64,000 nucleotides of DNA, taken from assembly GCA_964417895.1 (NCBI GenBank), contig CAYQJS010000014.1, positions 15,076 to 79,075 on the forward strand, read 5' to 3'. The notes under the pieces are model-generated. The model worked only from the letters and a program-made list of their open reading frames with translations. It was not told where the DNA came from and did no database searches. The stretch is from an uncultured Chloroflexota bacterium. GTDB lineage: Bacteria; Chloroflexota; UBA6077; SHYK01. Position 1 is the stretch's first letter, and the number at the start of each line of letters is the position of its first letter. The position numbers and the translations under genes were made by a program. Positions 1-64,000 of the stretch are shown here, piece after piece.

Positions 1-124
1 GTATCATCCGCTTGTCCGACCCGATCAGGTACCCATCGGGCAAGCTCACGTTTGAAGATCTTCAAGGCGAAGGCGTACGCGTGAGCGGTGGGACGCCAGA
101 CGTTCCGGAAAGGAGCGCGAACCC

Positions 125-1900
125 ATGAACAGACATCCGACCAGCACTGGTGGCCGACTTGTATCTGGATTCTCCTCGTTAGTCGCTGTTGCGTTCCTGA
201 TCCTGGCTTGCGCCCCGGCGGCCAGCACGCCGGACCCCGGCGCCGGCCCTGCTGCGACGACAGGACCGAAGACCCTGGTGATGGCCCTGCAGGAGGAACC
301 GATCTCGCTTGTGCTCTACGGTCGCCCGGCGCCAGCCGACGAGGGCGGCACTACCGGCGCAAGGTTCGAGCGCTACTACATCTTCCATGCCAACCTGACA
401 ATGTACGACGAGGCGAGCAACGTCATCTCCGCGGCGGCCCAGAAGATCCCCACGGTTCCGGATGGAGACTGGCGGGTCAGTCCTGAAGGGACCATGGAAG
501 TCACCTGGAGAATCCGTCCCGACGTCTATTGGCACGATGGGACGCGGCTGACGGCCGAAGACTTTGTGTTCGGCCTGGAAGTCCTGCGGGATCCCGCGCT
601 TGGCGTCGCTGGACTGGGCGAGTTGCTGAACATATCCGGGGTGCGAGCCGCCGACGACAGCACACTCATCGTCAACTGGAACAAGATCTCGATTCACGGG
701 AACACGAATTCCACCGAGGGAATCCCAGCGTTGCCGCGCCACCTGTTAGAGGAGCGCTATCGGACGTTGGGACCGGTCGAGTTCCGGGGTTCCCCGGCCT
801 GGCGGGACGAGTTCGTCGGGATCGGGCCGTACCGCGTCGCGAGGTGGGACCCGGGGAGCTCGATCACAGCTGAGGCGCACGGCCAGTTCTTCCTGGGCCG
901 GCCGAAGATCGATCGGCTGATCATGCGCTGGGTCACCGACGTCAACGTGCTCACAGCGAATCTGCTGGCCGGCGTGGTGGACGTATCGCCACCCGGAACC
1001 ACCATCAAGCCTGAACAATTGAAGGAGATCAAGCGCCAGTGGGACCCGATCGGCGGGGGACACGTCTTCACGGCCCCCACCGACATCCGCACTATGTCCT
1101 TGAACTTCCGGAATAGGGGCGCGTGGGCGCAGGACGTGCGCTTCCGCCAAGCGATGCTCAGGTCGCTGGACCGCGATCAGCTGGTCGAGGTCCTGCAGTC
1201 CGGCTTCACGGACGTCGCCTACTTCCTGGGCTTCCCCGAGGACGCCCTCTACAAGCTAGCCGAGCAGCGCGGCCTCCCGAAATACCCCTACGACCCCGCT
1301 GGCGCGCAGCGACTATTCGCGGAAATCGGCTGGACGAAGGGCGCTGACGGACTGCTTCGTAACTCGGCCGGCGAGACGGTTCACTTCTACTGCTGCCGCT
1401 ACCCGAGCGCGGACTCCAACGACATTCGCGAGAGCCTGGCGTGGGGGAACGACCTCAGGACGGCGGGGCTCGAGGTCGAGCACCCCCTGCCTGAGGCTCC
1501 CGCGGGCGCGTCGTCGAGTGAGATGCGCCGGATTCGGATCACCGGTCCCTGGGGCGGCCAGATCGGCAACTTCCGGACGACCAGCGACCAGTACTTCGCG
1601 ACCCTGCTCGCCGCGAATAGCGCACGGCAAGAGACGCAATGGATCGGCATCAACAACAGCGGGTGGAGCAACCCAGCGTACGAGGACCTGTTTACAAAGT
1701 CGGTCAGCACGCTCGACGTCGCTCCACGGCTGGAGATCCAGTTCCAGATGTTCCAGATGATGGCGCAGGAGCTTCCAATACTCCCGTCCTACTACAACCC
1801 CCTGGGTGTGGCGGTGCGCAAAGGCGTGGAGGGGATCGGGAAGGGAGCAGTCCTCAACCGTGGGGTAACCTGGAACATTCATACGTGGGACATCAAATAG
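125..1900 (+). CDS. ABC-transporter substrate-binding lipoprotein, family 5 (peptide/nickel/opine type)
   Basis: 591-aa GC3-rich ORF. It has an N-terminal signal peptide with a lipobox (LILAC). Length and sequence are typical of SBP_bac_5. No permease or ATPase genes follow. Confidence 0.85.
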   Translation: MNRHPTSTGGRLVSGFSSLVAVAFLILACAPAASTPDPGAGPAATTGPKTLVMALQEEPISLVLYGRPAPADEGGTTGARFERYYIFHANLTMYDEASNVISAAAQKIPTVPDGDWRVSPEGTMEVTWRIRPDVYWHDGTRLTAEDFVFGLEVLRDPALGVAGLGELLNISGVRAADDSTLIVNWNKISIHGNTNSTEGIPALPRHLLEERYRTLGPVEFRGSPAWRDEFVGIGPYRVARWDPGSSITAEAHGQFFLGRPKIDRLIMRWVTDVNVLTANLLAGVVDVSPPGTTIKPEQLKEIKRQWDPIGGGHVFTAPTDIRTMSLNFRNRGAWAQDVRFRQAMLRSLDRDQLVEVLQSGFTDVAYFLGFPEDALYKLAEQRGLPKYPYDPAGAQRLFAEIGWTKGADGLLRNSAGETVHFYCCRYPSADSNDIRESLAWGNDLRTAGLEVEHPLPEAPAGASSSEMRRIRITGPWGGQIGNFRTTSDQYFATLLAANSARQETQWIGINNSGWSNPAYEDLFTKSVSTLDVAPRLEIQFQMFQMMAQELPILPSYYNPLGVAVRKGVEGIGKGAVLNRGVTWNIHTWDIK

Positions 1901-1915
1901 ATGAGGCGGGGATAG

Positions 1916-3055
1916 ATGAAGGCATCCAATCAAGCCACGGAAGAGGTACGGATCTCGGCGGACTCCCACATGGGCGAGCCGCCCGACCTGTGGGAAAGGA
2001 ATCTGCCCGCAAGTTTCCGCGACCGGGCGCTGCGGTTTCCGAAGATCAAGCTCTTCGAGGAGAACCACCACCTCCGCGCCGGGGCGTGGGATCCACATGA
2101 GCGCCTGAAGGACCTGGCTATCGACGGCATCAGCGCCGAAGTCCTTTTCCCGACGCTGGGGGCACAGGCCTGGTTGGTTGGCGACCCGGAGCTCGAAGAG
2201 ATGCACATCCGGGTTTACAACGACTGGATGATCGACTTCTGTCGCGTGGCCCCCGATCGCTTCTGGGGACTGGCGATGCTCTCGCTATGGAACGTAGACA
2301 ACGCGATCAGGGAGCTCGAGCGGTGCAAGAGCGCCGGCTTGCGCGGCGCCTCGATCTGGTTGGTTCCCCCAGACCAGCTGCCATACAGCTCCGACCACTA
2401 CGAGCGTTTCTGGGGGGCGGCCCAGTCCCTCGACATGCCGCTCGCCATGCACATCAACGCCCGGAGCGCTCCGGGCCCGACCCACGGACCGGTGTTGAGG
2501 CAGCTGCACTCGGTTAACGGGCACAAATTCGACGCGATGAATGCGCTCGGCCACATCATCGGCTCCGGAGTCCTCGAGCGATATCCCGCGCTGAGGTTCG
2601 TCGTCGCAGAGACCGGGGTTGGCTGGATACCCTTCTGGCTGCAGGAGTTCGACTATTACACGGCTCGCGGTTCCCGCAGCCCGCTGCCGCGGCCGCCGAG
2701 CGAGTACTTCTACCGGCAGGTGTATTCGACCTTCATCAGCGATGGTGTCGGCGCCTATCTCCTGAATGATTACGGCAAGGACAACTTTCTGTGGTCGAAC
2801 GACTACCCACATCCTGCCTGCATCTGGCCGGACTCGATCGAGCTTATTCAGGAAGATCTCGGGCACCTGACGCCGCGGGATCGCGGCAAGGTGGTTTGCG
2901 GAACCGTTGCGCAGGTCTTTAACGGCCGCCAAGTCCCTGACCCGATTCAGCCGGTGCACGACCGTCAGGAGGTGGACACCTGGCTCAAGACCCATACGGA
3001 CTTCGGCGCAAGCTCGCGCATTCGCACCGGGGCGAAGGCGACTGAAATCGGATAA
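1916..3055 (+). CDS. Metal-dependent amidohydrolase (amidohydrolase_2 / PF04909-like)
   Basis: 379-aa ORF starting 16 nt after the SBP stop. The N-terminal 'ISADSHMGEP' metal-binding motif and overall pattern match the ACMSD/amidohydrolase_2 family. Confidence 0.8.
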   Translation: MKASNQATEEVRISADSHMGEPPDLWERNLPASFRDRALRFPKIKLFEENHHLRAGAWDPHERLKDLAIDGISAEVLFPTLGAQAWLVGDPELEEMHIRVYNDWMIDFCRVAPDRFWGLAMLSLWNVDNAIRELERCKSAGLRGASIWLVPPDQLPYSSDHYERFWGAAQSLDMPLAMHINARSAPGPTHGPVLRQLHSVNGHKFDAMNALGHIIGSGVLERYPALRFVVAETGVGWIPFWLQEFDYYTARGSRSPLPRPPSEYFYRQVYSTFISDGVGAYLLNDYGKDNFLWSNDYPHPACIWPDSIELIQEDLGHLTPRDRGKVVCGTVAQVFNGRQVPDPIQPVHDRQEVDTWLKTHTDFGASSRIRTGAKATEIG

Positions 3056-3094
3056 CCTTGGCATTGCGCGAAAGACGCCTCGAGGAGGTAAGCC

Positions 3095-3826
3095 ATGGCA
3101 GCGGCAACCAAGCAATTCGGACAGGATCTGCTCTCTCCAGACGAGCTGATGGATGGGCTCGAGGAGATCCGCGCAGGGTATCCCGGAGGAGTACGCCCGG
3201 AGCGCGGGCGTAAGGCGAAGACGATCGAAGAGATCGCGGCGACGAAGCGGCGGAGCCACAAGGGCGGAGATGGGAACCATCGCTTCGAGGGCGAGCGCTA
3301 CCTGAACATCCGCGATAACAGGGAGGCGCGTCGCTTCCAGCTGCGCAAGCTGGTGGACGAGGGCGGCCAGGACAGCGTGGGTGGGCCCATGCCCAGCCAT
3401 CCCATACTCAGCAAGTGGCACTCGATGGAGTTCGGCCTTACCGAGGAAGAGATCCATCGCCTGGAGATGGAGGACCCTTCACCCGAGGCGCTCACCTATG
3501 GCGGCTGGTACTACGGGATGCACCGCACCGAGCCGTGGCCGGTGCTGCTCGGCAGCGCAATGGTCGGCGAGGGCGAGAAACGGCTGCCCGAGGTCAAGGA
3601 GGCACAGATTCGCGCCCTCGACGAGACGCGGGAGTTGTATGAGGAGCTGGGCATCAAGAACATCGATCGGGCGATGGCGTTGGCGATCGAACATTCCCCG
3701 ATCGGCGCGGATGACGACCACGTCGTCTTCGGCGAGAACATGACCCGCCAGTACGTCAGCACGCCCGAGCTCCAGGAGCGGCTGCGGAAGGTCTTCATCC
3801 TGCGGCTGCACCAGAACCGCGCCTGA
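3095..3826 (+). CDS. Hypothetical protein, third gene of the SBP-amidohydrolase unit
   Basis: 243-aa ORF with GC3-rich codons on the same strand, 40 nt after the amidohydrolase. I recognise no family. Confidence 0.5.
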   Translation: MAAATKQFGQDLLSPDELMDGLEEIRAGYPGGVRPERGRKAKTIEEIAATKRRSHKGGDGNHRFEGERYLNIRDNREARRFQLRKLVDEGGQDSVGGPMPSHPILSKWHSMEFGLTEEEIHRLEMEDPSPEALTYGGWYYGMHRTEPWPVLLGSAMVGEGEKRLPEVKEAQIRALDETRELYEELGIKNIDRAMALAIEHSPIGADDDHVVFGENMTRQYVSTPELQERLRKVFILRLHQNRA

Positions 3827-3832
3827 CCCACT

Positions 3833-3985
3833 GTCATCCTGAGAGGCGAACCCTGAAGGATCCGCACCGCGTGGGCAAGGATCCTTCGTTTGCCAGCATG
3901 CATCGCAGCTTCATTCCGCGCAGCGAAGCGACGAGGAATCTGCGGCTCATGGGCCGCGGGTTTCCTCGATGCACTCGGAATGACA
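3833..3985. repeat. REP-like intergenic element made of two inverted-repeat units
   Basis: GAAGGATCC-N15-GGATCCTTC hairpin, followed by TCATTCCG...CGGAATGA arms around 'gcgcagcgaagcgacgaggaatc'. This gives the 'SFRAAKRRGI'-type pseudo-ORF seen in the 3890 ORF extension. Confidence 0.6.
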
Positions 3986-4144
3986 TCTCTACTTCATCCA
4001 ACCCCCGCTCATCACTTGCGGGCGAGACCGCTCGTCATAGTGCCTCATCTGGGGGCAGTTCAGCTCCCTTCTCGGTTGACCTCATGGTTCGCCCGCTATA
4101 CGCTGCGCGGGGAAAAGTTGGCCAGTTCTAGACCGGAGGCGGGA

Positions 4145-5839
4145 GTGTTAAAGGTAGTGCTGCCATCATTGCGCGACGCGTGCGGCCTGGCGCTGCTGTG
4201 TCTCGTGTTTGCTGCGTGTGCTCCGAGAACCCCGGGACAGTCGCCCTCGACCTCAGAAGCCGGGTTTGAACCCATGCGGCCGACGGTGCTACGAATCGCC
4301 TCTACGCTGGACCCACCCGAATTCCATTCCAAGGGCCGGAACCTCGGTGGCAGCAACACGATTCGGGCGCTCACCAATGCGGGTCTTGCCAATCAAGATG
4401 AGAAGGGCGTGACGCACCCATATCTCCTTGAGCAGCTGCCCAGTCGCGATGACGGCACGTGGACCGTGAACGCGGACGGAACGATGAAGACGATCATCAA
4501 GCTTAGGCCAAACCTCAAATGGCAGGATGGCCAGCCGCTTACCGCCGCCGACATTGTCTTTGGGTATGCTGCATATACCGACCCGGAGGTTCCGTTCCAA
4601 GATAATCTGTACGAACGACTGATGAGCCAGGCCGTCGCGCTAGACGACCGCACCGTCGAAATCACCTGGCGTCAGCTCTTCAGCCGCGCTGGCTCCCCCA
4701 CTCATGAAGACCTTCCCCCGCTCCCGCGCCACCTGCTGGGCGATCTCTTCCAACGCGACAAGGCCGCGTTCATCAACAGCTCCTACTGGACGTCCGAGGA
4801 CTTTCTTCACGCGGGGCCGTTCCGTATCACGGAGCGGAATCTCGGAGTCGGACTCACTTTGGAAGCAAACCCTCACTTCGTTTTCGGGAGGCCCTTGATC
4901 GACAAGGTGGAAGTCAAGGTGATTCCCGACGCCAACGCCATTGTTGCTCATTTGCTGAGCGGCGACGCGGACTTCGTTGATGTCGAACTGGGAATCAAGC
5001 AGGCCAAGGTGGTCAAGGACCACTGGGAAGCCACCAACGCTGGACAGGTCCACACGACGCTGAACAAAATCCGCCGGCTGCAATTCCAGTACCGGGATGT
5101 ACCCAATCACCAAGCGGCTCTCAGAGATCTGCGAGTGCGCAGGGCCCTTATGCATAGCCTGGATCGAGACGCCATAGCACTCTCTGAAACCGAAGGGTTT
5201 TCGACAGCAGCCTATAGCTTCTTCTCCAGAGATTCGGCGTTGTGGCCTCGAGTCGAGCAGGTTATCGCCAAATACCCCTTCGACCCGCGTCAGTCAGAAG
5301 CACTTCTGCGTGAGGCCGGCTGGACACGGGGTGCCGACGGGATGTTTCAAAACACCTCCGGCCAGAGCTTCGAGGTCGAGGTACGCGGGAGCACCCAGGA
5401 GCCGGTCATCATTGCCGACCAATGGAAGCGGGCAGGAATCGATGCGAAACCTCTGGCTCCGGCGCAGGGCGCGGACGCGCAGTACAAGGTCAGCTTCCCG
5501 GGGACATCTCTCTCCGGGGGAACGCCGGGCAATTACGATGTGCTCAGCTCGGTCACGCTGCCGACTGCAGCGAACAGGTTTCTTGGCCAGAACGAAGGAA
5601 GCTACGTCAACCCGCAGTATGACAGCCTGGCTGAGCGCTTCAAGCAGGCCCTAGAGGTGGGAGATCAGAACGACCTGGCCGTGGAAATTGAGCGGCTGAT
5701 CAGCCTGGATGTGGCAACCGGACCGCTGTTCTATCAAGTCCGTCCCGCCGCAGCTAGAGCGGGCGTTAAAGGCATCCGGGGTCTCAATGCAGACATCGCC
5801 ACCTATGCCTTCAACATCTGGGAGTGGAGGATCGAGTAG
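4145..5839 (+). CDS. ABC-transporter substrate-binding lipoprotein, family 5
   Basis: In-frame GTG at 4145 preceded by GGAGG. Signal peptide with lipobox (VFAAC). The 3890 ATG extension runs through the REP element and is unlikely to be translated. Confidence 0.8.
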   Translation: MLKVVLPSLRDACGLALLCLVFAACAPRTPGQSPSTSEAGFEPMRPTVLRIASTLDPPEFHSKGRNLGGSNTIRALTNAGLANQDEKGVTHPYLLEQLPSRDDGTWTVNADGTMKTIIKLRPNLKWQDGQPLTAADIVFGYAAYTDPEVPFQDNLYERLMSQAVALDDRTVEITWRQLFSRAGSPTHEDLPPLPRHLLGDLFQRDKAAFINSSYWTSEDFLHAGPFRITERNLGVGLTLEANPHFVFGRPLIDKVEVKVIPDANAIVAHLLSGDADFVDVELGIKQAKVVKDHWEATNAGQVHTTLNKIRRLQFQYRDVPNHQAALRDLRVRRALMHSLDRDAIALSETEGFSTAAYSFFSRDSALWPRVEQVIAKYPFDPRQSEALLREAGWTRGADGMFQNTSGQSFEVEVRGSTQEPVIIADQWKRAGIDAKPLAPAQGADAQYKVSFPGTSLSGGTPGNYDVLSSVTLPTAANRFLGQNEGSYVNPQYDSLAERFKQALEVGDQNDLAVEIERLISLDVATGPLFYQVRPAAARAGVKGIRGLNADIATYAFNIWEWRIE

Positions 5840-5942
5840 CTACTACGGCACGCACTGAAGCGGAGCCAGGCGGGGCCCTTAGTTTGCGCTCGGGCGCTTC
5901 CGACCGGGGGAGGCGCCTCCGTGCTCACCATGAGGGCAAGAG

Positions 5943-6262
5943 CTAGGCCTCTTCCCCCACCACTTCGGCTGCGGGCTTGTTCCACCGCAGGCTCTTGAAC
6001 GAAGGATGGCGTAGCTCGCCGCTGCGTGAGGTCCACTCGGTGAACTCCACCTCGCAGACAAGGCGCGGCTCGAACGAACATCGTCTCCCGCAGCAGGACC
6101 TCGCCGTCGAGAAATGGCTCTCCGTCCGTCCAACCGGGAAGTGGGCGCGGATACGGCGTCAGACTGCTCGATCTCCGCCGACCGTCCACCAACGCCACTC
6201 ACTCAAGAACCGCATCTTTTTCGTCGCCAACGTTGGTCAGCGTGACGATGGGGCGTCCCGCG
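5943..6262 (-). pseudogene. Eroded ATP-dependent DNA ligase remnant
   Basis: The minus-strand frame at 5943-6074 reads FEPRLVCEVEFTEWTSRSGELRHPSFKSLRWNKPAAEVVGEEA*, a typical ligase OB-fold C-terminus. Upstream pieces in other frames read 'EPFLDGEVLL' (motif-III-like) and 'ALVDGRR' (degenerate KxDGxR). There is no intact ORF. Confidence 0.5.
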
Positions 6263-6263
6263 G

Positions 6264-7985
6264 CTAGCGGCTGCTGGCCACATCCCACTCGTGGGCGTTC
6301 CATGCCTGGGTCTGGCCCGCCGAGCCGGCGGGCTTGGGGCCAACGTTCAGCAGTCGATGAGAGATCGCCGCTGGCTCCGCGCCATAGTAGAGCGGGAGAA
6401 TCGGCAACAGGTCGGAGATGTGGTGGATGATCCTGCCCAGAGTCTCCATGCGCTCGCGCTCGGGAATTGTGACGAAATAGCGGTCGATGAGCGAGTCCAG
6501 CTCCGGATTCATGTAGTTGCCGCGATTCGAGCCGTTGTATCCCCGCTCCGGTAGACGGGCCTGCGAGCTGTGTAGGATGTTGAGGCCCTCGAGGTCGTTG
6601 TTGCCCCGGATCAACGTGAACCCCGGCCATTCCGCCTCGTACTTCAGTTTCTCGATTCCGGAGCGCTCGGGTTGCAGTGAGGTACTCGCGTCGACGCCGA
6701 CCTGCTTCCAGTAGTCCGCCACGGCGAGCGTCGATCGCACGTTGATCTCCTGCGAAGGCGACACGATGAGTCCCACGGCGAGGGGCTGCCCGCTCGCATC
6801 GCGCAGCATGCCGTCCGGGCCCCGTCGATAGCCCAGCTCCATGAGCGCCGCGGCCGACTGGCGGGGATCGAAGTTGTAGCGCACGAGATAGCGGTCGTCG
6901 ATGTCCCGGTACTGTGACTGGCCGGGGTAGAGGAAGCTGTGAGCCGCGGGAGCCACGCCCCGCTGCAGCGTCTCCGCCATCTCGTCCCGATCGATGGCCT
7001 GCAATAGTGCGCGCCTGAACCGCACGTCGAGGATCACGGAAGGGCTGGGATTCAGGGCCTGCCACCAGAGCCGCAGCATGCCCTGGGGTGTCACCGCGAC
7101 GCGCCCTTCGCGCCACTGCTCGCTGACCTGCGCGGCCTGTTCTACGGAGATACTGCGACCGAGCGTCAGCTCGACGGCGCCGGCCAGGACGCTGGCGACC
7201 AGGGTGTTGCCATACGGGATGAACTTGACCTCGATTGTGTCGATTCTCGGCCTGCCTAGTGGGTACCGATCGAAGGCCTCCAGCAGGATGTGGCTGCCGC
7301 GCTCCCACTCTCGCAACCTGAATGGGCCGGCGCCAACGTAGTCGGTGCTCCAGTAGGGGAGATCCATGAAGGCGGGTTTGTTCTCGCGGTACACGTCTTC
7401 AAGGAGGTGGCTGGGCAATGGGTACGCGAACTCCGCGGCGAACATCGCGTTCGCGTCGATAAAGGGCTCGTTCCATCGAACGGTGATGGTGCGGGGATCG
7501 ATGGCCTCGACGCTCTCCACGCTCTTGAAGTCGAGATCGCTGAAGCGAGGAAGGTCTCTGTCTTGCCCAACCGCGGCCGTGAACAGCATGTCCTGGGCCA
7601 CCACGGGCGCCCCGTCGTGCCAGACGGCCCCGCTCCTGATGTGCCAGGTAGTCTCCATCCGGCCGTCGGGGAAGACCTTCCATAGCCCGTTCTCGAGGGA
7701 TGGGACCCGCTCGGCGAGCTGAGCGCGGCGGCCCCCACGATCGTCGACGACGCTGAGGCCCGCGTGGACCAGGGCTTGCATAGTGTCGGTCCCGGGCAGC
7801 GTCCCGACGTCCATCTGGAGGAACACGGTTGTGGGGTCAACCATGATGGCGGCCGTAATGCGCTTCGACGCGACGGACGCGCGCTCGGGATCTCGTCCGG
7901 CAGCTCCCTGTGGAGCGACGGTTGGCGCGCAGCCGAGCAGCATCAAGGCAACGAGCAGAGCGCCAGACCGTAGGAAACGACGCAT
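6264..7985 (-). CDS. ABC-transporter substrate-binding lipoprotein, family 5
   Basis: 573-aa ORF. Signal peptide with lipobox (LLGC). Paralogous to the other two SBPs. Confidence 0.85.
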   Translation of the reverse strand: MRRFLRSGALLVALMLLGCAPTVAPQGAAGRDPERASVASKRITAAIMVDPTTVFLQMDVGTLPGTDTMQALVHAGLSVVDDRGGRRAQLAERVPSLENGLWKVFPDGRMETTWHIRSGAVWHDGAPVVAQDMLFTAAVGQDRDLPRFSDLDFKSVESVEAIDPRTITVRWNEPFIDANAMFAAEFAYPLPSHLLEDVYRENKPAFMDLPYWSTDYVGAGPFRLREWERGSHILLEAFDRYPLGRPRIDTIEVKFIPYGNTLVASVLAGAVELTLGRSISVEQAAQVSEQWREGRVAVTPQGMLRLWWQALNPSPSVILDVRFRRALLQAIDRDEMAETLQRGVAPAAHSFLYPGQSQYRDIDDRYLVRYNFDPRQSAAALMELGYRRGPDGMLRDASGQPLAVGLIVSPSQEINVRSTLAVADYWKQVGVDASTSLQPERSGIEKLKYEAEWPGFTLIRGNNDLEGLNILHSSQARLPERGYNGSNRGNYMNPELDSLIDRYFVTIPERERMETLGRIIHHISDLLPILPLYYGAEPAAISHRLLNVGPKPAGSAGQTQAWNAHEWDVASSR

Positions 7986-8158
7986 CTCCGCACCTCCCGC
8001 ACGATGAGTCCGATCTGCGCCATGTTACTACGGGACGCTCGGGCAGCCACATACGTCACCGCTGTGGCGAACACGATGAACGCCTAGCGTGCGTCGGCTC
8101 GCGCACTCGAAAGTCACAGGGATCGAACATATACTGGCGCCTCAAGGAGGATGCCGAT

Positions 8159-8557
8159 ATGACCGTAACAGAAGGGCACCAATCCGCTGACGGTCAAATC
8201 TTTACTGGGTTTCGTGACGGGCATAATCGCGGCCGCTACGTTGCTCCGACTACGTCGATAGCATCGCATGGGATCCTGACGCCTCAAGATGAATTCGGCG
8301 ACGTCGAGCGCGGCAATCCGCTGCCCTATACGCTGCCAGCTGAAAAGCAGCGAGAGGTTGGTCTGACGCGTGAGACCTGGCGACTGGAGGTCATTCCTGA
8401 CCCGGCGAGCGACACGAAGATTGACCGCCCGCTCTCGAAAGAACTCGGCACCGCGCTGGACTTCGACGGGCTGATGAAGCTGGCCGAGCAGCACGCCGTG
8501 CGGTACATGAAGGGCATCACTTGCAACAACATCGGCGACCCGCTGGGCTCACCGTAG
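8159..8557 (+). pseudogene. N-terminal fragment of a sulfite-oxidase-family molybdopterin oxidoreductase
   Basis: ATG at 8159 after AAGGAGG. The sequence 'TWRLEVIP...LDFDGLMKL...VRYMKGITCNNIG' matches the start of the Oxidored_molyb domain (W-L-V ... C-x-N). The ORF stops about 130 aa in, where roughly 250 more residues are expected. Confidence 0.45.
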
Positions 8558-8699
8558 ACGAGTAACGGCGACTACGATCGCTATTTCGCCATGGTGTGCG
8601 CCGCCCCGCCGGGCCGCGCCTCATGCGGGCGTTGCGCAACGGGTTCGAGCCCGAAGGGCAGGGGAGCGGGAAGGAGCATCTAGCGCTCTTCTAGCCACC

Positions 8700-9470
8700 C
8701 TATTCGGTGATGAACGTGAGCGGCCTGCCGCTGGCGACGAGGTGGGTGGTGATCAGCCTCGCTCTCTCGTTGGTGGCGTTGGAGATCGCGTGAATCGCCC
8801 CGACGCCGTTCACGAAGCTCTCGCCTGCGCGCACCGTTGTCGTCCCCATGGCGTTCGTGAGGGTGAGCTCGCCATCGGTCACGATCCCCAGCTCCATGCC
8901 AGCGTGAAAGTGCGCCCCGGCCCGGGCGCCTGGCGCGAACTCCCACCAGGTCTCGTGAAGGTCGACGGGGCCGCTCACGTTGATGACTTCGATGCTCGCT
9001 CGATGAACGGCTCGTTGGGTTGGCGCCCCTGGCCGAGAGCTCTCTATGGGCAGAGGGATCGTCACAGGCGCATCCTTGGGCTGCAGGCGCGGGCTCAAGT
9101 AGCGCATCGGCACCGTCTCAAGGTTGCCGGCTTCGTGTACGGCCCAAGCCGGCTCCACGATGGTGTCCCCGGCCCTGTACGTCTCCGGTGCCATCTTCTG
9201 GCCGTCCACGATGTTGATGTTCGTAAATTCCCCCTCGAGCACCATCAGGTGGGCCGCGCTGGAATGGAGGTGCGGCGGCGCCCAGGCGCCCGGCTCCTGC
9301 TCGAACACCTGCACGATGAAATCGAACGGGGCCGAGGGGGCGACGGTTTCGAACGTGGATCTGAGGATAACTCTGGGTTCCGGTGCCGCTTGCTCACGCG
9401 AAGCCTCGCCGATCGGTGTGCAAATGCCGAGCAGAACCAGGATGACCGCCAGACGGGCCACCTTCCTCAT
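8700..9470 (-). CDS. Secreted bicupin protein
   Basis: 256-aa ORF with a signal peptide. It has two cupin cores ('HLHSSAAHLMVLEGE' and 'GAHFHAGMELGIVTDGE'). Confidence 0.7.
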   Translation of the reverse strand: MRKVARLAVILVLLGICTPIGEASREQAAPEPRVILRSTFETVAPSAPFDFIVQVFEQEPGAWAPPHLHSSAAHLMVLEGEFTNINIVDGQKMAPETYRAGDTIVEPAWAVHEAGNLETVPMRYLSPRLQPKDAPVTIPLPIESSRPGAPTQRAVHRASIEVINVSGPVDLHETWWEFAPGARAGAHFHAGMELGIVTDGELTLTNAMGTTTVRAGESFVNGVGAIHAISNATNERARLITTHLVASGRPLTFITE

Positions 9471-9994
9471 GTGCGCTGTTCCCCTCCCCGTTTCGACGCG
9501 TTGGTCTCAGTGCCCGACGCACGGGGCCTCGGACTGCTGCTGTCCAAGCTAATCACTCACACGTCCGCTCTGCAAACGTCAGCGCCCACTTGTGCTCGGC
9601 CATCATATCGCACGCTTCGGCTCGTGCCATATCCGCCATTGGGCTCAATGCGCCGCTAACCGCGCCACGATGCCGCCATAGCGTCTCGTAAACTGGTTGC
9701 GTGCGTTCGCTCTCCGAGATCGACGGCGACGACATCCCCGTCCGATCAGCAAGCTGGAGTTGAACGGGGGCACCATCCACATCAGCGCCTTCCGCTCGGT
9801 GGAGCTTGCTTTCCAGAGCGCCGAGCGCCACCCCGGCTACGCCAACCACGTGATCATGGGTGGCTGCCCGTGGTACTGGGTGGTGAGCCCTGCCGACGGC
9901 CAGCGCCTCGAGCGGGCCGGCGTCGTAGGGACAAGGGGCCGAGCAGGGCGATCCCCGACACGATTGCTAGCGGTGGCCCCAATCCGCGGCACAG

Positions 9995-11086
9995 TTAGTC
10001 CAGGTCGTAGAGACAGGCGCAATTGTCCCACAGAATTTTGCGCTTGGATTCCCGGCTGACGCCGGACAGCTCCATGAAGTGGCTTCCAGCTTCGGGAAAC
10101 TCCGAATCGAAGTGCGGAAAATCTGATGAGAGCACCAGGTTGTCATCACCAATCGTGGTGATCACGCCTGGCAGGCTCCATTCGCCCACCTCCACCGAGC
10201 AATAGCACTGCCGCCTCCAGTACTCGACCGGACGCATCCGAACGTTCTCGTCGATACCCGGATGCATGCCGCGGAACTTTTCGCACTCCTCTTCCAAACG
10301 GAACAGCCAGTAGGGCACCCACGACGCTCCACACTCGAGGAAGGCAAATCGCAATCTCGGATGCCGTTCCAGGACCCCGCCAACCAGCAATTCCATAAAC
10401 GTGCACATATGGCCAACAGGACGAGCTGAGGCATGGACGAACAGGTGGGTCGGGCGCTCACCGTAGCGGCTCTCCATCTGCCTGGGCAGGCCGTTGTGAA
10501 AATCAACCGCGAGCCCCACCTGTTCGGCCGCCGTCCAGATCGGTTCGAACAGCGGATCGTCGAACGCAACCCCGTCTAGCCGAGGGTCCAGCAGAATGCT
10601 CGCCGCGTCCAGCTCCGTCTTTACGCGACGAATCTCGGCGACGGCCGCGTCGATGTCGTGCGTTGGAATGATCGCGTTCATCTTGAGTCGGGTTGGGTCG
10701 TAGGCGCAGAAATCATGAAGCCAATTGTTGAACGCCCGCCTTACCGCCATAGCCGCGACAGGGGAGCTCGTGCGCGGGGAGCCGAGGGCAATAGTTGGAA
10801 AGAGCACCGCGGAGTCTATGCCCTCCCGATCCATTGCGCGGAGCTGGCCGGCGGGGTCAATCGACATCCCATCAGGGCCAAGATACGGACCAAAAAGGTC
10901 CACCCGCGTCTTGCGGATGTCTCTGATGTTGGCGACCGGGCCGTGTGTCAGCGGGTTGTATCCCTCCGGGACTCCTGTCAGCTCTTCGATCTCGTCGCGG
11001 AACTGCGGCTCGATGTGACGCTGCCACAGATCCCACGGCTCGGCCATATGCATGTCGCAGTCCAACCATCGGAGGCCGTCGTTCAT
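9995..11086 (-). CDS. Metal-dependent amidohydrolase (amidohydrolase_2 / PF04909-like)
   Basis: 363-aa ORF with the motif 'LDCDMHMAEPWDLW'. Paralogous in type to 1916-3055. Confidence 0.8.
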   Translation of the reverse strand: MNDGLRWLDCDMHMAEPWDLWQRHIEPQFRDEIEELTGVPEGYNPLTHGPVANIRDIRKTRVDLFGPYLGPDGMSIDPAGQLRAMDREGIDSAVLFPTIALGSPRTSSPVAAMAVRRAFNNWLHDFCAYDPTRLKMNAIIPTHDIDAAVAEIRRVKTELDAASILLDPRLDGVAFDDPLFEPIWTAAEQVGLAVDFHNGLPRQMESRYGERPTHLFVHASARPVGHMCTFMELLVGGVLERHPRLRFAFLECGASWVPYWLFRLEEECEKFRGMHPGIDENVRMRPVEYWRRQCYCSVEVGEWSLPGVITTIGDDNLVLSSDFPHFDSEFPEAGSHFMELSGVSRESKRKILWDNCACLYDLD

Positions 11087-11317
11087 GGCTGTGCTCCCTC
11101 AAACCCCCAAGTGTCTTGGTGACCCGGCTAATTTCCGGATCTAATGGCCAGTGTAGATTCGGCTTGGCGCGCCGGCAAGGAGGGTTGCGTGCCAGTGGCG
11201 CAGACTGCACCTTCGTAGTCCCTGCTGGCCCCACCGGGATTCTACGCAGGTTACTTTTAAGATGGCCCTCGGGGTTGCGCCCTCGATTTATTCCCTTCGG
11301 CCGCGGCCTAGCTCCGT

Positions 11318-11455
11318 TCACGAAATTAGAAGAGCTTTGCGGTAAACCAGGTCGGCACTGACGACATCTTCGACAGCCAAGCCGAGGGACTTGAACACGG
11401 TCATCTCGTCCCGGGCCTGACGGCCTGGCTTTGCCCCGGCTGCAACCTCGCCCAC
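11318..11455 (-). pseudogene. C-terminal remnant of an ornithine cyclodeaminase / mu-crystallin family gene
   Basis: The minus frame reads VGEVAAGAKPGRQARDEMTVFKSLGLAVEDVVSADLVYRKALLIS*. This matches the conserved OCD C-terminus (G-x-x-PGR...T-x-FKS-x-G-x-A-x-ED). The N-terminal ~280 aa are absent. Confidence 0.45.
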
Positions 11456-11515
11456 GAGATTGCACCGAAATCGAATCTAGCGTAGCCTGGCATCTACGCA
11501 GGTCCGGACGGAAGG

Positions 11516-11989
11516 GTGAGCGCTCAACACATGGCCCTTCGCATCATCACCACTACGCTGGCATTGGCGTCTGGTGTCCTTCATCTCGCCTTGGACATGG
11601 TGCTGTTCCGCGGCAACTTTGGCTTCTTTCGCATCGGCGAAGCTCCCTCTGGGCCGCCACCCGGGGCCGGATCGGGGCCGCCTCCTGGCGCCACACCGCC
11701 GCCCCAGCTTCCCTTACCGCTAAACCAGCTATTTCTGCTGAACTTCGTCGGATGGATCGCGCTGGTATTGCTCTTCTGGTTCGCGCCGCGCACCTGGGCA
11801 TGGCTCGTCGACATCGCGATGATCCTCTACACGCTGGCCATCATCGGCGGGTGGATGTACATCGGCTCGCCGAATCCGATGAGCCTCGGTTACATCAGCA
11901 AGGCCATCGAGCTCACGCTGCTGGTCGCCCTTCTCGTCCACCTGCGGGACGCGCTCAGGGCGCGGGGCGGGGCTGCCGGCGCGCTCTAG
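11516..11989 (+). CDS. Hypothetical integral membrane protein
   Basis: 157-aa ORF with four hydrophobic segments and a Pro/Gly-rich loop. Codon bias is consistent with coding. I recognise no family. Confidence 0.55.
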   Translation: MSAQHMALRIITTTLALASGVLHLALDMVLFRGNFGFFRIGEAPSGPPPGAGSGPPPGATPPPQLPLPLNQLFLLNFVGWIALVLLFWFAPRTWAWLVDIAMILYTLAIIGGWMYIGSPNPMSLGYISKAIELTLLVALLVHLRDALRARGGAAGAL

Positions 11990-12027
11990 CGGCAAGCGGC
12001 GGGAACGGAGCTGGCTGATATCACGTC

Positions 12028-12242
12028 TTCAAGCCCGACTACCTGGCGCGCCTGACGAACAGCTTTGCACCTGATCGATCCTGGAAGTCAAGGGGCTTGA
12101 GACGGAGCAGGACCGGGAGACGTACGTGGCAGCCAGACGCTGGGTTGAGGCGGTCAACCGTGGGCGAGATGGGGCGCTGGACCTTCGAGGTGTGCGAGGA
12201 CCCGAAGGGGGTGCCGGGTTGCTGGCGCGGCTAGCGTCGTAG
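12028..12242 (+). pseudogene. Multiply frameshifted C-terminal remnant of a helicase / type III restriction (res)-like gene
   Basis: Pieces in three frames read FKPDYLARLTNS / ILEVKGLETEQDRETYVAARRWVEAVNR / GEMGRWTFEVCEDPKGVPG..LARLAS*. This resembles the 'EVKG...K..AA..W..AVN..G.fGrW.f' C-terminal signature. Confidence 0.4.
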
Positions 12243-12397
12243 GACAAGGGGCCGAGCTCGCCGATCCCGGACACAGCGCCCAGGCCGGGCCGAGCAAGGC
12301 GACCACGTCACCGGCCTTGCCAGCGCTTGCGCACGCCTCTCGACCTTCGCGTGAAATGGTGACGGCTTTCTCAGGCGCTGCCTTTTGGCTCGGGGTT

Positions 12398-12643
12398 CTA
12401 CTGCATGCGCTTTAGTTTGGAGGCGTTCTCGGCCATGAAGGCTCTGATCTGATCCGCCATCCGCAGGACAGTTTCCCACTGCTCGACGTAGAGCGTGACG
12501 GGAAATCGCCCAAGCCCGTAAAGACTGACCCCTCCCTTTTCAGACACCCTCAGGTAGACGCTTCGTTTCGCGCCCGCCTTTAGCGCCTCGTTCTCGGCGC
12601 GAAGTCGCTCAAGTTCCGCCTGCAGCTCTTCCTGCGTGGCCAT
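12398..12643 (-). CDS. Hypothetical small coiled-coil protein
   Basis: ATG at 12643 preceded by AGGAGG. 81 aa, reading MATQEELQAELERLRAENEALK...GLGRFPVTLYVEQW. I cannot assign a family. Confidence 0.5.
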   Translation of the reverse strand: MATQEELQAELERLRAENEALKAGAKRSVYLRVSEKGGVSLYGLGRFPVTLYVEQWETVLRMADQIRAFMAENASKLKRMQ

Positions 12644-12876
12644 CGATTGTCCTCCTACTGGGCGAGGGACCCCGCTGCTCTGGAGCAGGGGTTGCCGCAA
12701 TCATACGAAGCCAGCCTCGTCTGCGGGGCCTGCCGGTGGCCTTCCAGGGCAACGGAAGGGGAGGTCCGTGCTGGCCAACACAGTCGTTCCACTGTGTGCT
12801 CGACCTGCACTCGCCCGGCCCACGGCTACAATGATCCAAGGTTCCCCAGCAATGCACTGCAGGGTGAGGTGACCAT

Positions 12877-13245
12877 GTGAGCAGGGGGTTTAGCGGACGG
12901 TCCGTGTTAGTGATCGATGGGGATCCTGAGCTGCGCGCCGCTGTGTCGGAAGCCCTCGGAATCGAGGGCTACGTGGTGCAGGCGGTCTCCCCTGGCCCGG
13001 CCGCGCTCGACCTGCTGGACGAGACCACTCCTGCTCTTGTGGTGATGGACCCCGAACTACGGAAGTGGGGCCACTGGACAGTCCCGACGGCAATCCGGGC
13101 GCACGCGGACGGGATTCCGCTTCTGGCGCTCGGTGCGAGTGCTGTGGTACGACGGTGCGCTGAAGAACTGCTCGCCGAGGGGTATCTCGATAAGCCGATC
13201 GCCTTGGCAGAGCTTGTTCTTGCCGTCGCCCGTATGGTCGGTTGA
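12877..13245 (+). CDS. Stand-alone response-regulator receiver domain protein (CheY-like)
   Basis: 122 aa with 'VLVIDGDPELR...ALVVMDPEL...YLDKPI', a receiver-domain pattern. There is no output domain and no adjacent kinase. Confidence 0.75.
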   Translation: MSRGFSGRSVLVIDGDPELRAAVSEALGIEGYVVQAVSPGPAALDLLDETTPALVVMDPELRKWGHWTVPTAIRAHADGIPLLALGASAVVRRCAEELLAEGYLDKPIALAELVLAVARMVG

Positions 13246-13269
13246 CCAGGGCGCTTTTACAGCGGCCTC

Positions 13270-13887
13270 TCAGCGTAGGAATGGCAGCCACAGTCCGACG
13301 GAGGGATAGTCGAGGTGCAACACCAGCAGAAAGGTCAGAACGCCTCCGAACACAATCCGGGCTTCCCGCGGAATATCAGTTGCCCGTCCAGTAACCTTCA
13401 GCACAACGAAGAAGAACAGCACCAGCCATGATGTGACGGCCCACATGTACAGGGCATGCCAGAGCCCAATCGCATTCCAGTGCCACGGGGTTGGCATGGC
13501 CCAATTCACCAACTGGTTCGCCGCTTGCATGCCGTGCACGTACGCCGTAAATACGGCGCCCAGCAGCAGAGCAGGCAAGACACACGTACGGGCCAGATGT
13601 TGGCGCTCTCTCGTGAGAAACGAGGCGGCGGCCATGTTCACCACGGGAAGCAAAATCCCGTCGCCGAGGATGGCGGACCTATAGCTTAAGACCGTCCGAA
13701 GCTGGTGGACCACTGGGTCATCGATAGCGACGAGATAGAGGTTCAGCAGGACGCTGGCCAGAAGGCCGAAGACCAAGGTGGCCAGGCCCACACCAGTCAC
13801 CAAATAGCGGGCATCTGCCCCGAGGACGAGGCGTGGCGCACGCGAGCGGACATGCCACCGCGTGCGCCCTAAAGAGACTGGCTGCAC
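13270..13887 (-). CDS. Hypothetical integral membrane protein
   Basis: 205-aa ORF with about six hydrophobic helices. I recognise no family. Confidence 0.55.
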   Translation of the reverse strand: MQPVSLGRTRWHVRSRAPRLVLGADARYLVTGVGLATLVFGLLASVLLNLYLVAIDDPVVHQLRTVLSYRSAILGDGILLPVVNMAAASFLTRERQHLARTCVLPALLLGAVFTAYVHGMQAANQLVNWAMPTPWHWNAIGLWHALYMWAVTSWLVLFFFVVLKVTGRATDIPREARIVFGGVLTFLLVLHLDYPSVGLWLPFLR

Positions 13888-14202
13888 AGTCGTCCCACCG
13901 TTTTGTCTCGAGATTCGGCACTAGCGTGACGATTGGAGGGAGGGAACACTAGTTGCGCGTATCAGTCTAGCGCGGCGGGTTAAATAATGTGGTGCTGATT
14001 TAAGACGAAATCTGCGCCCACGATCCGCTCACCGTATGCCCAAGTGCCGCCCCTCACCGTGCCCACCGCAAGCCTCTTTGATGGGGCTTGTGAAGGATCA
14101 TCCCTTGATCTCGGCGGCCCACAGTGCGGCCCCACATCGCTGTGATCGCCGGATCCCAGCCCCGGATTCGGGCGCGCGGAGTGCCAGGCGGGCCCACTCA
14201 GC

Positions 14203-15558
14203 CTAGAGGTGTAGGAGCCAGCGCGCGATCTCGAAGTAGATCACCAGGCCGGTGCCATCGACGATAGTCGTGATGAACGGCCCCGAGACCACGGCCGGAT
14301 CCAGTTGCAGCCGCTTCAGCGCCAGCGGCAGCAGGCTTGCCACGGTCGCCGCCCACATCACGATGCACGCGGCGGTGACTGCTACTACTATCCCGACGGC
14401 GGGCCCCACGCCCAACGTCCATGAGCGAACGAAGGTGGCGAGGGCTATGAGCGCCGCTAGCACGACGGCAGCGGCCATCTCCTTGCGAAACACACGAAGC
14501 GCGTCGCCGAGTCGAACGTCGCCGGTTGCCAGCGCTCGCGTGACCGTCGTGGTGATCTGCGTGCCGGTGTTGCCACCGGTGCCGATCAGCATTGGGATGA
14601 AGAGGGCAAGCACCACCATTTGCGCCAGCTCATCCTCGAAGGCCTGCAGCACGCTGCCGGTGTACGCGGACGCCACGAACAGCAAGAGGAGCCAGCGCAC
14701 GCGCTTCCAGACCAGCTCCCATGGGGACGCCCGCAGGTAGGGCTTGCCCAGCGGCTCAGAGCCGCCGAGCTTTTCGGTGTCTTCGGTCGCTTCCTGCTCT
14801 AACACGTCGGCCACGTCGTCCGCCGTCACCACGCCCAGCAGGCGGCCGCGCTCGTCGACGACTGGGATCGCAAGAAGGTCGTGCTCCATGAGGAGGCGCG
14901 CCGCCTGCTCCTGGTCGGCGTTCGCTGGCAGATGGATCACCTGGCGGCGCATCACGTCGCTGATCGGCTGCTGAGGGTCGGCGATAACCAGGTCCCGGAG
15001 GCTGACGACCCCGACGAGCTGGTCATGCCGGTCGGTCACGTAAACGTAGTAGATGGTTTCGGCGTTGGGGGCCTGGCTCCGGATCAGCCGCATGGCAGCA
15101 GCGACAGTGAGCGCCGGTGAAATCGCGACGAACTCTGGCGTCATGCGACCGCCCGCGGTATCGGGCGGGTAGGCCATCAGCTCACGAATCTCCTGCGCCT
15201 CACCGGGCTGCATCTCCGCGAGGACCTCTTCGGCCTCTTCATCCGGAAGCTCCTCGACGACGTCGGTGGCGTCGTCTGGCTCCATCTCCTCGAGAATGTC
15301 CGCCGCCCCTGCCCGGCCAAAACGCAGTATCAGGCGCGCCGCCTCGCTCGGATCGAGCTGGGCCACAGCATCGGCTATGCGCTCGGCCCCGATTTGAACC
15401 TCCAGTTGGAAGAGGTCAGCCGGGCCAAGCTGAACCAGAACCTCGGCGAGCTCAGCGGGGCTCAGGGTCGACGCGATCTGAGCCGCGTCTGCGTTGTTGC
15501 CCTCGGCCAAAAGCAGTCGCAGCCGGCGCACGTCCACATGGAGCTGTTGCAGGCGCAT
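14203..15558 (-). CDS. mgtE: Magnesium transporter MgtE
   Basis: 451 aa with an N-terminal MgtE_N region, a CBS pair ('LVGVVSLRDL', 'LLGVVTADDV') and a C-terminal MgtE membrane domain ('IPMLIGTGGNTGTQ'). Confidence 0.9.
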   Translation of the reverse strand: MRLQQLHVDVRRLRLLLAEGNNADAAQIASTLSPAELAEVLVQLGPADLFQLEVQIGAERIADAVAQLDPSEAARLILRFGRAGAADILEEMEPDDATDVVEELPDEEAEEVLAEMQPGEAQEIRELMAYPPDTAGGRMTPEFVAISPALTVAAAMRLIRSQAPNAETIYYVYVTDRHDQLVGVVSLRDLVIADPQQPISDVMRRQVIHLPANADQEQAARLLMEHDLLAIPVVDERGRLLGVVTADDVADVLEQEATEDTEKLGGSEPLGKPYLRASPWELVWKRVRWLLLLFVASAYTGSVLQAFEDELAQMVVLALFIPMLIGTGGNTGTQITTTVTRALATGDVRLGDALRVFRKEMAAAVVLAALIALATFVRSWTLGVGPAVGIVVAVTAACIVMWAATVASLLPLALKRLQLDPAVVSGPFITTIVDGTGLVIYFEIARWLLHL

Positions 15559-16264
15559 GGCCGCACCTCCTTACACAGGTTGGCGCGGACAATCGGCTGG
15601 CAGCGGACAGAGGGGTCTACAGCAGCACAAGGCGATGGCGGAGCCATGAGAATACTGCGGGAAGAGCGTCGAGGAGGGTGGGGAAGGCTAGTTCAGGACG
15701 ACCCTGCAACCCCAGGGCGCCGCCCCCGCTGTCCGAGCTATTCGGTTGTCCTGGGGTTGACGTTGACCGGGTAGGTCTGCGTCCATGAGTCCCTATCTGG
15801 AGCTGGAGCTGCCAACTCCATCTGCATCATACGCGCGCAAGCTCGAAAAGGCAACGTGTCTTTGTGCCGTAATGAGCAGCAGTCGACTCGGCTTCAAGGG
15901 CCCACGAATCCTCGAAAGTAGGCAGGAGGGCGGTGTCTTCCTCACCTATTTGTTTCTGGTGGGCAATGCACTGCGGGCGCTGAGAGCGGCGTATGGCTCG
16001 AAGGCCCCGGTCGATGGCCCAAACGACATTCGATCGGTACACGTAGGGATGCTGCTAACGGCGCAAACGTGAGTGGAAGCCGGCCGTCGTCGCTATCCGC
16101 TCCTCGTGTGCGTTCACAGGCGGCGGGAGCGACGCGCAGGCAGTACACTCGGGAGCACTATCCGAGGGGTCGCCGGGCAGAGAGGCCAACCTCAGCCGCG
16201 GACGAACCGATGCGCGTCATGGTGAAGTCCCGCTTCCAGTCGATGAGGGCAATGAGGTGATTCG

Positions 16265-17334
16265 ATGACGGGTCCTTCAACTTCAGACGTAACCAACTCA
16301 GGACCTCCTGCCGCGGTGGAGCCCCCTCCTCAAGCGGTGCTTCTGAGGTTGCTTCTCGGATACGTGCTTGGACGAGGACTTCACTCAGTTGTGGAGCTTG
16401 GCGTCGCGGATCACCTGGGGCGCGAGCCACGGAGCGCAAGGGATATCGCTCGCGCGGTCGGCGGCGAGCCTGAAGCGGTGGAGCGACTGCTTCACAGCTT
16501 GGCGAGCGTTGGCGTCTTTGCGGAGCCAGAGCCCGCCAATTCGCTCTGACGGCCGTCGGAGAACTTCTCCGAACGGACAGCAGCCAATCGATGCTTGGGC
16601 TCTCGCGGCTTTACAGCTCGGACTTCATGCGAGCAGCGGTGAACGGGCTTCCGGATACCATTCGCACCGGTGTGTCGGCGTTCGAGCGTGCGCACGGGAT
16701 GCTGCTCTTTCCTTACCTCGCTCAGCACCCAGGCGATGCCGCCGTATTCGACGCTGCGATGACAAGCGCCTCGTCGAGCGAGATACCCGCGATTCTCGCC
16801 GCCTACGATTTCTCTGGCTTTCATTCGATTGTGGACGTCGGCGGGGGACGCGGTGCTCTGCTGAGAGCTGTTTTGGCGGCCTACCCCAAAATGCGCGGGA
16901 TCCTATTCGATCGGCCAGAGGTCGTGGCCGGGGCAAGGAGCGCCATTGAGGCGGACGGGATAGCCGACCGCGTCGAGATCGCCGGCGGCGACTTCTTCCA
17001 GGCTGTCCCTGGCGACGCAGACGCGTACGTGCTGAAGAGCGTCATTCACGACTGGGGCGATGCTCAGGGCATCGAGATACTGAACAGGTGCCGGGAAGCG
17101 ATGCCGAAAGCCGGCCGTATTCTTGTGATCGACCCTCTTGTCCCGGCTGGAGACCAACCTTCGCCCAACAAGCTGCTCGACCTGCTCATGCTTGCTGTCA
17201 TGGGGAGCGGCGGCGGCCGTGAGCGAACCGAAGCGGAATTCAGGGAATTGTTCGAGGCCGCCGGCTTCCGACTTGCGCGGGTGATTCCCACCAGGTCACG
17301 TATGTCGATCCTAGAGGGCTTTGCGAATGCCTAG
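16265..17334 (+). pseudogene. Class I SAM-dependent O-methyltransferase (dimerisation domain + Methyltransf_2), frameshifted
   Basis: The N-terminal winged-helix/dimerisation part (16265-16549) ends 'GVFAEPEPANSL*'. The continuation 'QFALTAVGELLRTDSSQSMLGLSRLY...VDVGGGRGALL' is open in another frame from about 16537. A single indel near 16530-16540 separates them. Confidence 0.75.
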
Positions 17335-17501
17335 GCCGCTAGCAGTGACGATTGCGTCCTGGTGTTCGGTTGCTGGCTGGACAGGATGGTCTGTAGGGCC
17401 CGCCTCCAGGCCAAAAGCCCTTTTTCCCTGACCGTCGGGTAAAGTGAGCCTATTGGTGGCGGAGGGCGGCACCGGCCGCTGCTCGGGGTAGGTGCAAACT
17501 G

Positions 17502-18863
17502 GTGTCGCGTCCTCGCTCCGTTGACGGCGCATCGGTGGCACCGCCGGACGGACTAGCTCCACAGGTCCCCCCGCTCAAGCGCGGTGAGGCAGTTGAAAGC
17601 GGCCGTTTCACAGACGAGGCCGTCTCACTGCGTAGACCTGCATTCCGTTTCGCTCCGGCTCTGGAGTCCCCTCATTTCCGGTTGCTCTGGCTCGGCATGC
17701 TCCCTGCCACCATGGCGCACCAGATGGGCATCGTAGCGACCGGTTATGCGGCGTACACGCTCACCGGTGGAGCAACAGCCCTTGGAATAGTCAGCGTCGC
17801 AATGGGGCTGCCAATGCTGGTGTTCTCCCTCATTGGGGGTGTAGTCGCCGACCGTGCGCCCCGCCGGGCTGTGCTCCTCATTACCCAGGGCGTCTTGGCA
17901 ATGGCTAGTGGCGCGCTTGCGGCCCTTGCTTTAGCTGGCGCCCTCCAGGTCTGGCATCTCTTCATCCTCGGAGCGGTTCAGGGGACGGCGTTCTCTTTCA
18001 ACATGCCTGCTCGCCAGGCGTATATCGCGGAGATTGTCGGCCCGAAGCTCCTGCGTAACGCCCTGGCACTGAACAACGCTGGGATGAATTTCTCCCGGAT
18101 CGTAGGGCCCTCCCTCGCCGGCGGCATTCTCGCGGTCGGCGCGCTGGGCGTAGGAGGTGCCTTCGCGGGAATGTCCGCGATGTACGCGGTGGTCCTCCTC
18201 GCGCTCCTTAGGCTGCCGTCGCGGCGGACGGACCAGGAGGATTCGGACCGCCCCAGGCGAGAGGGGGGCTGGGCACAGATGATGGAGGGGCTTGGGTACA
18301 TCAAGTCCTCCCCCACCCTTATGGCGCTCCTGGCACTCGCGTTTCTGCCGATCTTCTTCGGGATGCCATTTCAAACCTTGATGCCACTCTTCGCGGAGGA
18401 GGTCCACAGCGTGGGTGCCGCGGGCCTGGGCGCGCTCATGACCAGCGTTGGGGTAGGAGCGCTCATTGGCTCGCTCGTCGTGGCCACGCTCTCGGGCCGG
18501 CCGCGCCTGGGAACGCTCCAGTTAGCGGTCGGCGTGGGATTCGGGCTGAGCCTCGTCGCGTTCGCGCTCGCGCCGTCTTTCATGTTGGCGATTGCCGTGC
18601 TGGCTGTCGTCGGGGCTACGTCCGCTGCTCAGATGGCTTTGAACCAGACCCTCGTCATGGCGAACACTCTGCCACGGCTCCACGGTCGGATCATGAGCGT
18701 TTACATGCTCACCTTTGCACTGATGCCCGTCGCGACCCTTCCTTCAGCATGGCTGGCCGACCGCATCGGCGGGCCGGCAACCATCGCCGGCCTTGGCGCT
18801 CTCGTTGCGGGTTCCGTCGTCGCCGTCGCCGTGCTCTACCCACCATATCGGCGGATCCAATAG
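17502..18863 (+). CDS. MFS transporter
   Basis: 453-aa ORF with about 12 TM segments and 'GGVVADRAPRR' (MFS motif A-like). The true start may lie downstream of 17502. Confidence 0.8.
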   Translation: MSRPRSVDGASVAPPDGLAPQVPPLKRGEAVESGRFTDEAVSLRRPAFRFAPALESPHFRLLWLGMLPATMAHQMGIVATGYAAYTLTGGATALGIVSVAMGLPMLVFSLIGGVVADRAPRRAVLLITQGVLAMASGALAALALAGALQVWHLFILGAVQGTAFSFNMPARQAYIAEIVGPKLLRNALALNNAGMNFSRIVGPSLAGGILAVGALGVGGAFAGMSAMYAVVLLALLRLPSRRTDQEDSDRPRREGGWAQMMEGLGYIKSSPTLMALLALAFLPIFFGMPFQTLMPLFAEEVHSVGAAGLGALMTSVGVGALIGSLVVATLSGRPRLGTLQLAVGVGFGLSLVAFALAPSFMLAIAVLAVVGATSAAQMALNQTLVMANTLPRLHGRIMSVYMLTFALMPVATLPSAWLADRIGGPATIAGLGALVAGSVVAVAVLYPPYRRIQ

Positions 18864-19094
18864 GTAGCATGCGCTTGGCGAGGGCCCGCGCGGCCCGTTA
18901 CCGTTGGTGCTCAGCTTGTGTGGATCGCTCACAAGGCACACCCGGCTACCAACGAGAACGTCGAGGACCTCATCGCGCGGCGATCGGCTCGCTGATCCGC
19001 GCACACCTCGCGCGCTGGAAATTCGGCCTAATGTCCGGGTTCGATTCAGGCCACTGAGGGAGCGATGCTAACCGCTTCAACAGGAGTAGGAACC

Positions 19095-20030
19095 ATGAAC
19101 ACAAAGTGGACCGCCAACAGGGTGGGCGGCCAGCACGGCCGGACGGCCATCGTGACCGGTGCTAATAGCGGTCTTGGTCGGATCGTCGCGCGCGAGCTCG
19201 CCCGTGGCGGAGCCCAGGTGGTCACCGCTTGCCGCGACACCGACAAGGGCACGACGGCCGCTACAGCAATCCGGGCCGCCCTTCCCGCCGCTACCATCGA
19301 GGTTGCCCAGCTCGACCTGGCCAGCCTGGCCTCGGTGAGAGCGTTCGCCGAGCGCTTCCTAGCGAGCCATGCTCGGCTCGACTTGTTGGTGAACAACGCC
19401 GGCGTGATGGCCGCTCCACGCCAGCGGACTGAAGACGGCTTCGAGCTTCAGTTCGGTACCAATCATCTCGGTCACTTCGCGCTCACTGGGTTACTGCTTC
19501 CCGCGCTGCGTGACCGGCAAGGAGCCCGGGTCGTGACCGTCAGCAGCAATTACCACAAGGGACAGCGCATGAGGTTCGACGATCTGCAGGGCGAGCGGCA
19601 ATACTCGCGCTGGGCGGCCTACGGCCAGTCCAAGCTCGCAAACCTCCTGTTCGCTCTCGAGCTGGACCGACGGCTCAGGGCCGCCGGCCTGCCACTGACC
19701 AGCGTTGCCGCCCACCCTGGATACTCGGCCACCAATCTGCAGCTCAGCGCACCGCCGTTGTATGAGCGAGTCGTCATGCGCTTGACCAACCGCCTACTGG
19801 CCCAGAGCGCGGAGATGGGCGCGCTTCCCATCCTGTATGCGGCCACTGCTGCCGACTTGCCAGGCGGCTCTTACATCGGTCCGGACGGACCAGGGGAGAG
19901 GCGAGGCCACCCTACCCTCGTCATCCCCAGCGACCAAGCGCAGGACGTGGCGGCCGCGCGACGGCTGTGGGACATCTCGGAGCAGCTGACAGATGTGGTC
20001 TATGATCTGCCTTCGCCGGTCGCTGCGTAG
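19095..20030 (+). CDS. Short-chain dehydrogenase/reductase (SDR) family oxidoreductase
   Basis: ATG at 19095 after GGAG. It has 'TAIVTGANSGLGR' (TGxxxGxG), 'NNAG' and 'YGQSK' (YxxxK). Confidence 0.85.
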   Translation: MNTKWTANRVGGQHGRTAIVTGANSGLGRIVARELARGGAQVVTACRDTDKGTTAATAIRAALPAATIEVAQLDLASLASVRAFAERFLASHARLDLLVNNAGVMAAPRQRTEDGFELQFGTNHLGHFALTGLLLPALRDRQGARVVTVSSNYHKGQRMRFDDLQGERQYSRWAAYGQSKLANLLFALELDRRLRAAGLPLTSVAAHPGYSATNLQLSAPPLYERVVMRLTNRLLAQSAEMGALPILYAATAADLPGGSYIGPDGPGERRGHPTLVIPSDQAQDVAAARRLWDISEQLTDVVYDLPSPVAA

Positions 20031-20202
20031 CGGTGAGACTAGAAAGTTGAACGAGTTGGCCCCGCGCCAGCCTCGATGCCCAGCACCCCCCGTATGACGG
20101 CTGCGTATTATGATGGCAGTCGCAATACTTCTTTCTTTGCCCTCCGGTTCCAGGCGTTGGCCGCTCCCGCTTCTCAATCAACGTGCCCAGCAAGGAGGAT
20201 TG

Positions 20203-21315
20203 GTGTCAATCACGCTCGTAGTGACCCGAGGCAACGGATCGATGGACTTGTACAGCTCGCGGCTGGCAGAGCATCTCGACGTGCCTGTCCTGCTCACCGA
20301 CGCTTACCAGCGCAGCAGCGAGATCTTTAACGTGCCCTGGTGGAGTGGCCGCCGCCGCCGCGCACTCTCCGAGGGGCTCCGCTTCTGGTTGTCTCTGCGA
20401 CGGGTCGAGGGCGCTGTCCACCTGGCGAATCACCACCTCGGGCGCTTCGCGCTCGGCCGCTCCCAGCCGTTCATCCTTACCGTGCACGACCTGATCCGGT
20501 ATTTCGACCTGACCGGCCGCTTCGCCGAGCCGCTGATACACCGCCCCAAGGGTTGGGACCGAGCGCTCCTCCGGCTGGACTATCGCGCGGTCCGACGAGC
20601 TGCGAAGGTGATCGCCTCCTCGCAATACACCAAGCAGGACCTGGTCCGCTATCTTGGCCTGGATCCTGAGCGCATTGATGTCATCCATCTTGGGATCGAC
20701 CCGATCTTCTCACCGCGCCCGGGTGCCAGGTCACCGGAGGAGCGGTACCTGCTGTATGTCGGCGCAGAGCACCCTCGCAAGAATCTGCCGTTCCTCCTGC
20801 GCGTCTTCAAGGAGCTGAAGCACGGATTCCCCGGCCTGAAGCTGGTCAAGGTCGGACGTGCTGGGGGCGACGAGGCCGACTTCCGCGCCGCGACCATGCG
20901 CGTTGTCCGGCAGTTGGGGCTTGAGACGGACGTTCTTTTCCGTGAGTTCGTGTCGCAGGAGGAGTTGGTCAGCCTGTACAGCAACGCCGCAGCCTTCTGC
21001 TTCCCGTCCTTGTACGAGGGCTTCGGCTGGCCACCCTTGGAGGCAATGGCCTGTGGCTGCCCGGTCGTGGCCTCCTCCGCGACCGCTATCCCAGAGGTCG
21101 TCGGGGACGGCGGCCAACTCTGCCCGCCCGACGATGCAACAGCTTGGGTGAGCGCCATCGGCCTAATCCTGGAGGACACAGCAGTCGCCCGAGAGTGGCG
21201 TGAACGAGGCCTCGCCCGTGCTCGCCAGTTCTCTTGGGAAGAGGCTGCGCGTAAGGTGCTGGCCGTCTACCGCGAACTCGACGGGCGCTCAGTCACAGTG
21301 GACCCCCCGCATTAG
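20203..21315 (+). CDS. Glycosyltransferase family 4 (GT-B, GT1 superfamily)
   Basis: GTG at 20203 after AAGGAGG. The C-terminal 'FCFPSLYEGFGWPPLEAMACGCPVV' is the E-x7-E region. Confidence 0.8.
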   Translation: MSITLVVTRGNGSMDLYSSRLAEHLDVPVLLTDAYQRSSEIFNVPWWSGRRRRALSEGLRFWLSLRRVEGAVHLANHHLGRFALGRSQPFILTVHDLIRYFDLTGRFAEPLIHRPKGWDRALLRLDYRAVRRAAKVIASSQYTKQDLVRYLGLDPERIDVIHLGIDPIFSPRPGARSPEERYLLYVGAEHPRKNLPFLLRVFKELKHGFPGLKLVKVGRAGGDEADFRAATMRVVRQLGLETDVLFREFVSQEELVSLYSNAAAFCFPSLYEGFGWPPLEAMACGCPVVASSATAIPEVVGDGGQLCPPDDATAWVSAIGLILEDTAVAREWRERGLARARQFSWEEAARKVLAVYRELDGRSVTVDPPH

Positions 21316-21464
21316 CAGCTCTTCGTCTCAGCCGGCTCCGAGACCTCGGATTCTGTTCAGCTATTTGGCCGTCGGGTCCCCTCGGGCGTCAGCCGTGAGC
21401 CGTGAACCACCGTGGCCAGCGAACAGCCCTCGGCCACAGGCCCGCCGATGAATGCGGTCGATGG

Positions 21465-22196
21465 TTACGATAGGGGGACGAACAGGATCCTGCCGCAGCT
21501 CGTGCAGGCGACGAGCTCGGCGCCGATCCGCGCCCGCTGCTCCTGCGCTGGGGTGAGCGCCACGCGGCACGCCTGGCAGGTTCGTTGCTGCACCTGGGCA
21601 ACCGCGACTCCGCCTTTCTGGCGCCGAAGCGTGTCATACGTCGAGCAGACAGGAGGGCCGACTGCATCGGCAGCCGCCGCACGCTGCTGCTCGAGCGCTG
21701 CCACCCCCGACTCGGTCTCCCGCAGCCGGGTTTTGGCCTGCTCCTGCCGGGTGTTCCAGGAACGGGTCTCCTCGCGCAGAGTGCTTTCGAGCTCCCTCAC
21801 CCGCGAGGCGGTGGCGTCGATCTGGTCGAAGAGTGCGAGCAGCTTGTCCTCGATGGCGCTCAGCTGCCGTTTATCCTGGGCGACCTCGTCGGCGAGGCTG
21901 GCGAGCTCTTTGGGGTTGGTGACGCGCCCGCCATAGAGCTTCCCCTCGTCAGCGGCGATTTTGCTTCGCCGTTCCTCGGCCTGAAGCTCGAGGTCGGGCT
22001 GCTGGGCCTCGAGTCGTCGGAGCTCCTGGCGGGCCCGCTCCGTCTCCGCCGCCCGCGCGGCCACCGGCCCAGTCTCCCTGAGCTGAGCGCCCAACTGAGC
22101 GAGCGTTGCTCGGGCAGAGTCGATTTTGCTGTCGATGTCCTGCAGCTGGCGAAGCGCGTCGACCGTGCGCATGTGAGTGGCCCGCGACCCCCTCAC
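21465..22196 (-). CDS. Coiled-coil / C4 zinc-ribbon protein (COG1579-like)
   Basis: Long heptad-rich region followed by 'CQACRV...CTSCGRIL' (CxxC-N~20-CxxC). Confidence 0.7.
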   Translation of the reverse strand: MRGSRATHMRTVDALRQLQDIDSKIDSARATLAQLGAQLRETGPVAARAAETERARQELRRLEAQQPDLELQAEERRSKIAADEGKLYGGRVTNPKELASLADEVAQDKRQLSAIEDKLLALFDQIDATASRVRELESTLREETRSWNTRQEQAKTRLRETESGVAALEQQRAAAADAVGPPVCSTYDTLRRQKGGVAVAQVQQRTCQACRVALTPAQEQRARIGAELVACTSCGRILFVPLS

Positions 22197-22229
22197 TCAG
22201 ACATCCCCTCCAATTGGGAGAGGGAATCG

Positions 22230-22934
22230 CTAATTCAGACGGAGCACCTTGAAGGCCTCCGCGTAGGCTAGTCCGTGGGGCTCGCCTATCTCTCTGGCCC
22301 GGGATCGCTGCCGCTCGGCCCGGCGTTCCGCGCTACTATCGCGCAGCTGGCTCTCGTGGGCGGCGGCTGCGTGGATCTTCGTCTCGATCGTGTCCGAAAT
22401 ATCCACCCACGTGTCGGGCTCCCCGGTCCCAAAGAGGTAGATCTCGTGCACCCGAGAGACCTCCAGCCCGTTGCGAAGCTGCTCTGGGAAGAACAGGTGG
22501 TCGCGGGCGGCGATGACCGCGTCGATGGAAGTGATGCCGACCGCGCGATGGTCCGGGTGGAGCTGATACGGCCGCCAGGGATCGAACGTCATAACGGTGT
22601 TCGCGCGGACCTGCCGGATGACGCGGCACACTTCGCCGCGGAGGCTGAGGTTCGCCTCGACCTCCCCGTCGTTGTGCCGCAGAAAGTGGCAGCTGCTCGC
22701 GCCGAGCCGGCTCGCCGCCTCGCGCTGTTCGCACTCGCGGACCTCCGTGAGCTGCTCCGGCGTCACACTCCGGTCGTGCGTGCCCTTGTTCCCGCTTGTC
22801 ACCGACAGATAATGGACTTCGTGGCCGTCGAGCACGAATCTGGCAATGGTCCCGCCCGCGGAGAAGTCCACGTCGTCCGGATGGGCCTGGATGGCTAGGA
22901 TGATCTTTGGCTGTGGCGCCTGGGGCTGCTCCAC
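22230..22934 (-). CDS. PIG-L (LmbE-like) family N-acetylglucosaminyl deacetylase
   Basis: It has 'ILAIQAHPDDVDFSAGGTIARF' (AHPDD motif) and 'HPDHRAVG'. It lies directly downstream of the MshA-like gene. Confidence 0.8.
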   Translation of the reverse strand: MEQPQAPQPKIILAIQAHPDDVDFSAGGTIARFVLDGHEVHYLSVTSGNKGTHDRSVTPEQLTEVRECEQREAASRLGASSCHFLRHNDGEVEANLSLRGEVCRVIRQVRANTVMTFDPWRPYQLHPDHRAVGITSIDAVIAARDHLFFPEQLRNGLEVSRVHEIYLFGTGEPDTWVDISDTIETKIHAAAAHESQLRDSSAERRAERQRSRAREIGEPHGLAYAEAFKVLRLN

Positions 22935-22947
22935 CGCCGTCGCTCTG

Positions 22948-24306
22948 CTATCCGCGCAGCAGGCTTACGGGCCGGGGACCGGCCTGTGCCTGAATCAGGC
23001 TTTCGTACAGATCGACGAGCTGGGTGGCGACCCGGTCCCAGCCGAACTCCATGGCCCGCGCGCGGGCGGCGCGCCCGAGCCGGTCGCCGAGGGCAGGATC
23101 GTTCAGGGTATCGCCGATGCGGTCGGCGTAGATCGCCGGATCGCGCCACGGGATCAGGTAGCCCGTCTTCCCGTCTTGCACTGTCGCCTGGAGGCCGCCC
23201 ACACGGGCCGCGACGACCGGGGTTCCGCACGCCATGGATTCAACGGCCACGAGGCCGAAAGACTCGTAGGTGGAGGGCATCACGGTGACGTTGGCCGCCT
23301 GGTAGTACTGGGCCAGCTCCTCGTGGGCAACCGCGCCGCGCCATTCGACCCGGCCCTCGATGCCCAGCTCGCGGCAGAGCGCCCTCAGCCGCCGCAGCTC
23401 GCGTGCCTCCGGGTCGTCTCTAGCTCCGGTCGGTCGGCCGCCGACGATTATGGCTCGGAACGGCTGCACGTCGCCCCGGGCCTCCCGGGCGGCGAGCACG
23501 TGCACTGCGCGGAGAAGGAGCTCGATGCCTTTGAGCTGCTGGATCCGCCCCACGAACAAAACCGTCGCTGCGTCCTCGAGGCCCAGTGCTCTGCGGGCGG
23601 CGTCGCGCGAGCCAGGCTGGAACTGGCGGACGTCGACGCCGCACGGCACGACACTGATGTGGGCGTCGTCGGCGCCGTAGTACAGCTCCAGGTGATCGCC
23701 ATCGACACGCGTGGAGGCCACGACCCGGTCCGCGGTTGCCACCGTGAGTCTCTCGATGCCCACACGGACGTCGGCTTCCCACTCGTCGGGGTTCAGGGAT
23801 ACCTGGTTCTTCAGCTCGCCCAGCGTGTGGAACATCGCCACCATGGGGACGCGCCAGGCGTTCTTGAAATACCCCCCCACCCGGCCGGACAGCCAGTAGT
23901 GGCTGTGGACGAGGTCGTAGAGTCCCCCGTCCCGCTGCCCGTCGTCCTTTTGCCCGTCGTCCCTTTGCCCGTCGTCCCGCCCGTCGTCCCTTTGAATAAA
24001 GTCCCGCATGTTGCAGATGAACTCTGGCAGATGTTCGACGACGCGCTCCTTCTGCAGATACCGAGGCGGACCGGCGGGAACGTGGATGACTCGGGCGTGA
24101 GTGGCGAACTGCACGACGTCCGCGCCCTCCGGGCCCTGCCGACGGGTGAAGACGTCGACCTGCACTCCGAGGTCGCTGAGGTGGCGGCTGACCTCGCGGA
24201 TATAGATGTTCATGCCGCCCGTCTCCCAAGCCCCAGGGGGCGCGAGCGGACATGCATGGACGCTAATAGTGGCGACGCGAAGTCGAGACGTGTGTGATCG
24301 TGCCAT
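22948..24306 (-). CDS. MshA-like retaining GT4 glycosyltransferase (D-inositol-3-phosphate glycosyltransferase-like)
   Basis: 'ISVHACPLAPPGAWETGGMNIYIREV' is MshA-type, and 'MPSTYESFGLVAVESMACGTPVVA' is present. I chose the ATG at 24306 because the longer ORF would overlap the tRNA. Confidence 0.8.
   Translation of the reverse strand: MARSHTSRLRVATISVHACPLAPPGAWETGGMNIYIREVSRHLSDLGVQVDVFTRRQGPEGADVVQFATHARVIHVPAGPPRYLQKERVVEHLPEFICNMRDFIQRDDGRDDGQRDDGQKDDGQRDGGLYDLVHSHYWLSGRVGGYFKNAWRVPMVAMFHTLGELKNQVSLNPDEWEADVRVGIERLTVATADRVVASTRVDGDHLELYYGADDAHISVVPCGVDVRQFQPGSRDAARRALGLEDAATVLFVGRIQQLKGIELLLRAVHVLAAREARGDVQPFRAIIVGGRPTGARDDPEARELRRLRALCRELGIEGRVEWRGAVAHEELAQYYQAANVTVMPSTYESFGLVAVESMACGTPVVAARVGGLQATVQDGKTGYLIPWRDPAIYADRIGDTLNDPALGDRLGRAARARAMEFGWDRVATQLVDLYESLIQAQAGPRPVSLLRG
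23926..23992 (-). repeat. In-frame tandem repeat (about 15-nt unit GCCCGTCGTCCYTTT) inside the MshA-like gene
   Basis: About four consecutive units (one is 12 nt) are visible on the + strand. They are translated as RDDGRDDGQRDDGQKDDGQRDGG. Confidence 0.8.
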
Positions 24307-24351
24307 CGTGGGCAGCAGCGCCCTCGTTTGGAGATAGCCAAAGCGCGCAGG

Positions 24352-24423
24352 TAGGCCCGGAAGGAGTCGAACCTTCGGCATGTCGCTTATAAGGCGACTG
24401 CTCTACCGCTGAGCTACGGGCCC
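24352..24423 (-). tRNA. tRNA-Ile, anticodon UAU
   Basis: Minus-strand sequence: GGGCCCG-TA-GCTC-AGCGGTA-GAGC-A-GTCGC-CTTATAA-GCGAC-ATGCC-GAAGG-TTCGACT-CCTTC-CGGGCCT-A. It folds as a canonical cloverleaf with a G1-U72 wobble. Anticodon positions 34-36 are TAT. CCA is not encoded. Confidence 0.8.
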
Positions 24424-24504
24424 AGACTGTGGGTCCAGTATAGCATCCGTCCCGGGCCTGGTCGTGCTGGCGGCCGGCCAGCGGTATGCGCCAGCATACG
24501 CGGC

Positions 24505-26226
24505 ATGGAGACCACCGGCCTGCTGGTGACGTTGATCTTCGCCCTGGGCGCCGCCCTCCTCGGTGGCGCCCTGGCTGCGAGGATGGGCCAGTCCGTCATC
24601 ATCGGCTACATCCTCGCCGGTGTGGCCATCGGCCCATTCACCCCGGGACCCGCGGGCGACGTAGCTGCGGTCCAGGCGCTCGCGGACGTCGGCGTGATCC
24701 TCCTGATGTTCGCTGTGGGAGTGCAGCTTCCGCTCCGCGATCTGCTGCGGACGGGTGGCCTGACAGTCGTCGGCGGGGTGCTCCAGGTGCTGACGATTCT
24801 GGGGCTGGGATATTTCCTGGGGTCCGCACTCGGCTGGCGTCCGCTGGAGGCGCTGCTCCTCGGCGCCGTGGTTGCCATCTCTTCCACCACGGTGCTGGCC
24901 AAGATCCTGGCGGACCGCGGGGAGATGGAGTCGCCCCACGGGCAGCTCGCCCTGGGTTGGGCCGCCGTTCAGGACCTGAGCACCGTGGTTTTCGTCGTGG
25001 TTCTCTCGGCGCTCGGGACAGGCAGCTCCGCATTGGCCGCGGACGTGGCGCTGGGTGCCGGCAAAGCAGCGCTCTTTCTGCTGCTCATCGGGCCGATCGG
25101 CTCCCGGATCCTCCCATGGCTCTTCGAATGGGTCGCTGCGCTTCGTAACCGTGAGGTCTTCGTTCTCACGGTCGCCGTGGTTGCCCTCGGGATCGCCTAT
25201 CTCTCATCGTGGTTCGGGCTGTCCCTCGCGCTGGGAGCATTTGTAGCGGGCGTCGTCGTGTCTGAGTCGGATCTGTCCCACCAGATTCTGGGCGAGATCA
25301 TGCCGCTGCGCGACATCTTCGCCGGGCTCTTTTTTGTCTCGATCGGGATGCTCGTCAATCCCGCTCTCGTGGTGAGCGACCCGGTGTTTCTTGCCGGCGT
25401 CATCGGGCTCATCGTGCTCGTGAAGGGGGTGCTCATCGCTGCGACGTCGGCGGTGGGGGGCGCCTCGGTGCGGACAGCAATACTGTCGGCGGCGCTGCTA
25501 GCGCAGGCCGGGGAATTCTCGTTCCTGCTTGCCCGTCAGGGGATCGAGCTGGGCCTGCTGCGCCCCCACGTGTTCAACCTGATGCTGGCGGGCTCCGCGG
25601 CGACAGTACTGCTATCCGCGCCCATCTATGGGGCGGGTCGTCTGCTCGCCCGGTGGGTGGAGGCGCGCCTTACGGTTCGTGGGGCAAGCAAGGTCGAGAG
25701 AGAAGGCGAGTCCGGACACAGCCTGAGGGGCCACGCGGTGATCTGCGGCTACGGCCGCGTTGGCCGCGTTATCGGGGCTGCGCTACGGCGGCGCGGCTTC
25801 TCGTTCATCGTGATCGAGCAGGACCAGGGCGTCGTGCGCGGGCTGCGCGCGAAGGGGGTTTCCGCCCTTCTGGGCAATGCCGCCAACCCTATCCTGCTGG
25901 ATCGGGTGGCCCTGGGCCAGGCGCGCGTGCTGGTGGTCGCGATCCCCGACCCGCTGGCCGCGCGACAGGTCGTGGAGTTCGCGCGGCGGGCCAATCAGCG
26001 ACTCGACATCGTTGTCCGCACCCACACCGCGGCCGAGATGGGATTCATGCGGGGGCGAGGGGTGGGCGAGGCCGTGATGGGCGAGCTCGAGCTGGCCCTC
26101 GAGATGACGCGCCACACCTTGCATCGCTTCGGCGTCAGCGGCGGCGAGACGCTGGCGACGCTGCAAGGTCTCCGCGAGCGAGTCGTAGTGGACGAGGGTC
26201 TCGACGCGTGGGAGGTGGAGGAGTGA
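24505..26226 (+). CDS. CPA2-family cation:proton antiporter with C-terminal RCK/TrkA-N domain (Kef-type)
   Basis: 573 aa with about 12 TM helices, followed by 'AVICGYGRVGRVIGAAL' (GxGxxG Rossmann motif of TrkA-N). Confidence 0.85.
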   Translation: METTGLLVTLIFALGAALLGGALAARMGQSVIIGYILAGVAIGPFTPGPAGDVAAVQALADVGVILLMFAVGVQLPLRDLLRTGGLTVVGGVLQVLTILGLGYFLGSALGWRPLEALLLGAVVAISSTTVLAKILADRGEMESPHGQLALGWAAVQDLSTVVFVVVLSALGTGSSALAADVALGAGKAALFLLLIGPIGSRILPWLFEWVAALRNREVFVLTVAVVALGIAYLSSWFGLSLALGAFVAGVVVSESDLSHQILGEIMPLRDIFAGLFFVSIGMLVNPALVVSDPVFLAGVIGLIVLVKGVLIAATSAVGGASVRTAILSAALLAQAGEFSFLLARQGIELGLLRPHVFNLMLAGSAATVLLSAPIYGAGRLLARWVEARLTVRGASKVEREGESGHSLRGHAVICGYGRVGRVIGAALRRRGFSFIVIEQDQGVVRGLRAKGVSALLGNAANPILLDRVALGQARVLVVAIPDPLAARQVVEFARRANQRLDIVVRTHTAAEMGFMRGRGVGEAVMGELELALEMTRHTLHRFGVSGGETLATLQGLRERVVVDEGLDAWEVEE

Positions 26227-26290
26227 GCGCAGCATCAGCAAGCGGCTCAAAAGCGTGATGGATGCGCCGCTCGCGCCGACGCCCCTTGGG

Positions 26291-26408
26291 CGTTACCCCT
26301 CCCCCGCAACGGGGGAGGGGGCCAGTTCTCTTCTCCCTCCCCCTCGACGGGGGAGGGTTGGGGTGGGGGTGACCGTGATCCCGACATCCACAGGAACTGA
26401 CCCACTAC
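26291..26408. repeat. G/C-rich double-hairpin intergenic element, copy 1
   Basis: It contains CCCCTCCCCC-gcaac-GGGGGAGGGG and CTCCCTCCCCC-tcgac-GGGGGAGGG, then 'gggtgaccgtgat..c....cataggaactg.cccacta'. A second copy is at 44303-44428. Confidence 0.7.
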
Positions 26409-27355
26409 GTGGCACCGGCAGTCTGCTCGGCAAGGGCGGTGCGGGACCTCAGGAAGAAGTAGCCGACGACGACGAACGTAATAACCGGCGAGACCCACGA
26501 GGGAACGTGCGCTCCGAAACTCTCCAGCACCATGATCGCGCCCAGGAAGAGGATCGAGTACATCGCCCCGTTCTTCATGTAGATGTACCGCTTGATGCGC
26601 TCGATGTTGCTGACCGTGAACTGCCTGACGACGATCGCCCCGAGACCGTTGCCGATCAGAATCAGCGGGACGGACAAGGTGAAAGCGAACGCACCGAGCA
26701 CTCCATCGATCGAGAACGTCGCATCAATCACGATGAGATAGAGCACTTTGCTGGTGTCGGATATTCCCGCGGTCCCTTCCACCAGCTCCTGCTCTCGCTT
26801 CTCTGCGTTTTCTCTGAACCCATGCGTGATGAAAAAAGCAGTCGACCCGAGGACTGCCCCGAATGCCAGCGATGCGTTCACCTGGAGCGCAAACCAGACG
26901 AGACCCGACAGCACAAATGAGACGACCGCGAAAAACCAGACGCCGTGCTGATGGATGAAGCGCTCGCCTATCAATCCGTAGTACTTCTGCTCCAGAAACA
27001 GCCAGGAAAAGAAGAGGAAGACGAGAAACGTACCTCCGCCGATCAGGAGGACCGGTGCGGCTTCCTCAATGGCGGCCAGAACCTGTGGATCGCTGCTGAA
27101 CGTGGCCGTGAGCGCTCCAACGGGCCCCAGGGAGGGAATGGCTGCCCAGACGATGAGCCAGGGCAGGAGCCCCCTGATGCCGAAAACGGCGATCAGAAGC
27201 CCCCAGGACAGGAACCAGCGCCTGGCCCGCTGCCCCATCGTGGACAACACTTGCGCATTGATGATGGCGTTGTCGATGCTGCTGACCGTTTCGAAGAGCA
27301 TCAAGCCCGAAATGATCACAAGGATCGCCAGCACATCGGCAAATTGGAGGTTCAA
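26405..27355 (-). CDS. DUF475 / TerC-related integral membrane protein
   Basis: 316 aa with 'LFETVSSIDNAIINAQVL' (E-x-x-x-S-x-DN motif) repeated in the second half ('VIDATFSIDGVLGA'). Confidence 0.7.
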   Translation of the reverse strand: MNLQFADVLAILVIISGLMLFETVSSIDNAIINAQVLSTMGQRARRWFLSWGLLIAVFGIRGLLPWLIVWAAIPSLGPVGALTATFSSDPQVLAAIEEAAPVLLIGGGTFLVFLFFSWLFLEQKYYGLIGERFIHQHGVWFFAVVSFVLSGLVWFALQVNASLAFGAVLGSTAFFITHGFRENAEKREQELVEGTAGISDTSKVLYLIVIDATFSIDGVLGAFAFTLSVPLILIGNGLGAIVVRQFTVSNIERIKRYIYMKNGAMYSILFLGAIMVLESFGAHVPSWVSPVITFVVVGYFFLRSRTALAEQTAGAT

Positions 27356-27464
27356 AGGGACACATCCAACAGCATGGATTGGGATAGCACTACGACGGCG
27401 AGAGACACGAGATGGAGGTGTTACCCCGGAATTGTAGCCTGGCGGCGGCTATGAGCCGTCCCGA

Positions 27465-27782
27465 TCACGAGGAGGGCCGATGCGGCAGTTCGAGGTGCGA
27501 CGACCCGCTCGAATCCTGACCTTCTGGGTCCGCGGCCATCCACCTGCGCCCCACCGTTGCGCACCAGTAACTCACCACTGCCATCCCGAGCAGCGCACCC
27601 GCTGCCTGGGCCAGAGGGCGGTCGACCGTCGGCCAGAGCGCCGCAACGGCGGCGCCGGCGATGAGGCCCACGATCAGGCCGACGCCGACCACGGCGAGCC
27701 AGACGGTGGCTCGGGCGACGACCTCATCGAAGTCGCCCGCAAGGCGCCTCAGACCTCGGATGCGGTGCCGGGGCCCGGTCAC
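27465..27782 (-). CDS. Small two-TM membrane protein, translationally coupled to kimA
   Basis: Its start overlaps the kimA stop (ATGA at 27779-27782). It has two hydrophobic helices and no recognisable family. Confidence 0.45.
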   Translation of the reverse strand: MTGPRHRIRGLRRLAGDFDEVVARATVWLAVVGVGLIVGLIAGAAVAALWPTVDRPLAQAAGALLGMAVVSYWCATVGRRWMAADPEGQDSSGSSHLELPHRPSS

Positions 27783-29911
27783 GCTTCCCGTTCCAGGTAA
27801 TAGGGCACGTCGATCACCACGGTGTTCGGCCGAAGGAACAGGTGGAACTTGAGCCGGAGGGCCGTCTGGTTGTGGAGGAAGAACTCCCAGAAATGGCGGG
27901 GGACGAACTCAGGAAGCACGACCGTGATCGGCTGGTCAGGTTGCTGCTGGGCCGCGGCGTCGACGTATGCCAGGAGCGGTGGTATCAGAGCGCGGTAGGG
28001 TGATTCGACCACCACAAGCGGCACATCGAGGCCGGCCTGCTCCCAGCGCCTCCTGATGTGTTCTGCCTCATGGGGGTCGTCCGTCACGTGCACGGCTATG
28101 ACGTCGGCTGAGATCGAGCGGGCGAAGCCGAGTGCCTCGTGGGTCGCCCGATCCAGCCGGCTCACTGGAACAACGACGTGCGGGGGGTCGCGTTGGGGCA
28201 GGAGTGTCTCGGGCCAGTCGATGGTGAGGGCGTCCTCCACGCTGCGGTAGTGGCGCTGGATCGCCCACATCATCGCAATGAGCAACGGAATGAGGATGAG
28301 AATCATCCACGCGCCGAGGCCGAACTTGGCCACGCCGACCACTGCCGCGACGACGCCAGTGGTGAGGGCGCCGAGGCCATTGAGCGTTGCTCGCCACTGC
28401 CACGCGCGCTCCGCGTCGCGGAGCCGCCACCAGTGCCGCACCATGCCCGTCTGGCTGAGAGTAAAGGCGACAAACACCCCCACCGTGTAGAGGGGGATCA
28501 GGTTGGTGACGCTGCCCTGGAAGGCGACGATCAGGGCAGCGGCCAGCACAGCGAGGACCACGATGCCGACGCTGAAGGCCAGGCGGTCGCCCCGGTACAC
28601 GAACTGGCGCGGCAGGTAGCGGTCCGCGGCCAGGATGCTTGCCAGCCGGGGGAACCCTGCAAACGCCGTGTTGGCGGCCAGGACCAGCAGCAACGCGGTG
28701 GCGAGCTGAACCAGGTAGTGATAGGGAGTGCCCTCACCGACCAGCACCCGCGTCAGCTGGCTAACCAGCGTCTCGTGCTCGGAGGGATCGGGCATGATCC
28801 CCAGCTGCCCGGCGAGGAAGCTCATCCCCAGGAAAATCGACGCAAAGCACGAGCCCATGACGACCAGCACGATCCGGGCGTTGTGGGACTCTGGAGGCTT
28901 GAAGGCGGGCACTCCGTTGGACACCGCCTCTGTTCCGGTCAGTGCGACCGATCCCGAGGCGAACGCCCGGATTAGAAGCAGTGGGCCGAGCACTTCGGCC
29001 CCGTGTGCGTCGATTCGTTCGATGGTTGGCGCATAGAGGGGAAGGTTGGCGCTGGCGAAGAGCAGCAGCCCGTATGCGAGGAGGCCGAAGATCGCCACGA
29101 GATAGACGTACGTCGGTGCGGCGAAGAGAGTGCCGCTCTCGCGGATGCCGCGCAGATTGCCGAGACAAAGCAATGCCACGAAGGCCACGCCCAAGGCCAC
29201 CCTGTGCTCGAACAGGGCCGGGAAAAGCGATGTGAGCGCAGCCACGCCAGCAGCGACGGAGACTGCTACCGTGAGGACGTAATCGGTCAGGAGCGCGGCC
29301 GCCGCAGTCGTCCCAGCGAGCGGGCCGAGGTTCGAGCTGGCCACGATGTAGGACCCGCCACCGCCCGGGTAAGCCCTGATGATTTGCTGGTAGCTGGTGA
29401 CGACGATAGCCAGCACGACGACGATGGCGAGGGTGATGGGCATCGTCAGCACGAGGGCCCCGGCCCCCGCTAACACCAGGACGCGCATGATCTCCTCGGT
29501 AGCGTAGGCCGAGGACGAGATGTTGTCGGAGGCGAATACGGCGAGCCCCTTCGCCTTCCCCACGCGCTCCTGGGTCTCTAGCTCACTGGGTATCCTGCGT
29601 CCGACCGCGATGCGATGCAGCTCCTCGAACGCCCGGCCCAGCGCGCTCTTCGGCGCGAGCACGCGCTCCGTGGCGACCAGGTAACCCGGCCCCTCCCGCG
29701 TGAATGGCCGCCCGCGCGGACGGACGATGCGGACGTAGCGGTCACCGGGGAGGTGTCCTGCCTGGAGCCGCTCCGGCTGTAGATCGGGGGCCGACCGGCG
29801 GGCTATATCGTCGCGGTGCGTCGGCGCCGCGGACACGCCCGCTTGGCCTGGGCCGGGCCTGTCGTGGCTGTGCTCCTCCCCGACATCCGAGCTCTGGCGA
29901 GCATCGGCCAT
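27779..29911 (-). CDS. kimA: KimA-type K+/H+ symporter (APC-superfamily fold with cytosolic C-terminal domain)
   Basis: Blocks match my recollection of B. subtilis KimA (YdaO): 'SSSAYATEEI', 'SYQQIIRAYPGGGGSYIV', 'TDYVLTVAVSVAAG', 'ALTGTEAVSNGVPAFKPP', 'LVLAANTAFAGFP', 'YRGDRLAFSVGI', 'LIPLYTVGVFVAFTLSQTGM', 'VIAVHV', 'LHNQTAL'. It has an additional ~110-aa N-terminal tail. Confidence 0.75.
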   Translation of the reverse strand: MADARQSSDVGEEHSHDRPGPGQAGVSAAPTHRDDIARRSAPDLQPERLQAGHLPGDRYVRIVRPRGRPFTREGPGYLVATERVLAPKSALGRAFEELHRIAVGRRIPSELETQERVGKAKGLAVFASDNISSSAYATEEIMRVLVLAGAGALVLTMPITLAIVVVLAIVVTSYQQIIRAYPGGGGSYIVASSNLGPLAGTTAAAALLTDYVLTVAVSVAAGVAALTSLFPALFEHRVALGVAFVALLCLGNLRGIRESGTLFAAPTYVYLVAIFGLLAYGLLLFASANLPLYAPTIERIDAHGAEVLGPLLLIRAFASGSVALTGTEAVSNGVPAFKPPESHNARIVLVVMGSCFASIFLGMSFLAGQLGIMPDPSEHETLVSQLTRVLVGEGTPYHYLVQLATALLLVLAANTAFAGFPRLASILAADRYLPRQFVYRGDRLAFSVGIVVLAVLAAALIVAFQGSVTNLIPLYTVGVFVAFTLSQTGMVRHWWRLRDAERAWQWRATLNGLGALTTGVVAAVVGVAKFGLGAWMILILIPLLIAMMWAIQRHYRSVEDALTIDWPETLLPQRDPPHVVVPVSRLDRATHEALGFARSISADVIAVHVTDDPHEAEHIRRRWEQAGLDVPLVVVESPYRALIPPLLAYVDAAAQQQPDQPITVVLPEFVPRHFWEFFLHNQTALRLKFHLFLRPNTVVIDVPYYLEREA

Positions 29912-29961
29912 ACGCGTTGAACTCCCGATGCGAGGACGCTTCAGTTTCCGTAGGAAACTGT

Positions 29962-30023
29962 CGTTGATTTGCCATCAACGGGGGATCAACGTTCATCGAA
30001 GTCGACTCAACGTTCGCTCAACG
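29962..30023 (-). promoter_or_regulatory. Cluster of CGTTGA hexamer repeats in the kdpE-kimA intergenic region (candidate response-regulator boxes)
   Basis: On the + strand TCAACG occurs at 29975, 29986, 30007 and 30018 (spacings 11, 21, 11 nt). The inverted form CGTTGA occurs at 29962 and 29915. Confidence 0.4.
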
Positions 30024-30085
30024 TTTTGGGGGGAGTAGATAAGAGAGCGGTCGGAGTGCCGGGGAGAGTGCGCAGCCCGGCTGGG

Positions 30086-30787
30086 TCAGGCGTCCTCGGC
30101 CAGCAGTCGATAGCCGACGCCGGGCTCGGTCATCAGGTAGCGGGGGTTCCGCGGGTCGGGCTCGATCTTCTTTCGCAGGCGAGCCACGTACACGTGCAGA
30201 TAGTGGCCTTCGTCGCCATAGGCCGGCCCCCATACCTGCCGGAGGAGCATGCGATCCGTGAGCACCTTGTTGGGGTGGCTGGCCAGCGCCTTGAGTAAGT
30301 CGTACTCGGTGGGGGTCAGGTGAACGTCGCGCCCATCGACGGTCACGCGCCGCCGCTCGAAGTCCATCTCCAGCCCCGCTGTGCGGAAGACCGGGGCGGC
30401 GCCGATAGGTGGCCGAGCTACATGGCGCAGCGCGACGCGAACGCGGGCGAGCAGCTCGTCCACGCCGAACGGCTTGGTCAGGTAATCATCAGCGCCCACG
30501 TCGAGGGCCGCCACCTTATCCCGCTCAGCGGTCCGGGCCGAGAGGACGACGATGGGGGTGCTGGAGTAGCCCCGAATCTCACGGCACAGCTCGACACCGT
30601 CCGTATCCGGGAGTGCCAGATCGAGCAGAATCAAGTCCGGGTGCCACGCCAGGAGCGCGCGGGCCTGCTGCCCGTTTTCGGCCGTCTCGATCTGAAAGCC
30701 GTGTGCCGTCAAGTTCGTCCTGACGGCGCGGAGGATCGCCGGCTCGTCGTCCACCACCAGAATGCGTGCGCCAGCCGGCCGGCTCAT
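30086..30787 (-). CDS. kdpE: OmpR-family response regulator, KdpE-like
   Basis: 'ILVVDDEPAI...LILLDLALPDTDG...VLSARTAERDKVAALDVGADDYLTKPFGVDELLARVR' is the KdpE-type receiver pattern, with a winged-helix C-terminus. It overlaps the kinase stop by 4 nt. Confidence 0.8.
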   Translation of the reverse strand: MSRPAGARILVVDDEPAILRAVRTNLTAHGFQIETAENGQQARALLAWHPDLILLDLALPDTDGVELCREIRGYSSTPIVVLSARTAERDKVAALDVGADDYLTKPFGVDELLARVRVALRHVARPPIGAAPVFRTAGLEMDFERRRVTVDGRDVHLTPTEYDLLKALASHPNKVLTDRMLLRQVWGPAYGDEGHYLHVYVARLRKKIEPDPRNPRYLMTEPGVGYRLLAEDA

Positions 30788-32367
30788 GGGGGGAGCGAAT
30801 CGGGGGGCGGTGGGGTGCTGGGACCGGCGAGGGGCAGGGTGAAGATCACACTCCCCCCGGTCGCCCGGTTCTCGGCCCGGATGCGGCCGCCGTGGGCCTC
30901 AACTAGCCCGCGCGCCACTGCCAGACCCAGCCCGGTGCTCATCCGGATCGGCTGCTCCTCTCCTCGGTAGAAAGGCTCGAACAGGCGAGGGAGAGCCGCG
31001 GCCGGGAACCCGGGCCCGTGATCGGCGACCTCTACCTGGATAGTCTCACTCTTCTGACGGGCGCGCACGCCTATCTCGGCTCCCGGCGGCGTATATCTGC
31101 AGGCATTTTCCACCAGGTTCGAGAGGACCTGGTCGATCTGGAGGTAGTCCAGGGGGACAAAGGGCAGATCATCCGGCACATCCACCACCACGGTGCGCCC
31201 CGAGGTCACCGGCCGCAGGCGGCCGAGCACGTCGCCAACGAGCGCGCCGAGGTCGTGCCACTCCTTGTCGCAGCGCAGGCTTCCAGCTTCGATTCGGGAC
31301 AGGTCCAACAGGTTGCCGACGATGCGATTGAGTCGACTAGCCTCCTGTTCGATGGCCTCGGCGAGCTCTCGGACCTGCTCGTCCGTCCAGGCGACGTCCT
31401 GCCGCAAGCTCCCCGCCGAGGCGATGATCGATGCGAGCGGGGTCCGCAGATCGTGGGAGACCGCGTTGAGAAGCGCGGTCTTCAGCTCGTCCGCCCGGCG
31501 CACCACTTCCGCGTCGGTCGCTTCCTCGTGGAGGCGCGCGCGCTCGACGCCCTGGCCCAGCTGCACTGCCACGGTCGTCAGCAGCCGATTCTCCGCCTCA
31601 CTGAAGGGCGCCTTTCCCTGGCCCGGTACCAGCGTGAGCGACCCCAGGCGACGGCCGCCGTACAGGATCGGGACCATGTGGAGCTGGTTGCGAGGCCCAC
31701 GCGAGAGAGCAGCAGTGACCGCTGGAGGAATAACTCGCACCCATCGCGCGCGAGGCCGCCGGGGGTGGTCCTGCAGATCCATGGCCGCCTCGGCGAGCAC
31801 GCGAAGAGGCCCCGTGCCGCCGGACTGGACGGCAGGGAACGCGGAGGTGTCGCCGGCCACCGTCCGAAGCCGCCCCGCCCCGTCGCCGATCTCGATGGCG
31901 ACAGCACGCAGGTCCAGCTCGTGTCGTAGCCGCTCCGCGGCTTCACGGAGCGCCTCATCCAGCTGGGGATTTGCGATGGAACGGACGGTGTCGTAAAGGA
32001 CGAGGGCTTCGCGCTCGCGATGTTCGGCATCCTCAGCTCGGCGGCGCTGACCGGCCGCCAGTTGGCCGGTGACCGTGGCGGCAAACAGAAACACCAGCAG
32101 CGCCACCCACTCCTCCGGGTTGCCAACGGTGAGCGTGTGTACGGGCTCGACGAAAAACCAGTTCATGGCCACGAAGGCTGCGACTGAGGTGACTACCGCT
32201 GGCCAGCCACCGAACCGGCTCGCGACAGCGAGCACGACGACCAGATACAGCAAGGAGCTGGTGCCGATGTGGAGTTTCGGCTCAATGCCGATGAGGACGC
32301 TGACGACCGCGACTCCGGCGAGGCCGACAGCTAGCCCCGTGAGCAGGGTTCGCGGTCGGACGATCAT
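30784..32367 (-). CDS. kdpD: KdpD-like sensor histidine kinase lacking the N-terminal KdpD/Usp sensor module (DUF4118-GAF-HisKA-HATPase)
   Basis: 527 aa with an N-terminal 4-TM DUF4118-like domain, 'LLNAVSHDLRTPLASI' (H-box) and 'DHGPGFP...GLGLAVARGLVEAHGG'. The cytosolic ~380-aa KdpD_N/Usp part is absent. Confidence 0.75.
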   Translation of the reverse strand: MIVRPRTLLTGLAVGLAGVAVVSVLIGIEPKLHIGTSSLLYLVVVLAVASRFGGWPAVVTSVAAFVAMNWFFVEPVHTLTVGNPEEWVALLVFLFAATVTGQLAAGQRRRAEDAEHREREALVLYDTVRSIANPQLDEALREAAERLRHELDLRAVAIEIGDGAGRLRTVAGDTSAFPAVQSGGTGPLRVLAEAAMDLQDHPRRPRARWVRVIPPAVTAALSRGPRNQLHMVPILYGGRRLGSLTLVPGQGKAPFSEAENRLLTTVAVQLGQGVERARLHEEATDAEVVRRADELKTALLNAVSHDLRTPLASIIASAGSLRQDVAWTDEQVRELAEAIEQEASRLNRIVGNLLDLSRIEAGSLRCDKEWHDLGALVGDVLGRLRPVTSGRTVVVDVPDDLPFVPLDYLQIDQVLSNLVENACRYTPPGAEIGVRARQKSETIQVEVADHGPGFPAAALPRLFEPFYRGEEQPIRMSTGLGLAVARGLVEAHGGRIRAENRATGGSVIFTLPLAGPSTPPPPDSLPP

Positions 32368-32530
32368 CGGTCAGCTAATGGGTCTTTCGCCCGCATGGTT
32401 TTCGGCAGTCGGCCCCCAACGCGCAATTATCGGCCACCAACGAATTGACAGTGCCCGCTCCCGAACCGTAGCATATGTGCTGTAGGCGGTGGGCCCGGCC
32501 TTCCGGCCCCGAGTCTCGCCTGCGGTGCAG

Positions 32531-33889
32531 ATGGACACAGGCTTACGCCTGTTGGCGGTGCTCCTCTTGGTCGCCGCCAACGGGTTCTTCGTCGCCGCTG
32601 AGTTCGCGCTCGTCACATCGCGTAAGACGCGCATTGAGCAGTTCGCGTCCCGAGGGAACCGGGCGGCGCTCGCGGTTCGCCGGGCCATCGAGAATCCCAA
32701 CAAATTCATCTCCGCGTGCCAGTTGGGCATCACGATGGCTAGCCTCGCCCTCGGCTGGATCGGCGAAGGGACGGTTGCCGCCCTGGTCGAGCCGGCGTTC
32801 GCCGCCCTCATTCCAGTCGAGGTTCTGGGTCTGACGTCGCACGCCGTGGCCGTGCCCGTGGCGTTCGCTGCGATCACGTTCCTCCACATCACCCTCGGCG
32901 AGCAGGTCCCGAAGATGGTTGCGCTCCAGAGGGGCGAGGCCACCGCCATGTTCACGGTTCAGCCGACGAACCTGTTCGGCTTGGCGTTCCGTTTCTTCAT
33001 CCGGCTGCTCGAGGCGTTCACCAATCTGGTCCTCCGGGTACTGGGCATTCGTTGGCAGGCGGCGATGTACCAGAGCTACTCGACTGAGGACCTGAAACTG
33101 CTGATCCAGTCGAGCCGCGCATCCGGAGCGATGGCTGCCGACCCGGAGCAGCTCGTCGAGCGAGCGCTCGACTTCGCGCGGCTGGCCGCCCATCACGTGA
33201 TGGTGCCCCGGACCGAGATGGTGGCCGTGCCCGCCGACGTGTCCCTGGAGCGGCTGGCGGACGTGATGGCCAGGCACCAGCACTCCCGCTATCCGGTGTT
33301 CGAGGGCGGGCCGGACAACGTCATTGGTGTGCTCTCCGCGAAGCAGCTCGCGGCGGGCGTGGCCCGAGCGCCGGGTGCGGTGGCGGATCGCTTCGACGTG
33401 CGCCAGTACACCAGCGTGCCGCTGTTCGTGCCCGAGACGATGCACACGGACAAGCTTCTGGCGGAAATGAAGCGCAACCGCATCCACCTGGCCGTCGTCG
33501 TCGACGAGTACGGCGTCACAGCCGGACTCGTGACGTTGCGCGACCTGCTCGATCGCATCGCGGGGGAGGTGCGCGACGAGGCGGAGCTCGAGCCCCCCAT
33601 GGTGGATCGGCAGGAGGATGGATCCGCCATCGTGGACGGCCTCTCCCTCATCACGGATCTCGAGGGTGACCTCGGAATCACTTTCGGCGAGTCGGACTAC
33701 GACACGCTCGGGGGCTTTATCTTCGGGACACTCGGGCGTCGCCCCTCCATCGGGGACGCAGTCGCCCTCAACGGCCAGACCTTCATCGTCGAGGAGCTGG
33801 ACGGGCTGCGAGTGTCCCGAGTGCGCATTCGCGCTCTCGGGAGCGCAGCCCAGGAGACGCGAGCCGCAGCGCCTGCGGACACCTCCTGA
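32531..33889 (+). CDS. CNNM/HlyC-CorC family transporter (DUF21 + CBS pair + CorC_HlyC)
   Basis: It has 'ANGFFVAAEFALV' (DUF21), a CBS pair and a C-terminal 'GGFIFGTLGRRPSIGD...VEELDGLRVSRVRI'. The start is either 32531 (ATG) or 32489. Confidence 0.8.
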   Translation: MDTGLRLLAVLLLVAANGFFVAAEFALVTSRKTRIEQFASRGNRAALAVRRAIENPNKFISACQLGITMASLALGWIGEGTVAALVEPAFAALIPVEVLGLTSHAVAVPVAFAAITFLHITLGEQVPKMVALQRGEATAMFTVQPTNLFGLAFRFFIRLLEAFTNLVLRVLGIRWQAAMYQSYSTEDLKLLIQSSRASGAMAADPEQLVERALDFARLAAHHVMVPRTEMVAVPADVSLERLADVMARHQHSRYPVFEGGPDNVIGVLSAKQLAAGVARAPGAVADRFDVRQYTSVPLFVPETMHTDKLLAEMKRNRIHLAVVVDEYGVTAGLVTLRDLLDRIAGEVRDEAELEPPMVDRQEDGSAIVDGLSLITDLEGDLGITFGESDYDTLGGFIFGTLGRRPSIGDAVALNGQTFIVEELDGLRVSRVRIRALGSAAQETRAAAPADTS

Positions 33890-33954
33890 AAATCTGCTAT
33901 GATCGCGCCTGGCTCCACTCCATACCCTCTGACGAGATCCAGCGAGAGGACGCC

Positions 33955-34977
33955 GTGAACCTGCGACACCTCGAAGTCTTCTGCGCAGTCGTGGACTGTG
34001 AGAGCTTCAGCGCGGCGGCCGAGCGGCTCATCATGACGCAGCCCGCTGTGAGCATGCAGGTGCAGGTAGTCGAGCGCCATTTCGGCGTGCAGCTCCTGGA
34101 GCGGCGCCGTCGTCGCGTCGTCCCAACCGAAGCTGGCTATGCTGCCCATCGCTGGGCGTGCGACGTGCTGCGCACCGAGGCCGCTACACGCCAGGTCATC
34201 GATGGACTGAAGCACGCGGAGAGCGGGCGCGTGGTCCTGGGCGCGAGCATGACCATCGGTAGCTACCTGCTTCCCCCTATCCTCGGACGCTTCAAGCGCG
34301 AGCACCCGGGCGCCGAGATCGTCGTGCGACTGGCCGACCGCGACGTCGTCTGCGGAGACATCCTCTCGGGAGCCGTCGACTTCGGCATCCTGATCGCGCG
34401 GGGTATTCCCCCCGGCCTGGAAGTAGACGTCGTCGGCACCGACGAGATGGTCTTCATCTGCGCTCCATCCCACCGCCTGGCACGCCGCCGACGCGTGTCG
34501 ATGGCCGAGCTTGCCAATGAGGCATTCATCCTCGCGCCCAAGGGCTCGAGCTACCGCAAGGTGATCGACGAGGTGTTGGCCCAGCACGGACTCGAGAAGG
34601 TCTCGGTACACATGGAGCTGGATAGCGACGAGGGCCTCAAGCGAGGTGTGCTCCAGGGCCTCGGAATAGGGCTCGGGCTGCGAAGCGCCGTCGAGTGGGA
34701 GCTGGAGCAAGGGGTGATCACCGAGGTCCCGGTGGACTCGGCCCCGCTGCTAGTGGACGTGGGGCTCATCTATCACACGCGCCAGCGAGAATCGCCGATG
34801 CTCGAAGCTTTTCGCGGGTATCTCAGCGATCAGCTTCGTGAGCATTTCAGCGGGCGCAGCGGAGCCGCGGCGAGCCTGCCGCCTCGAGGAAACGGGCATG
34901 GGTTGCTCCTCGACGGCAAAAACTCAACGAAGACTGGAAAGGAACAAGGTGAAGCAGGACCTCAGAAACCTCCGTGA
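33955..34977 (+). CDS. LysR-family transcriptional regulator
   Basis: The N-terminal HTH reads 'LRHLEVFCAVVDCESFSAAAERLIMTQPAVSMQVQVVERHFG', followed by a LysR substrate-binding domain and an unusually long Gly/Lys-rich tail. Confidence 0.8.
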   Translation: MNLRHLEVFCAVVDCESFSAAAERLIMTQPAVSMQVQVVERHFGVQLLERRRRRVVPTEAGYAAHRWACDVLRTEAATRQVIDGLKHAESGRVVLGASMTIGSYLLPPILGRFKREHPGAEIVVRLADRDVVCGDILSGAVDFGILIARGIPPGLEVDVVGTDEMVFICAPSHRLARRRRVSMAELANEAFILAPKGSSYRKVIDEVLAQHGLEKVSVHMELDSDEGLKRGVLQGLGIGLGLRSAVEWELEQGVITEVPVDSAPLLVDVGLIYHTRQRESPMLEAFRGYLSDQLREHFSGRSGAAASLPPRGNGHGLLLDGKNSTKTGKEQGEAGPQKPP

Positions 34978-35647
34978 AGAGCTGCTGGACGCCTCGCTCA
35001 TCATTGATAACCAGGAGCTGGTGAAGGGATACGGCCACGTGAGCGCGCGCATCCCCGGCAGGGATGCGATGCTCATGACCCCCAGGCGAGGGCCCGGGCT
35101 CCTGGAGGACCCGGATGAGATGATCGTCCTCGATTTTCACGGCAAGCTCCTCGAGGGCGATGGGGCTGTCGCTATCGAGGCGGTCATGCATGGAGCCATC
35201 TACCGCGCGCGGCCTGACGTGTCCGGGATGGTGCGCACGCACTCGAAATACGCCAACGTCCTGAGCATCCTGGGAAAACCGCACCGCGCCGTGCACGGGT
35301 TCGGTACGTTCCTCGGGATGGAGGTACCTGTCTTCCCGAAGCCCTTCCTCATTACGGACGAGCAGCTCGCCAGTGAGCTGGTGGCTGTGCTGGGCAAGGC
35401 CGAGGCCGTTCTCGTCCGCGGCAATGGCAACATCATCGTGGGCCGATCGGTACCCGAGGCAACAGTGAAGGCCATCTTCCTGGAAGAGGCCTGCGAGCTG
35501 CACTACCTGGCGCTTTGCGCTGGTGAGCCCATCTATTACACGCCGGAAGATCTGGCCGTACGCAGCAACCCCGGCTATGACCACTTCGGCCGCGCGTGGG
35601 AGTACTACCGAGAGCGGCTCTTCATGGACCTGGAATCCGAGGACTAA
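34898..35647 (+). CDS. Class II aldolase/adducin-family protein
   Basis: It has 'GYGHVSARIP', 'AVMHGAIYRARPD' and 'VRTHSKYANVL'. The start is uncertain (ATG 34898 or GTG 34949), and both overlap the LysR 3' end. Confidence 0.75.
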   Translation: MGCSSTAKTQRRLERNKVKQDLRNLREELLDASLIIDNQELVKGYGHVSARIPGRDAMLMTPRRGPGLLEDPDEMIVLDFHGKLLEGDGAVAIEAVMHGAIYRARPDVSGMVRTHSKYANVLSILGKPHRAVHGFGTFLGMEVPVFPKPFLITDEQLASELVAVLGKAEAVLVRGNGNIIVGRSVPEATVKAIFLEEACELHYLALCAGEPIYYTPEDLAVRSNPGYDHFGRAWEYYRERLFMDLESED

Positions 35648-35673
35648 CGGCCGTGGCGATCTCCGAACGGACG

Positions 35674-36213
35674 ATGACCCTCGAGGCGTTTCTCGAGCTG
35701 CCCGAGAAGAAGCCCGCGCTCGAGTTCGAAGATGGGGTGGTACGGCAGAAGGTGCCCCCGCGAGGTAAGCACGTAGGGCTCCAGGTTGCGTTCTGTGAGA
35801 TCTTCAATCGCGTAGGGCGGCCCAAGAAGATCGCTCTGGCATTCTCGGAGCTGCGCACGACGTTCGCCGGCTTCTCGCGGGTGCCCGATGTGGCCCTCTA
35901 CCTCTGGGATCGCATTCCCCGTGATAGCGCCGGCAAGGTAGCGGACGATTTTCGCGAGCCACCCGACATCGCCGTCGAGATCATCTCGCCGGGCCAGACG
36001 AGCAACCGTATGGTCCGCCGCTGCCTCTGGTTCGTCGAGAATGGAGTCAGGGCCGCCCTGCTGGTCGATCCGTACGACGAGTCGATTCTCATGTTCCGCC
36101 CCCACCGCGCCATGGTCGCGCTGCACGGAGCTGACCAGATCGAGCTGGGCGACATCCTGCCGGGATTCACATTGACGGTGGAAGAGGTCTTCGGCGCGCT
36201 CCTCCTCTCTTGA
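35674..36213 (+). CDS. Uma2-family (DUF820) putative endonuclease
   Basis: It has 'LEAFLELPEKKPALEFEDG', 'VPDVALY' and 'PPDIAVEIISPG', which are Uma2 signature blocks. Confidence 0.75.
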   Translation: MTLEAFLELPEKKPALEFEDGVVRQKVPPRGKHVGLQVAFCEIFNRVGRPKKIALAFSELRTTFAGFSRVPDVALYLWDRIPRDSAGKVADDFREPPDIAVEIISPGQTSNRMVRRCLWFVENGVRAALLVDPYDESILMFRPHRAMVALHGADQIELGDILPGFTLTVEEVFGALLLS

Positions 36214-37109
36214 ACGGAACCCGGGCTCCACACGGGGACGACGCGGCGATGGGGAGACACGGCGACGCGGGGAAGGTGTTTCCGCGTCACGGCGTCCCCC
36301 CTCCCCATCCCAGCGTCCCCGCCTCTCCCCGTCCCAGCGTCCCCGCGTCTCCGCGTCTGACAGACCCGGAGTCCCCGCCGCCCACCTGGACCCTCCCGCA
36401 CGGCTGGCGCCTCCATTACCTCCCCATCACCGGAAGCACCAACGATGACGCCCGCGACCTGGTGCTAGCCGGATCCCCGGAGCGAACCATCGTGCTCGCC
36501 GACGAGCAGCGAGCCGGCCGCGGCCGGCTCGGGCGCCGCTGGCTTGCTCCGCCCAGGAGCAGCCTGCTGTTCTCGATCGTGCTGCGCCGATCTCTGGAGG
36601 CCATCCACTGCACAGCCGCGTGCTCCGTGGCAGTAGCCGAGGCGGTGGAGCAGGTCACGAGCCTCGAGCCCCGGATCAAGTGGCCCAACGACGTGATGGT
36701 GCGCGACCTGAAAGTGTGTGGAGTGCTGACGGAGGTCCTGACGCACGGCGGTCGCCACGCGACAATCGTGGGCGTGGGGCTCAACGTGAACCTGGATCCC
36801 GAGGAGGCCGGGTTGCCACCAACCGCGACGTCACTCGCGCACGAGTGCGGCACGGTGCTGTCGCGAGCAGACGTGCTCCGTGCGATTCTGGAGCGGCTCG
36901 ACGCGTATCTTGCCCTCGATGATGCAGCGCTTGGCCCCACCGTTCAGGCCCGGTGGGAGTCGCTCCTCTGGCGCCGCTGGCAGGAGGTGCGGATCGACCA
37001 GATTGGCGCCTTGCTCAGCGGTGTCGTCGAAGGGCTGGCGCCGTCGGGCGCGCTCCGCATACGCACCGCCGCCGGCGTGGTGGAGGTGGCAGTCGGCGAC
37101 GTGAGCTGA
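36210..37109 (+). CDS. birA: Biotin--[acetyl-CoA-carboxylase] ligase (BirA, no HTH domain)
   Basis: It has 'TGSTNDDAR', 'ADEQRAGRGRLGRRW' (GRGRxGRxW) and 'KWPNDV'. The catalytic domain begins near 36390. The first ~60 codons are repeat sequence, so the real start is probably internal and non-ATG. Confidence 0.75.
   Translation: MNGTRAPHGDDAAMGRHGDAGKVFPRHGVPPPHPSVPASPRPSVPASPRLTDPESPPPTWTLPHGWRLHYLPITGSTNDDARDLVLAGSPERTIVLADEQRAGRGRLGRRWLAPPRSSLLFSIVLRRSLEAIHCTAACSVAVAEAVEQVTSLEPRIKWPNDVMVRDLKVCGVLTEVLTHGGRHATIVGVGLNVNLDPEEAGLPPTATSLAHECGTVLSRADVLRAILERLDAYLALDDAALGPTVQARWESLLWRRWQEVRIDQIGALLSGVVEGLAPSGALRIRTAAGVVEVAVGDVS
36225..36365. repeat. GC-rich 'GGAGACRCGGCGACGCGGGG'-type repeat cluster
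   Basis: Forward and inverted copies of gacgcgg/ccgcgtc units give the pseudo-peptides 'PHPSVPASPRPSVPASPR' (+) and 'GDAGTGRGGDAGMGRGDA' (-). The cluster occupies the annotated 5' extension of birA. Confidence 0.5.
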
Positions 37110-37294
37110 GTGAGGATCGGTCATCCGTGCCTGTAGTTTCATCAGGCGAGGGCAATGGCGGCCGTGACGAAACTGGTGACAGCCGAGGAGTTCTCGAAGC
37201 CTCGTTCCCCGCTGGGATTCGTAGCTGCCCCCCCCCGCGCCTGCCCCTCGGGTAGACTCCTCACTAACGACCGCGGACCGCGTGGAGCGAATAC

Positions 37295-37564
37295 ATGGCT
37301 GCCTCGACCGCGCGAGTGCTGGAGTCTGGGGACCGGCTCTCTCGGACGGAGTTTCACCGCCGCTACTCTGACCGCCCGGACATCAAGAAAGCCGAGCTGG
37401 TCGAAGGAGTCGTCTACGTGGCGTCGCCCGTCAGAGTTGTGCATGCTGAGCCGCACGGGCGCATGGTTCTCTGGCTCGGCACGTATCAATCCAGGCACCC
37501 TGGTCCGAGGCTCGTTGATAACGCTACGGTTTGCATCTCTATTGTCTCAGGTTCTCGCGCTTGA
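37295..37564 (+). pseudogene. 5' fragment of a second Uma2-family endonuclease gene
   Basis: 'RLSRTEFHRRYSDRPDIKKAELVEGVVYVASPV..HAEPHGRMVLWLGTY' is a Uma2 N-terminus. The frame ends after 89 aa, where repeat R2 begins at 37544. Confidence 0.5.
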
Positions 37565-37614
37565 CCCCCGGGGGCAATCGAGCGAGAATCGCTTACGACG
37601 CGGTCGCGCGGGCG
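37544..37614 (-). repeat. Repeat R2 copy 1 (last codons of the arylsulfotransferase-like gene plus ~50 nt downstream)
   Basis: About 70 nt nearly identical to 41016-41086. It contains a TTCTCGC...GCGAGAA inverted repeat. Confidence 0.7.
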
Positions 37615-38845
37615 CGATCGATCTCCTGTGCGCGGTACCGGTATGCGCGGAATACTTGATTCACCTCGGCGCCCGCCAGCGTGTCGAAATAGGGGTTCAC
37701 GTACTCCCACACCAGGTCGCCATCGGCCGTCACCTCGAAGAAGCGGCCGAACCAGCCCTCATCGATCAGCGTATTGCCGTTCGGCAGGCGCTGCGCGCTC
37801 GATATGCGCGGGCTAAAGAAGTCGCTCACCCGCGCCTCCTGATACCTCCAGACAATCTCGCCGCTGGGAACGGCGACCTCGAGTACCCGCGAGTGGGGGA
37901 AGCTTGCTGCGCTCTCTGGATCGTGCTCGGGGTCGGGAAGCCGGTGTGGGCCGTTGTCGAAGATCAGCAGATTTCCGTTGGCAAGGGCCGAAGGGGTGTG
38001 CTGACCGCTAATCAGCGGAAGGCCCAGCTTCCATAGAATCTCGCCAGTTGGGCGGCTGAGCGTTACGACCTTGGAGATGTTGCGGAAGCTCATCGTGATA
38101 TCGCCGTTCGGCCATTCTGCTATGCCGTTGCACTGTGTCCACACAGCCCGCGAGTCCATCGGCCACGGAATGGCGTCCTCCACTGGATCGAGGTGTTCCC
38201 AAACCCGCCACTCCCAAACGACTTGCTCGTCGGTCGTCACCTCCTCAAGGTAGTCGCCGTCCATGCCCCATGGGCGCTCCGTGCCCGAGACTCCGCCCTG
38301 CACGCGCGCTGCCAGGTCGGCCGACAGCACGCCATAGCAGTCGAGGAGCACGTTGCCGTTCCGGAGACGGATGCCATCGTGATGGTGGTCTGGGTTGCGC
38401 AGCTCCCAGAGGACGTTGCCGTCCCAGTCGGCCTCCAAAGCCACCCCGGCCTGCAACACCCGGCCTGGGTAGGCTGGGTTCGGAATGGTTCCGTTGTAGA
38501 AAGCGTGCCGCGCTCGGTCAAGAAGCCGTATGCGCCTGGGTAAGGCATGTCCCAGGTGTGGACGACGGTGCCCTGCATGTCAACGAGGTAAACGGTCCGG
38601 CTCGCTGGGCCAAGCGGCTTGAACAGCGTGAAGCCATCGAAGGCGGCGCTCGGGTCGTATGCGCGTAGCCCGACGCCGCTGCGGCGGATGCGGACCTGAT
38701 CGATGGGCGCCGCCGGCTGCTGCTGCTGCGAGCCCGCCAGGGCGCTACGCGCGGGTGGCACCAAGGCCGTCGCCATTGCAGCCGCACCGGCTGCAAGTTG
38801 TCCAAAGGCTCGTTGGGACACCCTGGTGCTCCACAAATCAGACAC
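37593..38845 (-). pseudogene. Arylsulfotransferase (ASST)-like beta-propeller protein, frameshifted
   Basis: GTG at 38845 after AAGGAGG. The signal peptide and N-terminus ('...TWDMPYPGAYGFLTERGT') are in one frame. The continuation ('AFYNGTIPNPAYPGRVLQAGVALEADWDGNVLWEL...') is in another. The switch is near 38495-38505. Confidence 0.7.
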
Positions 38846-39176
38846 TACACCCTCCTTGTCAGAATTGTTTTGCGGAATCCCTTCCAGCAGGCTTGGTCTT
38901 AGGCCCGCGGCGGCGAACTTCAGCGCTACCACGCCCAGGTGGTCGCCCGGGAGGTTGCGGATAGCCAGGGTTAGCGCGGCGCGGTCGCATCCACCGAGCT
39001 ATGGGGGCCGTCACCTCAAACCGTCGAGCGGCTCATGCTCGGGCTCCGTGGCGTGGTCTGCGGCAAGACCAAGCATCCGCACGACATTCGGCCATGAAGC
39101 GGCTTCCCGTGCGCATGCATGGAAGGTTCGCCGGCTGCTGGGGCTTGATCCCCTGTCAGTCGGGCCACGTGCGTGC

Positions 39177-40718
39177 TCAGCGGGGCGCCGGTGGGATGAT
39201 CCACGACGGTGGCCCCATGTGGGCGATGCAGCCGGCGTCCGGCCGCCGCGTGGGATTGTTCAGGAACTGCAGCATGATCGCGTGGGCGCAAGGTGAGCCG
39301 CCGCCGACGTAGTGTCCCACGCCTGGGAACTCGAAGACGAAACTATTGCGCAGCGTCCGGCCGGCCATCCGCCCGAAGTCCGGCGGCGTAGTGGGGTCGT
39401 ATTGGCCGGCGAGGATCAACGTTGGGATCGTGCTGACAACCGGCGTCTTGATGCGGGGCGAGAGGTGGGCGGCGCCCCAAGCCGCGCAGGTGCGGAAGTA
39501 CGTCTCCTGTGTGAAGACATCGCCGATCTCTGGTCGCACGCGGCGTCGGGCCGCGGCCACCTGCACCGGATTGGTCAGGTTGGCCTCCTCGGCGCATTGC
39601 ACCGAGTAGTGCATGCCCAGGCTGTGGCCGTCGTCGAAGACGAGTCGGTCGGCGGCAAGGGTGAGCAGGGTTGTATCGCCCTGGCGAAGGCTTGCAGCGG
39701 CGAGTGGGAGGAACGGGATCAGGTCGGTATGGTAGAGGGCCTCGAAGAGGCTGTTCACGAGGCCATCGCCGGTTAAGACGACGGTGTGGACTGTGCCCGT
39801 GCGCGGGTGTTGGGCCTGATAGCGCAGCGGAGTGACGTTCAGCTCCGCGACGAGCTGATAGAAGGTGGCTTCCAGGTTGGGGTAGGCGGCGGCGCAGGCG
39901 CGGTCTGCAGCGCAGCCATTGAAGAGGAGGCGGAAGGCGCGTTCGATGTTGCCGAGGATCTCGACGAGGTGCGTGACCTGAGGCGGCATCGTTGAGTCGA
40001 GCACCGCGGCGCGCACGGTGTTGGGGTACATCTCCATGACCGTCAGCGCCAGGCGTGTACCGTAGGAGAGGCCCCATAGGTCGACGGTGGCGTAGCCAAG
40101 CGCGCGGCGGATGTCATCGACATCGGCGGCGCTGGCGGCGGTGGTGTACGCGGCGAGGTCGATGCCCGCACGCAGGAGGCGGTCTCGGCAGCGGAGCGAC
40201 GCCTGCACCGTGCCTTCGGTCTCCTCCGCCCGGCTGACGTGCAGCCCGAGTCGCTGGTACTTGAGATCGGTCAGCTCCTGGCATGCGAGGGACGGCTGCG
40301 AGAAGCCGAGGCCGCGCTGGTCGAACAGGATCAGGTCGTGACCGGCGGTGAGGTCGTGTGCCAGCGATCCGGTGATCACGGGCCCGAAGCGGTCCAGGAC
40401 AGTGGTGCCGGGGCCGCCACCGAGGAAGAGCAGCGGCGGCGCGCTGGCGGCATTCCGCGCCTTGAACACAGCGACCGCAAGGCGGATGGGCGGACCGGCA
40501 GGTCCGCCGCGCTCCTCCGGAACCATGACGAAGCCGCAGCTAACCGTTCCACCTTCGATCTGGCCCGCACCGAGCGGAAACGGGCAGGGCGCGGGCTGGA
40601 AGCGGGAGGCGCGTTGGAGGGAAGCCGGCGACGGGGACTGGGCATAGGTGTCCCGCGGCCGGCCCGACAGCGTGGTGCCGATGACGAGGACGGCGAGAAT
40701 CAGGAGTCGCGCGTTCAT
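39177..40718 (-). CDS. Secreted alpha/beta hydrolase, tripeptidyl-aminopeptidase (TAP)-like
   Basis: ATG at 40718 after AGGAGG, with a signal peptide. It has 'DLWGLSYGTRL' (GxSxG) and the C-terminal TAP-like block 'PTLILAGQYDPTTPP'. The longer 40970 ORF runs through the promoter module and the ACAD remnant. Confidence 0.8.
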   Translation of the reverse strand: MNARLLILAVLVIGTTLSGRPRDTYAQSPSPASLQRASRFQPAPCPFPLGAGQIEGGTVSCGFVMVPEERGGPAGPPIRLAVAVFKARNAASAPPLLFLGGGPGTTVLDRFGPVITGSLAHDLTAGHDLILFDQRGLGFSQPSLACQELTDLKYQRLGLHVSRAEETEGTVQASLRCRDRLLRAGIDLAAYTTAASAADVDDIRRALGYATVDLWGLSYGTRLALTVMEMYPNTVRAAVLDSTMPPQVTHLVEILGNIERAFRLLFNGCAADRACAAAYPNLEATFYQLVAELNVTPLRYQAQHPRTGTVHTVVLTGDGLVNSLFEALYHTDLIPFLPLAAASLRQGDTTLLTLAADRLVFDDGHSLGMHYSVQCAEEANLTNPVQVAAARRRVRPEIGDVFTQETYFRTCAAWGAAHLSPRIKTPVVSTIPTLILAGQYDPTTPPDFGRMAGRTLRNSFVFEFPGVGHYVGGGSPCAHAIMLQFLNNPTRRPDAGCIAHMGPPSWIIPPAPR

Positions 40719-40793
40719 GACGTGTACCTCCTGTTGGCGACTATGGGAGCCTGTATCGACCATCCGCCGTGGTGGCCGACGGCCTTCTTGGAC

Positions 40794-40835
40794 AGCGTAG
40801 TCAGACGCTGGACGCCTGTCATGGGGCAATTGCCG
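40794..40835 (-). promoter_or_regulatory. Operator-promoter module M1 (upstream of the TAP-like hydrolase)
   Basis: Minus strand: cGGCAATTGCCC-c-ATGACA-17 nt-TACGCT. Confidence 0.55.
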
Positions 40836-40845
40836 GATAGGGGTC

Positions 40846-40932
40846 GCGCTGCGCATTCCCTGGCGGCGGGGTCTCCCAGGTGGCTGCAGCAGGTTGTCGA
40901 AGGCGAGCCCCCACGGCGGCCGCAAGAAACGG
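40846..40932 (-). pseudogene. 3'-terminal remnant of an acyl-CoA dehydrogenase paralog
   Basis: It reads 'RFLRPPWGLAFDNL', compared with 'GFLRPPWGLAFDNL' at the C-terminus of the intact gene 50678-51865. The DNA is colinear with 50678-50772. Confidence 0.6.
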
Positions 40933-41015
40933 AGGGCCGGAGACCGGGCCTTTGCCGCGCCGTCGCACACTCCTCTCGGATCACTGTCCGGGATGTGAGC
41001 CCTCCCTCGACCACC

Positions 41016-41086
41016 GTCTCAGGTTCTCGCCCTTGGCCCGTAGGGGCAATCGAGCGAGAATCCTTTACGACGCGGTCGCGCGGGCG
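41016..41086 (-). repeat. Repeat R2 copy 2 (orphan ASST-like 3' end '...ARATAS*' plus downstream sequence)
   Basis: Nearly identical to 37544-37614 but with no gene body attached. Confidence 0.7.
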
Positions 41087-41175
41087 TGCTCGGGCGATGG
41101 GGAAGCAGCTGGGGCAGCCCGGACTGCCAATCGAGCTGCGCCAGGCCGGAGGTTAAGCCTGCTGGGCAGCGGCTG

Positions 41176-41195
41176 TCATCGGGCATTTGCCCGAT
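41176..41195. promoter_or_regulatory. Operator palindrome M2 (20 bp: CATCGGGCA-TT-TGCCCGATG)
   Basis: Perfect 9-bp arms. It lies just downstream of the Ldh_2 pseudogene. ATGACA follows on the minus strand but I see no convincing -10. Confidence 0.45.
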
Positions 41196-41211
41196 GATGA
41201 CCTGAGTGGGC

Positions 41212-42284
41212 TCACGCGTCGTCCGTCGGCGGTAACGCCACGTCGATCGAAGCGCACGTACGTGCGAGAGCCTCCCAGGTCCGAGCCGATATCGGCACCA
41301 TGCCGGCGCTCGTGAGCGCCCGGAATCGGCGCTCGCCGCGCTCGCCAGGCAGCAACAGCTCGTCCACACCCTCCATGCGCTCCCCGCCCTTGATCTGCTC
41401 GACGAGCGTGTCTACTCGCGCCAGGAACTCCGAGGTGGGCGTGAACGCCTCCGGGTCGATCGCCCAGATAGTGCAACCGAAGGCGCCGGGTCCTTCGAGG
41501 ATCTCGCGCCCGACGGCAGCGCCGGCCAGAGCGCCCGCCAGGACCTCGACCATCAACGCCAGGCCGAACCCTTTGTGGGCGGCGTTGGGGTACCCGAGAG
41601 GCGCCATGAGTCCACCTCGGGCTCGCGCGGTGGGATCGGTCGTCGCATGGCCGCGGTGGTCAAGGAGCACTCCCTCTGGTAACTGGCGGCCGCTCTCGGC
41701 CGCCAGCTGCACAGCGAAGCCGGCAGTAGTGGTCGTGGCCGCCTCGAAAACGACTGTGCCATGGTGTCCCGAGGGCACGGCGTAGGCGAACGGATTCGTG
41801 CCCACGGTCGGCGTTCGGCCGCCCGGTGGCGCAACGGACGGCACCGCGTTGAGGCACGCGAAGCCGACCAGGCCGGCTTCGGCCAACCATCCGCGCGTAG
41901 AACCCGGGAGCGACTGGCTGGCAGCTGCGGATGCCCGCGACGGCCATGCCTCCCGCGTGCACTTTCGAGACACCAGCGCGTCGCCTCCACCACCGGCACC
42001 ACGAGGCCGCGGTCGCCGTCCAGGAGGAGCGCCGAATCCGTCTCGCGCAGCGCGGTGATGTTTGGTCGCCCATTCAGGGCGCCGCGCCGCACCTCGTCGG
42101 TGAGGAACTGGACCAGGTAGACCCCATGGCTCTCGTGCCCCCGTAGCTCCGAGTCGAGCAAGACGTCAGCGACCTGCTCGGCGTCCTCCACGGTGAGGCC
42201 GACTCGCTCGAAGGCCGCGGCGACGCACCCTCGCAGATCGCCGATCCGTACTAGCCGTGCCTTGTCCGCTACGTGCTCTGCCAC
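41212..42284 (-). pseudogene. Ldh_2-family (malate/L-lactate/ureidoglycolate) dehydrogenase with at least two frameshifts
   Basis: The N-terminus ('MAEHVADKARLV...LLLDGDRGLVVPVVEATR'), the middle ('VSKVHAGGMAVAGIRSCQPVAPGFYARM') and the C-terminus ('AEAGLVGFACLNAVPSVAPPGGRTPTVGTNPFAYAVP...') lie in three different frames. The switches are near 41975-41990 and 41880-41890. Confidence 0.7.
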
Positions 42285-42362
42285 ACGTCGGCCTCAGTTC
42301 TGCCTGAGCGGGCGGTGTCTTGCCGCTTCACGCGCCATACTATCGAACGCCGGCAGACTGCC

Positions 42363-42388
42363 CAACATCGGGCATTTGCCCGATGTTG
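42363..42388. promoter_or_regulatory. Operator palindrome M3 (26 bp perfect: CAACATCGGGCA-TT-TGCCCGATGTTG) in a divergent promoter region
   Basis: It lies between the Ldh_2 pseudogene (-) and dinB-family gene (+). On the + strand TTGCAC-17 nt-TAATGC follows; on the - strand TTGGGC-17 nt-TAGTAT follows. Confidence 0.5.
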
Positions 42389-42426
42389 CACATCCCTTGC
42401 GCCGCGGATAATGCGGCAGCAGGGAG

Positions 42427-42936
42427 GTGAACGCCATGCCTCATCCACTCGTGGACCAGCTTCGCTACACGCGGGAGCAATGGGCGCTGGGCCTCGAAGG
42501 CCTGTCAGAAGAAGATGCGACGCATCACTGCGGGCAGATGAACTGCATCAGCTGGATCATTGGCCATGCTGCTGCACAGGAACACCGCTTCTGGTTCGAG
42601 TACCAGGGGCAGCAAGGACCGTTTCCAGAGCCCGAGCAGTACGCAACGGGCGCGCCGATGAGCACGCCGTCCCTCCAGGAGACGCTGGATCTGTGGCGAA
42701 GGACGGTGAAGGCGGTCGATCCGGTCCTCGACACACTGACGACCGAGCTGCTGCAACACGAGGTGAAGAACCGCCAGGGCGCCACGCGGCTCATCGGGTC
42801 GATGGTCCGCCGCGTGACGTACCACTACTGGTACCACACGGGAGAGATCCAGAGCATCCGGCAGATGCTGGGGCACAAGGACCTTCCCGCGTTCATCGGG
42901 CCAATCGACTCCATGGCGCCGTATCGTCCGGAATGA
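42427..42936 (+). CDS. DinB-family (DinB_2) metal-dependent protein
   Basis: 169 aa, RBS GGGAGG. It has 'SWIIGHAA' and 'HYWYHTGEIQSIRQMLGH', the conserved His pattern. Confidence 0.8.
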   Translation: MNAMPHPLVDQLRYTREQWALGLEGLSEEDATHHCGQMNCISWIIGHAAAQEHRFWFEYQGQQGPFPEPEQYATGAPMSTPSLQETLDLWRRTVKAVDPVLDTLTTELLQHEVKNRQGATRLIGSMVRRVTYHYWYHTGEIQSIRQMLGHKDLPAFIGPIDSMAPYRPE

Positions 42937-42983
42937 GAGATCGGGGGATGGGGAGGCCGAAGCCAGTGAAGGAGGAGCGCACC

Positions 42984-43745
42984 ATGTTCAAGATCTGGCA
43001 CATGGCGCTAGGCATGGCGGTGCTTGCGAGCGTGGGGCTGGTGGCGGCCGGTGCAACCATGGCAGCGCAAGGCACGCACTGCGCAGACCTACCCGGAGCG
43101 TCGCAGCTGCGCGGCCTATTGCGGAATGCTGCCTCGGGGACGGGGATCAGTCCAGCGCTCGGCGCTGGCACTGACGCAGGAGGCATCTTTGGCGGCGCGC
43201 GCATGTGGGGCGCCATCGTCAATCGGCAGGGCGAGCTATGCGCATTCGTCACTTCGACCGATGACCCTACGCAAGTGCTACCCGTTGCCCAGGCGATCTC
43301 GAAGGCCAAGGCCTACACGGCGAATGGCGTGAGCCTCGACGATTTCGTCCTGCCGACGGCGCGGCTCTACACGATCACACAGCCGGGCCACTCGCTCTAT
43401 GGGCTCAACCACTCGAACCCGTTCAACCCCGAGATGCTCGCGGCGCCGAGCCAGCCCGGAACCGGGGCGAACCGCATCGCAGGGGGCATCATCACCTTCG
43501 GGGGCGGGGTGCCCATCTACCGCGATGGCAAGATCGTCGGGGGGCTGGGGATCAGCGGGGATACCGCGTGTGCCGACCACGAGGTGGCGAAGCGGGCGCG
43601 CGACCTGGCGGGGCTCAACCCCGCGGGCGGGCCGCTTATCGATGACATCATCTACGCGGCAGTGGATGGACCAAGTCTGTTCGCCCACCCGCTGTGCCCC
43701 GCCACCAGGCGCAATGGAGTGGCACTCGGCGACGAGAGCCCATGA
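42984..43745 (+). CDS. Secreted GlcG/HbpS-like (DUF336) heme-binding protein
   Basis: ATG at 42984 after AAGGAGG, with a signal peptide. It has 'GGVPIYRDGKIVGGLGISGDTACADHEVA'. The 42273 ORF extension overlaps dinB and is not credible. Confidence 0.75.
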   Translation: MFKIWHMALGMAVLASVGLVAAGATMAAQGTHCADLPGASQLRGLLRNAASGTGISPALGAGTDAGGIFGGARMWGAIVNRQGELCAFVTSTDDPTQVLPVAQAISKAKAYTANGVSLDDFVLPTARLYTITQPGHSLYGLNHSNPFNPEMLAAPSQPGTGANRIAGGIITFGGGVPIYRDGKIVGGLGISGDTACADHEVAKRARDLAGLNPAGGPLIDDIIYAAVDGPSLFAHPLCPATRRNGVALGDESP

Positions 43746-43796
43746 ACCCAGGGAGGATTAATTCGGCGCACAGCTTACCGAAGGAGGACCAGCATC

Positions 43797-44138
43797 ATGG
43801 AGTATGCGCTGTTCGCGCTTCCGATTCAGCCTGGGAAGACTGCTGCCGCCCGCGGCTTTCTGCAGGAGTTGGAAAGCGAGCGCAAGGGACAATACGCGGA
43901 GTCGGAGCGGCGGCTAGGGGTCACCAAAGAGGTCTGGGCGGTCCAGCAGACAGCGGGGGGTGACCTCTTTGCGATCTTCTTCCAGAGCGAGGATATCGGC
44001 GGAGCGCTTGGGAAGTTCGTAGGGTCTCAGGACACGTTCGACCAGTGGTTCAAGGGTCGGGTCAAGGATGCCACAGGAGTTGATCTGAACATGCCTCCAG
44101 GCCCGCTCAGCGACATCCTCTCGGTGTACGAAGCATAG
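43797..44138 (+). CDS. Hypothetical small protein
   Basis: 113 aa, RBS AAGGAGG, good codon bias. I cannot assign a family. Confidence 0.55.
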   Translation: MEYALFALPIQPGKTAAARGFLQELESERKGQYAESERRLGVTKEVWAVQQTAGGDLFAIFFQSEDIGGALGKFVGSQDTFDQWFKGRVKDATGVDLNMPPGPLSDILSVYEA

Positions 44139-44302
44139 CCCACGCCTCCCGTCGCGACCTTGACCAGTTCGCCACCGGGTTTCCGCCTACGCAGCGGGCC
44201 TGACGGCGCCAGGCCTCGACGACGCCCGTGACAGAGACGCCACGCTGGTCCACGCGCACTTCCTGCTGGCGGCACTAGAGGGTCACTTCGCATGAACATG
44301 GA

Positions 44303-44428
44303 CGTTACCCCCCTCCCTAACCCTCCCCCTCACTCAAGGGGGGAGGGAGCCATTCCTCTTCCCCCTCGCCCTCGACGGGGGGGTGGTGGGGGTGACCGTG
44401 ATTCCATTCATAGGAACTGGCCCACTAG
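44303..44428. repeat. G/C-rich double-hairpin intergenic element, copy 2 (plus a partial third unit at 44455-44500)
   Basis: Colinear with 26291-26408, including the tail 'ggtgaccgtgattccattcataggaactggcccacta'. Confidence 0.7.
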
Positions 44429-44499
44429 AGGAGCGATTCCGGAATGAGATGATCGGGGGCCTACCCCCTCCCCAACCCTCGCCCGCAGGGGGCAACCTG

Positions 44500-45267
44500 C
44501 TAGACGGCCCCCGCCTTCGTGAGCAAGGTGGCGAGCTCGCCCCGCGAGTGCACGCCGAGGCGGGCGTAGATCTCTTCGAGGTGCGATCGCGCCGTGCGCC
44601 ACGAGATGCTGGCCGCGGAGGCTACGTCCTGCGCGTTCATGCCGGAGGCAAACAGTCGGGCCACGTCCAGCTGCCTCGCCGTTAGCAGCGAGCAGACGCC
44701 TTCACCAGAGTCGAGTGAGCGGGCGTAGGGGTCCGGCGCGTCTTGCTCGGCCGAAAACCACAGGCTCACGTGAAACCCGCTCGGCCGTCCGGGCACCTGC
44801 TGCACTGGCAGCACATGCTCGCGCACCATCGTCATCTTTCCGCTGGCATCTCTGACAACCATCGTCCCGTCCCACTCGCGCGTGGCGCGGTACGTGGCGC
44901 GCTGCAAGTCCTCTTCGGTCTCGAGGACCTCGTCGATCAGGCGGAGGGTGGCTGGCGCGAGGTTGCCCGCCTCGACCTCCTGGTAGAGGCCGCACAGACA
45001 CTGGGCGAGCTCGTCTCTCCAGCGGGGAAACCGGTCGCGATAGGGACCGACGATGGCGGCTGGTACGAATCGCACGGGCCACGGCAGCTGGTCGCGAACC
45101 GGGTCGCCGATGGTGCTCGCGAAAGCGCGATTCACCGAGACGATGCGGTTGCGGCTATCTGTGATAAACGCCATGACCGGGAAGAGATTGAGACACGCGG
45201 CAGCGATCCTCAGGTCCGGCTGCGAGGATCGGATGTCGTCCGTGCTCACACACCCACTGTCCACCAT
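44500..45267 (-). CDS. PAS-like sensor / LuxR-type HTH one-component regulator (paralog A)
   Basis: ATG at 45267 ('MVDSGCVSTDD...'). It has 'FITDSRNRIVSVNRAFASTIG' (PAS-like) and a C-terminal 'LTARQLDVARLFASGMNAQDVA...SWRTARSHLEEIYARLGV' (LuxR/GerE HTH). It is colinear with 57725-58489. Confidence 0.75.
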   Translation of the reverse strand: MVDSGCVSTDDIRSSQPDLRIAAACLNLFPVMAFITDSRNRIVSVNRAFASTIGDPVRDQLPWPVRFVPAAIVGPYRDRFPRWRDELAQCLCGLYQEVEAGNLAPATLRLIDEVLETEEDLQRATYRATREWDGTMVVRDASGKMTMVREHVLPVQQVPGRPSGFHVSLWFSAEQDAPDPYARSLDSGEGVCSLLTARQLDVARLFASGMNAQDVASAASISWRTARSHLEEIYARLGVHSRGELATLLTKAGAV

Positions 45268-45334
45268 GCCGCACCCCCTCCCTTGCCGCGCGGGCGAGCA
45301 GCCTCGCGCGGCAGACCAACTGAACGATCCGGAC

Positions 45335-45376
45335 ACAATAGCTGACTCCGTGGTTGCTGTAAGGGGGCATTTGCCC
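45335..45376 (-). promoter_or_regulatory. Operator-promoter module M4 (upstream of PAS-LuxR paralog A)
   Basis: Minus strand: GGGCAAATGCCC-c-CTTACA-17 nt-TATTGT. Confidence 0.55.
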
Positions 45377-45416
45377 GACGTGTCGTTTGCCCCGACGGCG
45401 GCCGAGAGACTCGGAA

Positions 45417-45556
45417 CTACGGCTCGCGGCTGCGCTTGCACCTCCTGTCCGGCTCGATGTGGGGTCTGGACGACGTGCCCTCAGCATAGGCGTGTCGAGA
45501 GGAGCCGGCATCCCCCGAAAGGGATATCTGTTGGCGAGGTGCGGGATAGTTTCCTC
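45417..45556 (-). pseudogene. Cupin gene reduced to its leader/RBS fused to its last ~22 nt
   Basis: 45439-45556 is colinear with the leader 52182-52304, including 'ggaggtgcaag'. 45417-45438 matches the 3' end of cupin 59416-59730 ('aagcgcagccgcgagccgta'). The whole CDS between them is missing. Confidence 0.65.
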
Positions 45557-45634
45557 CGACGTCGATGTAGCGGGCAGCCTGGTCGAACCGATCCGCGGGG
45601 CTCTGCAGTGTGGTTTCGGCTTCGCGCATCCAGC

Positions 45635-46276
45635 TCACCTTACGTTCGCCCGCATCCACTCGATGATCACGTCGGCGATCTGGATGTTGTTCCTCTCCAT
45701 CATGAGCATGTGGCTATTGCCGAAGATTCTGAGATCGGCAGATTCAGGTGACGCGCTCGACCACCGGCACCGCTGATGCTCTGCACCAGCGCCTGGCACT
45801 GACTCATCCTGGGCTCCCAAGTGGGATTGCCGATGGTCCGGTCTCCGAATATCGTCAAGACTGGGAGGCGGGTGAAGACCGACCGAATGTCGCTGTCGGA
45901 GACTGGGCAGCTCCGGGGCTCGATGGGCACCACGACCTTCACCAACTCCGGATGTGCGATCGCGGCCGCCAACCCTTGCGGGCCCGACCCGGAATGAACC
46001 ATGAGCAGCGCCGGCCCGATCTGGTCGAGCAACGCGATGAACCCGTCGACCTGTTTCTGACTTTCGTTCGGAGCGAGGGTGCTCTCGGCATTTGGAACTA
46101 ACTGAGCGAAGTACTGGTCCGCTGACGCGTCGGGAAATTGGGAGTCGCTGTAGGGCACGCGGAGCTCGGGTCCTATTCGGAGACCTGTCCAAGCCCTCGC
46201 GTTGCCGCAGTGGCCCCGAGGGCGAGAAGGGCTGCAAGGACAAGGAAGGCCCATATCTTGTTGCTCAGTAGATGGT
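45635..46276 (-). pseudogene. Secreted alpha/beta hydrolase with at least two frameshifts
   Basis: TTG at 46276 gives the signal peptide 'MKLHHLLSNKIWAFLVLAALLALGATAA' and then a stop. The body ('...LLMVHSGSGPQG...') and the C-terminus ('RIFGNSHMLMMERNNIQIADVIIEWMRANV') are in two other frames. Confidence 0.6.
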
Positions 46277-46545
46277 GGAGCTTCAAGGTAATCTCCGTTG
46301 AACGAGCTACCTGCTAATAATTCGCGTTGGCGCGCTCGGTCCACGAGCGGGTGTAGAATCCCCGGCAAGCAAGCCGGTGCGCCCCACTGACGGACATAGG
46401 TAGACGGGACGGCGGTAGACATTGCTCCCCTCGCCGCAGTGGCGTCCGCAGCATAAGACCGGCGGGAAGGAGCCGGCGCGGCTGATCGGCCGCAGACTTG
46501 AGGCACAACGGCCGCAATTGGGCCGCACGGCAGCCGCTCCACTGT

Positions 46546-49500
46546 ATGTTCAGCGAAGAGATCGCGTGGAACGATCTCCTGAGGAGCCTCCGACGGGCCG
46601 GGGGGTTCACGCAGGCTGAGTGGAGCGCGCTCATCAGCGCCGCCGCGAAGCCCGGCAGCCGCGCCGCATGGAGCACGGACTCCGTCGCGCGATGGGAGCG
46701 AGGAGACCATCCGCCCAACGCGGACACCGCGGACGCCATCGCCACAGTGTGTCGGGAGAAGCGGCTCTTCGACGCGAGCGGTATAGGTGAGTCGCTACTC
46801 CGAGCCAAGCTGGCCCAGGCCAACGTTCGAGTTGGTCAAGCTCGCGCTAGTCGTTCTTCGGGCGAAGCCTGGCCTGCCGCCGAGATAGGCGACGCATCGG
46901 ACCGCGTTGGCGTGGGCCGCCAGCCGCCCGAGGCGGGCAGCCTCGCTTCGAGGGGCGTTGTGGCAGGCCTCGCCGGCGCGGTGCGCTTCGTTGGCCGGGA
47001 GCCGGAGCTGGCGGAGCTAACGCACCAGCTCGATGCGGCCTCCGGAGGCCCGGGTGGCATAGTCCTCGTCGCGGGCGAGCCCGGCATCGGCAAGACCCGG
47101 CTCGTCCTCGAGGTGGCCGACCGAGGCCGGACCCAGGGGTGGGAGGTGCTGTTCGGCCGAGCTTATGAGTCCGGGGGGATGCCTCCCTACCTTCCGCTTG
47201 TCGAGGCGCTACGCGCCTACGTTTGGACCTGTCCCCTCGATCAGTTGCGGGGCCAGCTCGGGGTGGGGGCCGCCGAAGTAGGCCTGCTAGTGCGAGAGGT
47301 ACGGGCGCGCCTGCCCGACCTGCCGTCCAGCCCGCCCCTCAGCCCGGAAGAAGAACGCCATCGTCTGTTCGAAGGCGTTTCTGACTTCTTGCTCAACATC
47401 GCACGCGCCAGCCCGCGGGGGTTGCTGCTCTGCCTGGATGACCTGCACTGGGCGGACAAGCCAACTCTTCTTTTGGTCCAGCACCTGGCGCGCAAGCTGG
47501 CCGACGCGCCGCTGCTCGTCGTCGGCACCTATCGGACGGTAGAGCTTGACCGAACCCACCCGCTCTCGGACGTGCTGGCGGAGCTGAGCCGTGAGCATCT
47601 CTACCAACGTATGCTGCTCTCGTCCTTCTCGGCCGACGAGGCCGGGGACTTTGTCCAGGAACGCAATGGCGGCCCAGCGGCCCCGGCTGTTGCCGCTGCG
47701 ATCTACCGAGAGACCGAGGGCAATCCCTTCTTCATGGAAGAGCTTGTGCGGCACCTGCGTGCCGAGAAATGGGATCTGGCGGACCCCAGCGTTGTCGTGG
47801 CCGACTGGGGAATACCGGAAGGGGTGCGGCAGGTCGTTGGCAAGCGCCTCTCTCGCTTGAGTCCGGAGGCGAATCGCCTGCTGCAGGCGGGGGCCGTGTT
47901 GGGCGAGGGTTTTTCCTTCGAGGTGCTCGGGGCGGTCAGCGAGTTGGAGCATTCGGGTACAAGGGAGCCCGCGGCCCTGGCGAGGCATGCCTCGCCCCTC
48001 CTGGATGCGCTCGAGGAGGCTCTCGGCGCCGGTCTGCTCCGGGAGGAGGCGCAAGACTATCACTTCACCCATGCACTGGTGCGCCAGACCATCGAGGCCG
48101 AGCTGAGCCTTCCGCGCAAGCAGCGACTCCACCTGCAGGCCGCGGAGGCCATCGAGCGCATCCACGCCCGCAATCCGGAACCTCATGCGGCTGAGCTGGC
48201 TTACCACTTCTTCCGGGCTGCCCGCGGCGGAGTCGCGGACAAGGCGGTTACCTATGCACGGCGGGCGGGCGAGCGCGCGCAAACCGTCTTCGCGTACGAG
48301 GAGGCGGTGCGCTTCCACGCTATGGCGCTGAAGGCGCTCGACCTCACCGACGCGCCCGACCCGGCCCAGCGCTGCGATCTGCTCTTGGCCCTGGGGGAGG
48401 CCCAAATGCCATTGGGCGAGCCACGTGGGGTGGCAGATGGCGTTGCGTCGGAGGCATTCGGCCTGGCCGAGGGTCTCGGCGATCGTGGCCGGGCCTCGAG
48501 AGCATGCCGGATGGTCCTGGAGGCGCTCCATCGGGACGCCCCGCGCAATACCGATACTCCCCAATGGCGCGCATGGGCGGACCTGGCTGACCGGCACGCG
48601 GAACCGGAGACTCCCGACCGAGCCTACGCCGACATTGCCATGGCGCGAGCCGCGATTGCAGCTGGCGACCAGGGCAGGGCCGTCGACCTGCTGGAGCGGG
48701 CGCTGGGTCTTGCCAGGCACCTAGACGACCCGGAGCTGCTCTGCACCTGCGCTTGGCAGCTCATGTGGGCCGGGTACACGCCCCAGCACTGGCGGCGCTC
48801 GGTGGCCATCGCCGAGGAATTCCTCGATTGGCCGCGGGAGCGGGTGCGCAGCCGCACCATCGGGCAGGTGCTGGAGTTCTGCGGCTTGATGCTGCTGGCT
48901 AATGGGGACCGAGCCGGCGTGGAGCGGGCCTGGGGAGAGTTGAGCCAGCTCGCGGCCCGCGCACGGGACGCGTTCAACCAACTCAATGCCATGAGCTATG
49001 AGGCCGTACTGGCGACCCTCGACGGACGGCTGCACGAGGCCGCGGAGATTGGTCGCCGCATGATGGCCCTCGGGGAGAAGCTGGGGATGGAGCGGGCAGC
49101 GGCGTACTTCGCGCTGACCCGGTGCGGGCGGGCGCTCCTTTATTTGGGACAAGCCGACGAGCTGGAGAGCCTCAATCGCGCGGGGGGGCCCCTCATATCC
49201 CAGACGGCCTTCGTACACGCGTATACGGGACGGCGCACCGAGAGCCAGGCCATGGTGCGAGCCTGGCTGGCCGAACATCCGCCCGATGCTGGCACGCCAG
49301 TGGACTATCTGAGCAACCTTGCGAGGTTTCTCGAGACCGCCGTGATCCTCGAGGATCGCGACGCCGCGGCGATCCTCGCTCAATGGCTGGTGGACGCTCC
49401 GCCGGTTCAGGCCGCAGGCTTCGCCACCTGCTTTGCCCGGCACGTTGGGGCGGCGGCGGCGCTTAACGGGGATCGGGCCCGGGCGCGGGACCACTACCAG

Positions 49501-49986
49501 GCGGCGCTGAAGGTGGCCACGCTACTGCATTACCGCCCGGAGGTGGCACTCACCCGCCTGCAGCTCGCCGAGCTACTGCTCGATGAGGCTTTCGCTCGGG
49601 AACGCCGTTCCCCCTCCAGGAGGGAGAAAGAGCAACGACAGGCCGAGGGGCTCGAGCATCTGGACTTTGCTATCGACGAGCTCCGCGCCATGAATATGAA
49701 GCCGGCTTTGGAGCGCGCCCTGCAAGTGCGCGGCGGCCAGCAGCCTGTGACTCCGCATCCCGACAGATCGGCACGCTTTCGGGCGGCATACCCCGCGGGC
49801 CTCTCCGAGCGGGAGCTGGATGTGTTGCGCCTTATCGCCGCGGGCAAGAGCAACCAGCGCATCGCGGATGAGCTGGTGATCAGCCTCAACACCGTGATCC
49901 GCCACGTGAGCAACATCTTCGCCAAGACCGGTGTGGCCAACCGGGTCGAGGCGGCCACCTATGCCACTCGCCACGGGCTCGCGTAG
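46546..49986 (+). CDS. Large ATPase-TPR-LuxR (LAL-type) regulator 1, with an extra N-terminal XRE-like HTH
   Basis: The N-terminus has 'LRRAGGFTQAEWSALI...SVARWERGDHPP'. The P-loop is 'GEPGIGKTRL', followed by a long TPR-like region and a C-terminal 'LSERELDVLRLIAAGKSNQRIADELVISLNTVIRHVSNIFAKTG'. The start is either 46546 or 46498. Confidence 0.8.
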   Translation: MFSEEIAWNDLLRSLRRAGGFTQAEWSALISAAAKPGSRAAWSTDSVARWERGDHPPNADTADAIATVCREKRLFDASGIGESLLRAKLAQANVRVGQARASRSSGEAWPAAEIGDASDRVGVGRQPPEAGSLASRGVVAGLAGAVRFVGREPELAELTHQLDAASGGPGGIVLVAGEPGIGKTRLVLEVADRGRTQGWEVLFGRAYESGGMPPYLPLVEALRAYVWTCPLDQLRGQLGVGAAEVGLLVREVRARLPDLPSSPPLSPEEERHRLFEGVSDFLLNIARASPRGLLLCLDDLHWADKPTLLLVQHLARKLADAPLLVVGTYRTVELDRTHPLSDVLAELSREHLYQRMLLSSFSADEAGDFVQERNGGPAAPAVAAAIYRETEGNPFFMEELVRHLRAEKWDLADPSVVVADWGIPEGVRQVVGKRLSRLSPEANRLLQAGAVLGEGFSFEVLGAVSELEHSGTREPAALARHASPLLDALEEALGAGLLREEAQDYHFTHALVRQTIEAELSLPRKQRLHLQAAEAIERIHARNPEPHAAELAYHFFRAARGGVADKAVTYARRAGERAQTVFAYEEAVRFHAMALKALDLTDAPDPAQRCDLLLALGEAQMPLGEPRGVADGVASEAFGLAEGLGDRGRASRACRMVLEALHRDAPRNTDTPQWRAWADLADRHAEPETPDRAYADIAMARAAIAAGDQGRAVDLLERALGLARHLDDPELLCTCAWQLMWAGYTPQHWRRSVAIAEEFLDWPRERVRSRTIGQVLEFCGLMLLANGDRAGVERAWGELSQLAARARDAFNQLNAMSYEAVLATLDGRLHEAAEIGRRMMALGEKLGMERAAAYFALTRCGRALLYLGQADELESLNRAGGPLISQTAFVHAYTGRRTESQAMVRAWLAEHPPDAGTPVDYLSNLARFLETAVILEDRDAAAILAQWLVDAPPVQAAGFATCFARHVGAAAALNGDRARARDHYQAALKVATLLHYRPEVALTRLQLAELLLDEAFARERRSPSRREKEQRQAEGLEHLDFAIDELRAMNMKPALERALQVRGGQQPVTPHPDRSARFRAAYPAGLSERELDVLRLIAAGKSNQRIADELVISLNTVIRHVSNIFAKTGVANRVEAATYATRHGLA

Positions 49987-50203
49987 CCGTCGTCGCGGCC
50001 CGCCGGGCAGCCTGGCATGGAGTGCCATGGAACGAGCCGCCGGACTACTCACAGTTTGCTGTTATCGCCTTGCCAGCCGGCGGCCACCGGCAGCTTTTCG
50101 CCTCCTCGAAGATAGCAAGGTCCGGCGATGTGCCCCCCGCGCGGCGGAGCCATACTAGACAGGCGAACGAGTTCGATATGCCTATACCACAGGAGGTCTT
50201 ACA

Positions 50204-50467
50204 GTGACGGTCTACATGGTGGAACGCGATCTGCCGGGTATCTCGATGGACCAGTTGGCCGCCGCACAGCGCGCGGCTATCGACACCAGCGAGCAGTTTA
50301 CCGCGCAGGGACGGCCGGTGCGCTACATCCGCAGCACGTTTCTACCCCAGGAATCACGCTGTATGTGCTTATTCGAGGCGCCAGACGCGGCCGTGGTGAA
50401 AGAGGTCAACGAGGCAGCACATATTCCATTCACCCGGGTTATCGACGCGCTCGACCTCACACCATAA
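50204..50467 (+). CDS. DUF4242-domain small protein
   Basis: GTG at 50204 after AGGAGG. 'VYMVERDLPGIS...VRYIRSTFLPQESRCMCLFEAPDAAVVKEVNEAAHIPFTRV' matches the DUF4242 pattern. Confidence 0.7.
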   Translation: MTVYMVERDLPGISMDQLAAAQRAAIDTSEQFTAQGRPVRYIRSTFLPQESRCMCLFEAPDAAVVKEVNEAAHIPFTRVIDALDLTP

Positions 50468-50623
50468 CGATTGGTGTTGACCTACGGCGCGGGATCTCGC
50501 TGACGGATGACGGGCTAAGGGAAGCGTCGGCGCATCATCAACTTTCGCGTTCATGAATTGGCCGCGGGGCGGCCGTGGGAGTACTGGCTCGACCACCAGC
50601 ATTCGTGGCCGACGGCCCTGGAC

Positions 50624-50665
50624 AGCGTAGTCAGACCCTGGACGCCTGTCATGGGGCATTTGCCG
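50624..50665 (-). promoter_or_regulatory. Operator-promoter module M5 (downstream of the ACAD gene; drives only a 3-codon remnant)
   Basis: Minus strand: cGGCAAATGCCC-c-ATGACA-17 nt-TACGCT. An ATGAACGCG at 50554 is identical to the first 9 nt of the TAP-like hydrolase gene, and homology ends there. Confidence 0.5.
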
Positions 50666-50677
50666 GATGGGGATCGC

Positions 50678-51865
50678 CTATGCGTTTCCTGGCCGCTGCG
50701 CCGAATTCTCCCAGGTGGCTGCGAACAGGTTGTCGAAGGCGAGCCCCCAAGGCGGCCGCAAGAACCCGAGGGCACGAACGTCTTCAAACCAGAAGCCAAA
50801 CGGTGACTCGCGGCCGTAGGTCCCACCGCCGACTATTCGGCACAGCCTCTGGAGCACCGACTCCGCCAGCTCAGCGATCGCGATCTTCGCCAGCCTGCGG
50901 CCGGCGCCTCCCTGCTCAACGGCGCGCAGCATGCCCTCATACGCCTGCTCGACGAGCCACGCCTCGGTCTCGGCCCGCGTCCACTCGACGCGCTCGAACG
51001 AGCGCCAGTCGGGGCGCCGCCCCAGCGCCTCACGAGCAGTCTCCATCGCCGTTGCGACGATCCCAGCCATGATTGCCGGCCACAGCGGGCTGCCCCCCGA
51101 CGGTTCCTGGGAACGGCGGACCGCCTGCGGCGCGGCGGCGCGCCGGGCGGGGAAGTCCTCGAACATCAGCATGTGGCTCTGCGTGGCCGCCATGCCGTGG
51201 CCGTCCCACGGCGCCACGAGCTTGACGCCCGCCGACCCGTCAAAGGGAATACCGCGCATATCCAGGATGAAGTCGTCCCGCCTCGACTCGCCCTCCGGGA
51301 TAGCGACGGTGATCATGTACGAGGCGACGCCGGTGCCGCTCCCGAAGTGCTTCAGGCCACTGAGGCGGTACTCGCCATCGCCCTGCCCACACCGGGCGAC
51401 CGACTTGGTCTTCGACGTATCGCCGCCGCTGCCCGGCTCCGACGCGATGGTGCTCCACCAGGCTCCGTCCGTCACCGTCTGGAAGATCCAGCGCTTCTGC
51501 TCCGCCCAGGCGTCCGCATAAGGGGGCGGCGCCTGCGCGTCGGCCAGCCACCCGTAGGCGCTGAGCACCGCGGGATGCATCGACGCGACGAGGGCCACGG
51601 AGGAATCCCCTTTCGCCAGCATGCGGAACATGTCAGCCAGAGCCCGGATGGAGCGCGGCATGCCCTCCCACAGACCACCGTACCTGGAGGGAGCACACGC
51701 CAGCAGCAGGCCCGTGTCCCTGAGGTGATCGAAGTCGGCTGGATCGAGCGCCCGCCTGCGCTGTCTCTCGCCTCGCTGCTGGGCAAAGGCCGCCGCTACA
51801 TCGCGCACGTTCTCCGCCACGGTTTGCATGTCCACGGTCAACCCTCCCTGACGAGCAAGAGCCAC
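50678..51865 (-). CDS. Acyl-CoA dehydrogenase-family protein
   Basis: 395 aa with 'IASEPGSGGDTSKTKS' (ACAD-type motif). The start lies 7 nt after the cupin stop, suggesting an operon. Confidence 0.75.
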   Translation of the reverse strand: MALARQGGLTVDMQTVAENVRDVAAAFAQQRGERQRRRALDPADFDHLRDTGLLLACAPSRYGGLWEGMPRSIRALADMFRMLAKGDSSVALVASMHPAVLSAYGWLADAQAPPPYADAWAEQKRWIFQTVTDGAWWSTIASEPGSGGDTSKTKSVARCGQGDGEYRLSGLKHFGSGTGVASYMITVAIPEGESRRDDFILDMRGIPFDGSAGVKLVAPWDGHGMAATQSHMLMFEDFPARRAAAPQAVRRSQEPSGGSPLWPAIMAGIVATAMETAREALGRRPDWRSFERVEWTRAETEAWLVEQAYEGMLRAVEQGGAGRRLAKIAIAELAESVLQRLCRIVGGGTYGRESPFGFWFEDVRALGFLRPPWGLAFDNLFAATWENSAQRPGNA

Positions 51866-51872
51866 TCCAAGA

Positions 51873-52181
51873 CTAACGCCCGGTCTTGCTCTCTACGATG
51901 ATCGCCTTGATGTCGGAGGCGCCGACGTTCTCCACCGTGTGCGTCCATGCCTCGTGCCACATGATGTGGCCGTCCGGCAACTCGGCCTGCACGGCGTCAC
52001 CGCCTGGCAGGTGGATCTTCACTTTGCCTCCGTTGACGAAGTACACCGTCTCATCGGGATGGGAATGCTGCTGATCCTTCTCGCCGGCCCTCAGGCTCAT
52101 CTCCAGGACGCGCACGCGTTCGTTCTCGAAGAGGGTCTTGTAGTGCCGAGGCGACGCCTGTACCGGATCGATGTATGTCAT
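51873..52181 (-). CDS. Cupin-domain protein (paralog 1)
   Basis: 102 aa, RBS GGAGG. It has 'QQHSHPDETVYFVNGG...HEAWTHTVEN'. Paralogous to 59416-59730. Confidence 0.8.
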   Translation of the reverse strand: MTYIDPVQASPRHYKTLFENERVRVLEMSLRAGEKDQQHSHPDETVYFVNGGKVKIHLPGGDAVQAELPDGHIMWHEAWTHTVENVGASDIKAIIVESKTGR

Positions 52182-52304
52182 CCTTGCACCTCCTGTCCGG
52201 CTCAAAGTGGGGTCTGGACCACGTGCCTTCAGCATAGGCGTATCGAGAGGAGCCGGCGTCCCCCGAAAGGGATATCTGTGGGCCAGGTGCGGGATACTTT
52301 CCTC
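52182..52304 (-). promoter_or_regulatory. Conserved ~120-nt leader upstream of the cupin gene (second copy at 45439-45556)
   Basis: The two copies differ at roughly ten positions by eye. It contains CCGGCTC...GAGCCGG and ATCCC-tttcg-GGGA pairings. Confidence 0.4.
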
Positions 52305-52344
52305 TGGCGCCGGGACGCCCGGGCCCGGTGGAGTAGGAAGAAGC

Positions 52345-54819
52345 TCAGGCTGTGTGGGCTTCCGCCCTGAGACCGAGTCTCTGCTGCGCCGCCCAGACGG
52401 CCACCTGGGCTCGCGAGGTGAACCCGAGCTTGCCGAGGATATGCTTGACGTGGAGGTTGGCCGTCCCTTCGGTGATGACGAGCGCGGCCGCGATCTGGCG
52501 ATTTGTCCGCCCGTCAGCGAGCAGACCCGCGACTTCACGCTCGCGCCGCGTCAGAGCGCCGAGCCGCGGATCCATCCCGCCGTCGCCCGCGGCAGGGGGG
52601 GTCGCCGCGGACTCGACGACCTCCAGGCCGCGCGCGACGGCTTCCTCGAAGGGCATCGCTCTTCCGAGGGCCCAGCCGTCGGCGAACGCCTGGGCGCTGA
52701 GTCTGCCGCGCGCGATGGCCACGTTGTGCTCGTATGCTGCATGGTCCGTCGGCTCGAGGACGATGCCCGCGGCCTCCGCGATCGCCTCGGCCGCGCCGAA
52801 GAGCGTGGCGGCAGCGGCCGCCCGACCGGCCATCGCCGCCACTCCGGCCAATCCCGTGAGGCACATCACCGTCCCTCTTGCATTGCCGAGCCGGCGCCAG
52901 GCCCGCAGGCTTTCCCCGAGGAGCAGCGCGGCGCGGCGCCAGTCACCCTGGGACTCCGCCACGTACCCCAGGTCATGGAGGGCCATCGCCAGGCTCCACT
53001 CATCGCCCCGCTCACGGAACAGGGCGGCAGCCTCTTCGAACAGCGATCGTGCCGCGGCGTAATCGCCTTCCTGGTACGCGACCAGCCCGAGGCCGCGGAG
53101 CGGCATGGCGAGGTCGAACCTGTCCCCTCGTTCGCGAAAGAGTCGCGCGCTCTCCTCGAACAGCGCATCGGCTGCCGCTGGATCGTCCCGCGCCACCGCC
53201 AGCCCGAGGAAATGGAGCGCGACGCCACACCCCCAGTCGTCGCCGAGCTGACGAAAGATCTCAACGCTCTCCGCCCCGAGCGCCGTTGCTGCATCATCGC
53301 CCTGGTCACGGGCGACGCGCCCGAGGAAGGTCAACGCTGGAGCTATTACGCTCGGGTCGCCCAGCTCTCGCGCAATCTCCAGGCTCTCGGTAAGAAGCGT
53401 GCGCGCCGCCGTGTAGTCGGCTTGCCAGAGCGCGAGTTGGCCGCCTGCCAGCAGCGCCTTCGCGCGGTGCCGGTTTCGTCCCCCGAGCTGCGGCAGCTCC
53501 AGGACCTCAGCACTGCGCCGCCGCCCTTCGGTCAGGTGGCCGCGTATCCACCAGAACCGCCACAGCACTGCCACCAGGCGCACCGCAAGCTCGGCCTCCC
53601 CCCGCTCGACCATCCAGCGCAGCGCAGCCCGCATGTTGTCGTGGTCTAACTCCAGCCGCTCCAGCCATGCGCCCTGCTCAGGTCCGGCCAGTGCAGCCTC
53701 CGCCTGCTCGGCCAGGGACAGGTAGTAGGTGGCGTGCTGACCGCGCAGGGCATCGAGCTCCCTGCTCGCATCCAGGCACTCCAGCGCATACTCGCGAACG
53801 GTCTCCAGCATGACGAAGCGCGTCGCACCGTCCGCGGCCCCCGAACGCCGAAGCAGATTGTTCTGTACCAGCGCCTCGAGTGCCTCGGTGACGTTCATGC
53901 CGAGGGGGCCGGGCCCGTCGCACACCGCCTCTACCGCCTGGCGCGTGCAGCCACCGACGAAGGCGCCTAGCCTCCGGTACAGCACGCGCTCGCCGGCTTG
54001 CAGCAGGGTGTAGCTCCAGCCGATGGCGGCACGGAGCGTCTGCTGCCGCGCCGGGAGGTCACGCGGGCCGCCGGCGAGGAGGCTCAATCTGCTCGACAGC
54101 AGGTTGAGCATCGATTGAGGCGGTAAGACCTTGCTGCGCGCGGCCGCCAGCTCGATGGATAGCGGCAATCCATCCAGCCGAACGCAGATTTCCGCCACTG
54201 CCAGGGCGTTCTCCGGCCCCACTACGAAATCGGGTTGAATCGCCTGCGCCCGCTCCACGAACAGCTCAACGGACGGCGGGCCTACCAGATCCCCCAGGCT
54301 CTGCCAGCGATCGAGATCCGGTAGTGCGAGGGGCGAAACGGGGAACTCATGCTCCCACCTCAGGCGGAGGGGCGCTCGACTCGTCACGAGCATCTTGATG
54401 CTCGGGCAGGCCGCGAGGAGCTCGGCAATGACGGGGGCGGCGGGCAGCACCTGCTCGAAGTTGTCCAGCACGAGAAGCGCCTGCTTGTCCCACAAGTAGT
54501 CTTTCAAGGAGTCGAGCAGGCCATGCGCGCCGGCCTCTCGGACTCCGAACGGATGGGCCATGGCGGAAGGAACCAGCGCCGGATCACTGATCGGGGCGAG
54601 ATCGACGAAACAGACGTCATGCTCGAACTCGTTGAGCAGGCTTGCCGCCACCTCCAGCGCGAGCCGGGTCTTGCCGCTGCCGGGGGCCCCGGTGAAGGTC
54701 AGGAGGCGCACATCAGGGTGCTTGAGGGTTTCCTGGGCGGCGGCAACGTCCTGGTCGCGACCGATCAGCCGCGTGGGCGGAGCTGGCAGGCTGCGGCCCT
54801 TAGGGCTCAAACCCGACAT
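52345..54819 (-). CDS. Large ATPase (NB-ARC-like)-TPR-LuxR regulator 2
   Basis: 824 aa with P-loop 'GAPGSGKTRLALEVA', multiple TPR-like repeats and a C-terminal 'LTRREREVAGLLADGRTNRQIAAALVITEGTANLHVKHILGKLG'. Confidence 0.8.
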   Translation of the reverse strand: MSGLSPKGRSLPAPPTRLIGRDQDVAAAQETLKHPDVRLLTFTGAPGSGKTRLALEVAASLLNEFEHDVCFVDLAPISDPALVPSAMAHPFGVREAGAHGLLDSLKDYLWDKQALLVLDNFEQVLPAAPVIAELLAACPSIKMLVTSRAPLRLRWEHEFPVSPLALPDLDRWQSLGDLVGPPSVELFVERAQAIQPDFVVGPENALAVAEICVRLDGLPLSIELAAARSKVLPPQSMLNLLSSRLSLLAGGPRDLPARQQTLRAAIGWSYTLLQAGERVLYRRLGAFVGGCTRQAVEAVCDGPGPLGMNVTEALEALVQNNLLRRSGAADGATRFVMLETVREYALECLDASRELDALRGQHATYYLSLAEQAEAALAGPEQGAWLERLELDHDNMRAALRWMVERGEAELAVRLVAVLWRFWWIRGHLTEGRRRSAEVLELPQLGGRNRHRAKALLAGGQLALWQADYTAARTLLTESLEIARELGDPSVIAPALTFLGRVARDQGDDAATALGAESVEIFRQLGDDWGCGVALHFLGLAVARDDPAAADALFEESARLFRERGDRFDLAMPLRGLGLVAYQEGDYAAARSLFEEAAALFRERGDEWSLAMALHDLGYVAESQGDWRRAALLLGESLRAWRRLGNARGTVMCLTGLAGVAAMAGRAAAAATLFGAAEAIAEAAGIVLEPTDHAAYEHNVAIARGRLSAQAFADGWALGRAMPFEEAVARGLEVVESAATPPAAGDGGMDPRLGALTRREREVAGLLADGRTNRQIAAALVITEGTANLHVKHILGKLGFTSRAQVAVWAAQQRLGLRAEAHTA

Positions 54820-54851
54820 GGGCCGGGTCGGATCCGGACAACGGCTGGAAG

Positions 54852-55159
54852 CCTACGCAACCGGCGCACCCATGAGCACGCCTGCGCTGAAGAAAACGTT
54901 AGACCTCTGGCGCAACACCACGCCGGCGGCCGATCCGTATCTCGATACGCTGACCACGAGCATCTTGCAGTCAGAAATGACCATCCGGACGGGCGCCAAG
55001 CGACTTATCGGCTCCATGCTCCGCCGCGTGACCTACCATTACTCGTATCACACCGGAGAGACTCAGAGCATCCGCCAGATGCTGGGCCACAAGGACCTCC
55101 CCGGGTTCATCGGTCCCATCGACGCGGGAGCGCCATATCGCCCAGAACACCCGAGCTAG
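54852..55159 (+). pseudogene. 5'-truncated DinB-family gene (C-terminal ~100 codons only)
   Basis: 'YATGAPMSTPALKKTLDLWRN...RRVTYHYSYHTGETQSIRQMLGHKDLPGFIGPIDAGAPYRPE' is colinear with residues ~68-169 of 42427-42936. Homology begins about 30 nt from the LAL-2 start codon. Confidence 0.7.
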
Positions 55160-55359
55160 ACCGCGCTAAGACCGATAACTGCCGTCGCACCTGGCTCTGG
55201 ATGATAACGACGCTCTGGTAGGCGGTCAAACAGGCCTCAACGGCTCCCACTCTGGCAGGAAACAGGGTTGGGGCGACGGCGTGACCTCGTTCCCCCTGGA
55301 TTCGGCCCGATCGATACTGGAGCGCCCTGCCGTCCGGAGTAAGCCGAAGCTGACCTAAC

Positions 55360-55429
55360 CTAACCTGCGCGACGACCTCGAAGCTCTCGCGTCCGCGGGC
55401 TCCCGATCGTCCTGCGGTTGTAGTCCAGG
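55360..55429 (-). pseudogene. ABM-like gene reduced to its leader fused to its last ~30 nt
   Basis: 55360-55389 matches the 3' end of 57216-57506 ('cgagagcttcgaggtcgtcgcgcaggtt(t)ag'). 55390 onward matches the leader 'gggagcccgcggacg' of that gene. The CDS is missing. Confidence 0.65.
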
Positions 55430-55470
55430 TCTCTATGCAGGCCAGGACTCGGCTGCCTGGGCACTTGCCC
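55430..55470 (-). promoter_or_regulatory. Operator-promoter module M6 (upstream of the deleted ABM-like gene)
   Basis: Minus strand: GGGCAAGTGCCC-AGGCAG-17 nt-TAGAGA. Confidence 0.45.
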
Positions 55471-55556
55471 GATCAGGCCCCAAGTGAACACGGCCCGAGC
55501 TCCGAGCGCGCGTTGTTCCCCGGAGGTGGCGCGGACGCCTGCGGATTCGATGCGGA

Positions 55557-56534
55557 TCAATCGGCGGTGCCCCAGCCGGACCATTCGTGCCGCAGCTCGT
55601 CCGCCATCGTCGCGCCATGGCGCACGCCAGCTTCGGCGGCTAGCGCCGATTCGCCGAATCCCGTCACCGTCGGTGAGTCGGGCGGTGGTAGAACGTGGAC
55701 CACGCTTCCGCCGTAATAACTGCGGAACCGCTCGATTGCCTGTAGGGCACGCTGCCCTGTGCCGCCGGGCGTGATCGCGACCACGACGTTGTAGCCGATC
55801 GCCCCTTCGAGATTCTCTCCCATGACCCCGCCGTCCATGTAGCGCCGCGCACCTACCGTGATCGGCGCATCTCGGCCGGGCGCTGCCCGGCTGGCCGCCA
55901 CGGCGCGCTCAATCGGGACCCCCTGGGCCCGGTCGAAGAACCGCACGGTGCCGTCATACACGTCGACGGCTGCGAGTTTTAGCGGAAGGTCCGGCCAGTC
56001 ACGCATCCCGAGGTCGGCCGCCGTACTTTGGATGCGGTCCTCCTCCAGTGCCCCGTTTGCTGTCAGCGCCATCGCCCCAATCTGAATCCGCTGGGCTACG
56101 GTCCGCTCTGGGGCTAACGGTCCCTGCCACATTCGGGATAGTTCCTGTGTGATCTGGGCGTCTTCGGGTGACTGGACGGGACCGACGGCGAATGGCGCTG
56201 GTGCGAGGGCCTGAGCGTACAGTGCGTCGAGGTCTCGGCCAGCACGGACCAAGGTGGCCACGCGCGAACCTGCGGAGGTTCCGACGAACAGATCAGCTTC
56301 CGTGAGGTCCACCCCTGCGTCGCGCATTCCCTTCAGTACACCCAGTTCCCACGCCTCTCCTACGCTGCCCCCACCGCCGAGCACGACCGCGCGCCGCAAA
56401 CCGGCGAGTTGATTCGTGGCGACCTCAGGAGCCTGCTGGCCAACCGCGGGACTCGATAGGCTGCTGGACGCGACCAGCGCCATACCGAGAGACCACAAAC
56501 TTGCGGCTATGCGGTGCCAACTCGGCGACGTCAT
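55557..56534 (-). CDS. Secreted patatin-like phospholipase
   Basis: It has a signal peptide, 'VVLGGGGSVGEAWELG' (oxyanion GGGxxG), 'GTSAGS' (GxSxG) and 'YMDGGV' (catalytic Asp). Confidence 0.8.
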   Translation of the reverse strand: MTSPSWHRIAASLWSLGMALVASSSLSSPAVGQQAPEVATNQLAGLRRAVVLGGGGSVGEAWELGVLKGMRDAGVDLTEADLFVGTSAGSRVATLVRAGRDLDALYAQALAPAPFAVGPVQSPEDAQITQELSRMWQGPLAPERTVAQRIQIGAMALTANGALEEDRIQSTAADLGMRDWPDLPLKLAAVDVYDGTVRFFDRAQGVPIERAVAASRAAPGRDAPITVGARRYMDGGVMGENLEGAIGYNVVVAITPGGTGQRALQAIERFRSYYGGSVVHVLPPPDSPTVTGFGESALAAEAGVRHGATMADELRHEWSGWGTAD

Positions 56535-56598
56535 GTCTCAGATCCTCCTCCGTTTTCCGTGTGAACCAAGGAAACTCACCATCTGGGAATTGACCGGC

Positions 56599-57147
56599 TC
56601 ACGCCGGCGGATGCCACTCCAACTTGCCGTTCATTGGACCGACGAACCCGATCGACGGGTGACCAAGCATCTGACGAATCGCGTTGATCTCGCCGATGTG
56701 AAACCAGGTGTGGAGCACAGTCCGCATCAGGCCCGTGCCGAGCGACTCATCCAGCAGTCGGCTGCCGTCCAACATTCCTGATCCGACCGTCGCCAGAGCG
56801 GCCTCGTCGGCGAGGGCGACCCAATCGGAGGTGGCTTTCGCCTGGCGGAACAGGTCTAACGCATTGGCGAGCGGAGGCGGCGCCGCAACGTCCGATCCGG
56901 AGCGAAACGGATAGACGGCCTTGCGCAGATCGGCAAACGGCTCGGTTTCCCCCTTCGCGAGAGCAGCCCGGGTCGCGACCCGGACCCACTGCCAGGAGAC
57001 GTGCCCCACGATCCACGAGATCGCATTCATCTGAGTCCCATCGGCCTTGACCAGACGCGAGCTCGCGTCTTTATCGGTGAGGTCGCCCTCAAGAGCGCGC
57101 TCGAAGCTGAACATTGCAAAGTTGGCCAGTTCCTGCGACTTGTACAT
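56599..57147 (-). CDS. DinB-family protein (second type)
   Basis: 182 aa with 'SWIVGHVSWQW' and 'HTWFHIGEINAIRQMLGH'. Confidence 0.75.
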   Translation of the reverse strand: MYKSQELANFAMFSFERALEGDLTDKDASSRLVKADGTQMNAISWIVGHVSWQWVRVATRAALAKGETEPFADLRKAVYPFRSGSDVAAPPPLANALDLFRQAKATSDWVALADEAALATVGSGMLDGSRLLDESLGTGLMRTVLHTWFHIGEINAIRQMLGHPSIGFVGPMNGKLEWHPPA

Positions 57148-57215
57148 CAGCGATCTCCTCTTGGCGATACGAAGAGAGGCCGTGCGAGTAAACCGGCTAA
57201 TGCCATTCCTGAAAG

Positions 57216-57506
57216 CTAAACCTGCGCGACGACCTCGAAGCTCTCGACAGATTGCGTCGCGATCCCCAGTTGTTGCCCGCGCTGACCGGTCACCTGTGTT
57301 ACCTGTCCCTGGCTCGCGCGCATGGAATCCTCATCCTTCCACAGGGTGATGGCGAGCACCTTGCCCGTCTGGCGGTCCATCAGCCAGAGGCCACCCTGAG
57401 AGCCGGCTTGCTGCTCGATGCGCGGCAGAATGTCCTCCTGGATGTGCCGGATCGTGTCAGCGGTGAGATTGGAAGGGCTGGCGACCGTTGTCACGCGTGC
57501 GAACAT
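57216..57506 (-). CDS. Small ABM/Dabb-fold-like protein
   Basis: ATG at 57506 after GGGGAGG. 96 aa reading 'MFARVTTVASP...GGLWLMDRQTGKVLAITLWKDEDSMRAS'. Confidence 0.6.
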   Translation of the reverse strand: MFARVTTVASPSNLTADTIRHIQEDILPRIEQQAGSQGGLWLMDRQTGKVLAITLWKDEDSMRASQGQVTQVTGQRGQQLGIATQSVESFEVVAQV

Positions 57507-57587
57507 TTGTCGGAACCTCCCCTGATCTCGGGCGATGGGCTTGCCTCCGGGACGTCCGCGGGCTCCCAATTCATCCCTGCGTTTTGC

Positions 57588-57629
57588 AGTCTAGGCCGGC
57601 CAGGACGCGGCTGCCTGGGGCAATTGCCC
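57588..57629 (-). promoter_or_regulatory. Operator-promoter module M7 (upstream of ABM-DinB-patatin)
   Basis: Minus strand: GGGCAATTGCCC-c-AGGCAG-17 nt-TAGACT. Confidence 0.5.
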
Positions 57630-57724
57630 GATATTGCGCGGCTTGAATCACCACCCGAGCTAAGAGGGCACGGTGTTGCCCGGAAGCGGGTGCGCAGGGC
57701 GCGAATGCCCGCGGGGTCGAGGCT

Positions 57725-58489
57725 TTAAACCGCTCCTGCGCGGGTCATCACCGATGCAAGCTCGGCCCTGGAATGAACGCCGAGGCGGTCGTAGATCTCC
57801 TCCAGATGCGAGCGCGCGGTTCTCCAGGAGATGCCAGCGGCTGAGGCTACGGCGTCGGCCGTCATGCCAGAGGCGAACAGGCGGGCGATGTCGAGCTGCC
57901 GCGAGGTCAGCGATGACGAGATGATGGTGCCGGAGTCCGCTGCGCGAGCGAACGGCGCGGGTGTATCCTGGTCAGCGGGAAACCACAAGCTCACGTGGAA
58001 CCCGCTCGCCCTTCCCGCGGCAGCCTCCACCGGCAACACGTGCTCGCGGACCAGGGTCATTTTCCCGCCCGGATCCTTGACGACCATGGTCCCGTCCCAC
58101 TCGCGCGTCGTTCGGTAGGTCGCGCGAAGCAGGTCCTCTTCGCCCTCGATCAGGGCTTCGATCAAATGCATGGTGCCCGGCGCCAGATTGCCTGCCTCGA
58201 CCTCCTGGTAGAGCCCCGGGAGACACTGGGCGATCTCGTCTCTCCAGCGCGGGAATCGGTCGCGATAGGGACCAACGATCGCGGCTGGCAGGAACCGCGC
58301 CGGCCACGGCAGCTCGTCACGAACAGGATCGCCGATCGTGCGCGCAAAGGCGTGGTTCACCCAGATGATGCGGTTGCAGCGGTCGGTGAGAAAAGCCATG
58401 ATCGGGAACAGATTCAGACACGCCGCGGCCACCCGCAGCTCTTGTTGCGAGGATCGGGCCTCGTCCGTGCTCGCGCGCCCACCATCCAC
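57725..58489 (-). CDS. PAS-like sensor / LuxR-type HTH one-component regulator (paralog B)
   Basis: 254 aa, colinear with 44500-45267. It has 'FLTDRCNRIIWVNHAFARTIG' and a C-terminal LuxR HTH. Confidence 0.75.
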   Translation of the reverse strand: MDGGRASTDEARSSQQELRVAAACLNLFPIMAFLTDRCNRIIWVNHAFARTIGDPVRDELPWPARFLPAAIVGPYRDRFPRWRDEIAQCLPGLYQEVEAGNLAPGTMHLIEALIEGEEDLLRATYRTTREWDGTMVVKDPGGKMTLVREHVLPVEAAAGRASGFHVSLWFPADQDTPAPFARAADSGTIISSSLTSRQLDIARLFASGMTADAVASAAGISWRTARSHLEEIYDRLGVHSRAELASVMTRAGAV

Positions 58490-58554
58490 CGTGCCTCCCT
58501 CCTCCGCCCGCGGGCGGGCGGCTTCGCGCCGACGACCGGGTTCACGATCCCGGC

Positions 58555-58596
58555 ACAGTACTCCACTCCGCGCCCCGTGTCATGGGGCATTTGCCC
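58555..58596 (-). promoter_or_regulatory. Operator-promoter module M8 (upstream of PAS-LuxR paralog B)
   Basis: Minus strand: GGGCAAATGCCC-c-ATGACA-17 nt-TACTGT. Confidence 0.55.
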
Positions 58597-58723
58597 GACA
58601 GCGCCAGACGGTCCGTGGATTGCGAGCTTGGCGGTTGCTGACCAGGCGTGCTACCCAGGCACCACCGTGATGCTCCCGACTGTGCCGCGCTCGTGATGGA
58701 TCAAGCAATAGTGCTCGCAGTGG

Positions 58724-59251
58724 CTAGGACGGGCTCCAGGCCAGCGTCTCCGTATTCCCGATCAGCTCAAGCGATGGGGTGCCGTCATCCGCGACGAGCA
58801 ACCGGATCCGGTCCTTGCCGGTCTCGTCCCGCAGGACCACATTGGCATCGCCTAGGGAGCGGCCGGCCAGCTCGGCGGACCGGCCGACGCCACCGATCCG
58901 CACGATGGGAACGCTGCCGTTCCAGAGCGCGAATCCCTGGCTGACACTTCCATCCGGGTTATCCCCCATTTCGACATGGACCCGGAGTTGTCCGTTCAGA
59001 TCAAAGATCCGCAGCGCGCCGGTGTTGCCGGGACCAGCTACCAGGTGTATGCGGTCGGTGCCGCCGTCCGTAACGATCATGGACTGTTCGGCCCGCAGGT
59101 CGGAGCTCTCTCCATCCCGCCGTTCTGGCAGCTGAGGCGGCTGCGGCTGGGCACCCGCGGAGCCCGGATCCACAAGGCTCGACGCCAAGACGGTTCCGAG
59201 GACAGCCATAGCGAAGGATACGATTCCCGATAGCGCAACCGTTCGATTCAT
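58724..59251 (-). CDS. Secreted hypothetical protein
   Basis: ATG at 59251 after GAGGAGG. 175 aa with a signal peptide and a repetitive beta-rich sequence. I recognise no family. Confidence 0.55.
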   Translation of the reverse strand: MNRTVALSGIVSFAMAVLGTVLASSLVDPGSAGAQPQPPQLPERRDGESSDLRAEQSMIVTDGGTDRIHLVAGPGNTGALRIFDLNGQLRVHVEMGDNPDGSVSQGFALWNGSVPIVRIGGVGRSAELAGRSLGDANVVLRDETGKDRIRLLVADDGTPSLELIGNTETLAWSPS

Positions 59252-59345
59252 GACAAGTGGCCTCCTCAATGCTGACTTCGATTCGCCTCTACATCTGCCG
59301 AGATCGGCGTAGCGTCGCCCCGTGGCCCGTCTTCCCGGCCCCGGC

Positions 59346-59387
59346 AGCGTACTCCGCTTCGCGGCTCGTGTCATGGGGCATTTGCCC
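59346..59387 (-). promoter_or_regulatory. Operator-promoter module M9 (upstream of the secreted hypothetical protein)
   Basis: Minus strand: GGGCAAATGCCC-c-ATGACA-17 nt-TACGCT. Confidence 0.55.
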
Positions 59388-59415
59388 GACAGCGGATGTC
59401 CGACCGGCACCCTCT

Positions 59416-59730
59416 TTACGGCTCGCGGCTGCGCTTGTTCTCGACGATGATGGCCCTGATGTCGGACTCGCCGACGTTCTCGACCGTGTGTGTCCACGCC
59501 TCATGCCACATCACGTGGCCGTCCGGTAGATCGGCCTCCACGCTTTCACCACCGGGAAGGTAGATCTTGACCTTGCTTCCCGTGATGAAGAAGACGGTTT
59601 CGTCCTGGTGAGAATGCTGCACGTCCTTCTCGCCCGCCTTCAGATTCATCTCCAGGACGCGAACCTCGTCGTTGTTCAACAGTAAGCGGTAGTTATTTGG
59701 GGAAGTTTTCGTGGGGTCAATGTAGTTCAT
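59416..59730 (-). CDS. Cupin-domain protein (paralog 2)
   Basis: ATG at 59730 after GAGGAG. 104 aa, colinear with 51873-52181. Confidence 0.8.
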   Translation of the reverse strand: MNYIDPTKTSPNNYRLLLNNDEVRVLEMNLKAGEKDVQHSHQDETVFFITGSKVKIYLPGGESVEADLPDGHVMWHEAWTHTVENVGESDIRAIIVENKRSREP

Positions 59731-59873
59731 GGGTTCTTCACTCCTCATGGCGTTATCCGGATGACGGCCCATCCAGTGTTGCTCATCGACGCGAGGCGCG
59801 GCATCGCTGGAAGTTGCTATTAGTGGAGAAAGGGATCCGTCGGGCGCCTTTGCGGGGGAATAGCAATATCTTG

Positions 59874-62809
59874 CTAGAGGAGTCCGTGTCGGCTGGCGAA
59901 GACTGCGGCCTCGGCGCGGTTAGCCGCCCCAGTCTTGGTGAGGATGTTGCTCACGTGTCGGATCACCGTGTTGGGGCTGATGACCAGCGCCTCTGCGATC
60001 TCGCGGTTGCTCTTTCCGGCAGCGATCAAGCCAAGAACCTCGACTTCGCGTGCGGAGAGACCGGCCGGGAAGATGTCACTGGGGTGCGACGCAGGGGCTG
60101 TGCGCTGTCGGGCTCGAATTGCCAGAGCGCGTTCGAGCGCCGGTTGCATGTGCATCGCCCGGAGTTCAGCAATGGCAGCGTCCAGGTGCTCGTGCGCCGC
60201 CGCGCGCTCGCCAGGCTCGCCCTGGAGAAGCAGCTCGGCGAGCTGCAGGCGGGTTAGCGCTAGCTCGGGGCGAAAGCCGAGCTGTTCCGTGTCTTGCAGC
60301 CCGCGCTCGTACCAGGATCTGGCTGTCTCGCGGGCCCCAGCGAGCGCGGCGGCGGCGCCCAGATGTCGGGCGAACGTGGTAATGAACCCGAACGGCGACG
60401 CGGGCGGGCCGTCCCGAAGCCAATCAGCGAGCGGGCGCGCGGCCTCGAGGTCCTGCACCACCACAGCGGCATCCAGCATCATATGCAGGATGTTGAGAGG
60501 CTCGGCCAACGGGGTGTCCAGGGTCTCGTACGACGCAAGCTTGTCCCGTAGGAGGGCGCGAGTCTCTTCTACCCGTCCGCCGTAAGCGGCGAGCGCTACT
60601 CTTGGCCCGTAGGTCGGTTCATTACTGTAGCTCTCGAGCTCGCCGGCCAGACCTAAATACACGAACGCTCGCCCGCATCGGCCGATGGCAAACTGCTCGG
60701 CTACGCGCGGCGTGCCCAGCGCTTCTCCGCGCGCCAGCATGTGCCGGGCGATCTCCACTGCCTCCTCTAGGCGCCCGTCCACGGTGGCAAGCAGCCCCCG
60801 ATAGCTCATCGCGTTGATCTCGTTGAAGGCGTCGCGGGTCTGATCGGCCAACTGGCCCAGCTCATGCCAGGCGCTGGCAGCCCCTCCGAGGTCGCCTTTT
60901 GCGAACAGACCCGCGCCGCACATCTCCAGGATCTGGCCAACGGTTCGGCTCCGCACGCCCCCGTGGGGCCGGGTTGCGAACTCTTCCGCCAGGGCAACGG
61001 CGCGGCGCCAGTGTCCCGGGGTCAGCTCGTTGTAGATCGCCTGCCAGGCGCACGTGAAAAGCAGCTCTGGATCGTTCAGAGTCCTAGCAAGCTTGAGCGC
61101 TCGCTCCAGGAGCTCGATTCCGGCGGAACGGTCGCCATTGCCGATGGCGGCACGCGCGAGGGCGACATCGGCGTAAGCGCGATCGGAAGTTCCCGGCGCC
61201 GCGTGGGCGTCCGCGCGGTCGGCCCAGGTGCGCCACTCGGGAGTTTCGGTGTTACCGGGACGGTCCCGATGGAGCGCCTCGAGGACCATGCGGCAGGCGC
61301 GCGAGGCTCGCGGATGGTCGTCGGCGGCCTCAGCGGCGGCGAATGCGCGGGTTGCGACGCCTTCTGCCACCTCGCGCGGATGGCCGAGCGGCATCTGGGC
61401 CTCACCGAGGGCGAGCAGCAAGTCACAGCGCTGCGAGGGGTCCGGGGTACCCGAGAGATCGAGAGCCCCGAGAGCTGCGCCGTAGAACTTTACCGCCTCT
61501 TCGTAAGCATAGACGTCCCGTGCGTGCTCGCCGGCGCGCACGGCGTAACGAACCGCGTTAGCCGAACCGCCGCTCGGCATCGCCTCGATAAAGTGATGTG
61601 CGATCTCGGCCGCACCCTGGCCTGGGTTGCCGCCTCGCTGGTGGTCGAGCGCCTCTGCGGCCCGCAGATGCAATCGCTGCCTGCGTGGCAGGCTCAGCTC
61701 GTCGTAGAGGCACCGCCGGACGAGCGCATGCGTGAAGTGATAGGCCCTGGCTTCTTCCCGGAGTAGACCGGAGCTAAGAGCTTCCTCCAGGGCATCTAGC
61801 GGGGCCGCGGGCGCTCGGCGCCCGGACTGTCGACGGCGCTGAGCAGCTCAAAGGTGAAGCCTTCACCCAACACGGCGGCTACCTGTAGCAGGCGGTTCGC
61901 GTCGGGGCTCAAACGGGACAACCTCCTGGCGATAACCTGGCGCACCCCCTCAGGGATACTCCACTCGATTACGCTCGCCGTAGGGTCGGTGAGATCCTTT
62001 CCTTCGCTGGCGAGCTGTCGGACGACCTCCTTCACGAAAAACGGGTTGCCCTCCGTTCCGCGGTAGATCGCCTCTGCTACAGCGGGCGCGACGGCTGACC
62101 CGTTCAGCGCCCCAATCAGCATCTCCACGTCTGCGGCCGACAGGGACGGAAGAAGAAACCGCCGATAGAGATGCTCGCGGCTCAGCTCCGCCAGGACGTC
62201 CGAGAGGGGATGGGCATGGCCCAGCTCGACGGGTCGATACGTGCCGACCAGGACGAGGGGAGCCCTGGAAACCTTCCGGGCAAGATGCTGGAACAACAAG
62301 AGGGTGGGCTTGTCCGCCCAGTGCAGATCATCCACGCACAGCAGTGCACCCCGTGGACTCAACCCCGCGATGCTCAGCACGAACTCGGCGACCGATTCGA
62401 AGAGGCGGTATCGGTCTTGCTCGGCACCGAGCGACGCGCCGCTGGGCAGATCGGGGAAACGCGCGCGTAGCTCCCTGACCAACAGGGCCACATCGGGAGC
62501 TCCATCGCCGAGCTGCAAGCGGAGCCGGTCGGTGGGCTCGCTCAACGCGTAATCGCGTAGCGCCTCAGTGAAGGGTAGGTAGGGAGGAACGCCCTCGGAC
62601 TCGTAGGCCCGCCCGACCAGCACTCGGGCTCCCTGGTCGTTCGCGACGCGTGCCAGCTCGAGCAGGAGGCGTGTCTTCCCGATTCCAGGCTCGCCAGCAA
62701 CGAGGAGCGCGGCCCCGCGGCCAGCGCCGGCAGCCTCCAGGCTTGCCCGGAGCTCGCCCAGCTCCAGCACGCGCCCGACGAACGGGGTGCCGCCCCAGAG
62801 ATCAGCCAA
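59874..62809 (-). pseudogene. Large ATPase-TPR-LuxR (LAL-type) regulator 3, split by one frameshift
   Basis: The N-terminal ATPase ORF (61796-62809, 'GEPGIGKTRLLLELA') ends 'SAVDSPGAERPRPR*'. The continuation 'PLDALEEALSSGLLREEARAYHFTHALV...' is open in another frame and runs into ORF 59874-61673 (TPR + LuxR HTH). It is colinear with LAL-1. Confidence 0.7.
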
Positions 62810-63220
62810 CTCGGGACTCCGAGGTAGGACTCGCGAGTGCGATTATAGGCAGCTACGCGAACGGGCCTCGTTGGCCAGTCGAGTCTGGGGAGTACAGCCT
62901 CGTGCCGGCTTCTGAAGTCTAATCCTCGACGAGGATCTGGCAGGCTGTCACGCGGGAGTCCAGCACGCGCGTGCGGAAAACCTAGCCCCAGGATTGCGGC
63001 GGCCAGGGCCAGCACCTTGCTGTATTGGAACAGCTTCATGCTGATGACAGTTGGGAGCCGATGCCGCCCGCCCCGCTCGAACGGGTGCCCGCTTGCTCGC
63101 GCCCCCCAGGCACCTCAGCGCGGCGGTTTGACAGGAGAGCGCGATCTCCAACCCGTCAGCGTTCCTGGAAGGACAACGGCCCACGAGCATCCGACAATGC
63201 CCTATGTGCAGTCCGCGCCG

Positions 63221-64000
63221 TCAGCCGGCTGAGTCCCGCTCTCTGAGCGCATCCCTCACTCGCGTTACTGACTCCCCCACAGGCCCCGGGTCCGGCAGGG
63301 CCACGTCTGGCCCCGCGTAGCGCGCCAGCATGTAGGCGTCGGTCAGCTGAGCCACGGGCTGCGTGGCTCCCGGGAGAGGTTGGCGAAGTGCCTCCTGGTA
63401 TTCCCGGGGCGTTTGCGCCGCGGCGCGGGGGAGATTCGCTCGCGCCAGCAGCGTTTGAAACGCTCGATAGTGCCGGCGGATGGCGTTGCGCGGGTCGCCT
63501 GAGCCAGGCGCCGCATCGCCGCGCGGGCCGGACAGGCTCCCCCACATCCCGCGCACTAGGTCTCCAAGCCCACCTCCCGCTGCCCGAGCCCGCGCCTCGC
63601 GCACGTCGTCGTCCCGCCGCCCGCCCATCCTGCCAACGAGTCGATAGAAGATCCAGACGGCCACCAGGGTGAATAGCAGTGTCAACGAGATGGCGACGAA
63701 CAGCGCCAGAAACTCCGGCGGCGCCGGGGTTGGATCCTGATCGAAGCGCGGCCGGTTCTCCTCCGCGGTCTGCATCCCCCGGATCACAGCGTCGGCATCC
63801 ACTCCCGTCAGTTCGCCTACCCAGTGGAAAAACAGCGCGAAGTAGTGGGCCAGGTAGCCGGCAGCCAGCAGGACCGCGTCGGTGACAGGCAAGGCAAAGC
63901 GGCCCACGCGCCCCGCGGCGGCCCCGAACACGCCGAGGGCACCCGACGAGAAGACCCCGGCCAGCACCCCCCCGCCCAGCACCAGCAGAATCGCGCTGCC
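63221..64000 (-). CDS. DUF4129-domain membrane protein (5' end probably beyond the window)
   Basis: It has TM helices, then 'RRHYRAFQTLLARANLPRAAAQTPREYQEAL...LTDAYMLARYAG', a DUF4129-like block. The frame remains open to 64000. Confidence 0.6.
   Translation of the reverse strand, partial: GSAILLVLGGGVLAGVFSSGALGVFGAAAGRVGRFALPVTDAVLLAAGYLAHYFALFFHWVGELTGVDADAVIRGMQTAEENRPRFDQDPTPAPPEFLALFVAISLTLLFTLVAVWIFYRLVGRMGGRRDDDVREARARAAGGGLGDLVRGMWGSLSGPRGDAAPGSGDPRNAIRRHYRAFQTLLARANLPRAAAQTPREYQEALRQPLPGATQPVAQLTDAYMLARYAGPDVALPDPGPVGESVTRVRDALRERDSAG

Follow-up and report, generated by a model that had tools for sequence, protein, structure and literature searches.

The repeated palindrome GGGCAwwTGCCC (GGGCAWWTGCCC) of an uncultured Chloroflexota bacterium is probably the operator of two locally encoded PAS-LuxR one-component regulators, which, judging from the sequence, would act on the adjoining promoter modules by class II activation. 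All nine copies lie between 40.8 and 59.4 kb of the window, i.e., of the 64,000-nucleotide stretch of contig CAYQJS010000014.1 that was analysed, and the repeat is most likely a new instance of a familiar sort of gene switch rather than an element of a new kind. The first-pass annotation had taken the module to be private; the dyad is, however, family-wide, as it adjoins a PAS-LuxR homologue in all eight lineages with readable DNA.

Exact copies of the core occur in the 64-kb window at 41181, 42370, 45365, 57618, 58585 and 59376, i.e., six matches against 0.00 expected from 100 dinucleotide-preserving shuffles. Allowing an N2 centre and one mismatch adds three further sites: 40824 and 50654, both with the outer C replaced by G, and 55459, which has perfect arms but the centre CT instead of WW. 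This confirms the nine repeats described previously, eight of them at the coordinates originally given, while 41180 should read 41181. The statement that the motif is seen nowhere else in the window stands for the exact core and for the 16-mer TCSGGCAWWTGCCSSA, which at up to one mismatch matches eight of the nine sites (0.02 expected) and nothing else in the window; it does not stand for the core at up to one mismatch, which has four matches outside the cluster (3383, 4430, 13809, and 27161), at chance level (5.2 expected) and without the conserved flanks. The position weight matrix check that had been proposed was carried out over the window with a matrix trained on sites from other contigs only: eight of the nine sites score 18-34 bits (shuffle maximum, 17.7), and no match of at least 10 bits lies outside 40.8-59.4 kb.

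In its true extent the element is a dyad of 18 bp, ATC-SGGCAwwTGCCS-GAT, whose promoter-proximal arm overlaps the -35 box, the AT of the hexamer ATGACA being the outer arm of the dyad. A -10 box of the form nAnnnT begins exactly 24 nt past the core and the dyad centre is near -42.5 relative to the predicted start, which agrees with the class-II-activator-like position near -42 suggested before. Of 11 independent promoter families, 8 have the hexamer at this 24-nt offset (P = 3.6e-10, given a background of 0.035 per position); nAnnnT shows no comparable peak at other offsets, and the spacing is kept in five of the seven non-window lineages. The -35-like hexamers of seven copies and their 17-nt spacing are as previously listed, with two amendments: the site at 41181 also has ATGACA, but without a -10 box, and TAGAGA at 55459, counted as a TAnnnT hexamer, does not fit this pattern. 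An alignment of four PAS-LuxR promoters shows diverged flanks around three blocks that do not vary, namely the dyad, ACA, and the -10 box TAxTxT. The -35 hexamers of distant lineages are poor (ATGCGC, ATGCAG, ATGTGG, GTGCAG, and ATGCCG), as is expected of activator-dependent promoters. The ATGACA of the window clade matches TTGACA in five of six positions; the promoters that carry it may have basal activity, and a site overlapping their -35 box could also repress. All of these promoter elements are predictions. None of the modules was called by an E. coli-type sigma-70 promoter scanner, and thus it is the conserved geometry, rather than the strength of the consensus, that justifies calling these promoters sigma70-like.

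Unless stated otherwise, the features described below are on the minus strand. Module 1 (40794-40838) comprises the dyad ATCCGGCAATTGCCCCAT (40821-40838), the -35-like ATGACA (40817-40822) and the -10 box TACGCT (40794-40799) and is located upstream of the gene of a secreted TAP-like alpha/beta hydrolase (39177-40718; signal peptide MNARLLILAVLVIG...; Pfam Abhydrolase_1, 4e-25, and Abhydrolase_4, 5e-12), with an AGGAGG ribosome-binding site and the ATG at 40718 about 75 nt downstream. It is one copy of a duplicated junction of an acyl-CoA-dehydrogenase-like gene, promoter and hydrolase, as marked by the 3'-end fragment of such a gene at 40863-40937 (tblastn; direct repeats D7, D8, and D10). 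Past its duplicate, module 5 (50624-50668, 93% identical), there is no gene but merely the truncated start of a hydrolase (ATGAACGCGAAAG...). Dyad 2 (ATCGGGCAAATGCCCGAT, 41178-41195) stands directly past the stop codon of an Ldh_2 gene (malate/L-lactate dehydrogenase family, 41212-42284), lacking both a downstream gene and a -10 box at the fixed offset, and the dyad at 12999 of the homologous locus L003 has the same placement relative to Ldh_2; these two conserved dyads, having neither promoter nor downstream gene, are unaccounted for by the activator model. The Ldh_2 gene itself is disrupted by frameshifts: its Pfam match is split over two ORFs, and three reading frames are required to align the intact orthologue of L003 by tblastn.

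Module 3 (42339-42412, both strands) is bidirectional and contains a 26-bp perfect palindrome (42363-42388). Its -10 boxes, GATAGT (42339-42344, minus strand) and GATAAT (42407-42412, plus strand), face Ldh_2 and a DinB_2/MST-family gene, respectively; the latter (42436-42936, plus strand; Pfam DinB_2, 7e-12) is 80% identical to the L003 DinB, and its start ATG at 42436 was set by alignment to that orthologue. The dyad at 42370, previously left unassigned, would serve the two divergent promoters of these genes; the arrangement in L003, at 11758, is likewise divergent. Module 4 (45335-45379; dyad 45362-45379, CTTACA, 17 nt, TATTGT; included in the footprint alignment) precedes PAS-LuxR-1 (44500-45267, 255 aa; Pfam GerE, 1e-10, and MLTR_LBD, 1.5e-5), and module 8 (58555-58599; dyad 58582-58599, ATGACA, 17 nt, TACTGT; likewise in the footprint alignment) precedes PAS-LuxR-2 (57725-58489, 254 aa; Pfam), the protein proposed to read the dyad, so the autoregulation that had been implied for both paralogs remains the probable reading. 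Module 7 (57588-57632; dyad 57615-57632, AGGCAG, 17 nt, TAGACT), with orthologues at L003 10785 and L011 2119, lies upstream of an operon (55557-57506; Pfam) encoding a 96-aa ydhR/ABM-like protein (57216-57506; 86% identical to the 96-aa protein of L003), a DinB_2 protein (56599-57147) and a patatin-like lipase (55557-56534); a module had rightly been placed before this unit, although the label ABM is weak (ydhR, E = 0.011). Module 6 (55430-55473; dyad with AAGT centre, AGGCAG, 17 nt, TAGAGA) is a decayed copy of module 7, scores below 10 bits with the independent weight matrix and has no downstream gene. A 5'-truncated DinB_2 paralogue (54821-55147, plus strand; residues 61-169 only; tblastn; repeat D1) is cut off by the start, at 54819, of a gene of an LAL-type (AAA+/TPR/LuxR) regulator. 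Finally, module 9 (59346-59390; dyad 59373-59390, ATGACA, 17 nt, TACGCT) precedes the gene of a secreted protein of 175 aa with a signal peptide (58724-59251), for which neither Pfam nor NCBIfam gave a match. No PKS, NRPS or other biosynthetic cluster was found in the region.

The nine copies are the result of segmental duplication and cannot be counted as independent: most of them share flanks with 66-93% identity (93% for 40824/50654, 90% for 55459/57618, and 66-81% among 58585, 59376, and 45365) and therefore represent about five promoter families. Gene-less remnants, as noted before, do exist, but there are three of them (41181, 50654, and 55459), not two. The region as a whole is a mosaic of duplications.

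Outside the window, the dyad is present at the homologous loci L003/L004, L011, L006-9, L012, L014, L016, L010, and L139, and, as a symmetric variant, at L005; no relatives were found in the species-representative genome collection. The regulators encoded at these loci are 41-84% identical to the window protein, those of the outgroup lineages being only 37-57% identical to one another, and a dyad that travels with PAS-LuxR genes over such distances supports the earlier supposition that it is read by a dimeric local regulator. PAS-LuxR is the only regulator common to all loci, and nearly always a DinB_2-family gene lies downstream of the dyad. In L005, both half-sites are changed symmetrically (CA/TG to CG/CG) and the regulator has RTAK for RTAR in its recognition helix, which is unique among the regulators with available DNA; this covariation of operator and recognition helix is seen in one lineage only.

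The two regulators of the window are 74% identical and have identical recognition helices. The AlphaFold model of PAS-LuxR-2 (pLDDT 84.7) has its best fold matches in EL222 (9.5e-8) and VqmA (4e-6), both of which are PAS/LOV and LuxR-HTH dimers binding dyads, the architecture expected of the reader; an HMM search retrieved EL222 at 1.6e-13. The sensor half scores better as an MmyB-like ligand-binding domain (best TM-score 0.47, to PDB 3pxp from Chloroflexus aurantiacus; Pfam MLTR_LBD matches near threshold) than as a canonical PAS domain. The LOV cysteine that would precede the conserved RF is absent from the family, which is therefore not one of blue-light photoreceptors. As for the stimulus, the gene content suggests a xenobiotic, an electrophile or a redox signal.

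We suppose that a PAS-LuxR dimer binds the 18-bp dyad, its C-terminal LuxR/GerE helix-turn-helix reading the DNA and its PAS-like/MmyB-like N-terminal domain serving for sensing and dimerisation. Placed about 42.5 bp upstream of the predicted start, with the proximal arm over the -35 box, the dimer would recruit RNA polymerase where the promoter offers no more than a TAnnnT-type -10 box, in many cases with a poor -35 box; this would be class II activation as by LuxR at the lux box, by PimM/CfaR, and by EL222 on engineered promoters. The ancestral regulon was probably a single promoter before a DinB_2-family gene, often with a small ABM- or SnoaL-like gene first. In the clade of the source genome, the regulator genes would have gained the site themselves, which would make the autoregulation positive, and segmental duplication would later have carried the module to the hydrolase, Ldh_2, the patatin operon and the secreted protein, leaving also three copies without a downstream gene.

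Binding of the dyad, activation rather than repression, and the transcription start sites are what we infer. Blocking of the -35 box by the same PAS-LuxR proteins, acting as repressors, ligand-relieved repressors or dual regulators, seems rather unlikely to us. The proximal arm does overlap the -35 hexamer, near-consensus ATGACA in the window clade, EL222 and LuxR are able to repress from sites overlapping core promoter elements, and a repressor or roadblock could explain the gene-less dyads 41181 and L003 12999; however, a centre at about -42.5 is the canonical position of class II activation, from which CfaR and PimM activate, the repressing sites of EL222 and LuxR are located between -35 and -10 or further downstream, and most lineages have a poor -35 box.

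As to the identity of the reader, the LAL proteins, considered earlier as alternatives, carry the same GerE-type helix-turn-helix and are encoded by three genes in the same 20 kb and also by three in L003; were they the readers, the PAS-LuxR genes would be mere targets. Co-occurrence of the dyad in relatives with PAS-LuxR or LAL genes had been named as support for a regulon, and it is found for PAS-LuxR at every readable locus but not for LAL: no LAL genes were found at L006-9, L012, L014, L016, L010, L139, and L005, seven lineages that keep the dyad beside the PAS-LuxR/DinB_2 pair. Nor does any LAL gene of the window have a dyad at normal promoter distance upstream, the nearest, decayed one at 55459 being about 640 nt from the LAL start at 54819. 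The PAS-LuxR proteins are hence the likely readers and the LAL proteins improbable ones. We would assign an equally low likelihood to an unlinked transcription factor, with the PAS-LuxR linkage reflecting gene-neighbourhood conservation only. The DNA inspected comprised the 64-kb window and short contigs from metagenomes, and the regulator is missing from most motif-matching contigs (present on 2 of the first 120 contigs listed as matching the 19-mer, in a reverse test of low power; the others may be chance matches); but the eight lineages in which the dyad immediately adjoins PAS-LuxR have little else in common, LuxR-type helix-turn-helix dimers typically bind G-rich dyads of 16-20 bp, and in L005 the operator has changed symmetrically together with the recognition helix of the adjacent regulator. 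Least of all do we believe that the copies lack a regulatory role, be it as passive passengers of segmental duplication or as a small mobile or REP-like repeat. The duplication mosaic, three site pairs with extended shared flanks and three sites without downstream genes could be so explained; yet amid diverged flanks only about 18-20 bp and the -10 box are kept, and the sites do not vary in orientation or in their distance from the -10 box and start codon. The dyad is still present at 41-57% protein identity, a divergence that would have randomised neutral DNA, and a 5-bp stem with a 2-nt loop is unable to fold into a hairpin.

The preferred reading, activation by PAS-LuxR, has close counterparts among known systems, and the activator-type arrangement upstream of promoters, recognised already in the first-pass annotation, is the one used by PimM, CfaR, and EL222, all of which have been studied experimentally. 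PimM and CfaR, pathway-specific activators of Streptomyces, are similarly small proteins that begin with a PAS-type domain and end with a LuxR helix-turn-helix; they activate several promoters of a local gene set as dimers on a 16-bp G-rich dyad with an A/T centre (CTVGGGAWWTCCCBAG), which either covers the -35 box or lies directly upstream of it. Their operator, GGGA-WW-TCCC, differs from the 18-bp one described here, GGGCA-WW-TGCCC, in which 2 bp more separate the GGG/CCC triplets, and no PimM box was found in the window. Different also are the host (Chloroflexota), the targets (DinB_2, hydrolase, Ldh_2 and patatin genes instead of a biosynthetic cluster), the sensor domain, which by score is MmyB-like rather than canonical PAS, and the presumed autoregulation. 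EL222, the LOV-HTH protein of Erythrobacter litoralis, is the best solved-structure match by both sequence profile and fold; as a dimer on an 18-bp site it activates if this site is put over the -35 box in place of the lux box, and represses if the site lies between -35 and -10, but it has the LOV cysteine, and its DNA site is different. LuxR at the lux box works by class II activation, likewise from a dyad centred at about -42.5 over the -35 box of a weak-core promoter, although the lux box is 20 bp long and LuxR has an autoinducer-binding domain instead of a PAS-type sensor. MmyB-like regulators such as PDB 3pxp share the PAS-like ligand-binding domain with the sensor half of the window protein, which they join to an N-terminal Xre-type helix-turn-helix in place of the C-terminal LuxR/GerE domain. 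VqmA, the DPO receptor of Vibrio cholerae (PAS and LuxR-type HTH), is proteobacterial, acts mainly on one target, the vqmR promoter, and shows no detectable sequence relationship to the window protein in its sensor domain; it does have the same two-domain fold, and as a ligand-activated dimer it recognises 18 bp containing a GG-N6-CC dyad, a spacing that is contained within GGGCAwwTGCCC.

The repeated 12-mer described in the first-pass annotation does cluster at nine sites in the window, and its conservation extends beyond 12 bp. The 12-mer GGGCAWWTGCCC has six exact matches in the 64 kb, at 41181, 42370, 45365, 57618, 58585 and 59376, versus none in 100 dinucleotide-preserving shuffles. If the two central bases are left free and one mismatch is tolerated, the sites at 40824, 50654 and 55459 join this set, together with four matches elsewhere (3383, 4430, 13809 and 27161), a number in keeping with the approximately five expected by chance. 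One of the latter, at 13809 (GGGCATCTGCCC), was considered as a dyad and rejected as a chance match: its centre is wrong, the ATC/GAT flanks are missing and its score is below 10 bits. The dyad sites read ATCSGGCAWWTGCCSGAT. On the transcribed strand all copies carry (A/G)TC ahead of the core and (C/G)AT behind it, so that the conserved unit is longer than the 12-mer and amounts to the 18-bp dyad ATC-SGGCAwwTGCCS-GAT (for instance, ATCGGGCAAATGCCCGAT); in two copies the perfect palindrome reaches 20-26 bp. The 16-mer TCSGGCAWWTGCCSSA with at most one mismatch is found at eight of the nine sites and nowhere else in the 64 kb (0.02 expected), and a weight matrix trained exclusively on sites from outside the window scores eight of the nine window sites at 18-34 bits, the shuffle maximum being 17.7.

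The position of the dyad relative to the predicted promoters is also conserved. Of 11 independent promoter families, 8 have an nAnnnT hexamer whose first base lies exactly 24 nt past the core (background 0.035, binomial P = 3.6e-10), and every other offset is represented at most twice; five of the seven lineages from outside the window, which the first-pass annotation had not seen, share this offset. The dyad abuts or overlaps a -35-like hexamer at all sites, and if the transcription start is taken 7 nt past the conserved nAnnnT, the dyad centre would fall at -42.5, class II sites being expected at about -41.5 to -42.5. The hexamers and 17-nt spacers listed earlier hold with one exception, TAGAGA at 55459, which departs from the proposed TAnnnT pattern. 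The -35 hexamer is good (ATGACA) in the window clade and in two further clades and poor in all the rest, as expected of activator-dependent promoters. None of the modules was called by an E. coli-type promoter scanner, so that the promoter assignment rests on the conserved geometry. An alignment of four orthologous and paralogous PAS-LuxR promoters shows the dyad, an ACA and the -10 box to be invariant among diverged flanks. Relative to the orthologous promoters, a 17-nt insertion (45380-45400, minus strand) upstream of the dyad at 45365 contains a partial extra half-site, TCGGGGCAAAC.

Gene context was established from codon-position GC content, Pfam matches and inspection of start codons. 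For six modules a start codon equipped with a good ribosome-binding site follows at a distance of 60-110 nt. These modules precede a secreted TAP-like hydrolase (module at 40824, ATG at 40718), the Ldh_2 gene (42370), PAS-LuxR-1 (45365, ATG at 45267), a 96-aa ydhR/ABM-like protein followed by DinB_2 and then patatin (57618), PAS-LuxR-2 (58585, GTG at 58489) and a secreted protein of unknown family (59376). The site at 42370, whose second target had been left unassigned, is bidirectional: it is a perfect 26-bp palindrome within a divergent intergenic region, with -10 boxes on both sides, each 25 nt from the core (GATAGT towards Ldh_2 and GATAAT towards DinB_2 on the plus strand). Ldh_2 itself (41212-42284, minus strand) can be aligned only in three reading frames with its orthologue of 356 aa, which is intact in L003, one of the metagenome contigs encoding PAS-LuxR homologues, and is either a pseudogene or affected by assembly frameshifts; the disrupted frame is still preceded by the perfect bidirectional dyad.

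Gene-less remnants of the module, reported earlier as two, do exist, and are in fact three (41181, 50654 and 55459). The modules at 40824 and 50654 belong to 93% identical copies of a junction joining the ACAD 3' end, the promoter and the hydrolase start, of which only the former retains the hydrolase gene. At 55459 the promoter of 57618 is present as a decayed copy, which faces a 5'-truncated DinB_2 remnant (54821-55147), an arrangement which mirrors the intact unit of L003 (dyad, then ABM, then convergent DinB). Considering these shared duplicated junctions and promoters, the nine copies represent about five promoter families, multiplied by segmental duplication. The direct repeats at 40751-40937 and 50584-50773 (93% identical, 9.83 kb apart) enclose the block of Ldh_2, DinB_2, PAS-LuxR-1 and LAL (AAA+/TPR/LuxR regulator) genes and have the appearance of a scar left when a duplication or insertion divided the ACAD-hydrolase junction. 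The only E. coli-type promoter match between 40.5 and 60 kb (TTGACC-17-TATCAT, 55201-55229, minus strand) is situated between the decayed dyad at 55459 and the LAL start at 54819, antisense to the DinB_2 remnant.

The third gene-less site, at 41181, lies directly behind the Ldh_2 stop codon, and a dyad is found behind this stop codon in both genomes (41178-41195 in the window, 12996-13013 in L003). Both copies lack a downstream gene as well as a correctly spaced -10 box. Such a dyad could serve as a roadblock or as an auxiliary site, or could be a mere relic.

The module had been considered private to this region. However, in contigs found by exact-protein look-up of PAS-LuxR homologues (41-84% identical), the dyad stands beside the regulator gene in every case with readable DNA; the anticipated co-occurrence of the motif with PAS-LuxR genes in related genomes is thus observed over this whole range of identity. 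The contigs L003 and L004, whose regulators are 84% identical to PAS-LuxR-2, carry four dyads whose relative placement matches that in the window, among them the bidirectional DinB/Ldh_2 site and the one behind Ldh_2, and L011 (73%) carries two. More distant loci contain CATCGGGCAAATGCCCGATGACA-17-TACACT (L006-L009, 50%), ATCCGGCATTTGCCCGATGACA-17-TAAAAT (L012, 50%), ATCCGGCATTTGCCGGATG (L010, 48%), TCCGGCAAATGCCGGATG (L016, 44%), ATCGGGCATTTGCCGGATG (L014, 41%) and ATCCGGCAAATGCCGGGTG (L139, 41%), while L005 (57%) has the symmetric variant TCCGGCGAACGCCGGATG. These outgroup regulators are 37-57% identical to one another and hence represent independent lineages; in all of them the dyad is followed, at once or one gene later, by a member of the DinB_2 family. 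For the loci of the homologues P0015, P0012 and P0011 the comparison concerns gene order only, and it is PAS-LuxR followed by DinB_2. The homologues of PAS-LuxR-2 are nearly all metagenomic, one being from a Dehalococcoidia MAG; the nearest named relatives of the MgtE protein of the window are in Chloroflexota MAGs. The regulator search in species-representative genomes returned only generic LuxR-HTH matches from a Bryobacteraceae and a Gemmatimonadaceae MAG, with no dyads. The reverse search of metagenome contigs with a 19-mer matched at least 120 loci, and among the matches listed the regulator was present in two (L035 and L040, which both belong to the L006 lineage). With about 1e-10 per position, chance probably accounts for most of the other matches, and this search has little power.

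As to the regulator, the PAS-LuxR proteins match GerE in Pfam at 1e-10 to 1e-11, while sequence matches to PAS and MLTR_LBD do not reach the gathering thresholds. In the AlphaFold model (pLDDT 84.7), PAS-LuxR-2 consists of an N-terminal helix, a five-stranded PAS-type domain and a four-helix LuxR-type HTH, and the proteins conform to a PAS-type plus LuxR/GerE architecture of about 190-260 aa. The best fold matches of the model are EL222 and VqmA, and LOV and PAS domains are matched as well; EL222 was also retrieved by the profile search of PDB sequences (1.6e-13), and the sensor half is best matched by the MmyB-like PAS protein 3pxp of Chloroflexus. NCBIfam offers no specific family and no model beyond the HTH domain. 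The two window paralogues are 74% identical and their recognition helices are identical, which suggests that both should read the same dyad. Cys89 of PAS-LuxR-2 is invariant across the family alignment, a possible sign that redox state or electrophiles are sensed.

Taken together, the co-occurrence with PAS-LuxR genes and the fixed offset to the -10 box of the predicted promoters support the earlier proposal of a dimeric local regulator acting from a class II-like position. Given the precedents of PimM/CfaR, EL222 and VqmA, the most likely mechanism is that a PAS-LuxR dimer bound at the dyad acts as a class II activator. PimM and CfaR are activators whose binding site, CTVGGGAWWTCCCBAG, is situated at the -35 box or directly ahead of it, and the PAS domain of CfaR is required for dimerisation. 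EL222 activates when its 18-bp site is put in place of the lux box over the -35 element and represses when the site is placed between -35 and -10. The stretch recognised by VqmA is likewise 18 bp long and contains a GG-N6-CC dyad. In the window clade such a mechanism would imply positive autoregulation of the PAS-LuxR genes, and the single dyad at 42370 would serve two divergent promoters. By analogy, the system appears to work like PimM/CfaR, with which it shares the placement of an inverted repeat at the (here predicted) -35 box or directly ahead of it, but with a putative operator of its own. Two traits that define the PimM/CfaR family are absent. The window sites are not CTVGGGAWWTCCCBAG: the PimM box has four matches at three mismatches in the window against 5.4 expected, none of them at the dyad sites. 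The secondary-metabolite biosynthetic cluster is likewise missing, since the ORFs annotated in the window and related loci include neither PKS or NRPS genes nor any other core biosynthetic gene. Unlike EL222-type LOV-HTH photoreceptors, the family lacks the flavin-adduct cysteine (GXNCRFLQ): in the family and EL222 alignments the RF is invariant, and no homologue has the preceding cysteine. This LOV-like RF corresponds to residues 65-66 of PAS-LuxR-2. MmyB-like regulators, in turn, have an N-terminal Xre-type HTH followed by MLTR, whereas the window proteins have the reverse order and a LuxR/GerE HTH.

Other explanations of the repeat fit less well. The reading as an RNA hairpin or terminator was rejected: the core, with its 5-bp stem and 2-nt loop, is unable to fold, as stated earlier, and long palindromes occur only at the two bidirectional sites. 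A REP- or MITE-like intergenic repeat would be expected to be a longer hairpin-forming unit without a fixed relation to promoters, while here conservation is limited to 18-20 bp, the element keeps one orientation and one spacing with respect to the -10 box and start codons, and it persists across distant lineages. As for the LAL proteins, which the first-pass annotation regarded as alternative readers, they are unlikely in this role, because among the homologous loci they are found only in the window and in L003; no dyad is located at a normal promoter distance upstream of the LAL genes of the window. Two of these genes are intact (46498-49986, plus strand; 52345-54819, minus strand), while the third (59874-62809, minus strand) is split into separate AAA_16 (61796-62809) and GerE (59874-61673) ORFs and is probably disrupted.

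In L005 the operator at about 10850-10867 (TCCGGCGAACGCCGGA) is changed symmetrically in both half-sites, from CA/TG to CG/CG, and its regulator P0010 has RTAK in place of RTAR in the recognition helix (Arg-to-Lys), as do P0012 and P0015; this covariation concerns one lineage. In the corresponding subclade of 55-57% identity (L005 6413-9976; P0015 and P0012 loci) PAS-LuxR is directly downstream of a large Ser/Thr-kinase-AAA_16 gene, suggesting a different upstream input in that clade. The two paralogous sensors sharing one operator may form heterodimers, bringing two signals to one amplified regulon, and the dyad after Ldh_2 (41181; 12999 in L003) may be a protein roadblock or insulator rather than an activator site. 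That the family as a whole combines natural co-evolution of operator and recognition helix with signal integration, including such heterodimers and the roadblock or insulator, seems to us rather improbable.

To our knowledge, almost no transcription-factor sites have been defined experimentally in Chloroflexota, and we found no mention of the motif or of PAS-LuxR regulators in Chloroflexi in the literature searched. The dyad system leaves the understanding of LuxR-type activation unchanged; what it provides, for a family of one-component regulators of uncultured Chloroflexota that is so far uncharacterised, is a concrete and testable proposal of an operator with its regulator and regulon. The pairing with DinB_2/MST-type enzymes is conserved and suggests a response dedicated to detoxification or redox stress. 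In synthetic promoters, where EL222 is already used, the 18-bp dyad and the symmetric variant found in nature could be employed as an orthogonal part. One more gene, that of an arylsulfotransferase, lies near the putative regulon both in the window (37593-38459, minus strand) and in the distant L006 (10045-11394).

Follow-up and report, generated by a model that had tools for sequence, protein, structure and literature searches.

The window, by which we mean the whole 64-kb stretch of DNA that was analysed, comes from an uncultured sediment bacterium, probably of the Chloroflexota (class Dehalococcoidia) to judge by the names of the MAGs in which homologues occur, and carries between 39 and 63 kb the following genes, gene remnants and non-coding elements:

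39177-40718, minus: secreted TAP-like alpha/beta hydrolase, 513 aa from ATG 40718 (Abhydrolase_1 and Abhydrolase_4 matches)
40736-40937, minus: M5' block, a predicted operator-promoter (box 40823-40835) with the 3' remnant of an ACAD paralogue (40863-40937)
41016-41192, minus: orphan predicted box-promoter (box 41180-41192), then only the 3' end of an arylsulfotransferase paralogue (41016-41092)
41221-42284, minus: Ldh_2-family dehydrogenase gene, at least two frameshifts (tblastn with L047 Ldh_2: three pieces in different frames)
42369-42382, no strand assigned: symmetric dyad box between the divergent DinB168 (plus) and Ldh_2 (minus), pattern matched on both strands
42436-42936, plus: DinB168, DinB/MST-family protein (DinB_2 E=6.7e-12, MST E=1.6e-8)
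44500-45267, minus: PAS-LuxR A, 255 aa (GerE E=1.2e-10, MLTR_LBD E=1.5e-5)
45290-45379, minus: M4, predicted operator-promoter of PAS-LuxR A (box 45364-45376; alignment and box scan)
45420-45564, minus: 3'-terminal 19 nt of a deleted cupin gene, and leader A (45435-45564, 91% identical to 52183-52312)
~45635-46200, minus: esterase pseudogene, C-terminal half only, one frameshift (two ORF frames)
46498-49986, plus: LAL-1, intact, 1162 aa (N-terminal extension, AAA_16 STAND domain, LuxR HTH)
50540-50665, minus: M5, predicted operator-promoter, 5'UTR and codons 1-3 of a hydrolase paralogue since lost (box 50653-50665; aligns with 40600-40950)
50678-51865, minus: ACAD-fold flavoenzyme (80% amino acid identity to L047 ACAD391)
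51873-52181, minus: cupin-2, 102 aa (70% amino acid identity to cupin-3)
52183-52312, minus: leader B, non-coding, between LAL-2 and cupin-2 (91% identical to leader A)
52345-54819, minus: LAL-2, intact, 824 aa (NB-ARC/AAA_22 domain, TPR_12 repeats, LuxR HTH)
54848-55147, plus: 5'-truncated DinB168 paralogue, residues 69-168 only (tblastn 74%; 76% DNA identity to 42640-42933)
55362-55524, minus: what is left of another ABM (s96) locus, the final 28 nt of its ORF fused to a degenerate box-promoter (box 55458-55470)
55557-56534, minus: patatin-like phospholipase (Patatin E=2.2e-16)
56599-57147, minus: DinB_2-family protein, 182 aa (Pfam DinB_2 E=2.4e-4)
57216-57506, minus: s96, small ABM-fold protein (AlphaFold model pLDDT 87; 86% identity to L047 s96)
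57553-57684, minus: predicted operator-promoter of s96 (box 57617-57629; box scan)
57725-58489, minus: PAS-LuxR B, 254 aa (domain matches, AlphaFold model)
58521-58603, minus: M8, predicted operator-promoter of PAS-LuxR B (box 58584-58596; -35-like ATGACA, -10-like TACTGT)
58724-59251, minus: secreted 175-aa protein, variable cassette between M9 and M8
59312-59394, minus: M9, predicted operator-promoter of the secreted-protein cassette (box 59375-59387; 81% identical to M8)
59416-59730, minus: cupin-3, 104 aa (H-x-H-x3-E...H metal motif)
59874-62809, minus: LAL-3, AAA_16 type, disrupted by a 1-nt frameshift (read-through product ~977 aa)

A first-pass annotation had grouped these parts into three units: A (hydrolase pseudogene, leader, deleted cupin, M4, PAS-LuxR A, with LAL-1 inverted beside it), B (LAL-2, leader, cupin-2, ACAD, M5) and C (LAL-3, cupin-3, M9, secreted protein, M8, PAS-LuxR B), and these gene orders are correct, every part being in its place. 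The hydrolase pseudogene is genuine, its read-through translation matching residues 164-320 of PDB 1qlw (E=1.4e-26), and so is the loss of the unit-A cupin, whose ORF disappeared between CAAG microhomologies and left its last 19 nt (45420-45438), identical to 59419-59437. Units A and B do share their leader, which is absent from all related loci examined; leader B shows no excess of RNA structure.

LAL-1 is intact, as had been read (AAA_16 E=8e-28, GerE E=8.8e-18, Walker A and B motifs present), and its N-terminal extension recurs in its orthologue LAL1134 on the related contig L047, whereas the extra HTH proposed there has a weak match (HTH_3, E=0.008). The frameshift reported in LAL-3 is a 1-nt lesion that frame comparison with LAL-1 places at ~61805-61815, splitting the gene into an AAA_16 ORF (61796-62809) and a GerE ORF (59874-61673) on the minus strand; it is also present in a Logan contig (X1, record 8). 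Read through, LAL-3 aligns end to end with LAL-1 at 59% and with the intact LAL of contig L054 at 71%. LAL-2, intact as annotated, is orthologous to LAL824 of L047 (67% amino acid identity), and has only the LuxR HTH in common with LAL-1 and LAL-3.

The other genes encode mainly small enzymes and secreted proteins. The TAP-like hydrolase and the 175-aa protein both have signal-peptide-like N-termini, with ribosome-binding sites GGAGG (before ATG 40718) and GAGGAGG, respectively; L051, a sister contig, has a two-cupredoxin protein of 398 aa in place of the latter. SfnB and DszC are the nearest named families to the ACAD, at scores far below their cut-offs, whilst s96 resembles the ABM monooxygenases 3e8o and MhuD (Foldseek TM-score 0.73-0.79). 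DinB168 is 80% identical in amino acids to its L047 counterpart, and the 182-aa DinB_2 protein is orthologous to the DinB protein encoded next to PAS-LuxR in distant relatives (52% identity to L053 DinB195, 47% to a 198-aa protein of L055). The Ldh_2 gene is a probable pseudogene by its sequence, on which Logan contigs and the window agree.

How did so many related pieces come to lie together? Self-BLAST matches between them have E-values from 1e-46 to 0, which places their paralogy beyond chance, at DNA identities of 67% over 2.2 kb for LAL-1 and LAL-3, 76% for PAS-LuxR A and B, 80% for cupin-2 and cupin-3, and 91% for the leaders. Colinearity beyond single domains is present but only partial: units A and C share cupin, M module and PAS-LuxR in that order, A and B share leader then cupin, and unit B shares ACAD, M5 and hydrolase start with 40.7-40.9 kb. 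At least eight pieces are decayed, and related pieces extend beyond the range first annotated, into 39.2-44.5 kb. The segmental duplication and differential loss that had been proposed are thus borne out at the DNA level, but not the derivation of all three units from one. Indeed, a single ancestral unit (LAL, cupin, module, PAS-LuxR), triplicated before different parts were lost, would account for the four sets of true paralogues, for the order common to A and C and for the genuine decay, and we grant it an appreciable, if minor, chance. However, the LALs do not represent one gene in triplicate: LAL-2 belongs to the NB-ARC/TPR_12 type and LAL-1 and LAL-3 to AAA_16 types, pairwise identities place LAL-2 with LAL824 and not with its neighbours, and LAL824 shares a locus with the LAL-1 orthologue in L047. 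Moreover, nothing of a PAS-LuxR gene is left in unit B, the three units do not account for all paralogous pieces (a DinB168 fragment, the remains of s96 and the 3' ends of ACAD and sulfotransferase genes fall outside them), and the uneven identities, from 67% to 91%, point to several duplication events. The expected neighbourhood of LAL, cupin and PAS-LuxR does exist in a relative, as a single locus: L047 carries LAL-1-type and LAL-2-type genes and one ACAD-cupin-PAS-LuxR-ABM-DinB-Ldh_2 row. Considering the two LAL types, the lack of a PAS-LuxR remnant in unit B and this single locus, the pattern, as read from sequence comparison, is a network of pairwise shared adjacencies rather than a triplicated unit.

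The reused non-coding parts had been taken as a sign of segmental duplication, and a shared operator-promoter explains them better than passive descent from it. M4, M5, M8, M9 and further copies are probably one predicted operator-promoter of PAS-LuxR, in which a dyad, TC-GGGCAAATGCCC-S, runs without a gap into a -35-like ATGACA and a -10-like TAnnnT follows after ~17 nt; the dyad centre lies ~42 nt ahead of the predicted start of transcription. Across the 64-kb window, the box was found 15 times with up to two mismatches against 2.4 expected (0 of 100 shuffles reached 15), and an extended 14-nt pattern 10 times against 0.22 expected, all within 40.8-59.4 kb. Box, ATGACA, a spacing of 17-19 nt and TAnnnT come together at nine sites, all of which point to a downstream gene or gene remnant, 60-110 nt ahead of the start codon; the invariant columns of the module alignment are the box and the TA...T of the -10 element. 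A strict sigma-70 scan did not call these promoters, as their hexamers are imperfect, and three metatranscriptome runs searched held nothing from the island region. The M5' block is 81% identical to 50568-50773 by self-BLAST, its ACAD C-terminus matching by tblastn, and its box-promoter makes the hydrolase downstream a predicted regulon member. The divergent box at 42369-42382 is flanked by -10-like GATAAT (42407-42412, plus strand) and TAGTAT (minus strand).

Which protein would read this box? PAS-LuxR A and B are 75% identical in amino acids, and their recognition helices are identical. The model of PAS-LuxR B (pLDDT 90) combines PAS and LuxR HTH domains with EL222, VqmA and 3pxp as best fold matches, its PAS domain superposing best on the MmyB-like structure 3pxp. 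In nine relatives of 42-98% protein identity (L047, L051, L053, L054, L055, L057, L059, L060 and L061), the dyad lies just downstream of PAS-LuxR, ahead of a DinB-like gene or operon. The more distant ones have no box upstream of PAS-LuxR itself, which suggests that autoregulation is confined to the window's own clade.

A STAND partner adjoins PAS-LuxR in L047, L051, L053, L054 and the P0135 contig, and the kinase-STAND protein of L053 is homologous to LAL-1 and LAL-3 over ~920 residues, so that by homology an AAA_16 STAND protein is a frequent partner of PAS-LuxR. Could the box then be the operator of a LAL, be it LAL-1, LAL-3 or LAL-2, with the PAS-LuxR gene merely one of its targets? LAL-type regulators of Streptomyces bind PAS-LuxR gene promoters (PMC5930380, PMC3367932), and the box precedes both PAS-LuxR genes of the window as well as the LAL gene of L054. 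We nevertheless consider this unlikely: the box accompanies PAS-LuxR and DinB in L055, L057, L059, L060 and L061, on contigs (some of them short) that show no LAL, and the L053 STAND partner has no HTH at all. The PAS-LuxR recognition helix, on the other hand, is nearly invariant throughout its family wherever the box occurs, and is distinct from the helix of LAL-1 and LAL-3 as well as from the LAL-2 helix.

Perhaps the modules are instead mainly mobile or recombinogenic DNA, MITE-like elements or cassette junctions, spread selfishly or as a by-product of cassette exchange. Homology blocks do start or stop at the box, and the M9-M8 cassette varies between sister strains: L051 has another cassette there, flanked by sequence that matches the window at 82% on the left side of M9 and at 97% on the right side of M8. 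Four orphan 5' modules remain without an ORF, and the boxes at 41192 and at 13445 of L047 face no intact gene; the arylsulfotransferase remnant beside the former is the last 23 nt and terminator hairpin, 88% identical to 37544-37620. Yet the modules face a gene or remnant at a set distance with -35-like and -10-like hexamers, a repeat search of 44.1-44.5 kb gave no inverted repeats, the module alignments, though not a dedicated search, show no evident terminal inverted repeats or target-site duplications, and 39-63 kb has no transposase or integrase match. Above all, the box is kept at the orthologous position in relatives down to 42% protein identity, which argues for selection on function and leaves a purely mobile origin a slim chance.

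That the mosaic, frameshifts and deletions are artefacts of metagenome assembly or binning is very improbable, even if repeats of 76-91% identity at low coverage (~3-5x) are conditions that favour chimeras. Logan contigs, assembled separately for three or four of the sediment runs X1-X4, read across the frameshift of LAL-3, the junction left by the cupin deletion, the LAL-2/DinB-fragment junction and the cupin-2/leader region; all junctions are covered with zero differences, mismatches or gaps, in runs that may include the window's source data. Least credible of all is an anti-phage system of STAND ATPases, patatin and small proteins: known defence systems do include STAND NTPases and patatin-like phospholipases, but the PADLOC patatin match is weak and partial (E=7.5e-5), the NTPase modules have none bar a marginal mad8 (E=4.2e-4) near the LAL-2 Walker A motif, the remaining matches are limited to HTH and TPR regions, each of the three STAND proteins carries a LuxR DNA-binding domain at its C-terminus, and the patatin gene sits in an inserted segment absent from L047.

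We therefore favour, with moderate confidence, the reading of 39-63 kb as a regulon island that has expanded and undergone repeated recombination, belonging to a rare one-component regulator of the PAS(MmyB-like)-LuxR kind. Its PAS domain would bind a small hydrophobic ligand, and a dimer on the dyad would activate transcription in class II fashion, at its own gene, the ABM-DinB_2 operon, the divergent DinB168/Ldh_2 pair, the secreted proteins and the secreted hydrolase; with identical recognition helices, both paralogues should read the same boxes. The AAA_16 STAND ATPase would be a recurrent partner, as LAL-1 and LAL-3 here and as a kinase-fused homologue in other lineages, and by adjacency and analogy with Streptomyces it probably acts upstream of PAS-LuxR, whilst LAL-2, whose recognition helix differs, probably controls the leader-cupin-ACAD genes. 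The island may have expanded through segmental duplications of some age (67-80% DNA identity) and through later exchange, as the 91% identity of the leader copies suggests, with several breakpoints at promoter modules; many genes would subsequently have been lost, leaving orphan promoters.

A small sensor-regulator thus probably switches on a set of detoxification-type enzymes through a nine-copy switch-and-promoter. The view that this is not a described system holds for this PAS-LuxR family, its DinB/ABM/cupin targets and its operator, which were not found in the literature searched, but not for LAL/PAS-LuxR clusters as such: the polyene clusters of Streptomyces combine several LALs with one PAS-LuxR gene in LAL-to-PAS-LuxR cascades, and PAS-LuxR dyads at the -35 region are known (PMC9774167, PMC5930380, PMC3367932). 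The island is instructive, yet made up of known kinds of parts, and it resembles these Streptomyces cascades whilst standing outside that family.

The most useful result of this analysis is a predicted operator-promoter together with a conserved PAS-LuxR/DinB core, often with a STAND partner. The first-pass annotation had read one part of the window (whose overall G+C is about 65%) as three related sets of LAL regulator, cupin, module and PAS-LuxR gene, here units A (44-46 kb), B (52-55 kb) and C (59-62 kb), and the gene orders listed for them all proved right in Pfam scans and ORF maps, which place the genes as follows, with LAL-1, LAL-2 and LAL-3 standing for the large STAND LuxR genes:

61796-62809, minus strand, LAL-3 ORF with AAA_16 (unit C)
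59874-61673, minus strand, LAL-3 ORF with GerE (unit C)
59416-59730, minus strand, cupin-3 (unit C)
58724-59251, minus strand, signal-peptide protein of 175 aa (unit C)
57725-58489, minus strand, PAS-LuxR B, with GerE and weak MLTR_LBD and PAS matches (unit C)
57216-57506, minus strand, s96, a small protein of 96 aa (listed with unit C)
56599-57147, minus strand, DinB_2 protein (listed with unit C)
55557-56534, minus strand, patatin (listed with unit C)
52345-54819, minus strand, LAL-2, with AAA_22/NB-ARC, TPR_12 and GerE (unit B)
51873-52181, minus strand, cupin-2 (unit B)
50678-51865, minus strand, ACAD-fold protein (unit B)
46498-49986, plus strand, LAL-1, with AAA_16 and GerE (unit A)
44500-45267, minus strand, PAS-LuxR A (unit A)

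The operator-promoter reading rests on repeated non-coding modules (M4, M5, M8 and M9 among them) that share a dyad, hereafter the box. When the DNA upstream of the PAS-LuxR genes of the window was aligned with that of the related loci L047, L048, L050 and L051, GGGCAAATGCCCC was invariant, as were, farther on, the three specified bases of a TAnnnT hexamer. With up to two mismatches the box occurs 15 times in the window against 2.4 expected, a count reached by 0 of 100 shuffles; an extended 14-nt pattern has 10 matches against 0.22 expected, all of them within 40.8-59.4 kb. Nine sites share a common layout, namely (A/G)TC-GGGCAAATGCCC-S, ATGACA, 17-19 nt and TAnnnT, always on the same strand as the next gene:

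before the secreted 175-aa protein
before PAS-LuxR B
before s96 and DinB_2
before a remnant of s96
before a truncated hydrolase
before PAS-LuxR A
before the dehydrogenase Ldh_2; symmetric, and also facing the DinB-family gene DinB168, whose -10 element is GATAAT
at 41192, in an orphan position
before a secreted TAP-like hydrolase

Taking transcription to start about 7 nt past the -10 element, the predicted dyad centre falls at about -42, and a dyad near -42 is the lux box position in class II LuxR-type activation. A strict scan for sigma-70 promoters and terminators returned nothing beyond shuffled background, and no contig of the island region was present in the metatranscriptomes of three runs. 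Other readings of the non-coding DNA fared poorly. The leader, a stretch found near cupin-2 (52183-52312) and again in unit A (45435-45564), is rejected as a structured RNA by fold z-scores of +0.56 and +0.74 and by its absence from all related loci, and a small peptide starting at an ATG inside the box is ruled out both by copies that have no ATG (for example GGGCAATTGCCC and CGGCATTTGCC) and by indels between copies that break the frame. The perfect palindrome TAGCAATATCTTGCTA at 59861-59876, which overlaps the LAL-3 stop codon (TAGCAANNNNTTGCTA at the stop), occurs once only, a count compatible with chance; conservation in L050 and L051 is 93% for the 138-nt spacer between LAL-3 and cupin-3 in which it lies, and 82% for the genes on either side.

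Which regulator, then, would read the box? In every related locus with DNA (L047, L051, L053, L054, L055, L057, L059, L060 and L061, at 42-98% protein identity), the dyad sits just downstream of the PAS-LuxR gene and before a DinB-family gene or operon. It reads GGGCAAATGCCC-GATGACA-N17-TACACT in L057, CGGCATTTGCCC-GATGACA-N17-TAAAAT in L059, CGGCATTTGCCG in L055 and CGGCGAACGCCG in L053. Several dyad-bearing contigs, some of them short, show no LAL gene, and the STAND neighbour in L053 is without any HTH. The PAS-LuxR recognition helix, SWRTARxHLEEIY, is near-invariant in the family and identical in A and B, and it is unlike both SxNTVIRHVSNI of LAL-1 and LAL-3 and TEGTANLHVKHI of LAL-2. As the dyad persists on contigs that show no LAL gene, and as the PAS-LuxR helix is near-invariant and unlike the LAL helices, PAS-LuxR is on sequence grounds the leading candidate for binding the box.

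The candidate regulator belongs to a rare family. Its profile finds only 32 of 1.84 billion representatives at E<=1e-30, matches past about 1e-30 cover the HTH alone, and 0 of 50 close homologues are named PimM-like. The structural model of PAS-LuxR B (pLDDT 90) has a PAS domain and a four-helix LuxR HTH, and as modelled the protein would have the architecture of PimM/NysRIV-type PAS-LuxR regulators, with an N-terminal PAS sensor and a C-terminal LuxR HTH in some 190-250 aa. In fold it is closest to EL222, VqmA and 3clo; for the PAS part, the best superposition is on 3pxp, an MmyB-like structure (TMq 0.47, rmsd 4.1 A, 177 columns), and the MLTR_LBD matches, at 25.6 and 24.6 bits, fall just short of the gathering score of 26.3. 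No HTH was matched in the N-terminal region, and the sole HTH of the model is C-terminal and of the LuxR type.

The STAND genes all carry a Walker A GxxxxGKT, and an hhhhDD/DN motif is present. AAA_16 matches LAL-1 (E=8e-28) and LAL-3 (E=7.4e-24), LAL-2 matches AAA_22 and NB-ARC, and GerE is found in LAL-1 (E=8.8e-18), LAL-2 (E=2.4e-15) and the C-terminal ORF of LAL-3 (E=2.8e-18). The reading frames of LAL-1 and LAL-2 are intact, and that of LAL-3 is broken. An AAA_16 STAND protein adjoins PAS-LuxR in L047, L051, L053, L054 and another related contig, P0135. In more distant relatives, L053 (5966-9847) and P0135, the STAND protein upstream of PAS-LuxR has a Ser/Thr kinase at its N-terminus and lacks the LuxR HTH, yet the homology of this kinase-fused form to LAL-1 and LAL-3 spans about 920 residues. 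Since such a homologue has no HTH, the STAND partner may act on PAS-LuxR without binding DNA.

The small proteins of the island have wider or narrower distributions. The cupin, a strongly conserved metal-site protein of about 100 aa, occurs in Chloroflexota, Gemmatimonadota and some Gammaproteobacteria, and the H39, H41, E44 and H81 of its H-x-H-x3-E...H metal motif are invariant in 38 sequences; its profile matches PDB 9u8n (E=2.8e-8) and 3lag, and Pfam Cupin_2 stays under the gathering score. Across 36 GTDB loci no conserved cupin neighbourhood was found, with a LAL near the cupin in L028 only; the link between cupin and island is lineage-specific, being seen in the window, L047, L050 and L051, and again in L056. 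The model of s96 (pLDDT 87) shows an ABM fold, with TM-scores of 0.73-0.79 to 3e8o, 4dn9 and MhuD, and would fit the ferredoxin-like alpha+beta ABM type of about 100 aa; its family is tiny (five clusters), and a Pfam ABM match was obtained at E=0.003 only, and for the L054 orthologue. PDB sequence searches with s96 and with the 182-residue DinB_2 protein gave nothing informative. Named homologues come from MAGs of Dehalococcoidia, Chloroflexota and Gemmatimonadota, and by the names of the MAGs with the closest of them the host is probably of the class Dehalococcoidia. The homologues also speak against an actinomycete origin, which the 65% G+C had suggested.

Elsewhere in the window, 125-11086 groups three SBP_bac_5 solute-binding proteins, two Amidohydro_2 proteins and one bicupin, paralogue-rich catabolic surroundings unrelated to the island. 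The single Rfam match in the whole window is a tRNA, and this tRNA-Ile (anticodon TAT, 24350-24423) is its sole RNA gene. At 22230-24381, a PIG-L deacetylase adjoins a GT4 glycosyltransferase, a pair that resembles those of low-molecular-weight-thiol biosynthesis (BshB/BshA or MshB/MshA type), its function being a guess; such a thiol could be used by the DinB/MST-family enzymes of the island.

Self-BLAST and six-frame comparison give the following paralogous pieces:

LAL-1 and LAL-3, 67% DNA identity across 2.2 kb; 59% aa identity along the full length with LAL-3 read through
PAS-LuxR A and B, 76% DNA and 75% aa identity
cupin-2 and cupin-3, 80% DNA and 70% aa identity
leader, 45435-45564 and 52183-52312, 91% DNA identity
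M8 and M9, 81% over 83 nt
40736-40937 and 50568-50773, 81% DNA identity
42640-42933 and 54854-55147, 76% DNA identity

The paralogy reported in the first-pass annotation is thus true, and its observation is confirmed; its interpretation, a regulatory unit present in three copies, is in part supported, the paralogous pieces not amounting to a single unit in triplicate. The similarity of LAL-2 to LAL-1 and LAL-3 is limited to the HTH, and on the 21.6-kb contig L047 from a related organism the counterparts stand in one colinear row: LAL1134 (minus strand) ... LAL827, LAL824, HIBADH-like dehydrogenase, ACAD, cupin, PAS-LuxR, s96, DinB168 (minus strand), Ldh_2. In the window these are split among four places:

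41.2-42.9 kb, Ldh_2 and DinB168
46.5-50 kb, LAL-1
50.7-54.8 kb, ACAD, cupin-2 and LAL-2
57.2-59.7 kb, s96, PAS-LuxR B and cupin-3

In a neighbour-joining tree PAS-LuxR A falls outside the group (L047, (L051, B)), so the duplication giving A and B predates the split of these organisms.

The decay that had been proposed for some of these copies is real in all three cases, as judged by alignments and a PDB match. LAL-3 carries a 1-nt frameshift inside GAGCGCCCGCGG (about 61805-61815), a site across which LAL-1 and the LAL of L054 align continuously. In unit A the leader continues into the junction ...GGAGGTGCAAG|CGCAGCCGCGAGCCGTAG, the cupin ORF having been lost between two CAAG sequences; its last 19 nt match the 3' end of cupin-3 exactly. 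The unit-A esterase has one frameshift and no N-terminal half; its read-through matches residues 164-320 of PDB 1qlw (E=1.4e-26), and it was identified by PDB search only, there being no Pfam or NCBIfam match. Logan contigs from the sediment runs X1-X4 span the LAL-3 frameshift and the junctions with zero differences, so an assembly error is unlikely. Further remnants, beyond those listed in the first-pass annotation, are:

54848-55147, a DinB168 paralogue without residues 1-68
55362-55524, an s96 locus cut to its promoter and last 28 nt
40863-40937, an ACAD 3' end
41016-41092, an arylsulfotransferase paralogue reduced to its last 23 nt and its terminator hairpin
M5, with a hydrolase behind it of which just three initial codons are left
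Ldh_2 broken by two or more frameshifts

At four orphan 5' modules (41016-41192, 45420-45564, 50540-50665 and 55362-55524) the promoter or leader has been kept and the ORF is lost but for 3 codons at its start or 19-28 nt at its end. Identity between the window and the sister contig L051 is 82% on the left of M9 and 97% on the right of M8; the cassette between these modules (L051 1904-3100) codes in L051 for a secreted protein of 398 aa that has two plastocyanin/azurin-type copper (cupredoxin) domains, and at the same position the window has the unlike 175-aa secreted protein. These differing cassettes, together with the four orphan modules, suggest a reshuffling of regulon members through recombination at the promoter modules or close to them. 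One could go further and posit that the modules double as portable junctions for swapping regulon genes, the island being a promoter-bounded cassette array. The homology breakpoints at the box, the differing M9-M8 cassettes and the four ORF-less promoters are all compatible with this, and we nonetheless consider it rather improbable; if true, a transcription-factor operator would serve as a recombination scaffold for gaining and shedding regulon members around a fixed core of STAND, PAS-LuxR and DinB. The decayed copies and orphan promoters offer a clear example of regulon remodelling through duplication, recombination and loss.

A C/G-rich palindromic repeat with hairpins (CCCTCCCCC...GGGGGAGGG) lies at 44190-44427, just downstream of PAS-LuxR A, with one partial copy at 26294-26407 and another, inverted, at 36965-37057. 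Logan contigs reach a depth of 39-69x in the repeat and about 4x on either side of it, and they branch off where it ends; the element is dispersed and REP-like, and abounds in the genome or the community.

To our knowledge, almost nothing is known of transcriptional regulation in uncultured Dehalococcoidia-like Chloroflexota, and the locus provides a concrete predicted regulon. Its three defined components are a PAS-LuxR sensor family that is rare, a predicted operator of 12-14 bp placed like a lux box, and a DinB-family target that is conserved and is joined by lineage-specific recruits (ABM, cupin, ACAD-like enzyme, Ldh_2, secreted hydrolase and cupredoxin proteins).

Comparison with known systems helps to place these parts. 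A defence role is unsupported: PADLOC identified no system, and for anti-phage STAND proteins (Avs-like) its matches were just HTH, generic TPR, a marginal mad8 and a partial patatin. Like the MalT/LAL STAND activators, LAL-1, LAL-2 and LAL-3 have an NTPase with Walker A and B motifs, a sensor region that is helical or made of TPRs, and a LuxR HTH at the C-terminus; unlike them, they fall into two NTPase subfamilies, LAL-1 has an extra N-terminal extension, and in some relatives the homologous STAND body is joined to a Ser/Thr kinase in place of the DNA-binding domain. The sensor finds its best structural match for the PAS part in the MmyB-like family (PF17765; 3pxp is from Chloroflexus aurantiacus). 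MmyB-like proteins bear an N-terminal Xre-type HTH, whereas the DNA-binding domain of PAS-LuxR is a C-terminal LuxR HTH. VqmA, the Vibrio DPO receptor, and EL222, a LOV-HTH protein, use PAS sensing to control a palindrome-binding LuxR-type HTH dimer; they share the two-domain PAS and LuxR HTH plan and rank highest in the fold comparison, with Foldseek E=9e-8 to 1e-5, but their identity to PAS-LuxR B is 12-17% and whole-chain TM-scores are about 0.3, with a differing domain arrangement.

The closest parallel in gene content comes from Streptomyces polyene clusters, where several LAL genes accompany one PAS-LuxR gene (NysRI-RIII with NysRIV, FscRII-RIV with FscRI, PimR with PimM), the PAS-LuxR gene being itself regulated in a LAL-to-PAS-LuxR hierarchy (PMC9774167, PMC5930380, PMC3367932), and where the PAS-LuxR dyad CTVGGGAWWTCCCBAG sits in the -35 region of target promoters (PMC9774167). 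The suggestion that the island is not a described system therefore holds only in part: clusters of LAL and PAS-LuxR genes are known, whilst the literature searched contained no paper linking DinB, LuxR, PAS and Chloroflexi in this manner. Shared with Streptomyces are the clustering of large ATP-binding LuxR regulators with a small PAS-LuxR and a GGG...CCC dyad, here predicted, at -35. The predicted window dyad, TC-GGGCAAATGCCC-S, differs in sequence and half-site length, the sensor domain appears to be MmyB-like, and the host is probably a member of the Chloroflexota and not an actinomycete. The predicted targets are small enzymes and secreted proteins outside a biosynthetic cluster, and Pfam found no PKS, NRPS or other core biosynthetic domains among the called genes of the 64-kb window. 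The pairing of STAND ATPase and PAS-LuxR known from Streptomyces antibiotic clusters thus probably extends beyond actinomycetes and beyond biosynthetic clusters.
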